Virus record (IMG/VR): IMGVR_UViG_3300025168_015970 | Coordinates: 1 to 64,000 of that record | Source: a virus | Direction: 5' to 3' (one strand) | DNA: 64,000 nt | Shown here: positions 1 through 64,000 of the stretch, in pieces | How the letters are laid out: the number at the start of each line of letters is the position of its first letter | Position numbering within the stretch: position 1 is the first letter of the stretch | Program-made: the position numbers and the translations under genes | Notes under the pieces: generated by a model | What the model saw: only the letters and a program-made list of their open reading frames with translations | The model's database searches: none | Told to the model about the DNA's origin: nothing

Positions 1-1167
1 CCATTCCCAGACATTAATCATAGGACACAATATAAACTTCATTGTTTTAATAAAATCAATATTATCTGACATTGCTTTACGCTTTGGATTATTACAACAG
101 TTAACCTGTATATCGGTGCGACTACCTCTATCGTTATATAAACTTTGAGGTACAGGAAAATTTTGATTAATACGAGCTACTAAATCAAAAGAATCAATAT
201 TATCTCCTTGATCTTTTACATGAGGAGAAGAACATACGTAAGAAATAGTCTTACCTTCTATTAATTTCGCTAATTGCTCATTACGTTTATAGTTAGTATA
301 CGTAGTAGTGTTTAACGCTTTCATTCTCGGGTCATGAAAATGAGCTTCTGGAGTAGGAGAACTAGAACTCCATTTGATAGCAGGTACTGAATGTTTTATG
401 TTAATAATATTATCATCTAAACCTTCATACCATATAGACTTATTGTGATGCCATCTACTTAATTGGTATTCAGTATTATCAACCATTAATTCTGACGGTA
501 CTATATCACTAGCAGTTGTATTTTGTACACATATAATAGGGTTAATAACAACACGATTATTTTTAAAACTCTTATCATATATAACATCTATAGGTAATAC
601 TTTTGCAAGTCTATTTTCTTCCATATAATAAGCAGGGTCACTAGGTATTTTGCTAGTAATTTTTGCTATCATATTTTTATTATAACCTATACTCTGAGTA
701 GCCCAGACTTCTCCTGAAGGTTTGTCTAAGTGAGCTGTTAATTGAATTAACTTAGTATTAAAAGTAGCGCCTAAATAAAATAAATCCCAATCTGTAGTTT
801 GTATTTCGTTATATAGTTCCTCAAAATTAATATTATCAATATGATTTTTTACAAACGTAATATCATCTTCTAGTACTAATATTCTATTATAATTATTATC
901 TATTGCATCTTGACAACATTTAACATGACTTAAAATACAACCTAAATGACCTAGGCTTGAAGTTCTAGTTCTATTATTAATTACATCTGTATATTTATCT
1001 TTTAAATAAACACCAGATATACGTTTATAGTTGATGTTATAATGAGATAGAATCTCATTGACCTGTTCCATTCGGTCAGGTCTAATATCTAAATTTATAA
1101 CATATACTTGATCGAAATATCTCGTTATAAATTTAGTAAACGAAGAAACCCCATTACGTTTAGCCAT
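1..1167 (-). CDS. Glycosyltransferase, GT25-like N-terminal domain fused to a GT29 (sialyltransferase)-like domain; partial, runs off the left edge; not in the ORF track
   Basis: Manual translation from ATG at 1167 is open to position 1. MAKRNG..VYVINLDIRPDR..GHLGCILSH..ILVLEDD..WDLFYLG matches GT25; KTISYVCSSPHVKDQGDNIDSFDLVARIN..GSRTD resembles sialylmotif L. Confidence 0.75.
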   Translation of the reverse strand, partial: MAKRNGVSSFTKFITRYFDQVYVINLDIRPDRMEQVNEILSHYNINYKRISGVYLKDKYTDVINNRTRTSSLGHLGCILSHVKCCQDAIDNNYNRILVLEDDITFVKNHIDNINFEELYNEIQTTDWDLFYLGATFNTKLIQLTAHLDKPSGEVWATQSIGYNKNMIAKITSKIPSDPAYYMEENRLAKVLPIDVIYDKSFKNNRVVINPIICVQNTTASDIVPSELMVDNTEYQLSRWHHNKSIWYEGLDDNIINIKHSVPAIKWSSSSPTPEAHFHDPRMKALNTTTYTNYKRNEQLAKLIEGKTISYVCSSPHVKDQGDNIDSFDLVARINQNFPVPQSLYNDRGSRTDIQVNCCNNPKRKAMSDNIDFIKTMKFILCPMINVWEW

Positions 1168-1170
1168 ATT

Positions 1171-1812
1171 TTATTCTCCATTATAGTCCTCAACATACGG
1201 ACTTAAATTATCAAAATTACAGCTTAGCTTTGCTCGGCGATCCTTTTCATCATTAATTAATGGGCAACATTCTCCTGCTCCTTCTACTAACTGATAAAAC
1301 AGTATTAAACTTAAAATTTCCGCAGTATGAAAATGTTCAGTTTCAAGTATACATTCAATGACTGCATCATCAAACGGGAGTCTATCTGTATGTCTTAAAT
1401 TAACTGAAGGCTTACCTGTAATAATACAACACGGAACATCATTGTTAACAGACCAATTCAATGCTCCACATATATTTTTTGAAGTACCTGTAGAAGATAA
1501 ACCAATAATAAAAGCATTATCTTTATTAAAAGTATTTTTTATATGTAAATTATCTAACCACTTAACAAACAATTCTTCATAACCATTATCATTAGCTATT
1601 GAAGTAAGATAAGTCGGGCTATCTAAACTAATTACATTTTTAGTTGTTAATCTTGAACAGTCTGCTGCGCCATGTTGAGCAACTGCATAATTACCACCGT
1701 TACCTAAAACAATAATATTTTGTCGTTCATTAAAGAGAGTTTGTATCTGTTTAAAGGAGTCACTTTCACATATATCTTTAAATTTATTTTCTATACCCTC
1801 AAGATTTAACAT
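1171..1812 (-). CDS. SIS-domain sugar-phosphate isomerase (GmhA/phosphoheptose isomerase-like)
   Basis: GNGGNYAVAQH, TSIANDNGYEELF and GLSSTGTSKNI motifs typical of GmhA/DiaA SIS proteins. Confidence 0.75.
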   Translation of the reverse strand: MLNLEGIENKFKDICESDSFKQIQTLFNERQNIIVLGNGGNYAVAQHGAADCSRLTTKNVISLDSPTYLTSIANDNGYEELFVKWLDNLHIKNTFNKDNAFIIGLSSTGTSKNICGALNWSVNNDVPCCIITGKPSVNLRHTDRLPFDDAVIECILETEHFHTAEILSLILFYQLVEGAGECCPLINDEKDRRAKLSCNFDNLSPYVEDYNGE

Positions 1813-1836
1813 TTAAATATAATAAGATATAAAAAT

Positions 1837-2673
1837 TTAAAAGCCACTAATTATTTCCGCGGCTACATTATTTTTATTAAATTTTTCTAACTCATTATCA
1901 ATGTGCCAATAAACCTTTTTTATATTACCTTTAGTATCAACATCAAACTGTAATATTTTTTTATTAGATAGTAAGCCTTCAATTGAAGTACGGCCTAGAA
2001 ATATACCAGAAACAATATCACATTGTCTATAGTATTTTTCAACTCGCCATGTAGGTTCGTGGGTGATAAAATTCGGGTGTACAGTACTATAGTCGTTTCT
2101 ACCGACGTGCATAACTTTAAAGTTTTGTTTCTCTGATAGATCTAGCAAATATTTTAAAGGTTTATAACGTAAGTAATCTAAACTACCAGGGAACAAAACA
2201 ACTTTATCTTTAATACTCTTTTTCTTTTTGCAGTTATTAAAGTTAAACCTACCAAAATCAAAAGGGTTATATATAAGTTTAATTTTACTATTAGGTATTT
2301 TTCTCTTAATATAATCAACAATAGACGGTCTTATACCTATGTAACCAGTTATATTAGGATGTATTATCGGCTCTTCTAAATCTAAAACTTCTGAATGAAC
2401 TATATTAATATTTTTTTTGCTTTTTACATTTTTTAGATACTCCCATATTACTTTACCATGAGAAAATAAAACTAAATCATATTCATTAGAACTTATAAGT
2501 TCTTTAGATGGAAAATTTATATTGCTTGATTTATCTACAAGCGGTGAACCAACAAACGGAGAATATATAGAAACAATATGACCTGCATCTCTTAAAGCTG
2601 TAGATAATTCATAAAAATATATTTCTGATCCAGTAAATTCTTTATAACTAAGACAACCTATAAGTATATTCAC
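1837..2673 (-). CDS. GT-B (GT4-like) glycosyltransferase
   Basis: TGSEIYFYELSTALRDAGHIV, IYNPFD, YYRQCDIV..GRTSIEGL; GTG start. Confidence 0.65.
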   Translation of the reverse strand: MNILIGCLSYKEFTGSEIYFYELSTALRDAGHIVSIYSPFVGSPLVDKSSNINFPSKELISSNEYDLVLFSHGKVIWEYLKNVKSKKNINIVHSEVLDLEEPIIHPNITGYIGIRPSIVDYIKRKIPNSKIKLIYNPFDFGRFNFNNCKKKKSIKDKVVLFPGSLDYLRYKPLKYLLDLSEKQNFKVMHVGRNDYSTVHPNFITHEPTWRVEKYYRQCDIVSGIFLGRTSIEGLLSNKKILQFDVDTKGNIKKVYWHIDNELEKFNKNNVAAEIISGF

Positions 2674-2680
2674 TGTAAGT

Positions 2681-2708
2681 ATTTTAATTGTAAACTACGA
2701 AAAAGCAA
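2681..2708 (-). promoter_or_regulatory. sigma70-like promoter for the glycan cluster
   Basis: TTGCTT-16 nt-TAAAAT, 7 nt upstream of GTG at 2673. Confidence 0.45.
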
Positions 2709-2724
2709 ATAAATACTTAAAGAT

Positions 2725-3519
2725 ATGGCTAAACGTATACGCGTTTCCGCGAGTTCTAACTCAACTAAAAAAACCGCTGCTAGTGGTCGTAGAGTTAGCA
2801 AAAAAACAAAAATTAGTAAAACTGAAATTACTAATAGTATAGAAAAAAATACATTTCTTGATTATAATATACAACAAAAATACAATCTAACACCAGTACA
2901 TGAAAATTTCTTAGATGTATGTTTTAAGGATACCTGTAATTTGTCCTTAATAGATGGTCCTGCAGGGTCAGCTAAAACTTACCTATCTGTATATATAGCT
3001 CTTCAGCTGCTCCGGACCCATAAAATAGAAGAAATTATATATATTCGAAGTGTTGTTGAGTCTGCATCTAAAAGTATGGGTTCATTACCTGGAGAAGTTG
3101 AAGATAAATTCTTACCATGGAGTTTACCTTTATTAGAGAAATTAAATGAGCTCCTAGATAAACCTACGATTAATAACTTAATGTCAGAAAGTTTTATAAA
3201 GTGCGTACCCGTTAATTATACAAGAGGATTAACGTTTAAAAATGCATGTGTATTAATTGATGAATCTCAAAATTTAACTAAAGAGGAACTTACTACAATT
3301 TTAACTAGATTTGGTCATAATTCAAAATATATTGTTATTGGAGATTCTCAACAAAGTGATATCGGTAATAAATCTGGATTTGATTTAATATTTAAAGCGT
3401 TTAATACAGAGGAATCTTTAGAACATGGTATGAATGTATTTAAATTTACGGAACTTGAAATTGTTAGATCAGAAATATTAAAATATATCGTAAGAATACT
3501 ACAAAAGATAAAAAGTTAA
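2725..3519 (+). CDS. phoH: PhoH-family ATPase
   Basis: GPAGSAKTY Walker A variant, GSLPG, RGLTF, IDESQN, GDSQQSD and IVRS motifs. Confidence 0.92.
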   Translation: MAKRIRVSASSNSTKKTAASGRRVSKKTKISKTEITNSIEKNTFLDYNIQQKYNLTPVHENFLDVCFKDTCNLSLIDGPAGSAKTYLSVYIALQLLRTHKIEEIIYIRSVVESASKSMGSLPGEVEDKFLPWSLPLLEKLNELLDKPTINNLMSESFIKCVPVNYTRGLTFKNACVLIDESQNLTKEELTTILTRFGHNSKYIVIGDSQQSDIGNKSGFDLIFKAFNTEESLEHGMNVFKFTELEIVRSEILKYIVRILQKIKS

Positions 3520-3707
3520 AGATGAAACGTCAATGCTTTACGCATTCTTTCGAATAAAGTTCGTTTATTTTGACCACTCTCAACTAAACGAGAATATTCT
3601 AATTTAAATGCTTCTATAAATTCTGGAGATAAATCAAATTTGCGCGGATAAAAAGACCTAATCCGTCTAATCATATATTTTTCACATAATTTGTCATACT
3701 CTTGCAT
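3516..3707 (-). CDS. Small hypothetical late protein
   Basis: ORF preceded by TAAATA (3713-3718, minus) 5 nt from the ATG. Confidence 0.6.
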   Translation of the reverse strand: MQEYDKLCEKYMIRRIRSFYPRKFDLSPEFIEAFKLEYSRLVESGQNKRTLFERMRKALTFHL

Positions 3708-4469
3708 TTAAGTATTTAATCTATTATTCTTTTTATCTTCAGCAACTTTTCTTTCCATTTCCTTTTTTATGTGAGAGTTTTCTTCAGGATCTACATCTTT
3801 CCATACTTCTTCTAGTTTTTTAATCTCTTCAAGAGTTTCTTCATCTAAAATATTACCAGGAGAGGTAGCTGAACCATCTTCATCTATATATAATTTTAAT
3901 AATTCTATACGTTCTTCCCTACTACCAAACACCTCGATAATAGGTGGCTTATCATCAACAACAAAAAATGTTGTCTTCGGATTCTGTTCATGTTCTCGGT
4001 GTACAGCTTTGAAGATATTATCTATAGATTCTACAATTTCAGAATCTGTATCTCTTAAGTCATCCTCCTCCATTGGTACAGGGGCTACTTTAGTTATAGG
4101 AGTAAAAAATATAACATCTAAATTTCGAAAACTCTCTCTTACTAATGGTATACACTTACCAATAAATGCTTCATCTATGTCATTATCTGGCTGCTCAACA
4201 GCCCACATACTATATACTAAATTATCTAAAGGGCATCTATCAAAAACTACATTATCTCCTGATCTATATTTTTGAGTTTCTTCAATTTGAAAATTAAGAA
4301 TTTCCCATTGAGTTTTTTTATTTGTTTTTGATGAGTGGTCGAGATTATTATCTTTGATAATATCTCTATATGTTTTTTTAGGTGTAACATAATTAGGCCA
4401 CTGTCCTAAAAAATCTTTTATTAAAGTAGTTTTTCCTTGACAAGCTGTTCCACTAATTGCAATCCTCAT
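3708..4469 (-). CDS. P-loop nucleotide kinase (AAA_28/dNMP-kinase-like)
   Basis: IAISGTACQGKTT Walker A and FDRCPLD motif; directly downstream of queE. Confidence 0.7.
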   Translation of the reverse strand: MRIAISGTACQGKTTLIKDFLGQWPNYVTPKKTYRDIIKDNNLDHSSKTNKKTQWEILNFQIEETQKYRSGDNVVFDRCPLDNLVYSMWAVEQPDNDIDEAFIGKCIPLVRESFRNLDVIFFTPITKVAPVPMEEDDLRDTDSEIVESIDNIFKAVHREHEQNPKTTFFVVDDKPPIIEVFGSREERIELLKLYIDEDGSATSPGNILDEETLEEIKKLEEVWKDVDPEENSHIKKEMERKVAEDKKNNRLNT

Positions 4470-4487
4470 ATTTTTTTATTTATTAAA

Positions 4488-5249
4488 TTATACTTTTAAG
4501 GCCATGTCCCATACTAATAGGTGTAATCTAGGGCTAAATTTAAAATGATAAGATTTAGCAAACTCAGCTATTTCTTCTGCTCTTTCAATATGCTCTTTTC
4601 TACTACCAGCACAAGGCATTAACCAGACTCTATCATTTGGTATATTAAATTTATGTACATACTTTGTTAATACTTCTTGTAAGTCTTCTTCCTTACTAAT
4701 AACAAATTTAAAACCAGAATTATTTGTTACATGCCATTTTAATACCTCTGGTTTATATCTTCGCTCCTCAGGATCACCATTATTACTAAGCTTAGGGGAT
4801 GTCGTAAACGTTGCACCAACTCTTAACCAGTCGCTATGAGGCATAATCGTTGCATTAGTTTCAAAATCAATCCTAGGTACTGTACCCCACTCTACTTCTA
4901 TATGCTCTAAAAATTTAAGTAATTTAGGTTGCTGTACTAATGGTTCACCTCCAGTAATTTTCCAAATTGCTCCATTCTCAAGAGCTTTTCTGTAACCACC
5001 ATCTTCTAGATATGTAGTTAACTCTGCAAAGGTCATCTTATTCTTTACACTCCAAGAAATAAAACTATCACAACCATGAGGAGAATCAGCTGAAGCGAAG
5101 CCTTGACATGTTAAATTACACATTGATAACCTCATGAATACTGAAGGCCAGCCTACGTATTCTCCTTCGCCCTCAATAGTATAAAATACTTTATCGTCAG
5201 ATAATAATAATGTTTTATCCTTAAGGTCTTCCTTATAATCGTTCGTCAT
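4488..5249 (-). CDS. queE: 7-carboxy-7-deazaguanine synthase (radical SAM)
   Basis: FYTIEGEG..SVFMRLSMCNLTC..GCDS, ITGGEP, ETN, SPKL and FSPRLH motifs. Confidence 0.92.
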   Translation of the reverse strand: MTNDYKEDLKDKTLLLSDDKVFYTIEGEGEYVGWPSVFMRLSMCNLTCQGFASADSPHGCDSFISWSVKNKMTFAELTTYLEDGGYRKALENGAIWKITGGEPLVQQPKLLKFLEHIEVEWGTVPRIDFETNATIMPHSDWLRVGATFTTSPKLSNNGDPEERRYKPEVLKWHVTNNSGFKFVISKEEDLQEVLTKYVHKFNIPNDRVWLMPCAGSRKEHIERAEEIAEFAKSYHFKFSPRLHLLVWDMALKV

Positions 5250-5382
5250 TTAAATATAAATCTTTAACATCTCTAGGCTCTGGCTTAACCTCTTCCTTTT
5301 TTGGTTTGCCCCAATCAATATCATTCCAGTTATCACCGATTTTTGATATATCTTCTTTACGTCTTTTACTACCTTTACTCAT
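5233..5382 (-). CDS. Small hypothetical protein (49 aa, MSKGSKRRKEDISKIGDNWNDIDWG...), not in the ORF track
   Basis: Fills the queD-queE gap and overlaps both neighbours; ATG at 5382, TAA at 5233. Confidence 0.6.
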   Translation of the reverse strand: MSKGSKRRKEDISKIGDNWNDIDWGKPKKEEVKPEPRDVKDLYLNDERL

Positions 5383-5842
5383 TTGATAATCTAATCTCCG
5401 TTTCTATACCTTCATAAATAGCAGAATTATTTTCATGTTCAAATATTTCTACTTTCTTACACCAACATCTACCCTTAGTAATTTCTTTTATGTATTCATC
5501 TGCTGTCTTGTAACAAAACTCAGCAAATTTCTCAATACCAACTCCACCTTCCATAATACGTAAATCTACAATATCATGCTCATTTAAAGATTTAAAGTTT
5601 GCTATTGCTGGGTCAGTAGACGAAATAACTGTAGTATGATCAAATTGAAGTTGGAATATTTTCTTAAGGTTTTTTAAACTACCAAAATCTACAACCCAAT
5701 TATTCTCATCTAACTCTTTCGCACCGAACCAGAATTTACCGACTAAACGATATCCATGAATAAATCGACAATGAGACTTTGCTTCAGGCTGCCTAAAGGC
5801 ACAACTACCTAATTCAATAATCTTAGTACTGCTAAAAGACAT
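5375..5842 (-). CDS. queD: 6-carboxytetrahydropterin synthase (QueD/PTPS)
   Basis: SHCRFIHGY, VVDFG, FDHT and EIFEHENNSA motifs. Confidence 0.9.
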   Translation of the reverse strand: MSFSSTKIIELGSCAFRQPEAKSHCRFIHGYRLVGKFWFGAKELDENNWVVDFGSLKNLKKIFQLQFDHTTVISSTDPAIANFKSLNEHDIVDLRIMEGGVGIEKFAEFCYKTADEYIKEITKGRCWCKKVEIFEHENNSAIYEGIETEIRLSNE

Positions 5843-5849
5843 AAAAGCT

Positions 5850-5908
5850 ATTATAACTGAAGCCTAAAAAAATTCAACTGTTGATTACTTAGCGGCTTCC
5901 TATATAAT
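5850..5908. promoter_or_regulatory. Divergent sigma70-like promoters for queD (minus) and folE (plus)
   Basis: Minus: TTGAAT-16-TATAAT-7-ATG (5877 to 5850). Plus: TTGATT-16-TATAAT-6-ATG (5881-5908). Confidence 0.6.
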
Positions 5909-5914
5909 AACTGC

Positions 5915-6550
5915 ATGAGTGAATTATTGCAGTATGCAAACGGTAACTTACCACGGTCTGAAGAAGAGAAAGAAATAATTATTGAGAAAGCAGCATCCGC
6001 TTATGAGAAATATATGGACGCTCTAGGTTTTGATTGGAGAAATGATCCTAATAGTTCAGATACCCCGAGACGAGTAGCAAAGGCTTTTGTTAATGACTTA
6101 GCTGAAGGTTGTTATAATTTACCACCAAGGATTACAGCATTCGATAATGTGGATAAATATGATGGATTAGTATTTCAAGGTAATATTAAGGTAAATTCTT
6201 TTTGTTCTCATCATCATTTACCGTTTATTGGTCAAGCTCATGTATCTTACATACCTGGTAAAGACGGAAAAGTAATTGGACTAAGTAAAATTAATCGAAT
6301 TGTTGAATGGTTTGCGAGACGACCACAAGTACAAGAAAATTTAACGATGCAAATTCATAATTATATGAATGAAGTATGTAAAGATAATAAAGGTATTGCG
6401 GTCTTAGTTTCAGCTAATCATACTTGTGCTGGACTTCGCGGAGTTAAGCATGATAGTATTATGAAAACTGCGAGAATGTCAGGAGCATTTTTAGATAAAA
6501 CAGATTTGACAAGACAAGAGTTTTACGATTTTATAAGAGACTTAAAGTGA
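5915..6550 (+). CDS. folE: GTP cyclohydrolase I
   Basis: DTPRRVAK, SFCSHHHLPF, GLSKINR, RPQVQE and HTCAGLRGV motifs. Confidence 0.95.
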   Translation: MSELLQYANGNLPRSEEEKEIIIEKAASAYEKYMDALGFDWRNDPNSSDTPRRVAKAFVNDLAEGCYNLPPRITAFDNVDKYDGLVFQGNIKVNSFCSHHHLPFIGQAHVSYIPGKDGKVIGLSKINRIVEWFARRPQVQENLTMQIHNYMNEVCKDNKGIAVLVSANHTCAGLRGVKHDSIMKTARMSGAFLDKTDLTRQEFYDFIRDLK

Positions 6551-7612
6551 GTCTAAAATTTGTTTGATTTGATCAAGGTCGACATGCTCCGGTATGTCGG
6601 CTTTTATTTTGTCAAAATCATCAAAATTATCTCTTATATTACTCGCGCTATATGGTCTACCATCAGGGCTAGAGGATACCTCGACTGCAGATTGTTCTGG
6701 GTCAATAATATTAATATCTAACCCTTCTTTTTCAGCCCATGGACTAGCATAAGACCAACGTTTCCAATCATTGTCTTTTTTACTTGCACCTAATACAGCT
6801 GTTGTACCAGGGTCTAAAGTTTTAAGAGATTCATAAGCAGAAGTTACAGGAGAAGGATGTTCAGATATACTTATAGTAACGTTATTCAAAGGTTGGGTAT
6901 ATATTTCAAATATTTGTTTTGCTGCAGCGGGAGTAATTAATTTACCGTCTTTAGTTCTTCTTTCACTTTTAGCAGAAGGTGCTGAAATTAAAACATGTAT
7001 TTGTCCCTGAGGGTACATATTACTATATTGTTCCACCATTTCGTAATGGCCTCTATGAGGGGGTTTAAAACTACCGGGTATAAGTACAACTACTCTATCA
7101 GTATCAGCTTCCGCTAAACTGTTTTTTTTTAAATCATCTATAAGAGTATCTATTTTAGAATCAAAATTTTCACTCAAACCATAATCAACAACAATCTTGC
7201 GTAATATCTTTGCTATTTCTTTCGCATTTTCTGGTTGTACATCTTGAGTTATAGCTTCTCTTTCAACATCAGATAAACTAACATTATCTAAATCAACAAA
7301 TAAAGATTTACGCGCTAAATTAACATAAAATGTTTCTCCTTCTGTAGTTAACGGAGCTGGTGCTTCTGGTGCTGGTGCTGGGGCTTCTGGCTGTTCTCCT
7401 TGATTTAATTCATCCCCTTCAGCTTCATCTAAAGATTTCAATAACTCCTGTCTTTTCTTTTTTGCTTTTTGAGCGATTTGTTTTTTGACTGGGTCTTTAG
7501 TAGTACCATCTTCAACCTCTTTTTCAATACGGTCAATTTCCGATTGATCGGTTTTTGCTGGTTTTTTACCACCATGCATCATTTCATGTATCTTAGAGAG
7601 AAACTTACTCAT
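6542..7612 (-). CDS. Protein with a C-terminal HIGH-motif nucleotidyltransferase (cytidylyltransferase-like) domain and a charged N-terminal region
   Basis: PGSFKPPHRGH and SASNIR motifs; perfect TATAAATA late promoter at 7619-7626. Confidence 0.7.
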   Translation of the reverse strand: MSKFLSKIHEMMHGGKKPAKTDQSEIDRIEKEVEDGTTKDPVKKQIAQKAKKKRQELLKSLDEAEGDELNQGEQPEAPAPAPEAPAPLTTEGETFYVNLARKSLFVDLDNVSLSDVEREAITQDVQPENAKEIAKILRKIVVDYGLSENFDSKIDTLIDDLKKNSLAEADTDRVVVLIPGSFKPPHRGHYEMVEQYSNMYPQGQIHVLISAPSAKSERRTKDGKLITPAAAKQIFEIYTQPLNNVTISISEHPSPVTSAYESLKTLDPGTTAVLGASKKDNDWKRWSYASPWAEKEGLDINIIDPEQSAVEVSSSPDGRPYSASNIRDNFDDFDKIKADIPEHVDLDQIKQILDSL

Positions 7613-7621
7613 CTTAATTAT

Positions 7622-8170
7622 TTATAGCAACGAAAGCTTATTTCTCATGTCATTGAAGTATGTTTTGTCTAAAAACGTAAGATCATACTTTTTACAGAAA
7701 TATTGAAGTTTATTAAAATAAAATGGTTTTAATTGTATTTTTTGAAGTTTGCGAGTAAGAATTAAAATAGCTTCTTCTCTTCTACCGTTACACTTAAGAT
7801 TTTTTTTAAATTTATTGAAGGAAAAGTCTTCTTTTAATATAACAACTGGAAATTTTTTGATAAACATATCTAAGAAGGGCAGATACTTGTTATTAAGATC
7901 ATTTGATACATCAAAAAATATAACTGGTTTATATTTCTTATTATAATTTTTTAAGATTTCGCAGGTATAATATATAAAATAATGAAATATATATTTTTTG
8001 TGTTGAGTATTGTTTAATTTAATCTCTGAATCAAATTCAGATACTTTAGTAATTGAAAGATTATGTATACATTCAATTACAGGAGAAAAATTAACTACAT
8101 TAAAAAACGAATTCGGTAATTTATAATTTAAGGTCTGGCTTTGTATTAAGTTCTCGAATTGTGCTTGCAT
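7622..8170 (-). CDS. Hypothetical protein
   Basis: 182 aa ORF overlapping the upstream resolvase; start uncertain. Confidence 0.55.
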   Translation of the reverse strand: MQAQFENLIQSQTLNYKLPNSFFNVVNFSPVIECIHNLSITKVSEFDSEIKLNNTQHKKYIFHYFIYYTCEILKNYNKKYKPVIFFDVSNDLNNKYLPFLDMFIKKFPVVILKEDFSFNKFKKNLKCNGRREEAILILTRKLQKIQLKPFYFNKLQYFCKKYDLTFLDKTYFNDMRNKLSLL

Positions 8171-8624
8171 TTTTTTTCCAAAAGTCTGTATAACTAATTA
8201 TAACATATTTGTTAGTATAGCGCAAGAAATTATCAAATCGGAAATAGTGAGATAATTCAACTGGAAATAAAATATAACTACCTTTGCGAGTTACTTTAAT
8301 TACGAGAAACCAATATGTTCCACTCTCTGCTTGTTCAATCCATTTATTAAGAGTTTTATTATCTGTAAATAGTTGATGATATTCGAATGTTTTGTAACTC
8401 TTACACTCAATTTTGAATTTAGACATGCATGGAGGTACCATTATATCTCCATCCATCATGCGCTTTTGATCTTCTGTTAGTCGATCAAGTCTGTGAAAAT
8501 TAGCGCCTCCAGTATAGGCTCCGGAATTTGGAACTCTAATAAAATTTTCATTAAACGTTTCACTTAAATCTTTAGCAACTTCTCTTTCCCAAGCGTTACC
8601 TTTTTGTTTCGCCGCACTAGGCAT
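8121..8624 (-). CDS. Hjc-like Holliday junction resolvase (PD-(D/E)xK)
   Basis: KQKGNAWEREVA..SGA..GDI..IECKSY pattern. Confidence 0.75.
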   Translation of the reverse strand: MPSAAKQKGNAWEREVAKDLSETFNENFIRVPNSGAYTGGANFHRLDRLTEDQKRMMDGDIMVPPCMSKFKIECKSYKTFEYHQLFTDNKTLNKWIEQAESGTYWFLVIKVTRKGSYILFPVELSHYFRFDNFLRYTNKYVIISYTDFWKKNASTIRELNTKPDLKL

Positions 8625-8637
8625 ATATAAGTATATA

Positions 8638-9237
8638 TCACTTAGCTAGATCTTGCAAGTTAATAGCTTGTTTAACTGCATCAATTGGTATTTGGGCTGT
8701 CCAGTAATTACCTTCATCTGCAGGCTGTAATTCTGGTAATTTATTTCTATCTAATATGAGTAGATATGCTCTCGATTTTTGTTTATATTCATGAAAAGCA
8801 AATCTACCAGCTAATTGAATATCATCTGATACATATGAACCGGTAATACCTTTGCGTGTATTACCAACTCCACGAGAAACAACAAAACCATGTTTATTTA
8901 AATTTTTATATTCTGCGGAAGATATTCCTCTATATACTTCATCAGAATTATTTTGTAATTTAGCAATGTTAGCAACGATAGCTTCGTGCTCTTCTCCTTC
9001 TGGTGGAAATAATAAGTAGTCATATATACTTTTAGCTTCGTTTAACTTTTTCTTTTTTTTCTTTTTTTTTCGCTTTATTAACTTACCTAATACTTTAGGA
9101 ATTCTAGCATCCCCGGGAGCATATGTATCACTATCTTCATAATCCCCGCCACCTTGTCCACCAGATGCACCCATATTAGCTGTAGCTGTAGTATTATCAG
9201 TTAAATATTGATTTACTATTTCATCGAAGCGATTCAT
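8638..9237 (-). CDS. Late protein with a putative ADP-ribosyltransferase-fold C-terminal domain
   Basis: VYRGIS..GF..SYVSDDIQLAGRFA..LLILD..EGNY..IPIDAV resembles Tpt1/ART folds; TAAATA promoter at 9244-9249. Confidence 0.5.
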   Translation of the reverse strand: MNRFDEIVNQYLTDNTTATANMGASGGQGGGDYEDSDTYAPGDARIPKVLGKLIKRKKKKKKKKLNEAKSIYDYLLFPPEGEEHEAIVANIAKLQNNSDEVYRGISSAEYKNLNKHGFVVSRGVGNTRKGITGSYVSDDIQLAGRFAFHEYKQKSRAYLLILDRNKLPELQPADEGNYWTAQIPIDAVKQAINLQDLAK

Positions 9238-9268
9238 TTTAATTATTTATCTCTATAATAGTAATTAG

Positions 9269-9295
9269 TTGCATTAAGAGAGATTTAACTATAAT
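9269..9295 (+). promoter_or_regulatory. sigma70-like promoter for the uvsY-uvsW-55-47-46 operon
   Basis: TTGCAT-15-TATAAT, 6 nt upstream of ATG 9302. Confidence 0.45.
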
Positions 9296-9301
9296 AAGTA
9301 C

Positions 9302-9706
9302 ATGGACGTTGGTGATATTATCAATCAGTACCTCGAAGAAGCTAGCTTAGATACAGATCTAGATAGATTAGAGGTAGTATCTACTCAAGAAAAACTAGTA
9401 AATAATAAACATAAATGGTCTGCAAGGTTAATTAACCATAAAATTAAATTAAACAATTATAAAATCAAAAGATCTTCTATTCTTGAGGATAAAATAACTG
9501 AGTTTCAAAACACAGAACCTGTAAAAGTTAATAGATCAATTGCTGAGAGAGCTGTTCAAAACAAAAAGGAAATTAAAAATTTAGATTATAAAGTAAAAAA
9601 TGAACAACTCATAATTGATTATCTAGAAAATATATATAAAAATATAAGCTTCGCAACTAATGATATTAAAAACTTAGTAGAATTAATGAAGCTAGAAACT
9701 CAATGA
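9302..9706 (+). CDS. uvsY: Recombination mediator UvsY
   Basis: 134 aa helical protein adjacent to uvsW; C-terminus IDYLE..I..DIKNLVELMKLE is like UvsY. Confidence 0.7.
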   Translation: MDVGDIINQYLEEASLDTDLDRLEVVSTQEKLVNNKHKWSARLINHKIKLNNYKIKRSSILEDKITEFQNTEPVKVNRSIAERAVQNKKEIKNLDYKVKNEQLIIDYLENIYKNISFATNDIKNLVELMKLETQ

Positions 9707-11142
9707 TAAAAATAGAGTTTAATTCAATTTCTCATGCTATTATAGATGGTCCTGAACTTAATGTTATAAGGGAGCATTTTAGTGTAAAAAATGAAGCAGT
9801 ACACTTTCAGCGACGATTCGGTAGGTTCGTACCACCTCGTACGTATGTGATTAGTAATCAAGGTAAAGTAGAACTAGGTTTAATAGAAGAAGTAATAAAA
9901 TTTTGTACACAAAAACAAATAGAGTTTGAATTACAAAAAGAAATAAAAGAAATACTTTATCCTTCTCTATCTAAAACTCACACTACACCATATGATTTAA
10001 ATTTAAAACTAAGAGATTATCAACAAGATATAGTAGAGAAATGTATAACCAATGGAAGAGGTACTATAGTATTAGCAACTGCAGGAGGTAAAACTCTTAC
10101 TATGGCTAGTCTTTTAGAGTTTTATTATAAAAATTATAGTAAGAATTTTAGATGTTTAATAATTGTACCGGATCTAGGATTAACAAACCAGACTAAAAAC
10201 GATTTTGAAGAATATAAAACATCCTTTTCTACTTCGAAATGGACCGGGAAAGATAAATTAAATTTATCTACTAATGTTATTGTATCTAATCTAGGTATAC
10301 TACAAAGCTCTAAGCAAGATATATCTTGGATTGAACATATAGATTTATTAATAATAGACGAGGTACACAAACTAAGAAGAGGTAATAAAGTAAACAAAAT
10401 ATTAAAAAAGGTTAAAACCTCTAATCGGTTCGGCTTCACAGGAACCTTACCACCAGATAATTTAGATAAGTGGAATATTTTTGGAAAGATTGGACCACAA
10501 TTATATGAAAAAATGGCTCATGAATTACGGAAAGATAATTATGTAGCTCCTGCTAAAGTTCATGTTTTAGAACTAAACTATAATACTCCTTCGAATGAAA
10601 TATACCACGGTAATAATAGTAATGCATACTACATACAAGAAAATGAATTTATAAGGCATAGCGAGTATAGAAATAACTTAATAGCTAAATTATGTAACAA
10701 ACTCGACAACAATGGTTTAATATTAGTCGATTATATAGAACATGGGGAGCTTTTATTAGAAGCATTACAAGCAACGTGTAAACATAAAGATGTATATTTT
10801 ATACAAGGTAGTGTAGATACGGAGCAACGGAAAGATATTCAAGATTATATGGAGTCTCAAAAAAATGTAGTAGTAATTGCGATTTCGAAAATATTTTCTA
10901 CAGGAATTAATATTAAAAACCTACATTATATTATATTCGGAGGAGGTGGAAAAGCTAAAATAAAAATTGTGCAAAGTATCGGCAGGGGTCTACGCTTGCA
11001 TATTGATAAACAAGAGCTTATAATCTTTGATATTGCTGATAATCTTCGGTATGGTCAACGTCATATAGAGCAAAGGCTCACATTATATGATAATGAAAAA
11101 ATAGAATATACATTTACTAAATTCAATGAAACCAAAAAGTAA
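9703..11142 (+). CDS. uvsW: UvsW SF2 DNA helicase
   Basis: LRDYQ, ATAGGKT, DEVH, GFTGT, STGINI and QSIGRGLR motifs. Confidence 0.92.
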   Translation: MIKIEFNSISHAIIDGPELNVIREHFSVKNEAVHFQRRFGRFVPPRTYVISNQGKVELGLIEEVIKFCTQKQIEFELQKEIKEILYPSLSKTHTTPYDLNLKLRDYQQDIVEKCITNGRGTIVLATAGGKTLTMASLLEFYYKNYSKNFRCLIIVPDLGLTNQTKNDFEEYKTSFSTSKWTGKDKLNLSTNVIVSNLGILQSSKQDISWIEHIDLLIIDEVHKLRRGNKVNKILKKVKTSNRFGFTGTLPPDNLDKWNIFGKIGPQLYEKMAHELRKDNYVAPAKVHVLELNYNTPSNEIYHGNNSNAYYIQENEFIRHSEYRNNLIAKLCNKLDNNGLILVDYIEHGELLLEALQATCKHKDVYFIQGSVDTEQRKDIQDYMESQKNVVVIAISKIFSTGINIKNLHYIIFGGGGKAKIKIVQSIGRGLRLHIDKQELIIFDIADNLRYGQRHIEQRLTLYDNEKIEYTFTKFNETKK

Positions 11143-11572
11143 AAAGAAAAAGAAAAATAAAAAAACTTATTATGTTAGTCCTAAGGAGTTTTTACAACTT
11201 TTAAGAGACTACTATGAATCAGATAATTTAGTAGACGAACTAGCTGAATCAACCTATAAGATAGCAGTCGGTTTAAGTTACTCTCCAAACTTTATAAACT
11301 ATAGCTATAAAGATGAAATGATTGGAGACGCAATAGTTAAAATGATTGCAGCAGTAAAAAACAAAAAATTTAATTTAGAATCCACCTCTAACCCTTTCTC
11401 ATATTTTACAACTATTGCTTATCATGCATTTATTAATAGAATTAAAAAAGAAAAGAAATACAGAGAGACTATTACTGCATATCAAGAACAACTATATAGT
11501 GATTTAGATATAAATGAACCAACACAAAATACTGCCCCTGCTAAAGATTACGATAAAGAATTATATACGTAA
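11126..11572 (+). CDS. gp55: Late-transcription sigma factor gp55
   Basis: YYVS..PNFINYSYKDEMIGDA..NPFSYFTTIAYHAFINRIKKEKK; position before gp47. Confidence 0.92.
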   Translation: MKPKSKKKKKNKKTYYVSPKEFLQLLRDYYESDNLVDELAESTYKIAVGLSYSPNFINYSYKDEMIGDAIVKMIAAVKNKKFNLESTSNPFSYFTTIAYHAFINRIKKEKKYRETITAYQEQLYSDLDINEPTQNTAPAKDYDKELYT

Positions 11573-12621
11573 TGTCAAAAGAATCTGACAATAAGGTTGG
11601 TTTTTTCACCGATCTACATATAGGGATGCATCAAAACAGTGAGAAGTGGCATGATGTTACCTATAAATGGGCACAATGGTTTACTAAAGAGCTCAAAAGT
11701 AAAGATATTAAAAAAATAATATTTGGAGGAGATTTATTTCACTATAGAGATGAGATAAATGTTAAAACATTATATTTTACAAACTCTTTATTAGATCTAT
11801 TTAATGATTTTGAAATATTAATGATACCAGGTAATCATGACGCTTACTATAAAGATAATTCAACTGTACATTCTTTATCTATTTTAAATAATAGACATAA
11901 TATAACTATTTTCGATAAGCCTCATGTAGAAGAGATATGTGGCAGGCAGGTTGGTTTCTGTCCATGGGGCACTTCATTAGAGGATATTCCTGAAAATTGT
12001 GATTTGATAGTTGGTCATTTTGAATTACAAAATTTTAATTTTAATTCTTTTAAAGTATGTGAGTGGGGAATATCTTCAACTGATATTCTTACTAAATGTA
12101 AACTTATATTTTCTGGTCATTTTCATAAAAAACAGCGAAGACTATATGATAACGGAGAAATAGTATATGCGGGTAATCCGTTTGAGATGGATTTTAATGA
12201 CATTAATGACAAAAAAGGATATTATATATTAGATTTTGCAAAAGATAAAATAGAATATGATTTTATTGAAAATCCTATTTCTCCTATACATGTTAAAGTA
12301 TGTTTGACAAATCTAGAAGACCTTAAAGGGATTGCAAAGAAATTAGGGTGGTCCAAGCTAGCAGTAAAGATTGTTATTGATAAGGATATAAAATCTAATT
12401 TATTAGATAAAATTATTGCATCAATAAATTTTGAAGCTCCATTTTCTTTAACTACAGATTACTTACACAAATTTAGTATAGGAGATAATATAAACATACC
12501 TAACGAATTTGGAGACTTGAATATAAAACAATGTATTATAGAATATATTGATTCTCTTGATATAGAGGATAAACCAACAATTATTAACAAAACCTTACAA
12601 CTATATAATAATTTTTCATGA
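11572..12621 (+). CDS. gp47: Mre11/SbcD-like recombination nuclease gp47
   Basis: DLHIG, GDLF, GNHD and SGHFH metallophosphoesterase motifs. Confidence 0.92.
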   Translation: MSKESDNKVGFFTDLHIGMHQNSEKWHDVTYKWAQWFTKELKSKDIKKIIFGGDLFHYRDEINVKTLYFTNSLLDLFNDFEILMIPGNHDAYYKDNSTVHSLSILNNRHNITIFDKPHVEEICGRQVGFCPWGTSLEDIPENCDLIVGHFELQNFNFNSFKVCEWGISSTDILTKCKLIFSGHFHKKQRRLYDNGEIVYAGNPFEMDFNDINDKKGYYILDFAKDKIEYDFIENPISPIHVKVCLTNLEDLKGIAKKLGWSKLAVKIVIDKDIKSNLLDKIIASINFEAPFSLTTDYLHKFSIGDNINIPNEFGDLNIKQCIIEYIDSLDIEDKPTIINKTLQLYNNFS

Positions 12622-14444
12622 AGTATGTAGAGTTTAGCTCAGTAAAGATACGTAATTTTCTCTCTATAGGTACAGAGCCAGTAGAGATTAATTTCCGCGA
12701 AGGTTTAAACATAATTACCGGAGTTAATAAAGATAAAGAAGATAGGAGAAATGGAGTAGGTAAATCAACAATTGCTGACGCAATACATTTTGCAATTTTT
12801 GGAGAAACTATTCGAGAATTATCTAAAGATTTTATAGTTAATTCTATTAATAAAAAAAATACATATGTAGAATTAACCTTTTGTGTTAATGAAAATAATA
12901 AAGTAGATCGTTACAGAATAGTTCGTAAGTTAAAACCTACAAAGTGTTATCTTTATGTAGATGATGTTGACCTTACTGAAAGTACTATACCTAATACAAA
13001 TAAGAAAATAAAAAAAATACTCAATAGTTCTCCTGAGGTATTTCAGAACTGCGTTATTATGTCTCTTAATACAACTTTACCTTTTATGGCTCAGCGTAAA
13101 GTTGAAAAGAGAAAATTTATTGAAGGAATTTTAAATTTAGAAATATTTTCTGATATGTTACTATCTGCTCGATCAGAGTTTAATGAAGTACAGAAAAAAT
13201 ATGAACATATTACAAAAGATTATGATCATGCAAATAATATATGTAAGTTGTTAAATGAACAAAAAGATAATATTATTAGTAATGTTAAAGAGCAAAAAAA
13301 TAAAATTTTAACTAGGGTTGAAGTTATTAAGATAGATGTAGAAGAAAATAAATCTAAAATCAAAAATATTAATAAAATATTATTTGAGAAAAGTAAAGAA
13401 AAATTTAAAGAAATAAATGAAAAGATTACTAATATTTCTACACAAATGTCTAGTGTAAAAACTAAAATTACAAGACATGAGACTGAAATAGACTTTCATA
13501 CAAAAAAATTAAACAACATTGGTACAGGAGAAGATGTATGCCCTACATGCTTACATCAAATCACTAGTAATGATAGAGATCATATTGAGAATGAAAAGAA
13601 AGACATAAACAAAGATATAGAAAACTGTAAAGATGATATTGAAAGTTTAAATAAACAAATTGTTACTATAAAAGAACTAAAACAAAATAATTTAAATGCT
13701 CAAAATCAAATTAAAGAATATATTTCTAACATTAAGACTGTAAACAATAATAATAAACTTACAAAATCATATATTCAAAATTTAAATACAGATCTAGATA
13801 AAAACAATAAAGATCTCGAAGATTTAGAGAAGCGAGAGACTAGTGTAGAGATACAAGAATTAAATAATAAAATAAAACTCAATCTTGCAGAGGTAACTGA
13901 TTTAGAGAATACCTCGAACTCTATTCACAAGGATTTATCTATACTAGAAGTAGTAAAGTATATTTTATCAGAAGAAGGAGTTAAGTCTTTTATAGTAAAG
14001 AAGGTACTAGATGTTTTAAATAAAAGACTATTATTTTATTTACAGAAAATGGACGCAAATTGTATTTGTAGATTTAATGAATATTTTGAAGAAGAGATAG
14101 TTAATGAAAAAGGAGAAGAGTGTTCTTATTTTAATTTCTCAGGAGCAGAAAGAAAAAATATTGATTTAGCGATATTATTTACATTTATGGACATGAGAAG
14201 ACTACAAGGAGACATAGCGTACAATTTAGTTATGTTTGATGAGCTTCTCGATAGTTCGTTAGATGAAAAGGGAGTTGAATTAGTACTTAATATAATAAAA
14301 GAACGAGTAGATACTTATAATGAAAGTATCTATATTATTTCTCATAGAAAGGAATCTGTCAAAGCAGCAACTGGAGATGTAGTTGTTTTAGAAAAGAGAA
14401 ATGGTATAACAACAAGAGTGGACTTACTCGACAAAACAGAATAA
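12618..14444 (+). CDS. gp46: Rad50/SbcC-like ATPase gp46
   Basis: NFLSIG, NGVGKST, CPTC zinc hook, FSGAE and FDELLD motifs. Confidence 0.94.
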   Translation: MKYVEFSSVKIRNFLSIGTEPVEINFREGLNIITGVNKDKEDRRNGVGKSTIADAIHFAIFGETIRELSKDFIVNSINKKNTYVELTFCVNENNKVDRYRIVRKLKPTKCYLYVDDVDLTESTIPNTNKKIKKILNSSPEVFQNCVIMSLNTTLPFMAQRKVEKRKFIEGILNLEIFSDMLLSARSEFNEVQKKYEHITKDYDHANNICKLLNEQKDNIISNVKEQKNKILTRVEVIKIDVEENKSKIKNINKILFEKSKEKFKEINEKITNISTQMSSVKTKITRHETEIDFHTKKLNNIGTGEDVCPTCLHQITSNDRDHIENEKKDINKDIENCKDDIESLNKQIVTIKELKQNNLNAQNQIKEYISNIKTVNNNNKLTKSYIQNLNTDLDKNNKDLEDLEKRETSVEIQELNNKIKLNLAEVTDLENTSNSIHKDLSILEVVKYILSEEGVKSFIVKKVLDVLNKRLLFYLQKMDANCICRFNEYFEEEIVNEKGEECSYFNFSGAERKNIDLAILFTFMDMRRLQGDIAYNLVMFDELLDSSLDEKGVELVLNIIKERVDTYNESIYIISHRKESVKAATGDVVVLEKRNGITTRVDLLDKTE

Positions 14445-14453
14445 ATCTATATA

Positions 14454-15686
14454 GTGCTCACACCATTTCAACCCCCAGGTAGTCAGTTACCATTTAGCCA
14501 ACAAAACCCTCTTATGAGCGGTTTAAAAACAGTGATTACAGGTCCACCTAAAGTAACTTCTAAAATGGCTACTCATTCTGCTCCTGATTTAGCACGAGGT
14601 ATTAATTTTTATGCCGATTATTCTGGGTGTGGTCATTGGAGAATGATATGGCCGGAAAACTTACTCAATTGTTACGGTAAAGCTAATGTACAAGGCGGTA
14701 CAGTAATGATTGGGGATAAAAATTTCTATAAAGGTATTAAGACTATACGTATACAAAGACAAGCTACAGACAGTCAATTATCATATATTAAATGGTTAAA
14801 ACAAGTACAACCTGAGTGTGGCTTTAAGATAGTATATGAAATAGATGATTTAATTTTTAATGAAGATATACCTCATTATAATAAATTTAGATTTGCTTTT
14901 GAAGATCCAAGTATAAGAAAGACTAGTATGAATATTATGCAAATTTGTGACGAAATTACTGTTACAAATAAATTCATGAAAGAATACTATATGGAAAAAA
15001 CTGGTAATAAAAATATTACAGTTATTCCAAATTTTATACCAAAATTCTGGATGGATAGATATTATAACTTAGAGAAAATAAGAGATAATTATCAAAAATT
15101 TAAAGGTAAACCTCGGGTAGTATATTGTGGTAGTGGAGCTCATTTTGATGTAGAAAATAAAATCGGACAAAAAGATGATTTTTTTCATGTAAATGATATT
15201 ATAAGACAAACTGTAGATGAATTTCAATGGGTATTTGTAGGTGGTTTTCCGCTTACTTTAAGAGATTTGATACACCAAAAGAAGGTTGAATACCATGAAT
15301 GGTCTAACTTAGTAGAATATCCAGAATACATAAGCAAGTTGAAAGCAACTGTATTTTATGCGCCGCTAGAGGATAGTAATTTTAATAAAGCAAAGAGTGA
15401 TTTAAAATTTATTGAAGCGTGTGCATTTGGTATACCTTCTGTTTGTCAAGACTTATGTACCTATGAAACAGCTTTCCATAAGTTTAAAACTGGTGATGAT
15501 TTAGTTAATAAAATTAGACTTATAACTGGAGATTCTAAAAAATATCTAAAAGAAGTAAAAAGAGCTAGAGCTTATATTGAAAAGCGATGGATGGAGACAA
15601 ATATCGATTATTATACAGAGTTATATTCTTTACCGTATGGTCATAAGAACCGCAAACTACTCAATCTCGAAAACGGAATCACTTGA
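14454..15686 (+). CDS. GT-B glycosyltransferase-like protein between gp46 and the DNA polymerase
   Basis: SGCGHWRM, YEIDDL, VIPNF and APLEDSNFNKAKSDLKFIEACAFGIP (GT4-like C-terminal motif); GTG start. Confidence 0.7.
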   Translation: MLTPFQPPGSQLPFSQQNPLMSGLKTVITGPPKVTSKMATHSAPDLARGINFYADYSGCGHWRMIWPENLLNCYGKANVQGGTVMIGDKNFYKGIKTIRIQRQATDSQLSYIKWLKQVQPECGFKIVYEIDDLIFNEDIPHYNKFRFAFEDPSIRKTSMNIMQICDEITVTNKFMKEYYMEKTGNKNITVIPNFIPKFWMDRYYNLEKIRDNYQKFKGKPRVVYCGSGAHFDVENKIGQKDDFFHVNDIIRQTVDEFQWVFVGGFPLTLRDLIHQKKVEYHEWSNLVEYPEYISKLKATVFYAPLEDSNFNKAKSDLKFIEACAFGIPSVCQDLCTYETAFHKFKTGDDLVNKIRLITGDSKKYLKEVKRARAYIEKRWMETNIDYYTELYSLPYGHKNRKLLNLENGIT

Positions 15687-15711
15687 TTTATTTTGAATAA
15701 TCCTGTATACT
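15683..15711 (+). promoter_or_regulatory. sigma70-like promoter for the DNA polymerase
   Basis: TTGATT-17-TATACT, 7 nt upstream of GTG 15719. Confidence 0.6.
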
Positions 15712-15718
15712 CGTTGGA

Positions 15719-18376
15719 GTGTATAGAAACTTAGCATACATACCCAATCAGCGAGTCATGAGACTCTACACATGGGATGAAAATGGGGAGAGAATAGAAA
15801 CAGATTGCCCATATCAACCTTATTTTTATTATGAAACAAATTCAAATAGATATGATGGGGTGTCTTTATACGGTACTAAATTAAGAAAAGTCTTTGCTAA
15901 TAGTAATCTTGACCGCCGTAAAAAAATTGAAGATTTAAATGATCATAAAATTTATGAGAACATTACACCCTATCAACAGTTTTTAGTAGATAGGTTCTGG
16001 GAAGTAAATGAATCTAATGATTTTAGTAAATTTCCATTAAAGATATGGTTCTTTGATATTGAGACATATTCCCCCGACGAATTTCCAAAACCAGAGGAAG
16101 CTAGTCATATGATAAATGTAATCACTATATATGATACAGTAAAGGAAACGTATTATACATGGGGAATTAATCCATATACCCCTAAAACAGATGATGTTGT
16201 TTACGTACATTGTAAGAGTGAAGTTGAGCTGTTACAGAAATTTTTAGACTTTTATTGCAATGATCGCCCTGATATACTATCTGGGTGGAATAGTGAGATA
16301 TTTGATGTCCCGTATGTAATAAACCGGGTCAGAAATCTCTTAGGAGAAGATGCTACAAGACTGTTTTCTCCAGTCCATGACGAAATTATGAAGCCAATAT
16401 ACCAACGAGTGTATCGTGGTAATTTTGGTATGACAACTACGAAATATGTAGTAGAAGGGGTGTCTATGCTTGATTATCTCGATGTGTATAAAACCTTCAG
16501 CATGGGCATGAGAGACAGCTATAAGTTAGATAACATAGCTCATATAGAACTAGGAGAGAACAAGGTAGATATAGGAGAAACTAACCTTGCTACACTGTCT
16601 ATAGAGGATTGGGACAAGTTTGTTGATTACAATATACATGATGTTAGATTGCTAGTACGACTGGAAGCTAAGCTTATGTACATGGATCTTGCTCGTATGT
16701 TGTCTTATATTGGACTAACCCCGTTTAATGCGGCTTTAGGTACAATCAGCACTGTAAACGGTCGAGCAATCGTTGAAGCGCGAAAGCTAGATACCCCTAG
16801 AGTTATACCAACTTTTGTGAAAGGAGATGACCGCACCGGGAAATTTGAAGGGGCTTATGTTGGTGAACCGAAACGAGGGTTTCAGGAAAATGTTATATCT
16901 TTTGACGCTAACTCCCTGTACCCTAGTGTAATGGTAACTCTTAACTTGAGCCCAGAAACTAAAGTAGGTAGCATTGTCGGTACTGATAATGGTAAGGTGT
17001 TTGTAAAGACAGTCAATAACAAGGATATTGAAATGTCTTATGAAGACTTCAACAAATGGTGTGCAAAAAATGAGATTGCAGTCACTAGAGCAAAAAAACT
17101 TTTCTCTCAAAAAACCAAAGGTATCTTCCCTAGAATTACAGATCACTTCTATGATATACGAAAAGTAAAAAAACAAGAATGGAACGAAGCTAGGGAGGCT
17201 TTACATCAATTATCATTGAAATTAGAAAAAGAAACTGACAGTAAAGAGCGTATCAAAATAGAGCAAGATATGAAAGATATGCAATTCAAAATTGATCAGC
17301 TTTGGATTTGGCAGTTTACTTTAAAGATTCTTATTAACAGAATTTACGGCTATTTTGGCAATAAAATATCTCAAATGGGGGATGGAGACATCGCAAGATC
17401 AATTACGTTAACTGGTAGAGACGTAATTAAACAAAGTAATATAATTCTAAGAAACTATATTAAAAAGATTACCGGGATGTCTGATAAAGAATTGGATGGT
17501 AATGATCCAATCATATATAATGACACAGATAGCTCTTATTGTACTATAACCCCTATACTAAAACATCTAGGTATACCCTTACATGATAACAATAAAATAG
17601 ATGACCGAGTATATAAATTAGTACAAGATATTGAAGACGATTTAAACGTTCATATTGATAAATGGGCAAGAGATACCCTATTAACTAAGGATCCTAGGTT
17701 TGTTTTTAAGAGGGAGTCAATTTGTGACAAAGGTATATTTCTACAAAAGAAACGTTACGTGTTACATAAACTTGACGATGAAGGAGTAGTTTGCAATAAA
17801 TTTAAATACACCGGGGTAGAGGTAGTTAGAACCACTATGCCTAATGCAATCAAGCCATATGTTAAGAAAATTATTGAACATATGATTATGACTGAAAATC
17901 AAAATACTACTAACGAACTGTTTGAAGAGACGTATGAAATTTTTAAGTCCTTACCAATTAAAGATATTGCATTTGTGATGGGAGTTAAAGAATATGAGAA
18001 ATATAGCATATATACTAAAGATTGGCAGGTCAAAAAAGGAACACCGATTCACGTTAAGTCCTCTATATATTACAATAAACTTTTAGAGCATTATGGTATT
18101 GACAAGAAATATGAAAGTATTAGTTCAGGTGATAAAATCCGGTATTTTTATACTGTGACCCCTAATAAGTTTGGTTTAAATAGCTTAGGTTTTAAGTATG
18201 ACTTACCTCAAGAATTCGAACAAGACTTTAAAATAGACTACGAAAAAATGTTCGACAAGATTGTTTATAGCGTTATTGATAGGTTCTATGATAACGTGAA
18301 TTGGAAGTCCTTTAAACCTGGTCAAGCAGTAAATGTAGATTTATTTGATTTCTTTAAAGTAGATGTTGCAAATTAA
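15719..18376 (+). CDS. gp43: Family B DNA polymerase gp43
   Basis: FDIETY, GWNSEIFD, YNIHD exonuclease motifs; SFDANSLYPS, KILINRIYG, YNDTDS and KKRY polymerase motifs. Confidence 0.97.
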   Translation: MYRNLAYIPNQRVMRLYTWDENGERIETDCPYQPYFYYETNSNRYDGVSLYGTKLRKVFANSNLDRRKKIEDLNDHKIYENITPYQQFLVDRFWEVNESNDFSKFPLKIWFFDIETYSPDEFPKPEEASHMINVITIYDTVKETYYTWGINPYTPKTDDVVYVHCKSEVELLQKFLDFYCNDRPDILSGWNSEIFDVPYVINRVRNLLGEDATRLFSPVHDEIMKPIYQRVYRGNFGMTTTKYVVEGVSMLDYLDVYKTFSMGMRDSYKLDNIAHIELGENKVDIGETNLATLSIEDWDKFVDYNIHDVRLLVRLEAKLMYMDLARMLSYIGLTPFNAALGTISTVNGRAIVEARKLDTPRVIPTFVKGDDRTGKFEGAYVGEPKRGFQENVISFDANSLYPSVMVTLNLSPETKVGSIVGTDNGKVFVKTVNNKDIEMSYEDFNKWCAKNEIAVTRAKKLFSQKTKGIFPRITDHFYDIRKVKKQEWNEAREALHQLSLKLEKETDSKERIKIEQDMKDMQFKIDQLWIWQFTLKILINRIYGYFGNKISQMGDGDIARSITLTGRDVIKQSNIILRNYIKKITGMSDKELDGNDPIIYNDTDSSYCTITPILKHLGIPLHDNNKIDDRVYKLVQDIEDDLNVHIDKWARDTLLTKDPRFVFKRESICDKGIFLQKKRYVLHKLDDEGVVCNKFKYTGVEVVRTTMPNAIKPYVKKIIEHMIMTENQNTTNELFEETYEIFKSLPIKDIAFVMGVKEYEKYSIYTKDWQVKKGTPIHVKSSIYYNKLLEHYGIDKKYESISSGDKIRYFYTVTPNKFGLNSLGFKYDLPQEFEQDFKIDYEKMFDKIVYSVIDRFYDNVNWKSFKPGQAVNVDLFDFFKVDVAN

Positions 18377-18393
18377 TTTCAATCATCTATAAT
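18366..18393 (+). promoter_or_regulatory. sigma70-like promoter for the hyp-uvsX-queC-gat-GT-gp41 operon
   Basis: TTGCAA-16-TATAAT, 6 nt upstream of ATG 18400. Confidence 0.6.
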
Positions 18394-18399
18394 ACTTGC

Positions 18400-18756
18400 A
18401 TGGACATTATCACATACATTGATAGTATAGGTAGGACATGTTTCGGAGAACTAGAGTCTCGTACGAAGAACTCTATTAAAGTTAAATCACCCGCTATGAT
18501 TATGGTGACTCCTAACGACGCTGCGAACATGAAGGTAGACGTTATGCCTCTATTTTTTACAGAATTCTCTAACGGAAAACCACCGGTTTTTATTTATAAA
18601 GACCCTCAATTCGTAGAGGTAGAAATTGAGATTTCTGAGAAAATCTTACAGCATTATTATGCAAAGATAAACACTACAGAGGAACCAAACCCTGCAGGGG
18701 TAACTGAAGCCCTTGAGGAAGAAGTACCTGAAGTAACATTATTCGAAGAGAAATAA
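18400..18756 (+). CDS. Hypothetical protein (beta-rich, acidic tail)
   Basis: ORF with its own promoter, coupled to uvsX. Confidence 0.65.
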   Translation: MDIITYIDSIGRTCFGELESRTKNSIKVKSPAMIMVTPNDAANMKVDVMPLFFTEFSNGKPPVFIYKDPQFVEVEIEISEKILQHYYAKINTTEEPNPAGVTEALEEEVPEVTLFEEK

Positions 18757-18758
18757 TT

Positions 18759-19847
18759 ATGTCATCTCTCGCTGATAAAGCTTTTGCTAAATTACAAAAG
18801 TTAAATTCAAACGCTACTACTCTCGAAAATAATACACTTAGTAACGTAACTGAGTGGATTGATACAGGTTGTTTAGTATTAAACTCTATAGTATCAGGTT
18901 CTATATATGGAGGGGTACCTAAAGGTAGAATTACCATTTTTGCTGGAGATTCCGGTTGTGGTAAAACGTTTATTTTAAATAAAATTTTAGCAAACGCTCA
19001 GCGAATGGGTATGATACCTATTATTTTTGACACTGAAATAGCTGTTGAAAATGAAGGAGCAGAAAACGTCGGCTTAGATACATCTAACGTAAAATATGTA
19101 CCGGTCGATACTGTAGAAAATTGTCGTAATCAGATTATGACATTTTTAGATGAAGTAGAAAAAGAACCAGAACTACATGGTAAATTTATTATTTCAATAG
19201 ACTCTTTAGGCAATTTAGCATCAGAAAAAGAAATAAATGATGCTCATGCTAATAAGGGCGCCATGGATATGGGTTTAAGAGCTAAGCAGCTGAAGTCCAT
19301 GATGCGTATCATTACTTTTAAAGCAGCCGTGACTGGTACAACAGTTATATGCAGTAATCATACTTATGCGAATCCCGCAGCATTACATCCTACCTTAGTT
19401 AAGTCTCAAGCTGGTGGCTCGGGGCCTATATACATGGCGTCTATATTAGTTCAAATGGCAGCTAAGAAAGAAAAAACTGATGCATCTAACGATGAGGATG
19501 AAGCTTTAACTGAAAGCAGAAATTACTCAGGAGTTACTCTCCGTATGCTTACAGTAAAAAATAGATTCATTCCAGCATTCTTACAAGGGGAAGCTTATTT
19601 AAATTTTAAAACTGGTCTAGATAAATATTCTGGTTTAAAAGATATTGCAGTTGCTCATGGGATTGTTCAACAAAATGGTTCTACCTATAGCATGGGAGAT
19701 AAAAAATTAGGTTATTATAAGAATTGGCGCAATGACGAAGAGACGTGGAAAAATATCTTACCTAAGTTAGAATCTTCTATAAGTGAAAAGTACCGATACG
19801 GTAAGTCCTTAGATAAATCTGCTATATTAGAACAAGATGAAGAGTAA
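18759..19847 (+). CDS. uvsX: RecA-like recombinase UvsX
   Basis: IDTG..LN..SG..GGVP.GRI, GDSGCGKT, FDTE, IDSLGNL and NHTY motifs. Confidence 0.93.
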   Translation: MSSLADKAFAKLQKLNSNATTLENNTLSNVTEWIDTGCLVLNSIVSGSIYGGVPKGRITIFAGDSGCGKTFILNKILANAQRMGMIPIIFDTEIAVENEGAENVGLDTSNVKYVPVDTVENCRNQIMTFLDEVEKEPELHGKFIISIDSLGNLASEKEINDAHANKGAMDMGLRAKQLKSMMRIITFKAAVTGTTVICSNHTYANPAALHPTLVKSQAGGSGPIYMASILVQMAAKKEKTDASNDEDEALTESRNYSGVTLRMLTVKNRFIPAFLQGEAYLNFKTGLDKYSGLKDIAVAHGIVQQNGSTYSMGDKKLGYYKNWRNDEETWKNILPKLESSISEKYRYGKSLDKSAILEQDEE

Positions 19848-20526
19848 AGCTGTAGTACCTATTTCAGGTGGTTTAGATAGTTCCGTAATATTAAGTTTTG
19901 CTGCTGAAAAGCATGATGATATATATGCAATAACTTATGACTACGGTCAAAAGCACAATAAAGAATTATTATATGCAGGTCTTCAAATTGATTATTATGA
20001 TAATATTGAAGAGCATAACATAATTGATTTACCGTTTTTTAAAAATCTAGCTCCAACCTCTTCTCTTACAAATAATAATATACCTGTTGCTCATGCGCGA
20101 GATGTATTAGGAGACGCTCAGACTGTAAACTATGTTCCCTTTCGTAATATGATGATGTTATCTATTGCGTGTTCATATGCAGAGGCGGTAGGAGCGGAGA
20201 CTGTATATCATGGATCTGCTTTGGTAGATAGTCAGGCTGGTTATTGGGATGGTAGTAGTGAGTTCTTACAAAAGATAAATGAGACAACTTCTTTAAATAG
20301 AAAGCATTTAGTAAAAGTTGAAGCCCCTTTAATTAATTTATCAAAAGCAGCAATTGTTGAGCTTGGTATAGATAATAAAGTTAACTTTGAAGATACGTGG
20401 ACTTGTTATGAAGGAAAAGATAAGGCGTGTGGTTATTGTACAGCTTGTAGTTCTCGTATACAAGGCTTTTTAGAAAATAATCTTAAAGACCCGGTAGAAT
20501 ATTCAAGAACGGATATTCCATGGTAA
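19837..20526 (+). CDS. queC: 7-cyano-7-deazaguanine synthase QueC-like
   Basis: SGGLDSS PP-loop, YGQKH, YVPFRN and TWTCY..CGYCTAC zinc motif. Confidence 0.92.
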   Translation: MKSKAVVPISGGLDSSVILSFAAEKHDDIYAITYDYGQKHNKELLYAGLQIDYYDNIEEHNIIDLPFFKNLAPTSSLTNNNIPVAHARDVLGDAQTVNYVPFRNMMMLSIACSYAEAVGAETVYHGSALVDSQAGYWDGSSEFLQKINETTSLNRKHLVKVEAPLINLSKAAIVELGIDNKVNFEDTWTCYEGKDKACGYCTACSSRIQGFLENNLKDPVEYSRTDIPW

Positions 20527-20541
20527 AAATATAATATTAAT

Positions 20542-21177
20542 ATGTGCGGTATATTTGGATCAAATAATATAAAAACATTCAGGGAGTTATATAATAAAAA
20601 CTCAGAGAGAGGTAATTTTGTACGTAGCATTACTAAGTTATTTCTACCAAACACTAAACATAATGGTGTAAATGTAACAACAGAATACTCCCAAGACTTT
20701 AATAAGAGTATAGAAGAAGATGATTTATGTGTTTATTATCTTGGCCATGTTCAATCTCCAACAACAGAAGTAAGAGAGTTTAATACAGATACCTCTCACC
20801 CGTTTCAATTTAAAGATACATACATTGCTCATAATGGGGTATTAGAAAATTCTAACGAATTAAAAGAGAAATATGAGTTACCAGCAAATGATGTAGATAG
20901 TAGTATTATACCTTCTCTCATATATAGACTAGGTTATAAGGAAGCTCTATCTGCATTAAAAGGAACATTTGGTTGTTGGGCATATGATCAACAATTGGGA
21001 CAACTCCGTATATTTAGATCTGGTTCTACATTATGCCTGAGAGGTTCCTCTTTTAGTTCTGCTTATAAGCCTGATTATGAGAGAGTAGAACAAGGAGTTA
21101 TATACGAGTGTAATTTTAGTACTAATACGTTCTTTAAAGTAGATAGTTTTAGTAGTAACTCACCGTTCTTTTTATGA
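20542..21177 (+). CDS. Class II (Ntn) glutamine amidotransferase, stand-alone
   Basis: N-terminal MCGIFG, ERG, HPF, AHNG and DS motifs; directly after queC. Confidence 0.8.
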   Translation: MCGIFGSNNIKTFRELYNKNSERGNFVRSITKLFLPNTKHNGVNVTTEYSQDFNKSIEEDDLCVYYLGHVQSPTTEVREFNTDTSHPFQFKDTYIAHNGVLENSNELKEKYELPANDVDSSIIPSLIYRLGYKEALSALKGTFGCWAYDQQLGQLRIFRSGSTLCLRGSSFSSAYKPDYERVEQGVIYECNFSTNTFFKVDSFSSNSPFFL

Positions 21178-21875
21178 AGACTTTAATCGCAACAGCTACC
21201 AAAGCGGGGGCGACAGAGTTCTCTAATACAAGGTTAGCAAAAAGTTTACAATATCATAAAGATAATACTATAACTAAGTTCGATTTAAAGGTTACATATA
21301 ATAATACTGCCGGTCTATGTTCTGTTTACAACAAATACTTGACCCCTAAATTTTTAGATAAGTATGATTGTATTTTGTTTGTACATGATGATATATCTAT
21401 AGATAGCTTATTCTTCCAAAAATGTATTCGTAATTTATTCAAAAAGGGTTTTGATGTTGTCGGATTAGCAGGCGGTAGTAATATACAAGTTAAAAAACCT
21501 GCTCTATGGCACTTGTTATGTAAACAAGAGTCTTTATCTGGAGTAGTATCTCATTATACTAATAAAGAGGACTACGGTCAGACAATATTCGGACAAGTAC
21601 CTAAAGAGGTAATTTTGCTTGATGGATTATTTTTAGCAGTAAGAACAAAATCTATAAAACAAACAAAAATAAAGTTTGATAGAAATATAACAGGCTTCCA
21701 TCATTATGACTTAAAATTCTGTTTAGATTGTCATTTAGCTGGTTTGCGTTTAACTACTGCCCCTATTCATGTAATACATGACTCCCCTGGCCTAACCCAA
21801 GTCACTGAAGACTATAGCAAATCAGAGGACTACTTCTATAATACTCTTGTCGAACATGCTAACAAGCGAAAATAA
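21174..21875 (+). CDS. GT-A (GT2-like) glycosyltransferase
   Basis: YN..ILFVHDDI, VVGLAG, LDGLFLAV, FHHYDLKFCL and IHDSPG motifs. Confidence 0.75.
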   Translation: MKTLIATATKAGATEFSNTRLAKSLQYHKDNTITKFDLKVTYNNTAGLCSVYNKYLTPKFLDKYDCILFVHDDISIDSLFFQKCIRNLFKKGFDVVGLAGGSNIQVKKPALWHLLCKQESLSGVVSHYTNKEDYGQTIFGQVPKEVILLDGLFLAVRTKSIKQTKIKFDRNITGFHHYDLKFCLDCHLAGLRLTTAPIHVIHDSPGLTQVTEDYSKSEDYFYNTLVEHANKRK

Positions 21876-23202
21876 TTACTTAGATATAGATCTTGATTAT
21901 TTAGAAAAGATAGTCTTTAAGAATTGTCTCGAAGATGATATTTACTTAAATTCTATTATTGATAATCTTAATTATAAGTTCTTTAAAAATAAGGACTTTC
22001 AACAGATTATTAAATTAATACAAGCTTTATATAAAAAGAATAGTAAGAGACCTACTCGTACTGAATTAGAATTATATTTAAATACTGATCAGTTAAAAGA
22101 TCATTATAGTAAAAGTAAAACTTTAATTAATGATATAGAGTCAGATTTAACTTCTGATGATTTATATTCGTATACTGAAAAATACTTACAAGAGCAAGCT
22201 GTATTTAATACCTTTTTAGATATTGTTGATAGTAAGGAAAGAGATGTAAAGAGTATTCACGAAAAGTTTAATAAGGCATGCAATATATCAATTACTACAA
22301 ATGTTGGGCATGATTATTTTAACGATCTAGAACAACATATAATAAACCTAACTACTAGAGAACATAAAATTAAAACCGGATGGGATTGGTTAGATGAAAG
22401 ATTAGGTGGAGGTTTCCTTGAAGATGGTCGTAGTATGTATGTATTTGCTGGTCCTACTAACGTAGGTAAGTCTATATTTTTAAGTAATATAGCTACTACT
22501 GCTGCAGCTGAAGGTAAAAATGTTTTAGTAGTCTCTCTTGAAATGTCTGAGATGATATACAGTAAACGAATTACTTCAAGACTTACTGGTTTACCTATAA
22601 ATCATTTAGACGAACATATTGAAAGCTTAAGAGAGAGTGTAGGTAAGTTTAAAATGCTTCACCCGCGCGCTAATATGATAATTAAAGAGTTTGCTCCTAA
22701 CTCTATTACTCCACCTCAATTAGAAGGGTTCATTAAAAAGCTTATTAATAAGGATTTTAAACCTGATATTATTGTATTAGATTATTTAAATTTAATGGCT
22801 AGTACTCATGGTAATAATTCATATGAAAGAATTAAAAGTATATCAGAGCAAGTACGAGCTATGTCTTATACATTCGAATGCCCTGTAATATCAGCTACTC
22901 AGGTTAATAGAACTGGGTATGGTAATAATGCAGGTGGACCTGGGCTAGAGTCTATTGGAGAGAGTTATGGTTTAGGAGCTACTGCAGACGCTATAATTAG
23001 TATATGGAGGACGGAAGAAGATGAAGAAGACAACGCTCTGCATATAGGTATTATTAAAAATCGCTTTGGTTCTAATACCGGTAGTACTCGTCTTGGTATA
23101 GATTATAATACTTTAACGCTAACCGAAAATAATGAATTAAATGTTAATGACGATATAAATGCAGCAGAGGATGATGCTGTACAATTCGGAAGAGTAGTGT
23201 AA
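21847..23202 (+). CDS. gp41: Replicative helicase gp41 (DnaB-like)
   Basis: GPTNVGKS, SLEMSE, LDYLNL, ATQVNR, ESYG and KNRFG motifs; ATG start probably at 21856. Confidence 0.94.
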   Translation: MSNMLTSENNYLDIDLDYLEKIVFKNCLEDDIYLNSIIDNLNYKFFKNKDFQQIIKLIQALYKKNSKRPTRTELELYLNTDQLKDHYSKSKTLINDIESDLTSDDLYSYTEKYLQEQAVFNTFLDIVDSKERDVKSIHEKFNKACNISITTNVGHDYFNDLEQHIINLTTREHKIKTGWDWLDERLGGGFLEDGRSMYVFAGPTNVGKSIFLSNIATTAAAEGKNVLVVSLEMSEMIYSKRITSRLTGLPINHLDEHIESLRESVGKFKMLHPRANMIIKEFAPNSITPPQLEGFIKKLINKDFKPDIIVLDYLNLMASTHGNNSYERIKSISEQVRAMSYTFECPVISATQVNRTGYGNNAGGPGLESIGESYGLGATADAIISIWRTEEDEEDNALHIGIIKNRFGSNTGSTRLGIDYNTLTLTENNELNVNDDINAAEDDAVQFGRVV

Positions 23203-23211
23203 ATATATACA

Positions 23212-24096
23212 ATGGCTAAGGAGGAACTAATATTTACAGACTTAGACTTAGATGGGTGTTGTAGCTATCTTGTATATGCTTGGCATACTCAAACTAAACC
23301 TAAAGTCATAACATTAAAAGTTTCTTCTTTGCGAGAAAAGTTTTTAGCGTGGTTAAAAAAGAATAAAATTAGTGATTATAAACGTATATACTTTTTTGAC
23401 TTAGATACAACTGAAATAAAAGATCTTATAGATAAAAAGAATGTAACAATTTTTGATCATCATAAATCTCATGAAGAAGAATATAAAAATGCTACAGCTA
23501 TAATAGACAAAGAGTGTTCATCTTGTAGCAAGTTATTATATGCTCACTTTAAAGTAAACGCTAACTTAACAACTGAACAGAAAAAACTAGTTGCTCTTGT
23601 TAATGATTATGATTGTTATGAACTAAAATTTCCAGAAAGCAATAAATTAAATTTTTTGTTTTGGTATAAGAACGGAAATAAATTACAAAATTTCGTTCAA
23701 TATTTTGAGTCTGGTTTTCACGGATTTACAACTGAGCAAAATAAAATAATTAGCTTTCATTTTTATAAATTTAAAAAACTCAGAGAAGAAGTTGCGTTGT
23801 ATAAGTCTACCCTCACTATAGCTAAAAAAGAATATAAATTTATTAGTACATTTGCTAATGAATATGTAAATGATTTATGTCAGTACATTATTGATAATAA
23901 TGATTGTGATGTATGTTTAATGATAAATTTAAAAAACAATAGAGTATATTTGCGCAAAAACAGAAAGTGTGATCTTAACTTAGGAAAGTTTGCTAATAGA
24001 GTATGTGATGGTGGAGGACATGAGTATGCTGCTGGTGGAGAATTAAATGATAATGTTCTAGCTTTAAGTAAACAATTTACCCCGATAAATGGATAG
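23212..24096 (+). CDS. DHH/DHHA1 phosphoesterase
   Basis: DLDG, FDL, DHH and GGGHEYAAG motifs. Confidence 0.85.
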   Translation: MAKEELIFTDLDLDGCCSYLVYAWHTQTKPKVITLKVSSLREKFLAWLKKNKISDYKRIYFFDLDTTEIKDLIDKKNVTIFDHHKSHEEEYKNATAIIDKECSSCSKLLYAHFKVNANLTTEQKKLVALVNDYDCYELKFPESNKLNFLFWYKNGNKLQNFVQYFESGFHGFTTEQNKIISFHFYKFKKLREEVALYKSTLTIAKKEYKFISTFANEYVNDLCQYIIDNNDCDVCLMINLKNNRVYLRKNRKCDLNLGKFANRVCDGGGHEYAAGGELNDNVLALSKQFTPING

Positions 24097-24364
24097 TCCG
24101 TATACAATTTTAGAGAAAAAAGATATAGTACATAAGTTTTTATCCTTATGTAGTTTTGTATCTATTTGCGAGAATAAGAAATTAAATCTCGCAAATGTTT
24201 TTTTATTAGTTTTAAAGGAAAAAAATTATAGAGATTTATTTAAGGAATCTCTTATAATAGATAGTAACTTTAATTTAGTGAAGCTATTTTTACAACATGA
24301 TCCTTACCTTTATAAAAGTAAGTATATTACAAAATTTTTAAAAAAACATACCCTTGATTTATGA
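24089..24364 (+). CDS. Hypothetical protein
   Basis: ORF overlapping both neighbours. Confidence 0.6.
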   Translation: MDSPYTILEKKDIVHKFLSLCSFVSICENKKLNLANVFLLVLKEKNYRDLFKESLIIDSNFNLVKLFLQHDPYLYKSKYITKFLKKHTLDL

Positions 24365-25008
24365 GTACAGTTGGTGAGCTGAGTTTATACGAACAAAACA
24401 TATATAATACATTTCTTAAAACAGCTCGACAGCAAAAGGGGTTTACTCCGAGAAGAAACTTTAAGAATATAGATAATGAGCAATATGTTTTAATCAAAAA
24501 AGTATCAAAGACATTAAAAAATAAAAAAATTAACCCCGACTTATTTTTCAATGCCCCATATCAGCTTTATGCCGAAAAATATGTACCTTTACAGTTCTAT
24601 AGTACATTTAACGCTATCTCTACTTACAGAAAGTATGTCGAAGAAATTGAATTAACAGAACCAGATCACCCGTTTAATGTTACTCAGCTAAGAAATAGCA
24701 TGAAATATATTTATCAACAATGTGCAGATAATAATATTAAATTCTGTAAAGATTATCTATTATTACAAAAAGGAATATACCCAAACTATATTTTAGACTT
24801 AAAAGAAGGTAATGTGAGTTTTTATAGTTTAATAGCTCTCGACTTGTGTGAAACTAAAATTAATCTAGAAAAAAATATAGTTGAATTTGCTTGCAAGAGG
24901 TTTTATAATACTTTGAGCAGTTTGAGAACGAGATTCACTTTCTCGAAGAAAATCAAACCGTTGAGTATAAAACTTATAAAAACTATAAATAAAATAATAA
25001 AATTATGA
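24361..25008 (+). CDS. Hypothetical protein, possible gp59-like helicase loader
   Basis: 215 aa basic helical protein immediately before gp32; call rests on T4 59-32 synteny and size only. Confidence 0.4.
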   Translation: MSTVGELSLYEQNIYNTFLKTARQQKGFTPRRNFKNIDNEQYVLIKKVSKTLKNKKINPDLFFNAPYQLYAEKYVPLQFYSTFNAISTYRKYVEEIELTEPDHPFNVTQLRNSMKYIYQQCADNNIKFCKDYLLLQKGIYPNYILDLKEGNVSFYSLIALDLCETKINLEKNIVEFACKRFYNTLSSLRTRFTFSKKIKPLSIKLIKTINKIIKL

Positions 25009-25868
25009 CGACGAGTATGTTTGCATCAATCAAGGACGCGTTGGCCAAGCCTTCGCAAGGAAGTAACACAACTAGCAATATTATGCGGTTGAAGACAGGT
25101 AATACATATGTATTGCGACTAGTGCCTTTCGTGAAAGACCCTAGTAAGACATTCTTTCACTATTATTCTCATGGATGGGTAAGTGAAGCAACTGGACAAT
25201 TCCAAAGTGCTATTAGTCCTCAGACTTGGGGTGAAAGAGATCCAATTGCTGAGGCTCGCTATAAACTTTCTCGTACTGGTACTGAGGAAGAGAAAGAGAA
25301 AGCAAGGGCGTTAAACCGTAGAGAGAATTGGTTAATTAACGTTTATGTTGTAAAAGATGGAGATAATCCAGAAAATGAAGGTAAGGTTAAAATTCTTCGA
25401 TTCGGTAAGCAATTACATAAGATTGTGATGGATGCTATTGAAGGAGAAGACGCTGATGAATTTGGTGAGCGTATTTTTGATCTAACTGATAATGGTTGTA
25501 GCTTAAAGGTCAAAGTTGAAGAACAAGGTGGTTATCCTACTTATGTAAGTTCAAGATTTGCAGCTCCCGCCGCAATCCCTGGTGTTACTGCAGATAGCGT
25601 AAAGGATGTATATGATAAGGTCTTTGATCTTGAAAATGTATTCCCAGTGAAGAGTTATGAAGAACTGCAAACAATGTTAAATGAGCATTATCATGGTATT
25701 GAAGGAGGGTCAGCTCCAGCAGAAGCTCCAACCTCAAGCACAGCGTCCACTAAAGTAGATGATGACGATGATGAAATTAGCTTTGACGATATTGAGTCAA
25801 CTTCAAAAACCCCAGGTACTCCAGTAGACGATAGTAAGGTGAAAGAGTTACTTGATAGCTTGGATTAA
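25005..25868 (+). CDS. gp32: Single-stranded DNA-binding protein gp32
   Basis: LRLVP, YYSHGW, NVYVVKD..NPENEGKVKILRFGK, YPTYVSSRF and an acidic tail ending ELLDSLD. Confidence 0.9.
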   Translation: MTTSMFASIKDALAKPSQGSNTTSNIMRLKTGNTYVLRLVPFVKDPSKTFFHYYSHGWVSEATGQFQSAISPQTWGERDPIAEARYKLSRTGTEEEKEKARALNRRENWLINVYVVKDGDNPENEGKVKILRFGKQLHKIVMDAIEGEDADEFGERIFDLTDNGCSLKVKVEEQGGYPTYVSSRFAAPAAIPGVTADSVKDVYDKVFDLENVFPVKSYEELQTMLNEHYHGIEGGSAPAEAPTSSTASTKVDDDDDEISFDDIESTSKTPGTPVDDSKVKELLDSLD

Positions 25869-25877
25869 ACAACTATG

Positions 25878-25900
25878 GGGGAGGGCAACCTCCCCTTTTT
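25878..25900 (+). terminator. Rho-independent terminator after gp32
   Basis: GGGGAGG-GCAA-CCTCCCC followed by TTTTT. Confidence 0.85.
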
Positions 25901-25908
25901 ATAATAAA

Positions 25909-26316
25909 ATGACACCACAAGAAAGGGAAGAAGCTATAATTGAAAAAATGATGCTACATCAGGTAAATGCTGATGTAAAATCCGTCAACCGAAATATTGT
26001 ACAAGAGGCTTCTGCTTTAAAGCAAATACCTATTAATAATCAAATTTACCAAAAAGGACCTATCGGTGCGCCAGCACCAGCTCCTCAGCCTCCTCAGCCA
26101 GTCGCACCTCAACAACAACCCCCTCCACCAATACCACAAATACAACAAATTGTACAACAAGACCTAACTCCATTAATTGACAGGGTTACAAGTCTTGAAT
26201 CCCAAATTACAAAATTTGTTAATCTCATTGAACGTAACGTTGCAAAGAACGCTAAAGAGATTAATATAAGAATCAAATTAAAAGACCAATATTACGCCGA
26301 CGAAGGCGATGAGTAA
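25909..26316 (+). CDS. Pro/Gln-rich coiled-coil hypothetical protein
   Basis: Start moved to ATG 25909, downstream of the terminator. Confidence 0.65.
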   Translation: MTPQEREEAIIEKMMLHQVNADVKSVNRNIVQEASALKQIPINNQIYQKGPIGAPAPAPQPPQPVAPQQQPPPPIPQIQQIVQQDLTPLIDRVTSLESQITKFVNLIERNVAKNAKEINIRIKLKDQYYADEGDE

Positions 26317-27047
26317 TGATTCTACCAATAAAGAGTAAAGATAATTTTATCAAAAGCTTTCTCAACCCTGTGTCGAGATTAGCACCATCTTCAACATTAG
26401 ATATTAATGATAAAATAACTACAGTCGTACATAACAACTCAAACATTTTCTTACGGGCAGAGTATGAAGTAAAGTGGCCTGATCGCTCAGAAGAAGCTGT
26501 ATTGTGTTTGCCAGATACAATAAAATTAATTAAGATATTATCTTGTTTAGATGAAGATTCTATAGATCTAAAAGTAGGTGGGAATTGTATTACTTACAGT
26601 AACAATAATAATAGATTTAAATATCACTTATTTGATGATAGTTTAAAATCTAAAAGTGCCTTTGATTTTGATAAAATTGATAGTATAAAGTTTGGTACTA
26701 ACTTCGAATTGACTCAGCAAAAGAATAGCGCCCTTTTGAAAGCGTTACCATTTGTTACAGAGACGAGCAAGGTTTATTTAAAGACGGAAGGTAAAAGTGT
26801 TTATGCAGAGCTTTCTGATAAGAAAATACAAAATGTAGATAGTTATACCGCTTTAATTGCAGATGAATTTCAAGGAGATGATTTAGATTATGAGCTCATT
26901 CTCGATGTAGAATTATTCAGATTAATATCAACATTGAGCTTTGAGAGTGCAACAGTGTATATTAATAATGAATATAAAATGCTAATGATACGGCTTGAAA
27001 TAAATGAGAGTCGTCTTACATTCGTTAGTACGAGTTATAAGAATTAA
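26316..27047 (+). CDS. gp45: Sliding clamp gp45-like
   Basis: 243 aa with a two-fold beta/alpha clamp-like pattern, in the replication cluster; sequence is divergent. Confidence 0.6.
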   Translation: MILPIKSKDNFIKSFLNPVSRLAPSSTLDINDKITTVVHNNSNIFLRAEYEVKWPDRSEEAVLCLPDTIKLIKILSCLDEDSIDLKVGGNCITYSNNNNRFKYHLFDDSLKSKSAFDFDKIDSIKFGTNFELTQQKNSALLKALPFVTETSKVYLKTEGKSVYAELSDKKIQNVDSYTALIADEFQGDDLDYELILDVELFRLISTLSFESATVYINNEYKMLMIRLEINESRLTFVSTSYKN

Positions 27048-27349
27048 TGAAAAATAAGGTAACAACCTGTGGTTATTTTATTAAACGGTTGAGAGACAAC
27101 GGTTATACTGTTAACAGAATCTTCAATGAATACTCGAGGGATGATTGTCGCAAATGGACTGTAATGATTGACCCTAGAGTATCTTCTCTATATATCACAT
27201 GCTATGTAAATAGAGATTGGCACGGAGATTTAATGTTCGAATTAAATGACGGAAATAAATTTAAAAACTTACAACTAAAAACTGATAGTATGGAGGTTAT
27301 TTTAACCAAACTAATAGACAAAAATATAATACCAAGTGAAAAAAAATAA
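27047..27349 (+). CDS. Hypothetical protein
   Basis: Coupled ORF (TAATG overlap). Confidence 0.65.
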   Translation: MKNKVTTCGYFIKRLRDNGYTVNRIFNEYSRDDCRKWTVMIDPRVSSLYITCYVNRDWHGDLMFELNDGNKFKNLQLKTDSMEVILTKLIDKNIIPSEKK

Positions 27350-27626
27350 ACCAAAGAATTTTGATAACTTATTAAAAACAAGTATTAACGCTGCTGATGA
27401 TATGATCAACGGCAATGAAGAAGATTTATCTATGATAAATGATTATTTATCCGAGTATTTAAAATCTTTCTGTCTATTAGGTTATGATACTAAAGGTGAG
27501 AGTGTAGTTATACTCGCAGGTAAAACTGCTCAAGATTACGACGCTATAGAGACATTATTACGCAGAATAAGTAATGTAGATTTTTTTAACAACATACAAG
27601 AAGAAAAAAGTAAATCAAATGAATAA
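27336..27626 (+). CDS. Hypothetical protein
   Basis: Coupled ORF, GTG start. Confidence 0.6.
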   Translation: MKKNKPKNFDNLLKTSINAADDMINGNEEDLSMINDYLSEYLKSFCLLGYDTKGESVVILAGKTAQDYDAIETLLRRISNVDFFNNIQEEKSKSNE

Positions 27627-28530
27627 AATAATTGTTTTAGGCAACGGTTATATAGGTAAGCAGGTGTACAAACACCTTGTAGGTACAATTATAGATAGGG
27701 ATGTAAAACTACTCAATAGTTATGAGTATAACAACCCGGGTTCTCTAAGAGGAACTCTCTTTAATAGTTTAGAGACAGAGTTTAAAACGAGTTCCCCAGA
27801 TCATGTTAGTCAAAAATGGCTAATAAATTGTGTTGGTTATACTGGTAAACCGAACGTTGATGCCTGTGAAGAAGATAAACAAAATTGCTGGGATTTAAAC
27901 GTAACTTTCCCTACGCTATTAGCAAATGAGTGCGCAAAATATAATGTAAAAATTATTAATATTAGCTCCGGTTGCATATATGATGATATAGATAAATCTA
28001 GTGTTCCGTTTACAGAGGAGGATGAACCTAACTTTGGTGTAGAAAACGGTAACAGTAGTTGGTATAGTAAGACAAAACACGCAGCAGAACTATGTCTTGC
28101 TGCTTATCTTAATGTATATACCTTAAGGATACGTATGCCTGTATGTAGTGACTTTAACTCGAGTAAAAACTATCTCACAAAGCTTTTGAAGTATAACAAT
28201 TTACTACAAGAAGTTAATTCAAAAACAATTATTGAAGACCTAACGACTGTAGTAGGTAATATAATTTATAGACAGGATATACCTACTGGAATTTATAATT
28301 GTGTTAATCCAGATCCACTAGATACAAAAGAGGTAACTAAGATATTAGATAAATATGGTATGTGGAACCCAAATTGGAAATTTATCGATTATGAAGGGCT
28401 TAAAGAACATATTAAGACCAATAGGTCTAATTGTATTCTGTCTACTGAAAAATCCAAAGAAGTAGGTATAGAGTTCCCTACAGAAAGAGAGTCCTTACAT
28501 CGCATTCTTTCTCCAGAAAATGAAGAATAA
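27619..28530 (+). CDS. NDP-4-keto-6-deoxyglucose 3,5-epimerase/4-reductase (NRS/ER-type, RmlD-family SDR)
   Basis: GNGYIG, GYTGKPNVDACE, SSGCIY, EEDEPNF, YSKTK, LRIRMP, NYLTKL and RSNCIL match the NRS/ER pattern as recalled. Confidence 0.8.
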   Translation: MNKIIVLGNGYIGKQVYKHLVGTIIDRDVKLLNSYEYNNPGSLRGTLFNSLETEFKTSSPDHVSQKWLINCVGYTGKPNVDACEEDKQNCWDLNVTFPTLLANECAKYNVKIINISSGCIYDDIDKSSVPFTEEDEPNFGVENGNSSWYSKTKHAAELCLAAYLNVYTLRIRMPVCSDFNSSKNYLTKLLKYNNLLQEVNSKTIIEDLTTVVGNIIYRQDIPTGIYNCVNPDPLDTKEVTKILDKYGMWNPNWKFIDYEGLKEHIKTNRSNCILSTEKSKEVGIEFPTERESLHRILSPENEE

Positions 28531-29524
28531 AAATATATTAGTCACCGGCGGTTTAGGTTTTATAGGTAGTCATTTTGTAGAATTACTCTACAAAGAATGT
28601 TCTAATTGTAAAATCACAATTTTAGATAATTTCTGTTATTGTGTAGCAAAAAGTACTGACGATTACCTGTTTAACATGTTTCAGAATTCAACCAATAAAT
28701 TTAATATCATATATGAAGATATTAATAATTTTACTAATGTTAAGGGTTATGATTATGTTATTAATTTCGCCGCAGAATCTCATGTAGATAATAGTATTAA
28801 AGATGGTACTCCGTTTATCACCTCTAATTATACCGGGGTTTATAATCTATTAACTCAATTAAATGATAACCAGCGTTTTATACAGGTAGGTACAGATGAG
28901 GTTTACGGTAGCTTACAATTTAATAGTTCACCAAGTGAAGAATATGACCGCTTAGAACCATCGTCAGTTTATTCTGCAACAAAAGCTGCCGCAGATTTGT
29001 TAGCATTATCTTTTAATAAAACCTACAATAAAGATATAATAGTAACTAGATGTACTAATAATTTTGGACCCAGACAATACCCTGAAAAATTAATTCCGGT
29101 TGTTATTAATAAGGCTCTTAACAATGAAGAAATACCAGTTTACGGTAAAGGAGAAAATATACGTCAATGGATCTATGTTACAGACCATTGCAGAAAGCTT
29201 TTCGATATATTAAAATACGGTACATCTGGAAAAATTTATAATATTGCTCCGGACTATGATTCTGAAGTTACTAATAATTCTATTATTGATCAGATTTTAG
29301 AAGTTTTAAAGAAACCAAAAAAATTAATTACATATGTAGAAGATAGAAAAGGCCATGATTTAAGGTATTCTTTAAGAGCGAGTCAATATCGAGGTATGAT
29401 GTTTGCTAACGATCAACAATTAGACCTACCTGGAACTGAAAAAACATTTGCCGATGATTTGAGATACACTATAATGTGGTATAGTGAAAACAAAAACTGG
29501 TGGAAAAAGAAATCTAATAATTGA
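28520..29524 (+). CDS. rmlB: dTDP-glucose 4,6-dehydratase
   Basis: TGGLGFIGS, FAAESHVD, TDEVYG, YSATKA, NNFGPRQYPEKLIP and DRKGHD.RY motifs. Confidence 0.93.
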   Translation: MKNKNILVTGGLGFIGSHFVELLYKECSNCKITILDNFCYCVAKSTDDYLFNMFQNSTNKFNIIYEDINNFTNVKGYDYVINFAAESHVDNSIKDGTPFITSNYTGVYNLLTQLNDNQRFIQVGTDEVYGSLQFNSSPSEEYDRLEPSSVYSATKAAADLLALSFNKTYNKDIIVTRCTNNFGPRQYPEKLIPVVINKALNNEEIPVYGKGENIRQWIYVTDHCRKLFDILKYGTSGKIYNIAPDYDSEVTNNSIIDQILEVLKKPKKLITYVEDRKGHDLRYSLRASQYRGMMFANDQQLDLPGTEKTFADDLRYTIMWYSENKNWWKKKSNN

Positions 29525-30449
29525 CGGTAATAATTTACTTTACCGTATATTTTGGACTAGTAATTATAAACTTGAAGAATCTTCTTCCCCGGGAGAAGTT
29601 TTTCTGTTTTTACGTTCGTTAAAATCTTACGTTGATAAATTCCAACCAAAAAACGTTTACTGTACTTGGGATAAAAAACTCGAATGGCCTTCTACTAATT
29701 TCCGTAAAGAAGCAACCACTGTAGAATATAAAGCAGGTAGAGATGATGATAAGTTTAAAAATGTATTTAAATACGCAGAGAAGATACAAGAGCTTATTTC
29801 TTGCTTAGGGGTTCATAATATATACCCTCTTCGTATGGAAGCAGACGATCTAATGGCTTATTTAACTCATAAACTACCTGGTTTAAATATTGTTATTACA
29901 ACAGATAAAGACTTACTACAAACTGTTTCCAAGAATACTATTGTATATAATCCAATAAAAAAGAAAGAAGTAACTTTAAATAATTTTGAGGATTATACAG
30001 GAGTAAAAAAAGAATATTATATTTCGTTTAGAGCAATTACTGGGGATAAATCTGATAACATACCAGGTATACCTAGATATGGTATAAAGCGTTTTCTTAA
30101 ATTAGAGCATAAGCTAGTAGACCTTGAAGGAGAAGAGACAGCTCTAGTAAAAGGAGATGCTATAACAGAAGAGCAATTTGAAATATATAAGCGCAACTGG
30201 AAACTAATGGATCTTAAACAAGGCTATACTCATTATGAGGACGAGGTACCTGCCTACGAAGAACAATTAAAAGAAATAAAAGAAAATGATACAACTAACT
30301 TTACTACTTTTCTCAAACAAGCGAAAGAGTTAAATTTATGGTCTATAGTGAGAAACTATACCTCATGGAGAAATTCGTTCGATAACAACGAACATTTATT
30401 AAATACTATTAATAAGGCTATACAAAATGCATGTACCAACACAACCTAG
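29484..30449 (+). CDS. rnh: T4 RNase H / 5'-3' exonuclease (FEN-like)
   Basis: IIDGNN, YKAGR, EADD, TDKDLLQ and GDKSDNIPG motifs. Confidence 0.9.
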   Translation: MKTKTGGKRNLIIDGNNLLYRIFWTSNYKLEESSSPGEVFLFLRSLKSYVDKFQPKNVYCTWDKKLEWPSTNFRKEATTVEYKAGRDDDKFKNVFKYAEKIQELISCLGVHNIYPLRMEADDLMAYLTHKLPGLNIVITTDKDLLQTVSKNTIVYNPIKKKEVTLNNFEDYTGVKKEYYISFRAITGDKSDNIPGIPRYGIKRFLKLEHKLVDLEGEETALVKGDAITEEQFEIYKRNWKLMDLKQGYTHYEDEVPAYEEQLKEIKENDTTNFTTFLKQAKELNLWSIVRNYTSWRNSFDNNEHLLNTINKAIQNACTNTT

Positions 30450-30603
30450 AGCTATTGTAGCTCCATCAGGAGAAACTGCTAGACCTGTCATTAAAAATGT
30501 CAGAGTCGGAGACGAGATACGAGTGGAAGCTCATTATACTGACCCTAAAACTGGCCAGTTTATAACTAAGATTCCTGTATCTGTTACAAAAGTAGATGAT
30601 TAG
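30427..30603 (+). CDS. Small hypothetical protein (58 aa, MHVPTQPRAIVAPSGE...), not in the ORF track
   Basis: Bridges rnh and the primase with overlaps at both ends; ATG 30427, TAG 30601-30603. Confidence 0.6.
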   Translation: MHVPTQPRAIVAPSGETARPVIKNVRVGDEIRVEAHYTDPKTGQFITKIPVSVTKVDD

Positions 30604-31627
30604 CGAATTAGTACCTCAAGAGTACGTAGTAGAAAAGTTTTTTCAGTATGCAGGTTATCCTAAGTACAAGAAAATTACTAACGTATATGAAGGTGGGTGC
30701 CCTACGTGTAGAGAGGGCAAATCTTGGGGTAAGAAGCGCCGTTTATATTTTGTAGTAAAAGAGGATTATATTTTCTGTCATAATTGTGGTTGGTCTGGTT
30801 CACCAGTAAAATGGGTACAAGAAGTAACTGGGAAGAATTATGTAGAGATTGTTCAAGAATCTAAATCATTTAATTCCTTCACTGTTCCTCATTTTGAGAA
30901 AGAAAATGATTTAACTATAGCTGAGCCTCCTCCTTCTTTACCTGGAGATTGTATTAATTTATATGATAAAACTCAATGTAGTTTTTACGGTCATGAGACA
31001 ATGGTAAAGCATGCAATTAGTACATGTAAGACAAGACGACTATTTACTGCAATAAACAAACCTAAATCTCTATGGTTTTGTAGAAATGATTTTGTACATA
31101 AGAATAGAATAATAATACCATTCTATGAGGATAAAGATATTTTATTTTATCAGTCTCGTAAATTAGAAGAGAATAAAAAAGATACTAAGCCCAAATATCT
31201 ATCTAAGATTGGAGCAGATAAAACTGTTTTTAATTTTGATAATATACAAAATAAAGTAGAAAATATATTTATATTTGAAGGACCTATTGATAGTTTTTTT
31301 GTAGAGAATGGAGTAGCGGTAGGAGGTATAAGTAGAGGTAGGGCTCTTTTTACTAAAAGACAAGAAAAGCAAATATCTCAAAAACCGTTTCATAAAAGAA
31401 TATGGGTATTAGATAATCAATGGTGCGATACTACCGCTAAAGAAAAAACAAAGTCTTTATTAAGCCAAGGTGAGAAGTGTTTTATATGGCCTGAAGAATT
31501 TAAAACGTTTAAAGACTTTAATGATATATGTCAAAAAATAAACCGAGACTCAATTGAATCTCAGTTTATTGTAAAAAACAGTTATGATGAATTAAAAGGT
31601 AAACTCCTTCTGACTAAGATCACCTAA
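30596..31627 (+). CDS. gp61: DNA primase gp61
   Basis: CPTC..CHNCG zinc finger, RIIIPF, KYL, FEGPIDS, LDN and KDFND TOPRIM motifs. Confidence 0.93.
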   Translation: MISELVPQEYVVEKFFQYAGYPKYKKITNVYEGGCPTCREGKSWGKKRRLYFVVKEDYIFCHNCGWSGSPVKWVQEVTGKNYVEIVQESKSFNSFTVPHFEKENDLTIAEPPPSLPGDCINLYDKTQCSFYGHETMVKHAISTCKTRRLFTAINKPKSLWFCRNDFVHKNRIIIPFYEDKDILFYQSRKLEENKKDTKPKYLSKIGADKTVFNFDNIQNKVENIFIFEGPIDSFFVENGVAVGGISRGRALFTKRQEKQISQKPFHKRIWVLDNQWCDTTAKEKTKSLLSQGEKCFIWPEEFKTFKDFNDICQKINRDSIESQFIVKNSYDELKGKLLLTKIT

Positions 31628-31910
31628 ATACAATTAATTTCTTCGCATCAGCTGCAGTTGCGCATTTTACAGAAGCAAGCCGTATGTTATACGTACCAGC
31701 GGCAGTACTGGCTGGGAACTCTAAACCAGTTGTAAATGGAATCGTATGACCATATTCGTCTACTTCATCTTCCGTTGCCATGTAGGCGGTAACAACACCA
31801 GTCAGACTAGACGTAATAATGAGCCCATCATATATACCTAGATCAATTTTATCAGTAGAATTACCAGCGCTAGCTCTTTTTGCTTCTGTATGTGTGTTAC
31901 GTGTTAACAT
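31620..31910 (-). CDS. Hypothetical protein (possible virion decoration)
   Basis: Last gene of a late minus-strand trio; beta-rich, A/T/G-rich. Confidence 0.55.
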   Translation of the reverse strand: MLTRNTHTEAKRASAGNSTDKIDLGIYDGLIITSSLTGVVTAYMATEDEVDEYGHTIPFTTGLEFPASTAAGTYNIRLASVKCATAADAKKLIVFR

Positions 31911-31922
31911 GATATATTAGTA

Positions 31923-32213
31923 TTAATTATTAATTTTAAAATCACCCGGAATTGGTTTAGATCGATTAAATCCAAAACGAATACAATGTCTGTCCCAAGC
32001 TGCTTGTAAAGCTTCCTGATCTACTGAAGTACTTTTATTTGTATTTACCGGAGTACCAGCTTCAGCAGCAACTCGCTTCGCGAGAGCTTCTTTAGCAGCT
32101 TTCAATTCTTTTTCTTCCTCAAGAGCTTTTTGTTCTGCTTTAGCAGCTTCTGCAGATTCTTTCTCCACAATCGCTTCTAATTCCTTTGTTGTTTTTTTAG
32201 TTGAATCAGCCAT
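31923..32213 (-). CDS. Hypothetical charged coiled-coil protein
   Basis: TAAATA at 32223-32228 (minus). Confidence 0.6.
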   Translation of the reverse strand: MADSTKKTTKELEAIVEKESAEAAKAEQKALEEEKELKAAKEALAKRVAAEAGTPVNTNKSTSVDQEALQAAWDRHCIRFGFNRSKPIPGDFKINN

Positions 32214-32221
32214 AGTTATAA

Positions 32222-32614
32222 TTATTTATGTTTTTCTATATAAAGGTTCTTGAATATTTGATTAAGACTAGCAAGTCTTTCACAGACATCTAAAATTTCA
32301 CTTTTAGTAGCATCAGATACATCATCAAAGATTGTACCTGTTTTATTATCTGTTCGCAAATAACCTAAAACACTATCAGTACCACCATTCAAATACTCAA
32401 TGACTTCGTCAATGTTACCGACCCATTCTTGTAACTGCTCAAGTTCATGAGCCGTGTTAGGTTGATTGTCTTGTACATCTTCGAAGTCCTCAGCATTTTC
32501 TGGTTTATCTAAGCTTCCTGCGAAAGACTGGGCATCATCCTCAGGTCCCGCATCAATTGCTGGTACTTCATCTTCTTTTAATAAAGATAAAAATTTGTTT
32601 TTAAACTTTCCCAT
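32222..32614 (-). CDS. Acidic late protein, possible prohead core/internal protein
   Basis: MGKFKNKFLSLLKE N-terminus; late promoter. Confidence 0.6.
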   Translation of the reverse strand: MGKFKNKFLSLLKEDEVPAIDAGPEDDAQSFAGSLDKPENAEDFEDVQDNQPNTAHELEQLQEWVGNIDEVIEYLNGGTDSVLGYLRTDNKTGTIFDDVSDATKSEILDVCERLASLNQIFKNLYIEKHK

Positions 32615-32619
32615 GTAAG

Positions 32620-32632
32620 TATTTATTAAATA
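32620..32632. promoter_or_regulatory. Back-to-back late promoters (TATTTA T TAAATA)
   Basis: Inverted TAAATACTTA on both strands in the 21 nt gap between divergent genes. Confidence 0.65.
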
Positions 32633-32635
32633 CTT

Positions 32636-33004
32636 ATGATGAAAGGCATACTTTTCGAAGATTTATATATGTACACAAACAAGTACTGGAAGGACGTGAA
32701 GTCTAGACACGTTCGACCAACTACAAAAACTCTTGCTGACATCGCGAAAGCCAGTCCAGAAACCTACAATAAAGTAAAGGCTACCCTAGTACCGTTTCCA
32801 GGAGATCACGCGGTAGAACAATTAGGATCAGCGTTTAAGAGTATATCTGACGCTACCAATCTTTTAAATCAATTATTCGAAAACCCTACAGTTACTTCGG
32901 ATGAAAAAACTCAGGTATCTGTAAATAATAAGTTGCAAAAAATTCAGGATCTTATAAAATCGGTAGCTGACGATTTAGATCATGATGGCACAAATAATTC
33001 GTAG
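32636..33004 (+). CDS. Hypothetical late protein
   Basis: ORF; the second ATG (32639) fits the promoter spacing better. Confidence 0.6.
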   Translation: MMKGILFEDLYMYTNKYWKDVKSRHVRPTTKTLADIAKASPETYNKVKATLVPFPGDHAVEQLGSAFKSISDATNLLNQLFENPTVTSDEKTQVSVNNKLQKIQDLIKSVADDLDHDGTNNS

Positions 33005-33368
33005 TTTAATTTTCCTTATAGTAATTTCAAGTAGTATAGGAGGTATATATTATTTCTTTTACCCTACTATACCTTCTTTCATAAAAGCTACTATTTTAAC
33101 AGCAGCTTTACAAATAATATTTTTTATATTGTATAATAATATTCTTAGATATATAGCTCGCTTACAATTAGAAAAAGAAGCATTATTAGCTGCGCAATTA
33201 GCAGCTAAAAATACAGTACTTATAGAGTGTCAAGGTTGTAAAAAAGTGAATAATGTTGATATAGATCTATCAATAGAAAATGATTTTACGTGTACGTGTG
33301 GAGCAGAGAATAATGTACTAATTGATATAACTTCAATATTACCAACAAATATAATATATGACAAATAA
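32982..33368 (+). CDS. Two-TM membrane protein with a C-terminal zinc ribbon
   Basis: Two hydrophobic helices followed by CQGC..CTCG. Confidence 0.65.
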   Translation: MMAQIIRSLIFLIVISSSIGGIYYFFYPTIPSFIKATILTAALQIIFFILYNNILRYIARLQLEKEALLAAQLAAKNTVLIECQGCKKVNNVDIDLSIENDFTCTCGAENNVLIDITSILPTNIIYDK

Positions 33369-33597
33369 CACAACGACGGACTACTCACCACTCGCGAGGT
33401 GGTTATGCTTATATGAAGCAGTAAATATTATTTCTGAAAAAGCAGAAAAAATGGGACATAATAAGGATTGTTTAAAACCTATTCCTATAAACAAATATAT
33501 AAGTGAGAGGTTTCATTCAGTATTGAAGGATATAGAATACGAATATAAACAAGAACCAGAAACTATTAATAGTAGTCCCCGTATACATCATCGTTAG
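33358..33597 (+). CDS. Hypothetical protein
   Basis: Coupled ORF. Confidence 0.55.
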   Translation: MTNNTTTDYSPLARWLCLYEAVNIISEKAEKMGHNKDCLKPIPINKYISERFHSVLKDIEYEYKQEPETINSSPRIHHR

Positions 33598-34300
33598 AAC
33601 CATAATCAAAATATGATTCCTGTTCGGTATCTAAGTCATTTATATAATCAGTTTCAATAGCAGTTAAAGGACCAACACCTGAAGTATCTGAAACCATAGT
33701 AGACTTAGCTTCAGCGTCCATACCTGGTAAGAAGGTATGGTCGTTTCTTCTGGCTTTTAATTTAAATACATAGTGCCCTTGTAATGGATTTATTTCATTA
33801 ATCATCTCATCCATCCGTTCGGTGACTTCGAATATTTTACCGTTTTTACCGCCGGGTCGATCTATAGAACCATATTCAATTAATTGAAATGCATCTCCTG
33901 ATTTAGGCATGGCTGCAGATACAGAACCAAACGTTGATGATAAATTTTCTTGAAAAGTACTAATATCAATTACAGCATCTATTTCATCGTCTGACACGAG
34001 ACCATATTGAGAGTAAGTAAGAGAACCATCAGTCAAATTCATTAACATAACAAATGTAGCTTTTGGATGGTATCCTTGATGAGTATTTTCTCCGTATACT
34101 TTATCGGTTGCACTTAACTCAAAATTCCGGGAATAATAATCTATCTCAGTACCATATAAGCGGATTTGTTCTTTCCACCAAACTTTATATGTCTGATCTC
34201 TCTCATTAGTACCGTTTAATTTATAATTAAAACGAGTAGTATTTTCTGCATCCTCATAATACTTTATAGCACTAATAGTTGTTGTGAGAAAAGCTCCCAT
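33566..34300 (-). CDS. gp14: Neck protein gp14-like
   Basis: EQIRLYG..YYSR..VYGE, SQYGL..DE, PKSGD and IFEVT pattern of T4-like gp14. Confidence 0.7.
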   Translation of the reverse strand: MGAFLTTTISAIKYYEDAENTTRFNYKLNGTNERDQTYKVWWKEQIRLYGTEIDYYSRNFELSATDKVYGENTHQGYHPKATFVMLMNLTDGSLTYSQYGLVSDDEIDAVIDISTFQENLSSTFGSVSAAMPKSGDAFQLIEYGSIDRPGGKNGKIFEVTERMDEMINEINPLQGHYVFKLKARRNDHTFLPGMDAEAKSTMVSDTSGVGPLTAIETDYINDLDTEQESYFDYGSNDDVYGDYY

Positions 34301-34638
34301 TATTTTTTAATATAATATTTGTTATCAGCAATATAAAATGTTATACCAGTGTTACCTAAATTACGAGAACCTCTTTTTTCAAGGTCTGTAATTTTAAATA
34401 GTTCTTTTATTATTTGTACTTCTTTATCACTTAACAAAAACATCCCAGACTCCATTTTTTTAAGTTGTTTTAATTTATGTGGATAATTAGCTTCTGCTCT
34501 ATGAACATCTGGTAATAGGTTCATCTTACCCCCTTTTCGCCCTTGTAAACCAGTAGATCCTTTGAAACGTCTACTATTTAACACATTTTTTGTCTTATGA
34601 GGCTGTCTAAGAAGTTCTAGAAATATCTTTTTAAACAT
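34300..34638 (-). CDS. Basic hypothetical late protein
   Basis: TAAATA at 34645-34650, 6 nt from the ATG. Confidence 0.6.
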   Translation of the reverse strand: MFKKIFLELLRQPHKTKNVLNSRRFKGSTGLQGRKGGKMNLLPDVHRAEANYPHKLKQLKKMESGMFLLSDKEVQIIKELFKITDLEKRGSRNLGNTGITFYIADNKYYIKK

Positions 34639-34652
34639 TTTAATTATTTAAT

Positions 34653-34679
34653 AAAAAAAGCCCCCTGCAAGCAAGGGGC
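34653..34679 (-). terminator. Rho-independent terminator
   Basis: Minus strand GCCCCTTG-CTTG-CAGGGGGC followed by T7. Confidence 0.8.
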
Positions 34680-34707
34680 CCTTTAAAGGTATTGTTATAT
34701 TTATCGG

Positions 34708-35670
34708 TTACACTGCTTGCTTACCAGGCTTACCTGCGTTCTTAGCATGACCTGGCTTCTTACCTTCACCAGTATCTTTACCACCGTCGATTTCATCGGT
34801 AACAGGTTGCGAGCCATCACCAGAAGATTTTCCACCTAGACCATCTTCATGAGCTTTAGCAGTTATACCGCCACCATCAGATGGATCAACTCCAGGTTTA
34901 CTACCGTCTTTAGTGTGGGTTGTGTCTTCTTGAAAATTTTCATCTTCAGTATCAGCTAGTGGGTCTTCGTCTCCAACATCACCAGCTTCTTCTTCATCGT
35001 CACCTCCACCGAGTTGATCGATAATTGCTCTCAAGCAATCTGCTTGATCTGCTGTTAATGTAACTGTAACGTCTCCGCCTTCTTCTGAACCAGCGTCGTC
35101 GCCCATATCAAGACCGTCATCATCACCTGGGATACCAAGTTCAAAATCGTCGTCTTCTCCCATTACGCTCTCATAGAGCTTGTCAAATATTGATTTATCT
35201 TCCGACATAATATTACCTTTGTTAGAATTATTTATACTCTCCTTAGCCAATTTCTCCTCTTTCTTAGTCTTTTTTTCCTCTCCAGCATCTCCTGCTTCAA
35301 CAGGTTCCTGTAATTCTCCTTTAACATCTCCAACATCCTTACTAACATCATCAGCTTTTACTTCGTCTTTTGGGCGCTGGTCTGTAGCTTTTTCTTGAAT
35401 AACTCCTGTACCATTACACTTCGTACAGTCTTCTTCTCCATGCTTACCTGTACCATTACAGTGATCACATTTTACTTCTTCTGAAGTTTCTTTAGTATCT
35501 TTCTTTTTTAAAGCTTTTTTCGCCAAACTAACTGCAGCAGCTCTACCTACTGCTTTAGCTGCTCCAACACCAAGCGCTACTAATGGCGCTGCTTCATTTA
35601 CAGGCTCTTTAACGGCCTTTTGGGTAGCCGCATAGGCCTCATTAATAGAGAGTAAATCTTTATCGGTCAT
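34708..35670 (-). CDS. Acidic low-complexity late protein with a DnaJ-type CxxCxGxG zinc finger; probable prohead core/internal protein
   Basis: CDHCNGTG..CTKCNGTG, D/E/G-rich, INE/VNE/LYE sites, TATAAATA promoter and its own terminator. Confidence 0.6.
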   Translation of the reverse strand: MTDKDLLSINEAYAATQKAVKEPVNEAAPLVALGVGAAKAVGRAAAVSLAKKALKKKDTKETSEEVKCDHCNGTGKHGEEDCTKCNGTGVIQEKATDQRPKDEVKADDVSKDVGDVKGELQEPVEAGDAGEEKKTKKEEKLAKESINNSNKGNIMSEDKSIFDKLYESVMGEDDDFELGIPGDDDGLDMGDDAGSEEGGDVTVTLTADQADCLRAIIDQLGGGDDEEEAGDVGDEDPLADTEDENFQEDTTHTKDGSKPGVDPSDGGGITAKAHEDGLGGKSSGDGSQPVTDEIDGGKDTGEGKKPGHAKNAGKPGKQAV

Positions 35671-35671
35671 G

Positions 35672-35683
35672 TAAATATTTATA
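35672..35683. promoter_or_regulatory. Palindromic bidirectional late promoter TAAATATTTA
   Basis: 13 nt gap between divergent genes; TAAATA 6 nt before the terminase GTG and TATAAATA 5 nt before the minus-strand ATG. Confidence 0.7.
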
Positions 35684-37390
35684 GTGCCGAGGCAAAAAAA
35701 AGAAGATAAATTTTATTTAGGTAATAAAAACTTACCTAACGCTAATATGGAGTTCGAATGGACTCCTGAGATGGTAAAAGATCTCAAAAAAGCAAAACAA
35801 AATATTTTACACTTCGCTGAGAACTTTTTTTATATTGTAAATTTAGATCAAGGTAAAATAAAAATAGACTTATACCCTTGTCAGAAAAGAGTTTTACGTA
35901 GTTTAAGAGATAATAGATTTGTAGCTTGTCTTGCTTCAAGACAGACCGGTAAAACTACAATGATGACAATCTACGCTCTTTGGATCGCATGCTTTCAACA
36001 AGATCAACGTATATTAATTGTAGCTAACAAAGAACAAACTGCTATTAATATATTTTCAAGAATAAGAACTGCTTACGAAAAATTACCTAACTTCTTAAAA
36101 CCAGGAGTATTAGAATACGGCAAAACTTCTATGAAGTTAGCAAACGGTAGTAGTATTGGAATCAGTACTACGAGTTCGGACGCTGGTCGTGGTGAATCTG
36201 TTAATGTTTTAATTCTAGATGAGCTTGCGTTCATCCCTAATAATCTAGTTGATAGTTTTTGGAAATCTGTTTACCCTATTATTTCAAGTTCAAAAAAATC
36301 TAAAATATTCGTTGCTTCAACCCCTAATGGGAGTAATAATTTATTTTTTCATTTGTACACTGATGCTATTAACGGGAAGAGCAATTGGAGAGGTGAGAAA
36401 ATATTATGGGATGAAATTCCTGGGAGAGATGAAGAATGGAAACGAGATACTATACAGTCGATAGGTAGTACAGAAGCCTTTGCGCAAGAGTTTGAATGCA
36501 AGTTTCTTGATACTGGCGACTCTTTTATTGATGAATCGTTTTACGCCAAGCTAACAAGTGAGACAAAGGTACCAACTCATTTGTTTGATGATGGTTGTTA
36601 TAGTGTTTGGGATGAACCAAATAAAGAACATTTATATACTATAGGTGTTGATGTTGCAGAAGGAGTTCAACAAAATTATAGCGCTATACAAGTATTAGAT
36701 ATTACTGACTTACAAAACATAACTCAAGTAGCAGAGTATGCTAGCAATGAAATTAACCCATTTGAGTTTACTACTAAAGTAAGAGATATTTGTTATCATT
36801 GGGGAACCCCTCCTGTATGTATAGAAAGAAACAATTGTGGTGGTCAGGTTGTAGATAATTTATATCACCAATACAATTACAAAAATATTGTTAATTATTC
36901 CCCTAAAGTTGGTCAAGTTAAATATGACAGGCTTGGTATTTATGCTCATACTAATACAAAATATAAAGGTATTACTAATATGAGATACTGGGTAAATGAA
37001 CTTAAATGTGTTCATTTAAAATCTACAGCTGCAGTAGAAGAACTTAAGAATTTCGTAAGATATCCTAATGGTTCTTGGGCGGCCCAACCTGGGTTTGATT
37101 TTGATGACAGGGTTATGTCTTTAGTATGGGCCTTATTAATATTAGAAAATAGTGTAGTACAAAGATATTATAATGTATTAGAAATAGATGATAATCAACG
37201 ACCTGCAAAGTTAGAGTTAGGAGCATATATAGATCAAAAGTTTAGTAATTTTCTACAAGACTATAAAATGCAGAATATAGATGATTCATGGAATCCCGCG
37301 CCAGTTTACTTTGAAGACATAAATATTTTTGGCGACGGTGACCTAACTGATATGGATTTATTAGAACAAGAAGGGTATGTTAAATTATGA
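35684..37390 (+). CDS. gp17: Terminase large subunit gp17
   Basis: SRQTGKTT, LDELAF, STPNG, QEFEC, GVDVAEG, IERN and DDRVMSL motifs. Confidence 0.96.
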   Translation: MPRQKKEDKFYLGNKNLPNANMEFEWTPEMVKDLKKAKQNILHFAENFFYIVNLDQGKIKIDLYPCQKRVLRSLRDNRFVACLASRQTGKTTMMTIYALWIACFQQDQRILIVANKEQTAINIFSRIRTAYEKLPNFLKPGVLEYGKTSMKLANGSSIGISTTSSDAGRGESVNVLILDELAFIPNNLVDSFWKSVYPIISSSKKSKIFVASTPNGSNNLFFHLYTDAINGKSNWRGEKILWDEIPGRDEEWKRDTIQSIGSTEAFAQEFECKFLDTGDSFIDESFYAKLTSETKVPTHLFDDGCYSVWDEPNKEHLYTIGVDVAEGVQQNYSAIQVLDITDLQNITQVAEYASNEINPFEFTTKVRDICYHWGTPPVCIERNNCGGQVVDNLYHQYNYKNIVNYSPKVGQVKYDRLGIYAHTNTKYKGITNMRYWVNELKCVHLKSTAAVEELKNFVRYPNGSWAAQPGFDFDDRVMSLVWALLILENSVVQRYYNVLEIDDNQRPAKLELGAYIDQKFSNFLQDYKMQNIDDSWNPAPVYFEDINIFGDGDLTDMDLLEQEGYVKL

Positions 37391-37956
37391 ATCAAGCACC
37401 ACAGAATAAAAATAGACAAGATAAATTTATTTTAGTTTTAAATGTACCAGAAGGTATAAAAGAAATTACAGATAATGTAGATAGAAATACTAACCGTATA
37501 CATGCTAATAGTTTGGAAATTAGTATTGCAGGTACTGTGACTCCATCTATTAGTGTACCAGAACAAACCTTACCATATGGTGCGCAAAGTATTAAAATAA
37601 GTTCACATGCTCGCCCGGCTTATGGGTCATTAAATTTACAATTTAGAATTGATAACGAATATAAAAACTACTGGGCTATATTTAAATGGTTAGATGTAAT
37701 TAATGATGTAAAGACTGGTACTGTTAATGCAGATGAAATTATTGCCTACCAAAAACCAGGAACTGTGTTACCAATATATTCTTCCAATTTAACAGTTTAT
37801 GGTTTAGATGAATATGATAATAGAAAAATTCAATGGGATTATATTGGAGCATTTCCAACCCAATTGTCTGAAATACAATGGGACTATAATAGTGAATCTG
37901 AAATTGCAGCAACCGCTACGTTTGAATTTACAAGACTAGAATCTAAATTAATTTAA
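37387..37956 (+). CDS. Tail tube-fold protein (gp3 tail terminator-like)
   Basis: LQFRIDNEYKNYWAIFKWL..GAFPTQLS..ATFEF, as in T4-like gp3. Confidence 0.65.
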   Translation: MNQAPQNKNRQDKFILVLNVPEGIKEITDNVDRNTNRIHANSLEISIAGTVTPSISVPEQTLPYGAQSIKISSHARPAYGSLNLQFRIDNEYKNYWAIFKWLDVINDVKTGTVNADEIIAYQKPGTVLPIYSSNLTVYGLDEYDNRKIQWDYIGAFPTQLSEIQWDYNSESEIAATATFEFTRLESKLI

Positions 37957-38186
37957 TCTCCGTCCTTACCGATTGCTTCAACAGGACAATTTTCCATAGC
38001 TGTCACACAATCAGCATGTTGTTCATCATTTTCTGGTTGTTTGAAGACATATGAATATCCTTCTTCTTTTTGACGAGTAAAATTATTAGGAGCTTCTTCT
38101 CTACATAGATCGCAGTCTATACAGTCTTCATCTACGTAATATTGACCAGAAACATTTTCAGGGTGTTTAGCGTCTTTATCAGCCAT
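37953..38186 (-). CDS. Single-cluster [4Fe-4S]/[3Fe-4S] ferredoxin
   Basis: CIDCDLC...CPVEAI. Confidence 0.9.
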   Translation of the reverse strand: MADKDAKHPENVSGQYYVDEDCIDCDLCREEAPNNFTRQKEEGYSYVFKQPENDEQHADCVTAMENCPVEAIGKDGD

Positions 38187-38194
38187 AAGTGTAA

Positions 38195-38425
38195 TTACTT
38201 ATCTATTAAAAATTTATCCACAGTAAATTTGAAGGAGAAAAAACCACAGGCAAACAAACTCATAAAAATAAGAATATTAAACCAAGCTTGAGATTGTAAG
38301 CTATCAGGGTTTATATTAGTATTACCTGTAGCAGCCATAAAGATACCTATAACAAAACCAGTACCAAATAAACTGGCTATAACTAACACGATAAATAATG
38401 CATATGCTTTAATATATTCTTTCAT
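38195..38425 (-). CDS. Two-TM small membrane protein
   Basis: Two hydrophobic segments. Confidence 0.65.
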   Translation of the reverse strand: MKEYIKAYALFIVLVIASLFGTGFVIGIFMAATGNTNINPDSLQSQAWFNILIFMSLFACGFFSFKFTVDKFLIDK

Positions 38426-38436
38426 AATTTTTTAGG

Positions 38437-38526
38437 TTACACTAAGTACTTGGCTGCAAGCAAACAATTTAATATTACAACTCCTAATATAACGATACCC
38501 CATATAATTTTCTGTTTTTTACTCAT
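38437..38526 (-). CDS. Putative single-TM microprotein (29 aa, MSKKQKIIWGIVILGVVILNCLLAAKYLV)
   Basis: Manual translation; tiles the intergenic gap. Confidence 0.5.
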   Translation of the reverse strand: MSKKQKIIWGIVILGVVILNCLLAAKYLV

Positions 38527-38527
38527 A

Positions 38528-38608
38528 TTAATCTAGATACGCTATTAGTATCATAAAAACAACAATCGCTACTGCTTCTTTATACGTCAAGCAGATATGA
38601 TCGTTCAT
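38528..38608 (-). CDS. Putative single-TM microprotein (26 aa, MNDHICLTYKEAVAIVVFMILIAYLD)
   Basis: Manual translation; starts 8 nt after the rmlA stop and ends 1 nt before the next ATG. Confidence 0.45.
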   Translation of the reverse strand: MNDHICLTYKEAVAIVVFMILIAYLD

Positions 38609-38616
38609 ATTATTAC

Positions 38617-39477
38617 TTAACCCCAAAAGTAACTCATTGCAACGTTTGTCTTATAAGAACAGTCAGGCATTTTTTTAACAATTTTTTTAAATTCTTCTTC
38701 TGTAATATTTCCTTGCCTCCAAGATTCTCCTTCAATACAACCTATCATTGAGTTAGTTCTCTCCTGAATAGACTTTACATACATAGAAGCAGCAAACATC
38801 TCATCTGGATTACCAGTATCAAACCATGCGTAATTGCTATCTAATCGAGTATGAGTTAATTCTCCGTCATTTAAGTAACTCTTATTTAAATCTGTTATTT
38901 CTAATTCCCCTCTAGCTGATGGTTTTAATGCTCTTGCTCTCTCTCCTGCAGTATCATCATAGAAGTAAATACCAGTAACTGCGTCATTACTGAGTGGAGA
39001 ATCTGGCTTTTCTTCAATAGAAATTACTTTATCTGAATCATCTACTTTAATTACACCATAATCTGATGGATTAGATACTCTGTAACTTACTACTCCAGCT
39101 CCATATTTTATATTAGGTTTCTTAATACCAGTGAAAATATTATCCCCTAAAATTAAACAAACATCATCTGAACCTTGCCATTTTTCTGCTATAATAAGAG
39201 CCTCAGCAATACCCTTTGGAGTTACTTGAACCTTGAAAGTAAAATTAATACCAAGATAAGCCTTAATAGTACTAGTTTGATTAAAGAGACTACACAAGCT
39301 CGAATACGCCAAGCCGTTTGTTACAATCATTATATCAGTTATACCTAATTTTATTAAAGTAGTAAGCGGATAATAAATTGTAGGTTTATCATAAACCGGT
39401 AGTAGTTGTTTGGAAGTAGTTTTAGTACTCGGATATACTCGAGAGCCTGTACCCCCAGCTAAGATAATTCCCTTCAT
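38617..39477 (-). CDS. rmlA: Glucose-1-phosphate thymidylyltransferase
   Basis: KGIILAGGTGSR, SKQLLPVYDKP, LILGDNIF, EEKP, SARGELEITD and WFDTG motifs. Confidence 0.95.
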   Translation of the reverse strand: MKGIILAGGTGSRVYPSTKTTSKQLLPVYDKPTIYYPLTTLIKLGITDIMIVTNGLAYSSLCSLFNQTSTIKAYLGINFTFKVQVTPKGIAEALIIAEKWQGSDDVCLILGDNIFTGIKKPNIKYGAGVVSYRVSNPSDYGVIKVDDSDKVISIEEKPDSPLSNDAVTGIYFYDDTAGERARALKPSARGELEITDLNKSYLNDGELTHTRLDSNYAWFDTGNPDEMFAASMYVKSIQERTNSMIGCIEGESWRQGNITEEEFKKIVKKMPDCSYKTNVAMSYFWG

Positions 39478-39560
39478 GTATTTATATTATAACGCCTATT
39501 TTAACAATTCAACTAATTTATTAAGCTGGAAATCAATAAATAATTGTAAAGGTATACAAT

Positions 39561-42164
39561 ATGAGTAGACGAACAATTCAATCACCAGGAGTAGAAATTA
39601 GGGAAATTGACTTATCCCAGCGTCCCGCAGCCGCACTAGGGACGAGCGTATTCATTGCAGGATTCTCAAACCAAGGGCCTACAGATGAAATTTTCAACGT
39701 TGGTACCTTTGCAGAATTCGAAGAAATTTATGGAAGCCCTACAACCGCAGCTGAGAGATATTTTTATCACTCCGCTAAGCAAGTTTTCGAGAGTGATGCA
39801 AATGTTTATGCTTCTCGGTTACCGTATGGTTCAACAGCAGGTGATTACACTTATTCTGCTCTAACTTATCCAGTTGTCGGAGCAAAAACCTCAACTGTTT
39901 CTGCCTTATCAACAAACGTGGACGCTGGTGGTCTTGTCCTAAAAACTAACAGAACTGAAACAGCTGTAGTTACATCAACTAATGTCGGTATTGAGATAAT
40001 TTTAAAAGACAGTAATGATGAGTTTATTTATATTAACTACAGTGGTGGTAGTTTCACTCCGACCATTGGCTTTCAAGGAGTTAGTGCAACGGCAGCTGTC
40101 CTAGCAGCAAACACAGAATTATGGCCATTAACTGCAACAGGTAATACATTAGTGTCTGGTCAATTTTATGCCTCTCTCACCGGTTTGAGCGGTCTTAATA
40201 CCGGTACTACTGATTTAAGTTCTAGTAATTATTATGTTATTGGTCAGCCTACTTTAGTAGATTTAAATAAGGATGAATATAATGCTATTAACGAAGGTCA
40301 AATTACATGGAATAAATCCGGGAATGGTGGTGCTGATGCAGGATTTACAGGTGGTTCCACAGATCTAGCGAAAGCTGGTATAGTTATTTTAAATAAATCA
40401 AGTGTAACAACTAACGAAGGGTTTGAAGGGTATTATGTCGGTATTTCTGATAACTCTCATAGTAATCCTGCGACACCATTTGACGCCGTTAAACATGTCT
40501 ATACTACAACATCAGCTGACGACAAACAGCCCGCTGATTTTACAACAATTCCAAATTCGAGATTAGAATTTACCCTATCAGCCGCGGCTACACAAGATAT
40601 AGATAGTACTAGTAGATCTCTTGAAGATTTATCATCATTTGAACTCGGTCCAGAATTTATTGATTCTATTAACTTAGGGATATTTAAAGTACGAAACACT
40701 CCGTTTAATAAATCATCCGTTGAGCTAACTACTTTCTTAGCAGAAAAACATACAGGATCTTTAAACTCGGCCCGGAAGATACAAAATCAAAACGGTGGTT
40801 CAAAGTTACCATTTTTCATAGGTAGTGTTGAAGATAATTCTGCTAATATTAAAATTCTAGTCAATGAGCATATTAGTGTTAGCAATACCGATACAGAGTG
40901 GACTGCTGCAGGAGGCGCTCCTAAAAAGTTTGTAAGAACGATTCACGATAATAATACTAATGCAGGTATTTTAAAGGCTCTTCGTACAGATATGACTGCT
41001 ACTGGTCAAACAACTGCGCATAAAAATTATACTGGAACTCAAGGATTATTTCCATTAGGTAATTATGGTACCTCTTTGAATACAACATCTAAGAATATTG
41101 GTCAAGTTGGTACAAAATTAGATAGAATATTTAATATAGCTTCAAATATTGATTTATTTACAATTGACGTTACAGTAGAAGCTGGGTTAGGTACAATTCA
41201 TGCTTTTGGTAAAGATAGTAATTATGATGATACCTCTTTCGTTAATATTGGTGATAGTACCAATTCAACTGGTTTCTATACAACTGATGCTACTATGAAA
41301 GATCCCACTGGGGTATTCGCGGGGTACAGAGATGATTATAGAACTATTTTCAATGCATTTGAGACATTTGCACGTCAAACTAGAAAAGATCATATCTTTA
41401 TCGCAGATGCTCTGAGACCATTAGTTGTTCAAGGAGCTAATCAGAAGGTACTTGATGATAAAGCTAAAACATTTAGCCAACACGTCTATTGGCCGTTAAG
41501 GCATCAGTTCGGTACTGCTAATAGTAATTATGCTGCAACGTATGGTAACTGGGCAAAAGTCAATGATGGAGCTAGCGGTAAGCAAGTATGGATTCCGTTC
41601 TCTGGTGTCGTGGCTAAGATATATGCTAACAATGACGCAAACTTTGCTCCTTGGTTCGCTCCTGCTGGTTTTAATCGTGGGATTGTATCAGGAGTAAATG
41701 ATATCGCAATAAGTCCAACTCAACGTCAAAGGGATCAATTATACAGGATCGCAATTAACCCTGTTACACAATTCCCTGCAGAAGGTATTGTTGTATTTGG
41801 TCAGAAGACCTTACAAAGAAAACCAACGGCATTTGATCGAGTTAATGTTCGTCGATTGTTCCTCGATTTAGAAAAAAGAACGCGGCAGACATTGAAATTC
41901 TTTGTCTTTGAACCTAATACGTTCTTAACAAGAAATAAGGTTGTTAATACATTAACACCTATATTTGAAAACTGTAAGCAAACAGAAGGTGTTTATGATT
42001 ACCTTATTGTTTGTGATGACAGGAATAATCCTGCTAGTGTTATTGACCAGAACGAGTTAAGAGTAGACATCTACTTAAAACCAGTTCGCGCTGCAGAGTT
42101 TATCTTAGTTAACTTCTACGCTGTTAACACAGATGTTAATTTCGAGGAGATAGTAGGTCAATAA
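39561..42164 (+). CDS. gp18: Tail sheath protein gp18
   Basis: SPGVEIREID, PWFAPAGFNRG, INPV, GQKTL and FDRVNVRRLF motifs. Confidence 0.96.
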   Translation: MSRRTIQSPGVEIREIDLSQRPAAALGTSVFIAGFSNQGPTDEIFNVGTFAEFEEIYGSPTTAAERYFYHSAKQVFESDANVYASRLPYGSTAGDYTYSALTYPVVGAKTSTVSALSTNVDAGGLVLKTNRTETAVVTSTNVGIEIILKDSNDEFIYINYSGGSFTPTIGFQGVSATAAVLAANTELWPLTATGNTLVSGQFYASLTGLSGLNTGTTDLSSSNYYVIGQPTLVDLNKDEYNAINEGQITWNKSGNGGADAGFTGGSTDLAKAGIVILNKSSVTTNEGFEGYYVGISDNSHSNPATPFDAVKHVYTTTSADDKQPADFTTIPNSRLEFTLSAAATQDIDSTSRSLEDLSSFELGPEFIDSINLGIFKVRNTPFNKSSVELTTFLAEKHTGSLNSARKIQNQNGGSKLPFFIGSVEDNSANIKILVNEHISVSNTDTEWTAAGGAPKKFVRTIHDNNTNAGILKALRTDMTATGQTTAHKNYTGTQGLFPLGNYGTSLNTTSKNIGQVGTKLDRIFNIASNIDLFTIDVTVEAGLGTIHAFGKDSNYDDTSFVNIGDSTNSTGFYTTDATMKDPTGVFAGYRDDYRTIFNAFETFARQTRKDHIFIADALRPLVVQGANQKVLDDKAKTFSQHVYWPLRHQFGTANSNYAATYGNWAKVNDGASGKQVWIPFSGVVAKIYANNDANFAPWFAPAGFNRGIVSGVNDIAISPTQRQRDQLYRIAINPVTQFPAEGIVVFGQKTLQRKPTAFDRVNVRRLFLDLEKRTRQTLKFFVFEPNTFLTRNKVVNTLTPIFENCKQTEGVYDYLIVCDDRNNPASVIDQNELRVDIYLKPVRAAEFILVNFYAVNTDVNFEEIVGQ

Positions 42165-42195
42165 TAATAAGTAAACACTAAATAATTATAACATC

Positions 42196-42786
42196 ATGGC
42201 TGATATTAAACAAACAATTCAAGACTTTTATAAGGTAGCTCAAACGAGAGACTTTGCACGTGACTTTCAGTTTCGTGTATTAGACGTCTCTAACAAAGGT
42301 GTACCTGTTTTTACGGAAGACGACCTAGTGTACGCAACAACAGCAACACTTCCTGGAAAGCAAATCTCACCTAAAGAGGTTCCATATAACGGTTTTACCT
42401 TCCGTATCCCTGGTACGGTATCTTATAATAACAGTGCTGGGTTTACTATTGACTTCTATTGCGACGCTACAACTAATACTAGAGTTGCCATGGAGAACTG
42501 GATCACAGAAACATTTAATGATGAAACAACTACTGGTGATGGTGTTATTCACAACAATAGCACCATTACTTTAGTACAACTTGATACTAAGTTTGAGCCA
42601 TTACGTACATATAAATTGTTTGGTGTATTTCCAGTTAACAGCGGTGATATTAGTTATTCTATGTCAGGTAGTGGAGAAGTTGCAACAACAACCATTACTA
42701 TGGCTTATCAGTTCTTTAGAAGAGATAACGAATTAAACACAGCAGTCAATGCAATTGGTAAATTAGCTGGTGCAGTATTAGGTTAA
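42196..42786 (+). CDS. gp19: Tail tube protein gp19
   Basis: Follows the sheath; ATLPG..PG..FYCD..W..QLD..GVFP pattern. Confidence 0.85.
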   Translation: MADIKQTIQDFYKVAQTRDFARDFQFRVLDVSNKGVPVFTEDDLVYATTATLPGKQISPKEVPYNGFTFRIPGTVSYNNSAGFTIDFYCDATTNTRVAMENWITETFNDETTTGDGVIHNNSTITLVQLDTKFEPLRTYKLFGVFPVNSGDISYSMSGSGEVATTTITMAYQFFRRDNELNTAVNAIGKLAGAVLG

Positions 42787-42804
42787 TTACCCTAAATACT
42801 TTAA

Positions 42805-43569
42805 ATGAGTTTATTTGATCTATTTTTAGGCTCCTCCGGGCGCCCAAATGTTACTCTTCCTTCTCTTGAAAAAAGGAATTTAAGAGAATCTTTCTTCGAA
42901 CTATTACAAGAATTCTCTACCTTTCCTGCTTCCCAAAATTTATTCTTAGTAAAGATAGATAATCTACCGCCTGCTCTTACTGATCAGAACCAAAGAGATT
43001 TAGGTATAACTCAAGGTAGTAAGCCTTTAGGTATTGATAAGTCTAAATCAGTATATGAAAGATATATATCAGGTAGGGAGTTTATGTATCTGGCAACCGA
43101 GGTTGTGTTAACTACAGAGCAATTAGCTGTAACTAATAAAGGAAAATTAATTAACGGTTTATTACCTGTAGGTCCTTTTGTTGATAATAGAGATTACCCT
43201 GACACAGGTTTAAATATTGCATTTTCTGAAACTAACGTTAGTTTTGTAGATACAATAATAAGACCATGGATTCAATTATATAGCGTACATGGTAACTTTG
43301 ATGATATTGATTTGACTACAACTGTAACAATATATTTTATAGCTAAAGAAGAATTAACTAATCGAGCTACTTTTAAGTCAATATTATTTGGTTCCTCTGG
43401 TGGCTCTCCTGTTGTTCGTAAAATATATCAATACAAAGACTGTATACCATATAATATTGTTAGTGCAGATTCTGCGCAATATGCTTCTGATACTAAAATT
43501 GGTTCTATAGGTACACGATGGAGATTTTCTACGTATGACGTAATTACTCCTATAAATGGTAAGCTATAA
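42805..43569 (+). CDS. Tube-fold baseplate protein (gp54-like)
   Basis: FSETN..IIRPW..YQYKDCIP tube-fold pattern; position. Confidence 0.5.
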   Translation: MSLFDLFLGSSGRPNVTLPSLEKRNLRESFFELLQEFSTFPASQNLFLVKIDNLPPALTDQNQRDLGITQGSKPLGIDKSKSVYERYISGREFMYLATEVVLTTEQLAVTNKGKLINGLLPVGPFVDNRDYPDTGLNIAFSETNVSFVDTIIRPWIQLYSVHGNFDDIDLTTTVTIYFIAKEELTNRATFKSILFGSSGGSPVVRKIYQYKDCIPYNIVSADSAQYASDTKIGSIGTRWRFSTYDVITPINGKL

Positions 43570-44248
43570 TCATGTTGCAGATCTAACTTATTTATCTGAA
43601 AATAACAGAAATAAGGAATTCCTAGATCTATTTATATCTATATGCAAATCTAATAACATATTAGATATATTAGCTTTTATTAAGGAAGAACGGTTTGTAG
43701 AAGAAAATAGTAATATAAAAATATTATATGACAACAAAGAGCTACTCATCTTCAAAGAAAATTTTATTTTAAACCTACCAGAACCAAACCCTACAACATG
43801 TACAGTAGGGGATTTTGAATTTGCATTAGATTATCCAAATATAATAGATTATACATGTAAACCAATGCATTGTATTAAGAGTATACAATATCAAAATGAC
43901 ATTCATTATATAAAAACTAATGATGATTTTAATTTAATACCTAAAACTTTATATGATCAATTACAACCTTATATAAATCCATATATACAAGAGTTAAATA
44001 AAACTTTAATATATGAAGTAGGCCCTGTGACTAGTGGATTTATACTAGATATTGAGTTAATAATTAAAATAATATATTTAGCTTTTGTTACTTCGTTCAA
44101 AAATATAATTGATGAGCGGTTGTTTTTAATGAAAGAATATAATTTTACGTATGAAGCTTTTGATAAAATTTCTTTCCTACAAGCTAAACAATATTTAACA
44201 AAAGGTATTAAACTAATTAATGAACGCAATAATCCAGAAACTCAGTGA
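43556..44248 (+). CDS. Hypothetical protein, possible baseplate hub assembly factor (gp26/gp51-like)
   Basis: C-terminus LMKEYNFTYEAFDKISF..YL resembles gp51; position. Confidence 0.4.
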   Translation: MVSYNHVADLTYLSENNRNKEFLDLFISICKSNNILDILAFIKEERFVEENSNIKILYDNKELLIFKENFILNLPEPNPTTCTVGDFEFALDYPNIIDYTCKPMHCIKSIQYQNDIHYIKTNDDFNLIPKTLYDQLQPYINPYIQELNKTLIYEVGPVTSGFILDIELIIKIIYLAFVTSFKNIIDERLFLMKEYNFTYEAFDKISFLQAKQYLTKGIKLINERNNPETQ

Positions 44249-44864
44249 GTTAAGTAAATTAAATTTTACTTTACCTATTAGTAATCAGTCTGTTGAAATC
44301 AGTAAGATTAACTTAGAACTACAATCTAAGTTTGAAGATTTTGCGAGGAGCGTAGATAATCAACTAACAGCTAGTACGAAATATCTACAGTTTATTAATA
44401 ACCATATACGGAGAGAAGCAAAAGGAAATATCGGGTATTTAGATAAACTATATATATTACAACAATGGTTTAATGACGTAAAGCCTGATGAACAAGTAGA
44501 GTGCGAAATTACTGACATTCAAATACCAGATTACACTCTTACTATAGAAGGAGCTGACTTTATATTTAAATTTGAACTACCAGAGATAGCGAAAGAATTA
44601 GCATATTTAAAATATATTATTGAAACAAAAAAAGACGAAATGAAGTCTGTTGATGCCTTATTTTATTTTATTTTTAGATTTGTACATACAATTGAAGTAG
44701 ATACCGATGAGTTGAAAGCAGAAGATATTGAAACTGCTGAGACTTTATACAGGTATTTGAGTATGAATAAGATAACATCTATCACTAATCACATAGATAA
44801 AGCTCTAGAACCAATACAACCTGTAAGAAACTTCGAAGTAGATCCACGTGTATTCTTTGCCTAA
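44220..44864 (+). CDS. Baseplate hub assembly protein (gp26-like)
   Basis: TLPISNQ N-terminus and FF C-terminus; precedes the tape measure. Confidence 0.45.
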   Translation: MNAIIQKLSELSKLNFTLPISNQSVEISKINLELQSKFEDFARSVDNQLTASTKYLQFINNHIRREAKGNIGYLDKLYILQQWFNDVKPDEQVECEITDIQIPDYTLTIEGADFIFKFELPEIAKELAYLKYIIETKKDEMKSVDALFYFIFRFVHTIEVDTDELKAEDIETAETLYRYLSMNKITSITNHIDKALEPIQPVRNFEVDPRVFFA

Positions 44865-44879
44865 TAATTAAATAATTAT

Positions 44880-46451
44880 ATGGCAGAGTTAACTGCAGAA
44901 CAACTCAAGGCTTTAATGGGTAACCAAGCGAGCCTTGAGGCTAATAGATCTCAGATGGAAGAATTCCGTCAACAAGATATACCCGCGATTATTCACAGGT
45001 TAGGGGATATCAGCACGAATATTCGGGAGCTTCTAAAAACAAATCTGTCCATCGCGGTAATCGGGTCAAAAGAAAAAGGAAAAACAACTGATGGTACAGC
45101 GCAAGCCCAAATTGGTGAGAACCCATTAGACAGTATATCATCTCATTTAAAAGATATAAAAGATTTCCTTGTGGAAACGTTTAAGAAGGGCCCTGAGAGT
45201 AATTTTAAAGATAAAATATCAACACCTCCAGGTACAAAGGATTCAGTAACAGAAAAGCTAGGAGAATCAATGGACTCTGGTTCAAAAACAGCGATGGGTT
45301 GGTTAGGTGGATTGTTTGCAGTAGGTGCTCTTGGTGAGCTTAGTAAAGTATTAGGTATAGGAGCCGCTGGTGGTACTGCTGGTTTACTAGCTAAAGTTGC
45401 CGGTAAGATATTTAAGTTTACTGGCCCAGTACTGAGGAGGATACCAATTCTTGGTTCTCTATTTTCATTTTACGAAGCATACAAAAAGATTAAGGCTGGT
45501 GGTATTGATAATACTATATTTGGTTTGATGGATTTAGCTGCTGGTTTTGCTTATGCGGTACCTGGTCTTGGAACTGGTATTGGTATTGGTATAGACGTAT
45601 TACAATACTTCCTCAAAAACAAAGCTGATGAATTTAAAAAAGAAAGTGGAGATACAAGTTTCTTTGGAAGTATGTATGAGAAATTGATCGATTATTTATC
45701 TGAAACTCCTATGATTAAATGGATGGCAGAGCTAGGAACTAAATTCTCTGCTATTTGGGATAACCCAAGTTTGGAAACACTTGGAGCTTTTGCAGGTCAC
45801 TTAGCATATGGACCTCTTATGCCGCTTATAACTGCATTGTCTATGCTGAACGATGCAAGTTCAGTTTTAGGTCTTACAGATAAAAGTGGTAACCCTCAAA
45901 AACTTTTTGGATGGTTATATAATAAAGTAGAGGATTATATAATTACCCCTGTTAAAGATATGTTTACTTCAGTATTTGATTTTATAAAAAATACAATTAA
46001 CACTGTACAAGATAACATAGCAGATATGATATTATCAATAGTAGACAATTTACCAGAAACTTTTGGTATAAGGGAAAAGATAAAATCCTCTCTTGGGTTA
46101 ACAACTGATCCAGACCCTGGTGGAGAAAAGAATAAATTAAGAAACGATATTAAAAAGAAATTATCAGATGTCTATAAGGGAGATAGAGAAGCAATGCTAA
46201 GAGCAGAGCAAAAAGCTGACACGGGTGATTTACCTGCATTAAAACAGCAGCTTAAAGAAATGGACAATCAGTTATTAAAAGATGCTACTCCTATAAATCA
46301 GCCAGAAAAATTACCAACGTTAGAACAGATAGATAAAGAAATAATAAACAAGGCATTTGGTCTCGCACCAAATCAAAGCACTGTAAACCAAACTCAAGTA
46401 AATACATACGTTGCACCATCCGCACCTTCTCGTAGATACAGGAGACGTTAA
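44880..46451 (+). CDS. Tape measure protein (gp29-like)
   Basis: Helical, Gly/Ala-rich hydrophobic core (RRIPILGSL, VPGLGTGIGIG); 523 aa; position. Confidence 0.65.
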   Translation: MAELTAEQLKALMGNQASLEANRSQMEEFRQQDIPAIIHRLGDISTNIRELLKTNLSIAVIGSKEKGKTTDGTAQAQIGENPLDSISSHLKDIKDFLVETFKKGPESNFKDKISTPPGTKDSVTEKLGESMDSGSKTAMGWLGGLFAVGALGELSKVLGIGAAGGTAGLLAKVAGKIFKFTGPVLRRIPILGSLFSFYEAYKKIKAGGIDNTIFGLMDLAAGFAYAVPGLGTGIGIGIDVLQYFLKNKADEFKKESGDTSFFGSMYEKLIDYLSETPMIKWMAELGTKFSAIWDNPSLETLGAFAGHLAYGPLMPLITALSMLNDASSVLGLTDKSGNPQKLFGWLYNKVEDYIITPVKDMFTSVFDFIKNTINTVQDNIADMILSIVDNLPETFGIREKIKSSLGLTTDPDPGGEKNKLRNDIKKKLSDVYKGDREAMLRAEQKADTGDLPALKQQLKEMDNQLLKDATPINQPEKLPTLEQIDKEIINKAFGLAPNQSTVNQTQVNTYVAPSAPSRRYRRR

Positions 46452-46468
46452 CATTAAGATATTAATAA

Positions 46469-47578
46469 ATGAATAAATTATTTAAATTTGTAAGAGATGA
46501 ACAATCTCAAATAGGGATAGGAGGAGACGATGTTGACCGAACATTCGGAGTTGCAGCAGCCGCAGCGTCAGCAACTGTTGAGGGTAAAAGTGATCGACTA
46601 GTACCAGATGGTGGTAAAGTAATAGATGTAGTAAAGAATTTTAAGTGGACAAAAACTAAAAGAAATAGTGTTGGTAGAGAAAATACCCCTACTTTAGAAT
46701 TACAAGAGTTTCAAGTTGCTCTACCAGCTTTTTATAGTAATTTAAATGTAGCAAAACAAATAGCTGATTCTGCAGGTAAAGGAATAGGTGGATTGTTAGA
46801 TCAAATAACTAAAATAGCAGGTGAAGGAGAGAGTGTAACAACTGTAGTTAAAGATGCAGGGAGTAAGGTTAGTTCTACAGCTCAAGGTACCATAGATAAG
46901 GCTCGAGCACAATTTGGTGTTGAAACGATGAAAATGCCACAGTATCTTAAATCTTATGAAGAACTATACGGTGTAAAAAGAACTAATTTTATTTACAAAT
47001 TACCATATTTAGAAGACAAATATAAAAGTATATCAAACAACTGGCAAATGGGTGGTGGTACTCTTTCTACAGCAATAACAGATGGTGTTTCTTCATTAAC
47101 AAATTTACTTGGTAGTTTAGCAGCTCCTGGAGTAGGTATTGATTTTTCTAAATCGTTTAATTACGATAATTCTGGACCTGAGCATACCATGTCATTTTTT
47201 CTAGATAATACAAGAGACTCTGAATATGGTAATAATATGTACGAGATGAACTATCGTTTAATTTTCTTATTGTTATATCAAAATATGCCTAATAAATTAA
47301 ATCGAGTTGCTTTAACTCCACCTGTAATTTATAGAGCTAAATTACCAGGGGTGTTTAGTTATAGATATAGTTTTTTGAGTAGTTTAGCAGTAAACATGAT
47401 AGGTACTCGTAAAAATAAAACAATCTCCGGTTTTATTAATACAGAGAACAATAAGAGTGTTCAAGCAGTTATACCCGAAGGTTATGAAGTAACCCTTACT
47501 TTAAAGAGCTTAGTACCAGAAACCCAAAACTTATATTTTGATGCAGTAAATAACCCTGTATTTTCAACCCAAGTATAA
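46469..47578 (+). CDS. Baseplate tail tube cap (gp48-like)
   Basis: Position before gp53-like; PPVIY..SSLAVN..VTLTL tube-fold C-terminus. Confidence 0.5.
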   Translation: MNKLFKFVRDEQSQIGIGGDDVDRTFGVAAAAASATVEGKSDRLVPDGGKVIDVVKNFKWTKTKRNSVGRENTPTLELQEFQVALPAFYSNLNVAKQIADSAGKGIGGLLDQITKIAGEGESVTTVVKDAGSKVSSTAQGTIDKARAQFGVETMKMPQYLKSYEELYGVKRTNFIYKLPYLEDKYKSISNNWQMGGGTLSTAITDGVSSLTNLLGSLAAPGVGIDFSKSFNYDNSGPEHTMSFFLDNTRDSEYGNNMYEMNYRLIFLLLYQNMPNKLNRVALTPPVIYRAKLPGVFSYRYSFLSSLAVNMIGTRKNKTISGFINTENNKSVQAVIPEGYEVTLTLKSLVPETQNLYFDAVNNPVFSTQV

Positions 47579-47580
47579 TT

Positions 47581-47952
47581 ATGATTACAGACTTAGAACA
47601 ATATCAAAATCAAATAAAAGATTTACCTAATTTAGAAGATGTAAGATATGAAAATATTTTTAAAGTTGCGAAGTCAGACAAATTCTTCTTCTATAATATT
47701 ACAAAAAAGATATCTATACCAGATGATTTACAGTCAGATGTTTATTATGAATTAAGAATTAACAGCAAAAAACCATGGACAACTTTATCGAATGATGTAT
47801 ATGGTACTCAAGATTTATGGTGGTTGATTTGTTTAGTAAATAATGTCTTTAACCCTATAGGTAACCCTGAATTAGGAGCTGTATATAAAATAATAAGACC
47901 CGATTTTGTTAACCCTATTTTAGCAGAAATAAAAAGACTTACTAATGGCTAA
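47581..47952 (+). CDS. gp53: Baseplate wedge gp53-like (LysM-like)
   Basis: LSNDVYGTQDLWWLICLVN..NP motif. Confidence 0.75.
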   Translation: MITDLEQYQNQIKDLPNLEDVRYENIFKVAKSDKFFFYNITKKISIPDDLQSDVYYELRINSKKPWTTLSNDVYGTQDLWWLICLVNNVFNPIGNPELGAVYKIIRPDFVNPILAEIKRLTNG

Positions 47953-49381
47953 TATACCTCAAGCAAAAATGAAAGCAGCAACTGACTTTCCTTTTGTATC
48001 TATTAATGCAAATGGTACAGAATATGAAGTTACAGTTTTTCTGTTTAATAGTAGAGGAGAAGCTAGGTATATAGACTCTACTTCTTTATTTCAAATAGTA
48101 CTAGAAACAAACCACGATACTCCTTTCCTATTAGGGAGCGTGTCAATAAACGATGAGCAAAATTCAACCACTATTAACAAAGTAGATTTTGGCCCTAACG
48201 CCGCAGCTTTGTCTGAGATAAACAGCTACGGAGATGGAGAAGAATTTATAAAAATATTAATTAAATCTAATAATCAAAAAATATTAGAAAAAATATTTAT
48301 TATAACTAACAGTGAAAAAACAGTACAAGATAATAATAAACTTACTGTGTATTTTTTTATAGATGTAGTTTATTCTCATTTTGCCAATAAGAGAAAAATA
48401 TGGACTACAGATTTATTAAATGAAAAATTACAACAAAAAGTTATAATTAATACAGGGCGAGATAAAGTAAACTCTGGTAGAGCTCTTAAAGATGTTCTTA
48501 CATACTTTTCTGATGACCCTAATATTATAGATGAGAAAAATTGGGATGATGGTATAGGTACTGTTTATTATTCTTTACCAGCTGGTGAACCAGCTCTTAC
48601 TGCTATAGAAGAAATAATGAAAACATATGTTTCATCAGACGAAAGCGGAGGAGTACTTACATATTATAACGGACAATTTCAACTACAATCTATAAGAAGT
48701 AAAACAAATAAAATTTTTAAAAGTACTAATAAACATCCAGGTATACCTCAAACAATACTAGGTGATAACTTTGCAGGAGGTTTTAAGGTGTCTTCAGGAG
48801 ATAATAGAGTAAGTTATACAAATAAAGAAGCAAGCTCTATATTAGGTAATTATTACTCTTATATACCTATAGATATTAATGAGATACTATTTACAGATGT
48901 TAACTTCAACGCTACATTAGAAGAGCTAGACAAAAAAGAAATAATACAATTTGACGCTGAAGCAAAACAAATTACAATTCATAGCGACCAAGGCACAATA
49001 CCTGCTGTACAAGCCAGAAGTGGTGTTGAGTCTTTACCAGATGGAGAAAATATTCAATTAAATATTGATGAAAATAAAAAATTCAATAATACTAAAACTA
49101 AAATTTTCACAATGGCGGATGAAAGTACAACAAGGTATCATGGGACTATCCAATTACAAAAACAATTACTAAATAGTTTAACTAAAGCTAATTTTAGTTG
49201 TTTTGGAGATATTAATATAGCGGCAAACAAGTTTATTTATATGACATTAGATTTAAATACTAGAAATAAATTTGCTAATAAAATACCAGGGTTTTGGTAT
49301 GTAACTAAAAACCTTACAACTATAAGTGCAAGTCAATTTTCAAGTGCAATAGAATGTGTGAAATTAGATAAACCGAAATGA
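47945..49381 (+). CDS. Baseplate hub (gp27-like)
   Basis: Position; C-terminal GD..A..I..G.WYV..T..F.S.IECVK pattern. Confidence 0.55.
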   Translation: MANIPQAKMKAATDFPFVSINANGTEYEVTVFLFNSRGEARYIDSTSLFQIVLETNHDTPFLLGSVSINDEQNSTTINKVDFGPNAAALSEINSYGDGEEFIKILIKSNNQKILEKIFIITNSEKTVQDNNKLTVYFFIDVVYSHFANKRKIWTTDLLNEKLQQKVIINTGRDKVNSGRALKDVLTYFSDDPNIIDEKNWDDGIGTVYYSLPAGEPALTAIEEIMKTYVSSDESGGVLTYYNGQFQLQSIRSKTNKIFKSTNKHPGIPQTILGDNFAGGFKVSSGDNRVSYTNKEASSILGNYYSYIPIDINEILFTDVNFNATLEELDKKEIIQFDAEAKQITIHSDQGTIPAVQARSGVESLPDGENIQLNIDENKKFNNTKTKIFTMADESTTRYHGTIQLQKQLLNSLTKANFSCFGDINIAANKFIYMTLDLNTRNKFANKIPGFWYVTKNLTTISASQFSSAIECVKLDKPK

Positions 49382-50454
49382 GCGCAATACCATCTAAAAC
49401 AGGAGTACCAGATATTGTTAATAGTAAATTAACAAATACAGTAGATTTTCATATTGCCTCAACAAACTTTAACTCTATATTAAGATCATATATTAACTTT
49501 CTAGCTCTTAGTAAGTACTATGACAGTTTAAAATATGAAGCTGACCCGATTACAGCTGAAGCAACGTTCTGGGAACAATTAGCAAACTCTAATATAAATT
49601 TACAAACCTTCGCTAAGAACCCTAAAGCTACAAAATATCTATCTCGGCTACAGTTAGAATTAAACGATGGAGAGTTTTTAAAGTTAACTGAAAATGGTGA
49701 CCCGTTAGTTTATATAAGTGCAGCTGGTAACTTAATAGCAGAAACAACTGAAGGTAGAGAGATACCTCTTACTAAAGATGATACTGATAAAGTAAATGAA
49801 CAGTTATCTGAGATAAAGACTTCTTTTGATATCGCTAGCGAAGATCAAAATGGAGAATTTATAGCATGGTGGTTAGATAAGTATCGTAAGTCTCATAATA
49901 AAGTTAAAGAAGTATTACAAACAAAACTTAATATTGAAGATACAATTCTACAAGAAATATCTGAAAGCATAGGTTTTATCTCTTATCAATATCTCACCCC
50001 TCAAGGAAGATATATGCATTATGCAGATGAAGATTCAGACCCAACTCCTTACCCATTTAATAGTATTATAGATGACAAATTGGAATTAGATACTCGAAAA
50101 AATATCTTAGGTTTAAGTCGGAGAACTGAATCAATTTTCAAAAGAAATATACAACAAGTAATTAATACTACAGATCTTGGAGATTCGGCTCATAAAGAAA
50201 ACTTAGTAACTGATCATTTTTACTACAAACGATTAAAAGAAAATCAGTCTGAAATAAGCGAAGTTATAAGCGTTACGTTAGGCGGGGCATTTAACTTACT
50301 AGGTTGGCTAACTACAAATAAAGTAAGTAACAAACAAAAGACTGTACCTGGAGTATTTGAGTTAGTTGTAGAAAATTCAAAAGAAGAAGTAGACTTACTT
50401 TTAAATAAGATTCAAACTCTTAAACGTCCGTTTAGTATGGATATACTTAGTTAA
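49378..50454 (+). CDS. Hypothetical structural protein
   Basis: 358 aa coupled ORF in the baseplate operon. Confidence 0.55.
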   Translation: MSAIPSKTGVPDIVNSKLTNTVDFHIASTNFNSILRSYINFLALSKYYDSLKYEADPITAEATFWEQLANSNINLQTFAKNPKATKYLSRLQLELNDGEFLKLTENGDPLVYISAAGNLIAETTEGREIPLTKDDTDKVNEQLSEIKTSFDIASEDQNGEFIAWWLDKYRKSHNKVKEVLQTKLNIEDTILQEISESIGFISYQYLTPQGRYMHYADEDSDPTPYPFNSIIDDKLELDTRKNILGLSRRTESIFKRNIQQVINTTDLGDSAHKENLVTDHFYYKRLKENQSEISEVISVTLGGAFNLLGWLTTNKVSNKQKTVPGVFELVVENSKEEVDLLLNKIQTLKRPFSMDILS

Positions 50455-50920
50455 GTTTTTCTGGATCATTAACTTCTGCATCAACATTTATAACAGATTT
50501 ATCATTTATAAGTTTAGCCATAATTTCTTCCCTACTCATAGTTAACGCATGACTTTGATCTGCAGTTTGAAGTTCTCTCCTAGATTCAATATCCATTTTC
50601 TTTGATGCAATAGTAGTATTAGACTTTTTATCTTGTATAACAATTTTGTTTAATGTTTCTATAGCTCCAGAAGATGCTTTAATTAACTCCGCAAGGGATG
50701 ATATATTTTCTGCTTCTGGCATATGATGAACCACTTCTTTCATATTGTCGATTAACTCTAGACTATCTTGAATTAACTTCGAAGATTTTTTAATAACAAA
50801 CTCCTCTACATCTTCTTTATTCAATTCTGGATGATCTTGAGCAGCTCGTTCTAACATTTTACTATCTGCAGGTATAGACTTAAGTTGCGAAATTAAATCA
50901 TCCGGGTTAATATCATCCAT
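50447..50920 (-). CDS. Terminase small subunit (gp16-like)
   Basis: Helical 157 aa; ISSLAELIK..LNK..SREEIM pattern; TAAATA promoter at 50926-50931. Confidence 0.5.
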   Translation of the reverse strand: MDDINPDDLISQLKSIPADSKMLERAAQDHPELNKEDVEEFVIKKSSKLIQDSLELIDNMKEVVHHMPEAENISSLAELIKASSGAIETLNKIVIQDKKSNTTIASKKMDIESRRELQTADQSHALTMSREEIMAKLINDKSVINVDAEVNDPEKLN

Positions 50921-50966
50921 AAAAATATTTACTTGAAAAATCTCTATTATATACTATATTTTATGT

Positions 50967-51473
50967 ATGAGTTCAAAAGAACAGCTTAGTATGAAGTTTG
51001 TAAAGACCCACACTGACGCAAAACTCCCGGAACGAGCCCATGATAGTGATTCAGGATATGATCTATATAGTGTATCAGAAGTTATTGTTCCTGGGGATGG
51101 GTCAGTTGTAGTTCCTGTTGGTTTAACTCTTGGTTATTTGACTCCAGGTTGGTGGTTCCGTGTTGAACCTAGAAGTGGTTTAGGGTTCAAACATAACTTA
51201 CAACCTCACTTAGGAATCATTGATAATGGTTATAGAGGAGATCTAGGAGTAAAGTTATATAACTTCAGTAATGTTAATATTACTTTAAATAAAGGTACAA
51301 AAATTGCACAATTGGTTTTATATCCTCATATAACAGCTGAAGTAAGTTTTATTGATGAAGTCGTTGAAGCTGATCGAGGGGATGCTGGTTTCGGTTCTAC
51401 TGATTATAAATCAGATATGGATACTGATAAAATGTCAATTTATGATAATTTTAAAGAATACCCGTCTGCATGA
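50967..51473 (+). CDS. dut: Trimeric dUTPase
   Basis: SGYDL, PRSGLG, GIIDNGYRG, IAQLV and RGDAGFGST motifs. Confidence 0.95.
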   Translation: MSSKEQLSMKFVKTHTDAKLPERAHDSDSGYDLYSVSEVIVPGDGSVVVPVGLTLGYLTPGWWFRVEPRSGLGFKHNLQPHLGIIDNGYRGDLGVKLYNFSNVNITLNKGTKIAQLVLYPHITAEVSFIDEVVEADRGDAGFGSTDYKSDMDTDKMSIYDNFKEYPSA

Positions 51474-52378
51474 ACGTATCTGATATATGGTGTGAGAAGT
51501 ACAGACCAAGTACTTTAGAAGAAATAGTACTCAATCCAAGTACTCGTAATTACTTTAATAAAGTACGAGAGGATAAGAACATACCTAATGTTATGTTCGT
51601 TGGAAGACCTGGTATTGGTAAAACTTCTTTAGCAAAGATTATAGTATCTGATGTTCTCAATTGCCAGTATCTCTACATCAATGCGTCGGATGAGAACGGA
51701 ATAGATACTATACGTACAAAAGTTCTAAACTTCGCGCAGACAAAGAGTCTCTTTGGGAGCATTAAGGTTATAATACTTGATGAGTGCGATGGTTTGTCTA
51801 TTGATGCTCAAAAAGCTCTCCGTAATTCTATAGAAGAGTATCACGACTTAACTCGATTTGTACTTACAGCTAACTATAAACATAAGATTATTCCAGCTCT
51901 TCAGAGTAGATGTCAACTATTTGATCTCAATCATGATAAAAACGAGTATATTACTAAGTTGATATCAATTGTTAAAGCTGAAGAAGTAAAGATTAATAAA
52001 GAAGATTTCACTAATATTGTTAATAGTTGTTATCCAGATTTTAGAAGAGGTATTAACGCTCTACAAAAGTATGCTTTATCAGGAGGAAAAGAAGGTATAT
52101 TTGGAGATATATCTGAACTTTTCGATGGTTTAATAGATCTTCTACGAAATAAAAAATATACAGCTATAAGAAAGTTTATTATCGAGAATGAAACTGTCTT
52201 TAATAACGATTATGATGTTTTATTTAAAAAGTTATTTGATTATATATTTGAATCTTCTATAGATGTAGACAAAAAGAAAGACTGTCTTTTAACAGTCTCT
52301 AGATATTTTTATCAGAATAGTCAATGTATTGATCAGGAGATCAACTTCTATTCTTGTATCCTTGAATTAAGCGTTTAA
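51470..52378 (+). CDS. gp44: Clamp loader ATPase gp44 (RFC-like)
   Basis: WCEKYRP, GRPGIGKT, NASDE, LDECD and SRC motifs. Confidence 0.93.
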   Translation: MNVSDIWCEKYRPSTLEEIVLNPSTRNYFNKVREDKNIPNVMFVGRPGIGKTSLAKIIVSDVLNCQYLYINASDENGIDTIRTKVLNFAQTKSLFGSIKVIILDECDGLSIDAQKALRNSIEEYHDLTRFVLTANYKHKIIPALQSRCQLFDLNHDKNEYITKLISIVKAEEVKINKEDFTNIVNSCYPDFRRGINALQKYALSGGKEGIFGDISELFDGLIDLLRNKKYTAIRKFIIENETVFNNDYDVLFKKLFDYIFESSIDVDKKKDCLLTVSRYFYQNSQCIDQEINFYSCILELSV

Positions 52379-52864
52379 ATACTTCGCAGTAGTTAACTTA
52401 TAATCTCCGTTAGGTACTTTAGTTGGTTGACCAACATCAGTAGCTACGTCTTCTACTTCTTCTGGCTTCAATGTAGTAGGATCTTTTTGATCATTAGTTG
52501 GATCTTTTTGAGTACCACGAGCATCTGCAGAAGATATATCAAACTCTAATAGTTCTAAGGGAATAGTTAAGTTATTTTGATATAAACCAGGAGCATATTC
52601 TACTGCAATATCTGCTAATTGAGCTTGAGAATCTGTTGTACCAGTCTCATATACAGCTTTTTTAATAGTAGATAACATAAGAGGTTTACCTTGCTCTGAT
52701 AAAGTTTTTACCTCTTGTATATAGTTTTGTCTAGCTTCATCAAGAGATTTATACCAATCTGAAGATTCGCAGTTGCCTTTGATCTTAACATAATCACCAG
52801 CGATAGGCCCGGATTTTACAAATCGACCAATTTGTTGTTCAAATATAGTATCGAATTTACTCAT
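52367..52864 (-). CDS. Hypothetical late protein
   Basis: MSKFDTIFE N-terminus; TAAATA at 52871-52876. Confidence 0.6.
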   Translation of the reverse strand: MSKFDTIFEQQIGRFVKSGPIAGDYVKIKGNCESSDWYKSLDEARQNYIQEVKTLSEQGKPLMLSTIKKAVYETGTTDSQAQLADIAVEYAPGLYQNNLTIPLELLEFDISSADARGTQKDPTNDQKDPTTLKPEEVEDVATDVGQPTKVPNGDYKLTTAKYLNA

Positions 52865-52910
52865 TTAAATTATTTATTCTATTAAGCCTTTTAAAATTAA
52901 ATAATTATAC

Positions 52911-53393
52911 ATGGCTCTTAAATTAGATATCCTAAAAGATGTAAAGAATAGGGATAGTTACCGTAATTATTCTTATGCAGACTTACATTTAGATATAGAA
53001 CTTAATAGTTTTCTCTCTGATAAAACTGTTGGGGCAGAGAAAAATAAGCAAGATTTGAAATTAAGTTATGATGAATCCGCTATTTACAACTCTATAAGAA
53101 ACACTTTTAATACTAAAAAAGGACAAAAAATACTAAACCCTAATTTTGGATTAGATCTAGAACAGTATTTGTTTGAGAATATATCAAAAGATAATGGAGA
53201 TTTAATAGGTACTACAATTTATGAAGAGTTAGCGTTGTATGAGCCTCGAGTTATAGTGAATAGTGTAGATATAATTGCACGACCTGATCAAAACGAATAT
53301 AAAATTAGTATATCTATCACAATACCATCATTAAATAATAAAAAAGGGACTGCTAACGGATTACTAACAGCAACAGGGTTTACGTACACATAA
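52911..53393 (+). CDS. gp25: Baseplate wedge gp25
   Basis: YADL, IYNSIRN..T.KGQK.LNPNFG..YLFE and YEPRV motifs. Confidence 0.9.
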   Translation: MALKLDILKDVKNRDSYRNYSYADLHLDIELNSFLSDKTVGAEKNKQDLKLSYDESAIYNSIRNTFNTKKGQKILNPNFGLDLEQYLFENISKDNGDLIGTTIYEELALYEPRVIVNSVDIIARPDQNEYKISISITIPSLNNKKGTANGLLTATGFTYT

Positions 53394-53395
53394 AA

Positions 53396-55231
53396 ATGGC
53401 AAAATATACACAATTCGATTTACCGACAGATGCATATGCAAGCTTTGATGCCCAAAGCTTGCGCGATCTAATCATATCTAGAATTAATAAAGACACGAAC
53501 ATTAATTTTACAGATCAAAATTTCGAAGGTAGTAACATCTCTGCTCTTATAGATATTATTTCCTACTCATACCATACTTTATTATTCTACTTAAATCAAA
53601 CTAGTTCAGAGAGTAATTTTAATGATGCAGAGTTGTATGAAAATATAAACCGTATAGTAAAACTTATTGATTATAAACCTGTAGGTAAGCAGTCAAGTGT
53701 GTTACCCGTAAACATAAAAGGTACCTCTGATTTGTCTGCTGGTTATTATACAATACCTAAATTTACATTCGCAAGCTCTGGTGGTAAGACATTTACATTT
53801 ACTAATGATCTCACGTTTGAAAAAATAACATCTGAAACTGAAACTATAACAGCAACTGGTAACCAATTATTATATGAAGGTACAGTAGAAGAATATCCAG
53901 TTATTAATCCTATCGGTGAAAAATTTGAAACAATAAATCTTCTCCCAGGAGGGGATGTAATAATTGATCACTTTAATATATTTGCTTACGTAAAAGAAAC
54001 AAACGAAGATGATAAGTGGTATGAATGGAAAAGAGTTCCAAGTATATTTTTAGCAAATGCAAATGAAAGAGTTTTTGAAATCCGATATAATGAAAATAAA
54101 AACTATGAATTTAAATTTGGTAATAGTGTAAATGGTAAAAAGTTAAATGACGGGGATCAAGTTGCTATCTATTATATTAAATCAACTGGGGAGTCTGGTA
54201 AGGTAACTAAAAACACTTTTGTAGATAGTGGAATTAATATTTTTAATACATCTCAATATGACACCATATGGGCTGATATAAAAGATACATCCTTAAATTA
54301 TCTTGCTATCGAAACTGCTCCGAATGTTAATATTAATAATACTGAAGACAGTACAAACTTTGGAGAAGAAGAAAAGGTATCAGAAATAAAACAAAACGCA
54401 CCTCGATTTTTTAGTTCAGAATACAAACTAACTACGAAAGGAGATTATAAAAGTTTTATACAACGAAACTATAAAAACTTAATTTACGATGTAACTGTAC
54501 AAAATAATAGTGATTATACTAATGATTATTTAAAATATGTTAATGAAGAGTTAGGTCTAACAGATTATACATTAGATACAAACGCCCTTTTTAATCAATT
54601 TTATTTTGCTGATAGCGCAGACGCAAACAACATATATCTAACTATTGTACCGAATTTGCGTAAAAATAAAACAGTAGTCACTCGTTCTAATTATCTTTCT
54701 AATTCTCTAAAAGAAAAAATACGGAGTGAGATTGAAGATTATAAATTACTTAACAGCGAAATTGCTTTCATTGATCCAGTATACTTAAACTTAGATTTAT
54801 CTTTGTCATTCTCTGGTGAGATAAATAAAACATCTTATAAAGATTACACATGCCTAGAAATAAGCAGAAGTTCCCGTTCTCTAATAAACGAAGAAGATTT
54901 AAAAACAAAAGTATTTAATACTATAACAAACTATATTAATTCTATAAAGCTTGGAGGCTTAATAGATGTGAGGTTTTTAAATAACGAACTTGAAAAAATT
55001 AAAGGTATTGAAAAAATAGAAACAATAAGAACTGATGTAGAAAACCTCGGCGTTCCTGGTCTTTCTTTATGCATTTTTAATCCAATATATAATGGGAGGG
55101 ATATTAAAAGTATCGATACTAGATATCAGTTAAAACCATATCAAATACCTTATATTGAAAATTCCACTTTATTTAAAAATAAAATTAAAGTTAAACCCTT
55201 AACTAGTAACAATAGAGTCGTTGAATATTAA
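53396..55231 (+). CDS. gp6: Baseplate wedge gp6
   Basis: FTDQNFEGSNIS.LIDI.SY, FKFGN..GK, Y..S.G..G and TTKGDY motifs. Confidence 0.88.
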   Translation: MAKYTQFDLPTDAYASFDAQSLRDLIISRINKDTNINFTDQNFEGSNISALIDIISYSYHTLLFYLNQTSSESNFNDAELYENINRIVKLIDYKPVGKQSSVLPVNIKGTSDLSAGYYTIPKFTFASSGGKTFTFTNDLTFEKITSETETITATGNQLLYEGTVEEYPVINPIGEKFETINLLPGGDVIIDHFNIFAYVKETNEDDKWYEWKRVPSIFLANANERVFEIRYNENKNYEFKFGNSVNGKKLNDGDQVAIYYIKSTGESGKVTKNTFVDSGINIFNTSQYDTIWADIKDTSLNYLAIETAPNVNINNTEDSTNFGEEEKVSEIKQNAPRFFSSEYKLTTKGDYKSFIQRNYKNLIYDVTVQNNSDYTNDYLKYVNEELGLTDYTLDTNALFNQFYFADSADANNIYLTIVPNLRKNKTVVTRSNYLSNSLKEKIRSEIEDYKLLNSEIAFIDPVYLNLDLSLSFSGEINKTSYKDYTCLEISRSSRSLINEEDLKTKVFNTITNYINSIKLGGLIDVRFLNNELEKIKGIEKIETIRTDVENLGVPGLSLCIFNPIYNGRDIKSIDTRYQLKPYQIPYIENSTLFKNKIKVKPLTSNNRVVEY

Positions 55232-58116
55232 TGTCTGAACCAATAACTAACACTCCAGATAGTATACCAGTACCAGTAACAGTTACTGTTGATACATCAG
55301 TTTCTGTACCTCCATTGGTTGAGAATGTGCACTTATTATCTGCTTCCCAAGCTGGTTTTACTAATATATCTAATTTTACTTTTACTGCAGATTTAACTGG
55401 TACAGTTTATAGTATTATAGATAATTTTGAACCTAAAATATCTAATACTAAAGCGGTATGGGATTTTGGAGATGGTTATACTCTTAGTGCTGCTAATAGT
55501 ACTACAACTACCCATAGATATAGAGTACCAGGTATATATAAAGTGTCAATGTATTTCTTCAATGAAGAAGGAAACACCCATCTTAATACAGTTACTAAGT
55601 CAGTATCAGTTTATAATTATGTACCAACAAATGTAGCTATTAGTAATAATTTTGTTGCTTCTGTTTCAGCTGCGCAATTCCCAGCCGGAACAAAAAACAA
55701 TTCGTTTAATGCTGGTGTTTCTGCTTCATGGCAAGATATACCAGAGGATGGCAAATTTACTTTGTATCTCACAGCGAGCGGTAGTAAAGCTAAACCATAT
55801 GATACTAAAAGTAAATATGCTCACTTAGTACCGTATAATGCTTTTTACAATCCACAAGATGGTAATCTGATTAATAGTGTGGAAGGTTTAAATTTTAAAT
55901 TAAACAATCAGTATTATGTAGTCAATCCTTCTACTAATAAAATAGAACCAATTTTAGAAGATAAAGTAGAAGAGTTTACTGCAGTTGGAATGACTCCTTA
56001 TTTGTTAGGAGCTACAGTTAGTACGTTCCAAGGTTATGATAATACATCTACAAATTCAGCTGGAGTTACATCAATGCGACCAGGGAAGCCATATTCTGTA
56101 TCCGCCCATGATATACCAGCATTTATATATTATGATGATATACCTAATATCGACCCGGGAGTGAGATTATTGTTTAAGCTTGATACAAGTAAACATAAAG
56201 TAAGAAATTTTTATGTAGATGGTATCGATTCAGATATTAACAGTAGTGGGTTAACTTTTTTAGAAACAAATCAAGTAGGAGCATTTGTAGGTAATACAAC
56301 TACAGAGATTGGTTACCCGATAAAAATATCTAAACCAACTACTACGAGACTCTCTTTCACATCTACAGGTATGAAAGAAATGTCTGGTATACAATATAAA
56401 AGACAAGGAGATAAATTTCAATTGTTTATAGCACTAGCAGATAGGGAGTTAAATATTGCTAAATATTATCCTCAATATTTATGGTCTTCAAGTCAAAATC
56501 CTGCTCAAGATAATCAATTTTACTTAGAATGGACTGATGGTACTACAACAACAACTTCTAACATAAGTAGTATTAGTACAAATAAGTTTCCGTACGATAC
56601 TTCTACAGGTAAAACAAATTTAAGTAGTTTTCTATATACTAATATAAATCCATTAAGTGCCGGAACATGGACATTAAATGTTACTGGAAGAATAGATTCT
56701 TTTACATCAGCAATTGGAGTTTCCGGGTATAACGCCATAATTGATTACGATGGTTCAGGTCCTTTAGGTCCGGTTTCATTAACTGCCTCCGGGGGTAATA
56801 TTATAGAAGGGTCATATACGTTTACAGTCTTACCTTCTACAAATGATGTGGAAATTTATAAAATAAATGAGGATATAGATTATTCTCAAACAATAAAAGG
56901 TTACAGATTCCAATCATTTTTACATGAGTATGATAATTTATTTGACGGTATATTTACTTCGTTTGTTGGTGAAGCGAGCTCAAGTCCTACTGTTTTTGGT
57001 AAAACGGTTTTTGAAAAGATAGCAAACTTTGTTGCAAATAATAACGATGTAGATTATTGTAATCTAGATAACTTACAATCCTTCTATGATTTCTTCAATG
57101 AAGATATAGATATTGTATTACCGACCCCACCACCAGAGCTGAAGCGATTGTATGATTTGTTTAGTATAAAAATAACAAAATTATTAGGAGGATATGAACA
57201 AAATAATGAGCGATTAACTACAGACTTTTATACTAATTCTGCTAATGGACGGAACGTAGACTTTAATAATAAAATAGATACTTCCACTTATACGGTTACT
57301 GCCTATACTAATATTGTAGCAAGACAAAAATTTAACAATGAGTTTGTTTTAATTAAACCTCAAAAAATTGCTAGCTTATCTTTCCAAACAGCAAATGAGC
57401 TTTGGGACTTAACTACAACGAATTTAAATTTCGCGACTACAACTGGCTGGCAAGCTACTGTATCAGATCAAATAAACGAAACTGGTAGCTCTCCAATAAG
57501 TGGTTGGGTACTTACTGGTTCTGTTGCAGGACATAACCCATATACTGGTACCCCAGCCACAAATAATTTATTTCAAGCTATAAACGCTAAATCAAATTCT
57601 AGCTATAAGGTTACTGTAACTGTCGCAAGCTGTACAGCCGGTACATTAAGAGTAATAATAGGGCAACATAGTAACGGGGTTGCATTACCTCAAACAGGAG
57701 GGGTTACTAATAATGGAACTCATTCTGTAACGATAACAAACACAGGAATTTATGATACCCTTTCATTGGAAGTAAGTCAAGACTTCAACGGTAATATAGA
57801 TAACATTATTATACAAGAATTAATTTCAAATCAATATCCTCTTTCAGCTTATAATAAATATAGTAACTGGGGTTGGTCGTTAGATACTTCTGTATCAGGT
57901 GCTAGTGGTTTAGATAGTTTTTATGACTTTTATCCTTATACGACATATGACACTACATCGGCAGATGAAAATATAAAAAACAGTATTGTAGATTTTAATA
58001 ATACATATACGTCTATAACTCGTGGAAATTCTTCCCTGAGCGCTAATTGGGATAATACAGGTGGCATTGTATATAAAAATGTGGATTATCAAATCCGGAA
58101 AGGACTTAATATATGA
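55231..58116 (+). CDS. Large baseplate protein (gp7-like position) with PKD and CBM-like domains
   Basis: WDFGDG..THRYRVPGIYKV PKD motif; C-terminal beta-sandwich insert. Confidence 0.6.
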   Translation: MSEPITNTPDSIPVPVTVTVDTSVSVPPLVENVHLLSASQAGFTNISNFTFTADLTGTVYSIIDNFEPKISNTKAVWDFGDGYTLSAANSTTTTHRYRVPGIYKVSMYFFNEEGNTHLNTVTKSVSVYNYVPTNVAISNNFVASVSAAQFPAGTKNNSFNAGVSASWQDIPEDGKFTLYLTASGSKAKPYDTKSKYAHLVPYNAFYNPQDGNLINSVEGLNFKLNNQYYVVNPSTNKIEPILEDKVEEFTAVGMTPYLLGATVSTFQGYDNTSTNSAGVTSMRPGKPYSVSAHDIPAFIYYDDIPNIDPGVRLLFKLDTSKHKVRNFYVDGIDSDINSSGLTFLETNQVGAFVGNTTTEIGYPIKISKPTTTRLSFTSTGMKEMSGIQYKRQGDKFQLFIALADRELNIAKYYPQYLWSSSQNPAQDNQFYLEWTDGTTTTTSNISSISTNKFPYDTSTGKTNLSSFLYTNINPLSAGTWTLNVTGRIDSFTSAIGVSGYNAIIDYDGSGPLGPVSLTASGGNIIEGSYTFTVLPSTNDVEIYKINEDIDYSQTIKGYRFQSFLHEYDNLFDGIFTSFVGEASSSPTVFGKTVFEKIANFVANNNDVDYCNLDNLQSFYDFFNEDIDIVLPTPPPELKRLYDLFSIKITKLLGGYEQNNERLTTDFYTNSANGRNVDFNNKIDTSTYTVTAYTNIVARQKFNNEFVLIKPQKIASLSFQTANELWDLTTTNLNFATTTGWQATVSDQINETGSSPISGWVLTGSVAGHNPYTGTPATNNLFQAINAKSNSSYKVTVTVASCTAGTLRVIIGQHSNGVALPQTGGVTNNGTHSVTITNTGIYDTLSLEVSQDFNGNIDNIIIQELISNQYPLSAYNKYSNWGWSLDTSVSGASGLDSFYDFYPYTTYDTTSADENIKNSIVDFNNTYTSITRGNSSLSANWDNTGGIVYKNVDYQIRKGLNI

Positions 58117-60416
58117 CGATAGATTTAAATACAACTAACCCATTATCTTTTATTGAATGGAAAGCTTATTATGAAGATGTTTCTAGCGCTACTGAGCTAC
58201 CTGTAATTTACAATAACTATCTTATTGAGTGGAAAAACCAAAAAGAGACAAATACTAATTATAATAACGATTATACTAAAAACATTTACATACAATTTTT
58301 AAAGAATTTAAATTTATCAACTTTAGATACTAATGTACAGCGGTTTCTCGAGAGAATAGATACCGATGATGTATATGAACTAGAATTATCAGTTCACTAT
58401 TTTATTGAAATAATACAAAACCAATTAACTAATGTTCGAGATTTAAGAGAAGAGGTTAAGTTTTCTACATCAAAAAATAAACTTAAAACTTCAAAAGCAG
58501 GTATACAAAAATATTTAAAAAATTATATAGCTAGATTACTTAGTAGTAAGGAATTTGTAAAAGAAAATACTAACACCGCTATAGAAGATATTAACATACA
58601 AAAAATAGCGAACAATATAGAAATAAATTTAAAGAGTTATGTTTCTGATGAGTTTTTGTATAACATCCACACAATAGACAAAGATTTAATTTTAAGTGTT
58701 ACCCGCAAGGTACTTAACGAAGTACCTAATGTTTTACAGGCAATATCAATAAACAAAGATGGTAAGAAACTAAAAATAGAAACCAACAATATATCAACTC
58801 CAGAAAGTATATTGAGCATTAATCAACCGTTTACAAATTTTGAAAGGTTACCTGGTAGGTACTTTAGAGGAGAAGAAAAAACATTAAAAAATTTAAAATT
58901 TACGTACGAAAAGGGATTAATAGAAAAATATTTAGCAAATGATTTATATCATGTATCTGGTAATAAACAATCTGCAAAAGTAGAACAGCTGTTTAATAAT
59001 ACTAACCCTACAAATAGTTTAAATCAAAGATATAATCCGAATTTATACAACAAACCTGTTAACATAAAAAGTACAGAAATTTACCCGTATCAATTATCCT
59101 TTAAAAATACTGGAACAACTAATTTTTATTCTTATGGGTTAACATTTAATATAGATTTATCTGCGTTCAATGGAACAGATTATGTAGTTCCCAACCCTAA
59201 TAAATATGAACCTGGTATTAAATGTGTTGGTTATATTAAAAATAGCAATACTGGAGAGATTCTTCGTAATATAAAAATAAAACAAAGAACTCCGCTTATT
59301 TTTAAAGCAAAAACAAACGAATACAAAAACAATGATCAAAGTGCTTCTATAGGTTTTTACAATAATAAAATATTACGAAATTATGGATATCAAAGTCAAG
59401 AAAATAGCTTAGAGTACTCTTCTACAGGTATTAACAAAAGAGAAGATAATATTAGTTTCTGGGAAGATGAAATTGGTCATATAGATTGGAAGAATACTGA
59501 CACATACCCAATAAGCGTTTTAAACATATATCCTGAATCTCAAAGACTTACGGATTTGTTGATAACTAACAAGACTGGCATCAAATTACGGAGTGACATA
59601 TATGGTAATGAGTTTTATTTTATAAAGCCGGTATACCCAAAGAGATACGCAGGAACCACATATATAAGCAGTACATCAGATTCAAGTACCTCAACTAGTT
59701 GTATAACAGCTGCAGAATATTATGATGGTTTGTTTTTTGAACCTTTACTGTCTGCAATATCTGCAGCTGAGTATATAGCTACAGGAACTTTGTATTCTAG
59801 TGTTACTGGTATGTATGATGAGTTTATAGTTAATGATTCTACATTATGTGATGTCGCAGGTACAGCAGAATCAGCAACATTCTTAGCTCCTCTAACAGAC
59901 TTTTCGTGTTCTGATTTGCATAGTCAAGCTTTGTCTTGTGGTTCAGTTTCTGCAGTGTCTGCTGTTGATGGTGGGCCATTTGCTGGACACCCTGGAGTGG
60001 GTAGTGAACTAGTAACTCATTATTTTACGGAAACTACAATACCATATTTAACAATTGATACTTCCGCTATATATACAAACTCTACTACTACATATGAAGC
60101 GTCAGCAACTAACGATCCAACAACAACCACTGTAAAATTGTTTGATCAACAGTTTATCAGCGCCGGTGAAGTATTTGTTAGAAATATACATACTCAAACG
60201 GTAGATCCACTTTCAACAGCCTTTGCAACAGTGTTTAATAAACACACAACAGGTCTTACTAAAGCTAATATACTTACAACAAGTAATATATTAGATTTTG
60301 ATATTATCGAAAATACAATTTATGTGCAAACGTCAGCAGAGACAGTAACAGAATTATATGATTTTGTAGATGGTACATTTAAAAATAAAGCTAGTTCGAA
60401 ATCCATAATAACGTAG
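58113..60416 (+). CDS. Large structural (baseplate/tail) protein
   Basis: Coupled ORF; S/T-rich C-terminus; SDIYGNEF motif. Confidence 0.55.
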   Translation: MTIDLNTTNPLSFIEWKAYYEDVSSATELPVIYNNYLIEWKNQKETNTNYNNDYTKNIYIQFLKNLNLSTLDTNVQRFLERIDTDDVYELELSVHYFIEIIQNQLTNVRDLREEVKFSTSKNKLKTSKAGIQKYLKNYIARLLSSKEFVKENTNTAIEDINIQKIANNIEINLKSYVSDEFLYNIHTIDKDLILSVTRKVLNEVPNVLQAISINKDGKKLKIETNNISTPESILSINQPFTNFERLPGRYFRGEEKTLKNLKFTYEKGLIEKYLANDLYHVSGNKQSAKVEQLFNNTNPTNSLNQRYNPNLYNKPVNIKSTEIYPYQLSFKNTGTTNFYSYGLTFNIDLSAFNGTDYVVPNPNKYEPGIKCVGYIKNSNTGEILRNIKIKQRTPLIFKAKTNEYKNNDQSASIGFYNNKILRNYGYQSQENSLEYSSTGINKREDNISFWEDEIGHIDWKNTDTYPISVLNIYPESQRLTDLLITNKTGIKLRSDIYGNEFYFIKPVYPKRYAGTTYISSTSDSSTSTSCITAAEYYDGLFFEPLLSAISAAEYIATGTLYSSVTGMYDEFIVNDSTLCDVAGTAESATFLAPLTDFSCSDLHSQALSCGSVSAVSAVDGGPFAGHPGVGSELVTHYFTETTIPYLTIDTSAIYTNSTTTYEASATNDPTTTTVKLFDQQFISAGEVFVRNIHTQTVDPLSTAFATVFNKHTTGLTKANILTTSNILDFDIIENTIYVQTSAETVTELYDFVDGTFKNKASSKSIIT

Positions 60417-60428
60417 TAAATAATTTAT

Positions 60429-63155
60429 ATGTTCAGTACTAAACAATCAGACGTATTTTACAACGACGAAACAAAAGAAATGTTTGTTTGTACTGTGAGC
60501 TCTCTCTCTGCTGATAGATGTGATGGTACCTCAGAAATTGTATATGGAGCTGTTCCTTTAATATACAAAATAGATAAAAACACTAATTATAAAAGTAGAG
60601 TATATCCTAAAGACTTGACATCATTTAGTTTGAGTTCTAATTCTGATCTATTTGCAGTAACCCCAACTTGCCCTGAAGGTACAAATTTTGATTCCATAAC
60701 AAAACCTCTTATTAATTATAATAAAACTACATCAAGATATTCAGTAACATTCTTAGGAAGATATACTTCTGACTCAGACGGTCTTGGTCTTAATAATTTT
60801 ATATTTGAAGATGTAAATTCATATTTCCATTTACTTGATTCAAAAATTTATATCCCCAAAGATAAATTTACTGATGATCAATTTACATTTGAATCTGGTC
60901 ATTTAAATTCTGATTTATATATTGTAGGTAATACTGTTCGGAATGGTAAACCATCATGGTTCAACCCTAGTACCGGAGCTGAGATAGAAAGATCTCCTGA
61001 CTACTCAATCGGACCTATGCACGTACAATCTACAAGTAGTTTAGGTTTTAATTTAGTACTTGACCAAACAAACACTACTATAGACGCCATTACAGGAGAT
61101 AAATTTTACCCAATGTTGTACAGTGGAGGATTTATAACATATAATCCAAAATACGTTGCATTTGATCCAGAGTATACAATACGGGTAGATTTTAGAGCAA
61201 GATCGTTTAATGTACCAAGTCCAACTGCATATGGTGGAACTCAATCTGTAGGCGTTAGCGCTACGAGATGGGTACAACAATGGGCCCCTGCAGGAGCAGG
61301 AGAAGGGTTCTGTCTTTCGTTCTTTAGAAACCCAGAAAGAAATTCGTTTGTAATTCCTAATGGTATAGGTTCTACTCTAGGTTATGCTATAGCAGATTTT
61401 AGCCCTAATGAGGTAGCTGGTACAGCGCATTCGACAGTTGGATTGTTCAAGCGAAAGAATTGGAACCCAAATACTGGGTATACGGGTAGCCTTCCCTCCG
61501 GGGCAACTATTGATATGGGGATTGGTAATGTAGGTCAGCAAGGAGAAGGTTCTCCTGCAGATAGTTTCCTAGGGGTTGGTTTTGATATTGGTGGTAACTT
61601 TGCATATACATCAGAAGATAAAACTGGATGGTATGACGGTACTACTGCTACAATTTCTCCATGCTCGGTAGGTATAAGAGGTAGTAAGTTTTACGATACT
61701 CAGATACTCACATCTGTAGACATGAGCGCTACAGCAGGTGCAGCAGTACCAATGCATACTTCTGCAATGTCAGCTCAGTTTGTAGATTATAGAGTTGATT
61801 TGACTAATAGAGGTACGAAAGTAACAATTTACAATAAACTTACTAGTGAAACAGATTATAATACAATATTAGAATTAAGGCTGAATGCCGAAGTTGGAGT
61901 AAGTAATACTACAGGAGAAAAATATAACGCATGGAGAGGTTTTCAAAATAACCAACAAATAAAAAATGAAGAATTACCTCCTCTGAATGTAGGTTTATCT
62001 TTTACTACAAGTGATAAAGCTAGTCAATTTGAACTCCATAAGTTCGAAGTTACAGGAGTTAAAGTACATAACCCATGGGCTAGTGTTCTTCCAAAACTTA
62101 GAGAAGAAACAGTAACTGAAAAAATAGATTATTTACAAGAGTCTTCAAAAAATTTACGCAAGAAATTAATTAATGTTGATATTGGAGATACTAATGAGTA
62201 TAAAGCTGGAACAAGCACAGTAGATATAGAAATGGTGATTCCTGCAAAATCGAGAATAGCGAAAGCGGTCTCTGAAATATCAGACCCTGAAATCACATTA
62301 TGTGATGATAATAATCCAGAAATAATTGAACAGGATGTAGATATAAGGATTACAAAACTAAACCCTAATCAAATTGATAAAACAATTGAAGTCGCTGAAC
62401 TTGGAGGTAACCTTAAAATCCCAGGCTCAGTAACGGCTATTAAAAAGGATGGAAGAAATATTACAGGAGATACAATAACAGTACCGGAACCGATTATTAT
62501 TAATCCACCAGTTAATCTTATTACAGAATTAACTGCTCACTGTCGTTCAAGATTTGATAAGAACATTTTCGATCGTGAAAGTGATATACCAGCTTTTGTG
62601 TGGTTGAGAAGTAATAAAATAACAATTAATAATAAAGATTATTATCTCTTTATAGATAGTCTTGTATATCATGGTACGGGTACAAAATCAAACCAAGGGT
62701 GGAAAAAAGATAAAAGTACATCAACTATTTTATTCAAGCCTGAGAATAGAAAAAAAATAGAGAATAGATTTATACAATTAGTAACTACTCCGGGCGTTGA
62801 GTACAAGAAATACTGGGAAATACAACAAAACATGGGTGGGATAGGAATAACCCGGGGCTGGAAAAACACGGGAGGTAAATACGGTACCGACATAGATTTA
62901 ACAAAATTTTATACTAAAGATGTAGATAATTGGGATTTTGCTCCGTTAGGGGATGAGTTGGATAGGCACGGGGTCGACGAGAAGAGATTAAAGGAGTTGG
63001 GAACCACTTTCTTCGGTACTCCAAAAGGCATAACATGTATTGAGATTGAATATGAAAATGATGAGTATGGTGTCTATGTCTCAGAGGCTGGTACAAATAA
63101 AATTAAATTCTCATACACCGGTATCGCCGAAACTGGTGAGGGAGGAGGCGCGTAA
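60429..63155 (+). CDS. Structural protein with an L-type (legume/ConA-like) lectin domain
   Basis: GAGEGFCLSF..GIGSTLGY..FLGVGFDIGGN..VGLSFTT pattern; TAAATA promoter at 60417-60422. Confidence 0.6.
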   Translation: MFSTKQSDVFYNDETKEMFVCTVSSLSADRCDGTSEIVYGAVPLIYKIDKNTNYKSRVYPKDLTSFSLSSNSDLFAVTPTCPEGTNFDSITKPLINYNKTTSRYSVTFLGRYTSDSDGLGLNNFIFEDVNSYFHLLDSKIYIPKDKFTDDQFTFESGHLNSDLYIVGNTVRNGKPSWFNPSTGAEIERSPDYSIGPMHVQSTSSLGFNLVLDQTNTTIDAITGDKFYPMLYSGGFITYNPKYVAFDPEYTIRVDFRARSFNVPSPTAYGGTQSVGVSATRWVQQWAPAGAGEGFCLSFFRNPERNSFVIPNGIGSTLGYAIADFSPNEVAGTAHSTVGLFKRKNWNPNTGYTGSLPSGATIDMGIGNVGQQGEGSPADSFLGVGFDIGGNFAYTSEDKTGWYDGTTATISPCSVGIRGSKFYDTQILTSVDMSATAGAAVPMHTSAMSAQFVDYRVDLTNRGTKVTIYNKLTSETDYNTILELRLNAEVGVSNTTGEKYNAWRGFQNNQQIKNEELPPLNVGLSFTTSDKASQFELHKFEVTGVKVHNPWASVLPKLREETVTEKIDYLQESSKNLRKKLINVDIGDTNEYKAGTSTVDIEMVIPAKSRIAKAVSEISDPEITLCDDNNPEIIEQDVDIRITKLNPNQIDKTIEVAELGGNLKIPGSVTAIKKDGRNITGDTITVPEPIIINPPVNLITELTAHCRSRFDKNIFDRESDIPAFVWLRSNKITINNKDYYLFIDSLVYHGTGTKSNQGWKKDKSTSTILFKPENRKKIENRFIQLVTTPGVEYKKYWEIQQNMGGIGITRGWKNTGGKYGTDIDLTKFYTKDVDNWDFAPLGDELDRHGVDEKRLKELGTTFFGTPKGITCIEIEYENDEYGVYVSEAGTNKIKFSYTGIAETGEGGGA

Positions 63156-64000
63156 TGAATACCTTTACGTACACATTAACAGCAACCCCAGCAGCCGAAG
63201 GCGGTACAAAGACTAAATCTCAGTCTTTAACAGGTACCACTGATGTAACATTTTCCTTATCTGGATTAAACACTTTATACGAAGTTAACAATGACTATAA
63301 AATAAATAAGGTTGTTGTTGATTTTGATGACGGTAAGGAATTAGTTTTAACCAGATCTTTATCAGGTACAACTATTGCATCTTTATCTAGTGAAGCCTTT
63401 AATCATGTAATACAAACAGACTTTACCGACCAAGCAAAAAGACATGTATACTTTACCCTTTACAGAGACGATCAAAAAGTAGATGTAATAGATCTGAAGT
63501 TTACAATGTTTAAACCCCCTATTACTACTTACGAAGATGTAAACTTATTAAAAACTGACTACTTTAATAATGATGTAGATAATGAAAAATTACTATTAAC
63601 ATTTATTAATAAAAACCCTGAAGTATTAGGTTTAAGTTTATTAGATATTAATGTACCAGGGAAAGCTGGTTATGATCCATCTCTTACAACTAGTCAAAGT
63701 ACTAGTACCAATTCATTTACTGTAGGGTTTACAACTGATTATATACATACTCACGCATCAGAATCTAATACAGGTAATACAATTCAAGTAAGTCTAGGAG
63801 ATACTATTAACCCTAACACAGGTTTGCCTAAAGATAATGGAAAAATCTCTTTTAAATATAGAACAAGAGCCCCGGAGACTGCAGAATCAGGTAATAGTAA
63901 TGCAGTAGTAAATTTACCTAACAACCCTCATTTATTTTATGTACCATTAACTGCTAATTCCAGCTTTATACACTTAAGCGGTTTCTTGACTTGGAATTGT
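63155..64000 (+). CDS. Structural protein, partial (MNTFTYTLTATP...), not in the ORF track
   Basis: ATG overlaps the previous TAA; T/S-rich; VDFDDG PKD-like motif; appears to run off the right edge. Confidence 0.65.
   Translation, partial: MNTFTYTLTATPAAEGGTKTKSQSLTGTTDVTFSLSGLNTLYEVNNDYKINKVVVDFDDGKELVLTRSLSGTTIASLSSEAFNHVIQTDFTDQAKRHVYFTLYRDDQKVDVIDLKFTMFKPPITTYEDVNLLKTDYFNNDVDNEKLLLTFINKNPEVLGLSLLDINVPGKAGYDPSLTTSQSTSTNSFTVGFTTDYIHTHASESNTGNTIQVSLGDTINPNTGLPKDNGKISFKYRTRAPETAESGNSNAVVNLPNNPHLFYVPLTANSSFIHLSGFLTWNC

Follow-up and report, generated by a model that had tools for sequence, protein, structure and literature searches.

Phage immuto_2-6A replaces all of the guanine in its DNA with fdPreQ1, and DpdA has been named the signature of such systems (Cui et al. 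2023, PMC10516641). The KVP40-like Vibrio phage nt-1 carries DpdA2 and has ~0.1% of its guanines modified (PMC6884629). In phage 9g and in Crenarchaeota, a class II glutaminase and the QueC PP-loop ATPase are joined in the Gat-QueC fusion of archaeosine synthesis. Glycosylated preQ0 is known from the natural products huimycin and dapiramicin (PMC7439116; bioRxiv 10.64898/2026.04.15.718813), and in their actinomycete pathways preQ0 synthesis genes stand together with glycosyltransferases. T4, for its part, keeps the alpha- and beta-glucosyltransferases of its 5-hydroxymethylcytosine DNA among its replication genes.

Here we compare with these systems a window of 64 kb (the whole stretch of DNA analysed) from a 75-kb IMG/VR contig, ~37% of a roughly 200-kb genome, of a large, uncultured clade of marine T4-like phages. 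One relative, G012, is 91-92% identical to the window at the amino-acid level in gp43, UvsX and gp41, and another, G025, is complete at 200,819 bp, with terminal repeats. An initial annotation had proposed that the phage makes a deazaguanine base for its DNA and glycosylates it, possibly with rhamnose. The gene arrangement behind this proposal is confirmed (Table 1): uvsX, queC, gat, the GT-A gene and gp41 form a packed + strand run (18759-23202) with overlaps at UvsX/QueC, Gat/GT-A and GT-A/gp41; the GT-B gene lies between gp46 and gp43; NRS/ER and rmlB lie between the clamp-like gene and RNase H; and folE, queD, queE and rmlA are all in the window. The region first delimited, 3708-29524, opens not with a que gene but with that of an AAA_28 P-loop protein, and leaves rmlA outside. 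The annotation had not known that the contig carries no DpdA gene, and it left at least four further glycosyltransferase genes of the 75-kb contig (GT25 twice, GT4 and GT2) uncounted. The C-termini compared include that of gp43, DLFDFF, a clamp-binding-type tail.

Table 1. Features of the window, with position, strand and supporting match.
Feature	Position	Strand	Evidence or remark
Variable sugar island: GT25 (cut by contig end), GmhA-like SIS protein, GT4	1..2673	-	Pfam; NCBIfam gmhA weakly
AAA_28 P-loop (NadR-kinase-like) protein, adjoins QueE	3708..4469	-	Pfam AAA_28, 1e-14
QueE-like radical SAM enzyme (7-carboxy-7-deazaguanine synthase)	4488..5249	-	PHROG 2076, E 7.6e-44; Pfam Fer4_12 weakly
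QueD (6-carboxy-tetrahydropterin synthase, PTPS family)	5375..5842	-	Pfam PF01242, E 9e-16
FolE, GTP cyclohydrolase I	5915..6550	+	Pfam PF01227, E 2e-46
Cytidylyl/adenylyltransferase-like protein, adjoins FolE	6542..7612	-	Weak PF01467 and TIGR00125 matches
GT4-type GT-B glycosyltransferase, 410 aa (GTB410)	14454..15686	+	PHROG 7162, 4e-22; model pLDDT 86
gp43 DNA polymerase (context gene)	15719..18376	+	Pfam DNA_pol_B
UvsX recombinase (context gene)	18759..19847	+	Pfam RecA
QueC (7-cyano-7-deazaguanine synthase)	19837..20526	+	Pfam PF06508, 2e-56; TIGR00364, 166 bits (above cut-off)
Gat, stand-alone class II (Ntn) glutamine amidotransferase	20542..21177	+	Pfam GATase_6, 1e-10; N-terminus MCG
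GT-A fold glycosyltransferase, PF13712	21174..21875	+	Pfam, 3e-10; model pLDDT 94.5
gp41 replicative helicase (context gene)	21847..23202	+	Pfam DnaB_C, 3e-28
Clamp-like gene	26316..27047		
NRS/ER-type bifunctional NDP-4-keto-6-deoxyglucose 3,5-epimerase/4-reductase (rhamnose synthase), SDR	27619..28530	+	PDB matches
RmlB, dTDP-glucose 4,6-dehydratase	28520..29524	+	TIGR01181, 322 bits (below 365-bit cut-off), E 5e-96
RNase H	29484..30449		
RmlA, glucose-1-phosphate thymidylyltransferase	38617..39477	-	TIGR01207, 288 bits (below 360-bit cut-off); Pfam NTP_transferase, 1e-50

FolE, QueD, QueE, QueC and Gat make up the arm that supplies the base to a 7-deazaguanine DNA-replacement system of the DpdA3 type; the gene set is of an already described kind, and this contig holds half of it. 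QueC retains the PP-loop and the zinc cysteines but is of a phage subtype, with GYWDG, conserved clade-wide, in place of the bacterial GYPDC; the nt-1 enzyme has the related W-containing GYWDC. Gat, also conserved throughout the clade, is homologous (28% identity, E 3e-13) to the product of the ORF directly 3' of queC in nt-1 (VPFG_00172, VPFG_00173), a ~200-aa Ntn glutaminase that is not annotated as Gat, and to judge from sequence it is likely the ammonia-supplying partner of QueC. Its gene has an early-type promoter of its own, with a TATAAT box 7 nt upstream of the ATG. Whereas 9g and Crenarchaeota have a fusion, this clade has two genes in reverse order, and genomes with them also encode QueF, DpdN and DpdA3, rather than the DpdA1 that accompanies the Gat-QueC fusion. 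The adjacency of QueE and QueD is retained in relatives; FolE was found in 10 of the 20 clade contigs searched, and some of the others end before the FolE region. As for the neighbours of these genes, AAA_28 is also kept in a que-less genome (G020) and is not specific to them, and the nearest ESM Atlas clusters of the protein adjoining FolE are viral CTP_transf_like proteins.

The 75-kb contig carries none of the genes for the insertion and tailoring arm, namely DpdA3, a DpdN-like formyltransferase, a P-loop kinase and QueF. In relatives this arm lies ~45-50 kb upstream of FolE, past the left end of the contig. A profile made from the phiST and MA9V-3 DpdA3 proteins matches G008 (4e-18), G003 (3e-12) and G012 (4e-12). 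The G012 protein is 48% identical to the DNA guanine transglycosylase of immuto_2-6A (8e-54) and 37% identical to a CP220 protein (5e-37), and the product of the following gene is 39.5% identical to the immuto formyltransferase (2e-29). The gene families and the order DpdA3, formyltransferase, kinase, QueF are those of immuto; a small purine-type phosphoribosyltransferase is encoded near the module, as in immuto, and some relatives add a GMP reductase. All arms of the pathway are present in the complete genome of G025. In this clade, unlike in immuto, the system is dispersed over a T4-like genome of roughly 200 kb as three arms that lie apart; the clade also has Gat and the two glycosyltransferases, all three of which immuto lacks. 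Sequence comparison supports the view that the lineage of this phage has the genes needed to place a 7-deazaguanine in its DNA, and this part of the original proposal stands. Because the genes are absent from the contig, we infer from the relatives that this very phage carries DpdA3, DpdN and QueF.

The sugar part of the proposal fares differently. The best PDB match of the GT-A model is majastridin with UDP (2qgi, TM 0.67), followed by B4GALNT1 and STIV A197, and one Foldseek match is the glycosyltransferase AvpGT in complex with Ara-A; its invariant motifs are HDD, HHYD and SPGL. The nearest PDB folds of the GT-B model are PglA, BshA, WaaG and MshA, with no likeness to T4 AGT or BGT among them, and structure comparison revealed in neither enzyme any likeness to DNA glycosyltransferases, the folds being generic GT-A and GT4-type GT-B. 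The adjacency of gat and the GT-A gene, with overlapping stop and start, recurs in more than 60 divergent contigs. Since no promoter was seen in the sequence upstream of the GT-A gene, it is probably co-transcribed with gat; in view of the conserved adjacency and of the sole promoter at gat, que-bearing phages may have a functional link between the two. However, in a que-less sub-lineage (L129-L136, L139) the relative order of GTB410, GT-A, GT4, AAA28 and PhoH is preserved, with both glycosyltransferases at their usual sites; its contigs (87 kb, 67.5 kb and smaller; at most 41% complete) lack QueC, Gat, FolE/QueD/QueE and the DpdA3 module, and other genes occupy the three matching que/dpdA sites. 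KVP40-like phages, conversely, have QueC and Gat without this GT-A, and in nt-1 no glycosyltransferase follows Gat. Judged by gene content, GT-A and GT-B appear to be core genes of the clade, independent of the deazaguanine pathway and not coupled to the que genes as had been supposed.

The rhamnose genes are similarly scattered. NRS/ER matches the Arabidopsis 3,5-epimerase/4-reductase (4qqr, E 1e-32) and UDP-L-rhamnose synthase (7jid, 1e-19), and RmlD only at ~1e-4; no RmlC is encoded on the contig. The rmlA gene sits among tail genes, with a late-type TAAATA box upstream. Of the que-positive relatives, a minority have RmlB and RmlA and about half have NRS/ER, a patchy distribution independent of the que genes, which the initial annotation had itself named beforehand as counting against its proposal. 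The sugar island at the left end differs in the close relative G012, and no relative of its GT25 was found in IMG/VR. The proposed dapiramicin cluster likewise has RmlB- and RmlD-like enzymes without RmlC, but huimycin and dapiramicin are small-molecule antibiotics, not DNA, and rely on a GT4-family glycosyltransferase (PF13439) in a dedicated cluster, unlike the que-independent enzymes of this clade. GT-A and GT-B, the products of the rhamnose genes and the remaining glycosyltransferases, whose genes are scattered over the contig, most likely assemble a glycan elsewhere, for instance on virion proteins or on the host envelope.

A sugar-bearing deazapurine in DNA, glycosylated by GT-A and/or GT-B in the polymer or at the nucleotide level, would draw on the coupled Gat/GT-A pair behind its early-type promoter within the replication operon, on the NDP-L-rhamnose that the phage is predicted to make, on the precedent of glycosylated preQ0 and on the Ara-A complex of AvpGT. 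We nevertheless regard it as quite unlikely, because glycosyltransferase and rhamnose genes occur independently of the deazaguanine pathway in relatives; moreover, immuto makes fdPreQ1 without sugar using the same insertion and tailoring module, and the DpdN formyl cap would leave no obvious acceptor atom. Could the core enzymes modify DNA elsewhere, for example at a hydroxymethylpyrimidine as in T-even phages? They do sit among replication genes, beside gp46/gp43 and uvsX/gp41, at map positions similar to those of T4 a-gt and b-gt, and they persist without que genes. But a search of 24 contigs, of which two are complete genomes, turned up no hydroxymethylase of the thymidylate-synthase type, the folds are not those of AGT or BGT, and remote phage homologues of GT-B adjoin sugar-nucleotide genes in actinophages, which makes such a target very unlikely.

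That the que genes serve as auxiliary metabolic genes and raise queuosine in host tRNA, leaving phage DNA unmodified, as older literature took phage que genes to do (PMC4360716), would fit a contig without DpdA, but is hardly credible given the DpdA3 of the relatives: all tested phages with these genes have modified DNA and DpdA (PMC10516641), and a PF01702-type TGT enzyme was looked for and not found. Somewhat better placed, though still unlikely, is archaeosine (dG+) or dADG as the base in DNA, with QueC and Gat acting as a two-piece Gat-QueC, cf. phage 9g. The fused protein together with DpdA yields dG+ in E. coli (PMC6884629), the GYWDG motif departs from the bacterial one, and Gat is conserved clade-wide while immuto does without it. 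On the other hand, relatives have QueF and a DpdN-like formyltransferase beside DpdA3, in just the arrangement seen in immuto, which is sensible only if preQ0 is reduced to preQ1; in the DNA of nt-1, which has QueC and a Gat homologue, dPreQ0 predominates and dG+ occurs only in traces; and Gat needs no function beyond providing QueC with ammonia.

We consider it probable that the deazaguanine genes of the window are one half, the base-supplying one, of a DpdA3-type system whose other half lies off the contig, and that the glycosyltransferases and rhamnose genes are independent of this pathway. FolE, QueD and QueE would convert GTP to 7-carboxy-7-deazaguanine, which QueC would turn into preQ0 with ammonia from the separate glutaminase Gat. 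By analogy with immuto_2-6A, QueF would then reduce preQ0 to preQ1, DpdA3 would exchange guanine in DNA for preQ1 after replication, and DpdN would formylate it to fdPreQ1, these enzymes and the P-loop kinase presumably being encoded outside the 75-kb fragment. The final base may differ from fdPreQ1, because immuto has no Gat and fused Gat-QueC leads to G+ in 9g; the role of Gat and the targets of the glycosyltransferases are put forward with similar reserve. The likely benefit of the replaced base to the phage would be protection from restriction.

The window spans the first 64 kb of a 75,055-bp contig with a GC content of ~31%. This contig was judged ~37% complete and encodes the full complement of T4-type replication and recombination proteins (UvsY, UvsW, gp55, gp47, gp46, gp43, UvsX, gp41, gp32, a clamp-like protein, RNase H and primase), downstream of which lie T4-type terminase, sheath and tube genes. 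Its gp43 DNA polymerase shares only ~30% identity with the enzymes of cyanophages and of pelagiphage HTVC008M, and a blastn search with a 7.5 kb query gave no DNA-level match to cultured phages; near-identical sequence was found in marine metagenome runs from 13 studies. We collected the clade from IMG/VR using as queries the PF13712 glycosyltransferase encoded ahead of gp41 (GT-A) and an alignment of its distant homologues. These searches returned more than 100 distinct contigs, and several hundred related loci were recovered in all. At gp43 identities of 42-91%, the gene order is gp46, a GT4-type glycosyltransferase (GT-B), gp43, a 118-aa protein, UvsX, a variable stretch, QueC, a second variable stretch, the stand-alone glutaminase Gat, GT-A, gp41, a DHH protein, two small genes, gp32, the clamp, two small genes, optional NRS/ER, optional RmlB and RmlA, RNase H and primase.

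Promoter-like boxes divide these genes. Early genes (FolE, QueD, UvsY, the 118-aa gene and Gat) carry a TATAAT box whose end lies 5-8 nt from the ATG, and late genes (TerL, an acidic 320-aa protein, DHH, PhoH, AAA_28 and RmlA) carry TAAATA 7-15 nt ahead of the ATG; these spacings leave little space for a Shine-Dalgarno site. The 320-aa protein, strongly acidic and of low complexity with one CxxCxGxG zinc knuckle, adjoins the terminase gene and is a candidate scaffold or internal protein. The 118-aa protein ends in KLFD[DE] across the clade (TLFE in the window), similar to the clamp-binding tail of gp43 (DLFDLL or DLFDFF). Only these two proteins have an LFD-type C-terminal tail; comparison of C-termini revealed no clamp-docking tail on the glycosyltransferases or the DpdA3 of the clade. 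A DUF932 protein (E 4e-34) is encoded near the right contig end.

The initial annotation proposed that this phage makes a 7-deazaguanine base for its DNA and then glycosylates it, possibly with rhamnose. The genes behind the first half of that proposal are in place, including the overlapping run from UvsX to gp41. FolE, QueD, QueE and QueC, which provide the preQ0/CDG precursors, were all identified with Pfam, PHROG and NCBIfam models, QueC scoring above the TIGR00364 cut-off. Of 20 clade contigs, 10 contain FolE; some that lack it, among them that of the distant relative G008, begin just before QueC, out of reach of FolE. Gat is a 211-aa Ntn glutaminase with the N-terminus MCG, and a homologue directly follows QueC in Vibrio phage nt-1, a KVP40-like phage. 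Nitrile formation by QueC requires ammonia, and a glutaminase partner is therefore a sufficient explanation of Gat. The arrangement differs from the archaeosine synthase of phage 9g, where Gat is fused N-terminally to QueC in one protein (PMC6884629) accompanied by DpdA1; here there are two genes, QueC first and then Gat. G+ is a possible product of QueC and Gat, but the QueF and DpdN genes that adjoin DpdA3 in relatives (see below) argue for the preQ1 branch instead.

QueC carries the motif GYWDG clade-wide, versus GYPDC in bacterial QueC and GYWDC in nt-1, and in one lineage it is without the C-terminal zinc cysteines. Gat ends across the clade mostly in an SPFF-like tail plus one or two hydrophobic residues. 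In many relatives a GMP reductase (NF003966, 310 bits) is encoded between QueC and Gat, where the window has only a short gap without it, and in some a xanthine/hypoxanthine-type phosphoribosyltransferase is found beside QueE or near DpdA3 (the latter in G003 and G025). The pair has a parallel in ToyE and ToyH of toyocamycin synthesis, which hints that part of the pathway might run at the nucleotide level. FolE and QueD are separated in relative G002 by an insertion of eight consecutive ORFs (216-303 aa), with no Pfam match save one weak GDSL-lipase.

Coordinates of the features discussed (window positions unless a contig or relative is named)
Feature	Location	Remark
Left sugar island	1-2673	GT25, GmhA-like protein, GT4
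Early and late boxes	1-42800	region covered
QueE, QueD, FolE	within 4488-6550
GT-B	14454-15686	410 aa, between gp46 and gp43
118-aa protein, C-terminus	18700-18756	between gp43 and UvsX
UvsX, QueC, Gat, GT-A, gp41	18759-23202	overlapping run
QueC	19837-20526
QueC-Gat gap	20526-20542
Gat	20542-21177	C-terminus 21088-21177
GT-A	21174-21875
SDR (NRS/ER) and RmlB	27619-29524	between clamp region and RNase H
Acidic 320-aa protein	34708-35670 (-)
RmlA	38617-39477
DUF932 protein	contig 69483-70508	L001:6483-7508 (right-end piece)
Right sugar island	contig 70746-72566	L001:7746-9566; GT25, GT2, cytidylyltransferase
QueC without zinc cysteines	L093:5868-6692	relative
GMP reductase	L027:8408-9364	relative
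Phosphoribosyltransferase	L115:3864-4382	relative, beside QueE
Eight-ORF insertion	L117:10618-16904	relative G002
P-loop kinase	L125:2915-3469; L124:9558-10133; L126:13075-13632	relatives
Locus without que genes	G020:C1:68439-75154	also L129-L136, L139
DpdA3-DpdN-kinase-QueF	10-14 kb	G025
Purine-type phosphoribosyltransferase	19 kb	G025
QueC-GMP reductase-Gat-GT-A	146-149 kb	G025
FolE-QueD-QueE	162-165 kb	G025
rml genes	present	G025

The enzyme that would insert the base into DNA was sought with several queries. The Pfam TGT model (PF01702) had no match in 20 clade contigs, but in a control run it also missed DpdA2 of nt-1 and DpdA3 of phage phiST, so this blank rules out DpdA1-type enzymes only. 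The nt-1 DpdA2 protein and PF20314 (DUF6610, DpdA4) likewise gave no match, and a tblastn search with phiST DpdA3 as sole query recovered neither the Campylobacter nor the Flavobacterium phages. A two-sequence profile, made by aligning phiST DpdA3 (CGPG_00065, named by Cui et al. 2023) to its one close cultured homologue, matched ORFs of ~270 aa in G008 (4e-18), G003 (3e-12) and G012 (4e-12). With this profile DpdA3 was not found on the 75-kb contig of the window; G012 and G003, both close relatives, encode it, as do the complete genome G025 and the distant G008, at a site past the end of this contig. The DpdA3 module of G012 and G003 is found 45-50 kb upstream of FolE, which corresponds to a position past the left end of the window's contig, and G001 and G002 gave no match because the module falls just past the ends of those contigs. 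The gp43, UvsX and gp41 of G012 share 91-92% identity with those of the window. G025, 200,819 bp long with terminal repeats and a gp43 88% identical to that of the window, contains all arms of the pathway.

The neighbourhood of DpdA3 resembles that of phage immuto_2-6A (immuto), the closest known system, which is without Gat. DpdA3 of G012 shares 37% identity (5e-37) with a Campylobacter phage CP220 protein, and the gene after it is 39.5% identical to the immuto formyltransferase; next come a small ORF, a P-loop kinase and QueF, the last of these bimodular and assigned by motif reading and position. The order in immuto is equal: DpdA, formyltransferase, a gene annotated as thymidylate kinase, and QueF. 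The QueF and DpdN formyltransferase genes adjoin DpdA3 in G012, G003, G008 and G025, all in the region outside the window's contig. The ~185-aa kinase is distantly paralogous to the AAA_28 protein of the window. It holds a fixed place after the DpdN-like gene and before QueF, where immuto has the gene annotated as thymidylate kinase. In immuto, dG is entirely replaced by fdPreQ1, as determined by LC-MS (PMC10516641). By analogy, and with the DpdA3 arm read from relatives, the phage of the window probably has a DpdA3-type system with a split QueC-Gat and fdPreQ1 as its product; as far as gene content can tell, the DNA-modification half of the initial proposal is well supported.

Five proteins were considered as a hidden DpdA and rejected: a 243-aa ORF is clamp-like, a 215-aa ORF occupies the expected position of gp59 and has no PDB match, a 356-aa ORF is cytidylyltransferase-like, the 320-aa ORF is the acidic low-complexity protein, and the AAA_28 protein is unrelated to DpdA3.

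The two glycosyltransferases of the replication operon were examined as structural models. GT-A (pLDDT 94.5) has a plain, Rossmann-like GT-A fold and a DxD-type site for metal and nucleotide sugar, its H-D-D residues being invariant in 40 sequences. It is closest to UDP-bound majastridin (TM 0.67), followed by B4GALNT1, STIV A197 and polypeptide GalNAc transferases; the only viral models that it matches are unnamed GT-A proteins. GT-B (pLDDT 86), found between gp46 and gp43 as initially annotated, is nearest to PglA, BshA, WaaG and MshA in the PDB, and neither T4 AGT nor BGT is among the Foldseek matches listed. Cultured phages encode few remote homologues of it, located next to sugar-nucleotide genes in Streptomyces and Arthrobacter phages. 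Further, no thymidylate synthase family hydroxymethylase (PF00303) was found in 24 contigs, two of them complete genomes, and an acceptor of the hmC or hmU type is therefore absent. Neither hallmark of T-even DNA glycosylation, the supply of a hydroxymethylated acceptor or the T4 AGT/BGT fold, was found in these contigs and fold listings.

Could GT-A, joined to Gat and perhaps helped by GT-B and phage-made rhamnose, place a sugar on the deazaguanine or its nucleotide precursor, giving a glycosylated deazapurine in the DNA of the que-positive members? The adjacency of QueC, Gat and GT-A does hold across the clade; the stop/start overlap at the Gat/GT-A junction is almost invariant among que-positive phages; GT-A has no promoter of its own and follows the early-type TATAAT box of Gat, similar to the boxes ahead of FolE and QueD; and glycosylated preQ0 is known from the actinomycete products huimycin and dapiramicin (PMC7439116; bioRxiv 10.64898/2026.04.15.718813). 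Literature searches found no report of a glycosylated deazapurine in DNA. Against this stands a lineage of at least eight contigs (L129-L136 and L139, including genome G020) in which UvsX is followed by a reverse-strand ORF and GT-A, without QueC and Gat at the locus, while GT-B is still ahead of gp43 and the catalytic motifs of GT-A are intact. By synteny, all three matching sites are filled by other genes: GT4, AAA_28, PhoH and UvsY are retained with no FolE, QueD or QueE, and the flanks of the DpdA3 module enclose three unrelated reverse-strand ORFs. QueC, FolE and DpdA3 are absent from the largest contigs of this lineage, of 87 kb (60 kb upstream of gp55 covered) and 67.5 kb (56 kb downstream of GT-A), these contigs being at most 41% complete. 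The locus also has no gp41, DHH protein, NRS/ER or RNase H, an entire block of the replication operon having been lost or moved.

KVP40-like phages, for their part, have QueC and Gat without this glycosyltransferase. With glycosyltransferases that occur without que genes and que genes without the glycosyltransferase, decoupling is seen in both directions, an outcome that the initial annotation had itself named as one that would refute its proposal. A sugar on the deazaguanine would mean that the que-less lineage turned GT-A to another acceptor, and we consider such a modification quite improbable. The proposed coupling is not supported by the comparison, as GT-A and GT-B are kept in order without QueC, Gat, FolE/QueD/QueE and the DpdA3 module, in contigs up to 41% complete. 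Judged from gene content, the glycosyltransferases beside the pathway are independent of the DpdA3-type system.

The rhamnose genes named initially are present. As initially annotated, the SDR is an NRS/ER-type enzyme, matching Arabidopsis 3,5-epimerase/4-reductase at 1e-32 and UDP-L-rhamnose synthase at 1e-19, versus ~1e-4 for RmlD; RmlA (288 bits) and RmlB (322 bits) both score slightly below the NCBIfam equivalog cut-offs. RmlC was not found on the contig, and with a bifunctional NRS/ER-type enzyme beside RmlA and RmlB three genes suffice for NDP-L-rhamnose synthesis. Their expected co-occurrence with the que locus fails: among que-positive loci NRS/ER is found in about half, RmlB only in the close clade plus one further branch, and RmlA beside RmlB in a few. 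Beyond these, and uncounted in the initial annotation, the contig encodes two GT25, one GT4 and one GT2 glycosyltransferases, a GmhA-like SIS protein and two cytidylyltransferase-like proteins. Its sugar complement consists of seven glycosyltransferase genes together with the rhamnose pathway and genes of heptose type, and a large share of it sits in islands that differ even among close relatives. The left island is different in G012, whose RmlC-like frame there is broken by TAG, and the left-end GT25 has no relative in IMG/VR. RmlA lies among tail genes with a late-type promoter upstream. The number of sugar genes, their islands and the position of RmlA fit a role in building a glycan, with virion proteins or the envelope of the infected cell as putative acceptors.

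The claim of a sugar-bearing deazaguanine, attractive but without support, is removed. Smaller points of interest are the two glycosyltransferases fixed in the replication operon of the whole clade and a T4-like phage QueC with its own glutaminase. Our results place a large clade of uncultured marine T4-like phages among those that probably replace all guanine by a DpdA3-type 7-deazaguanine, a replacement that bears on the escape of such phages from restriction and on sequencing bias in marine viromes.
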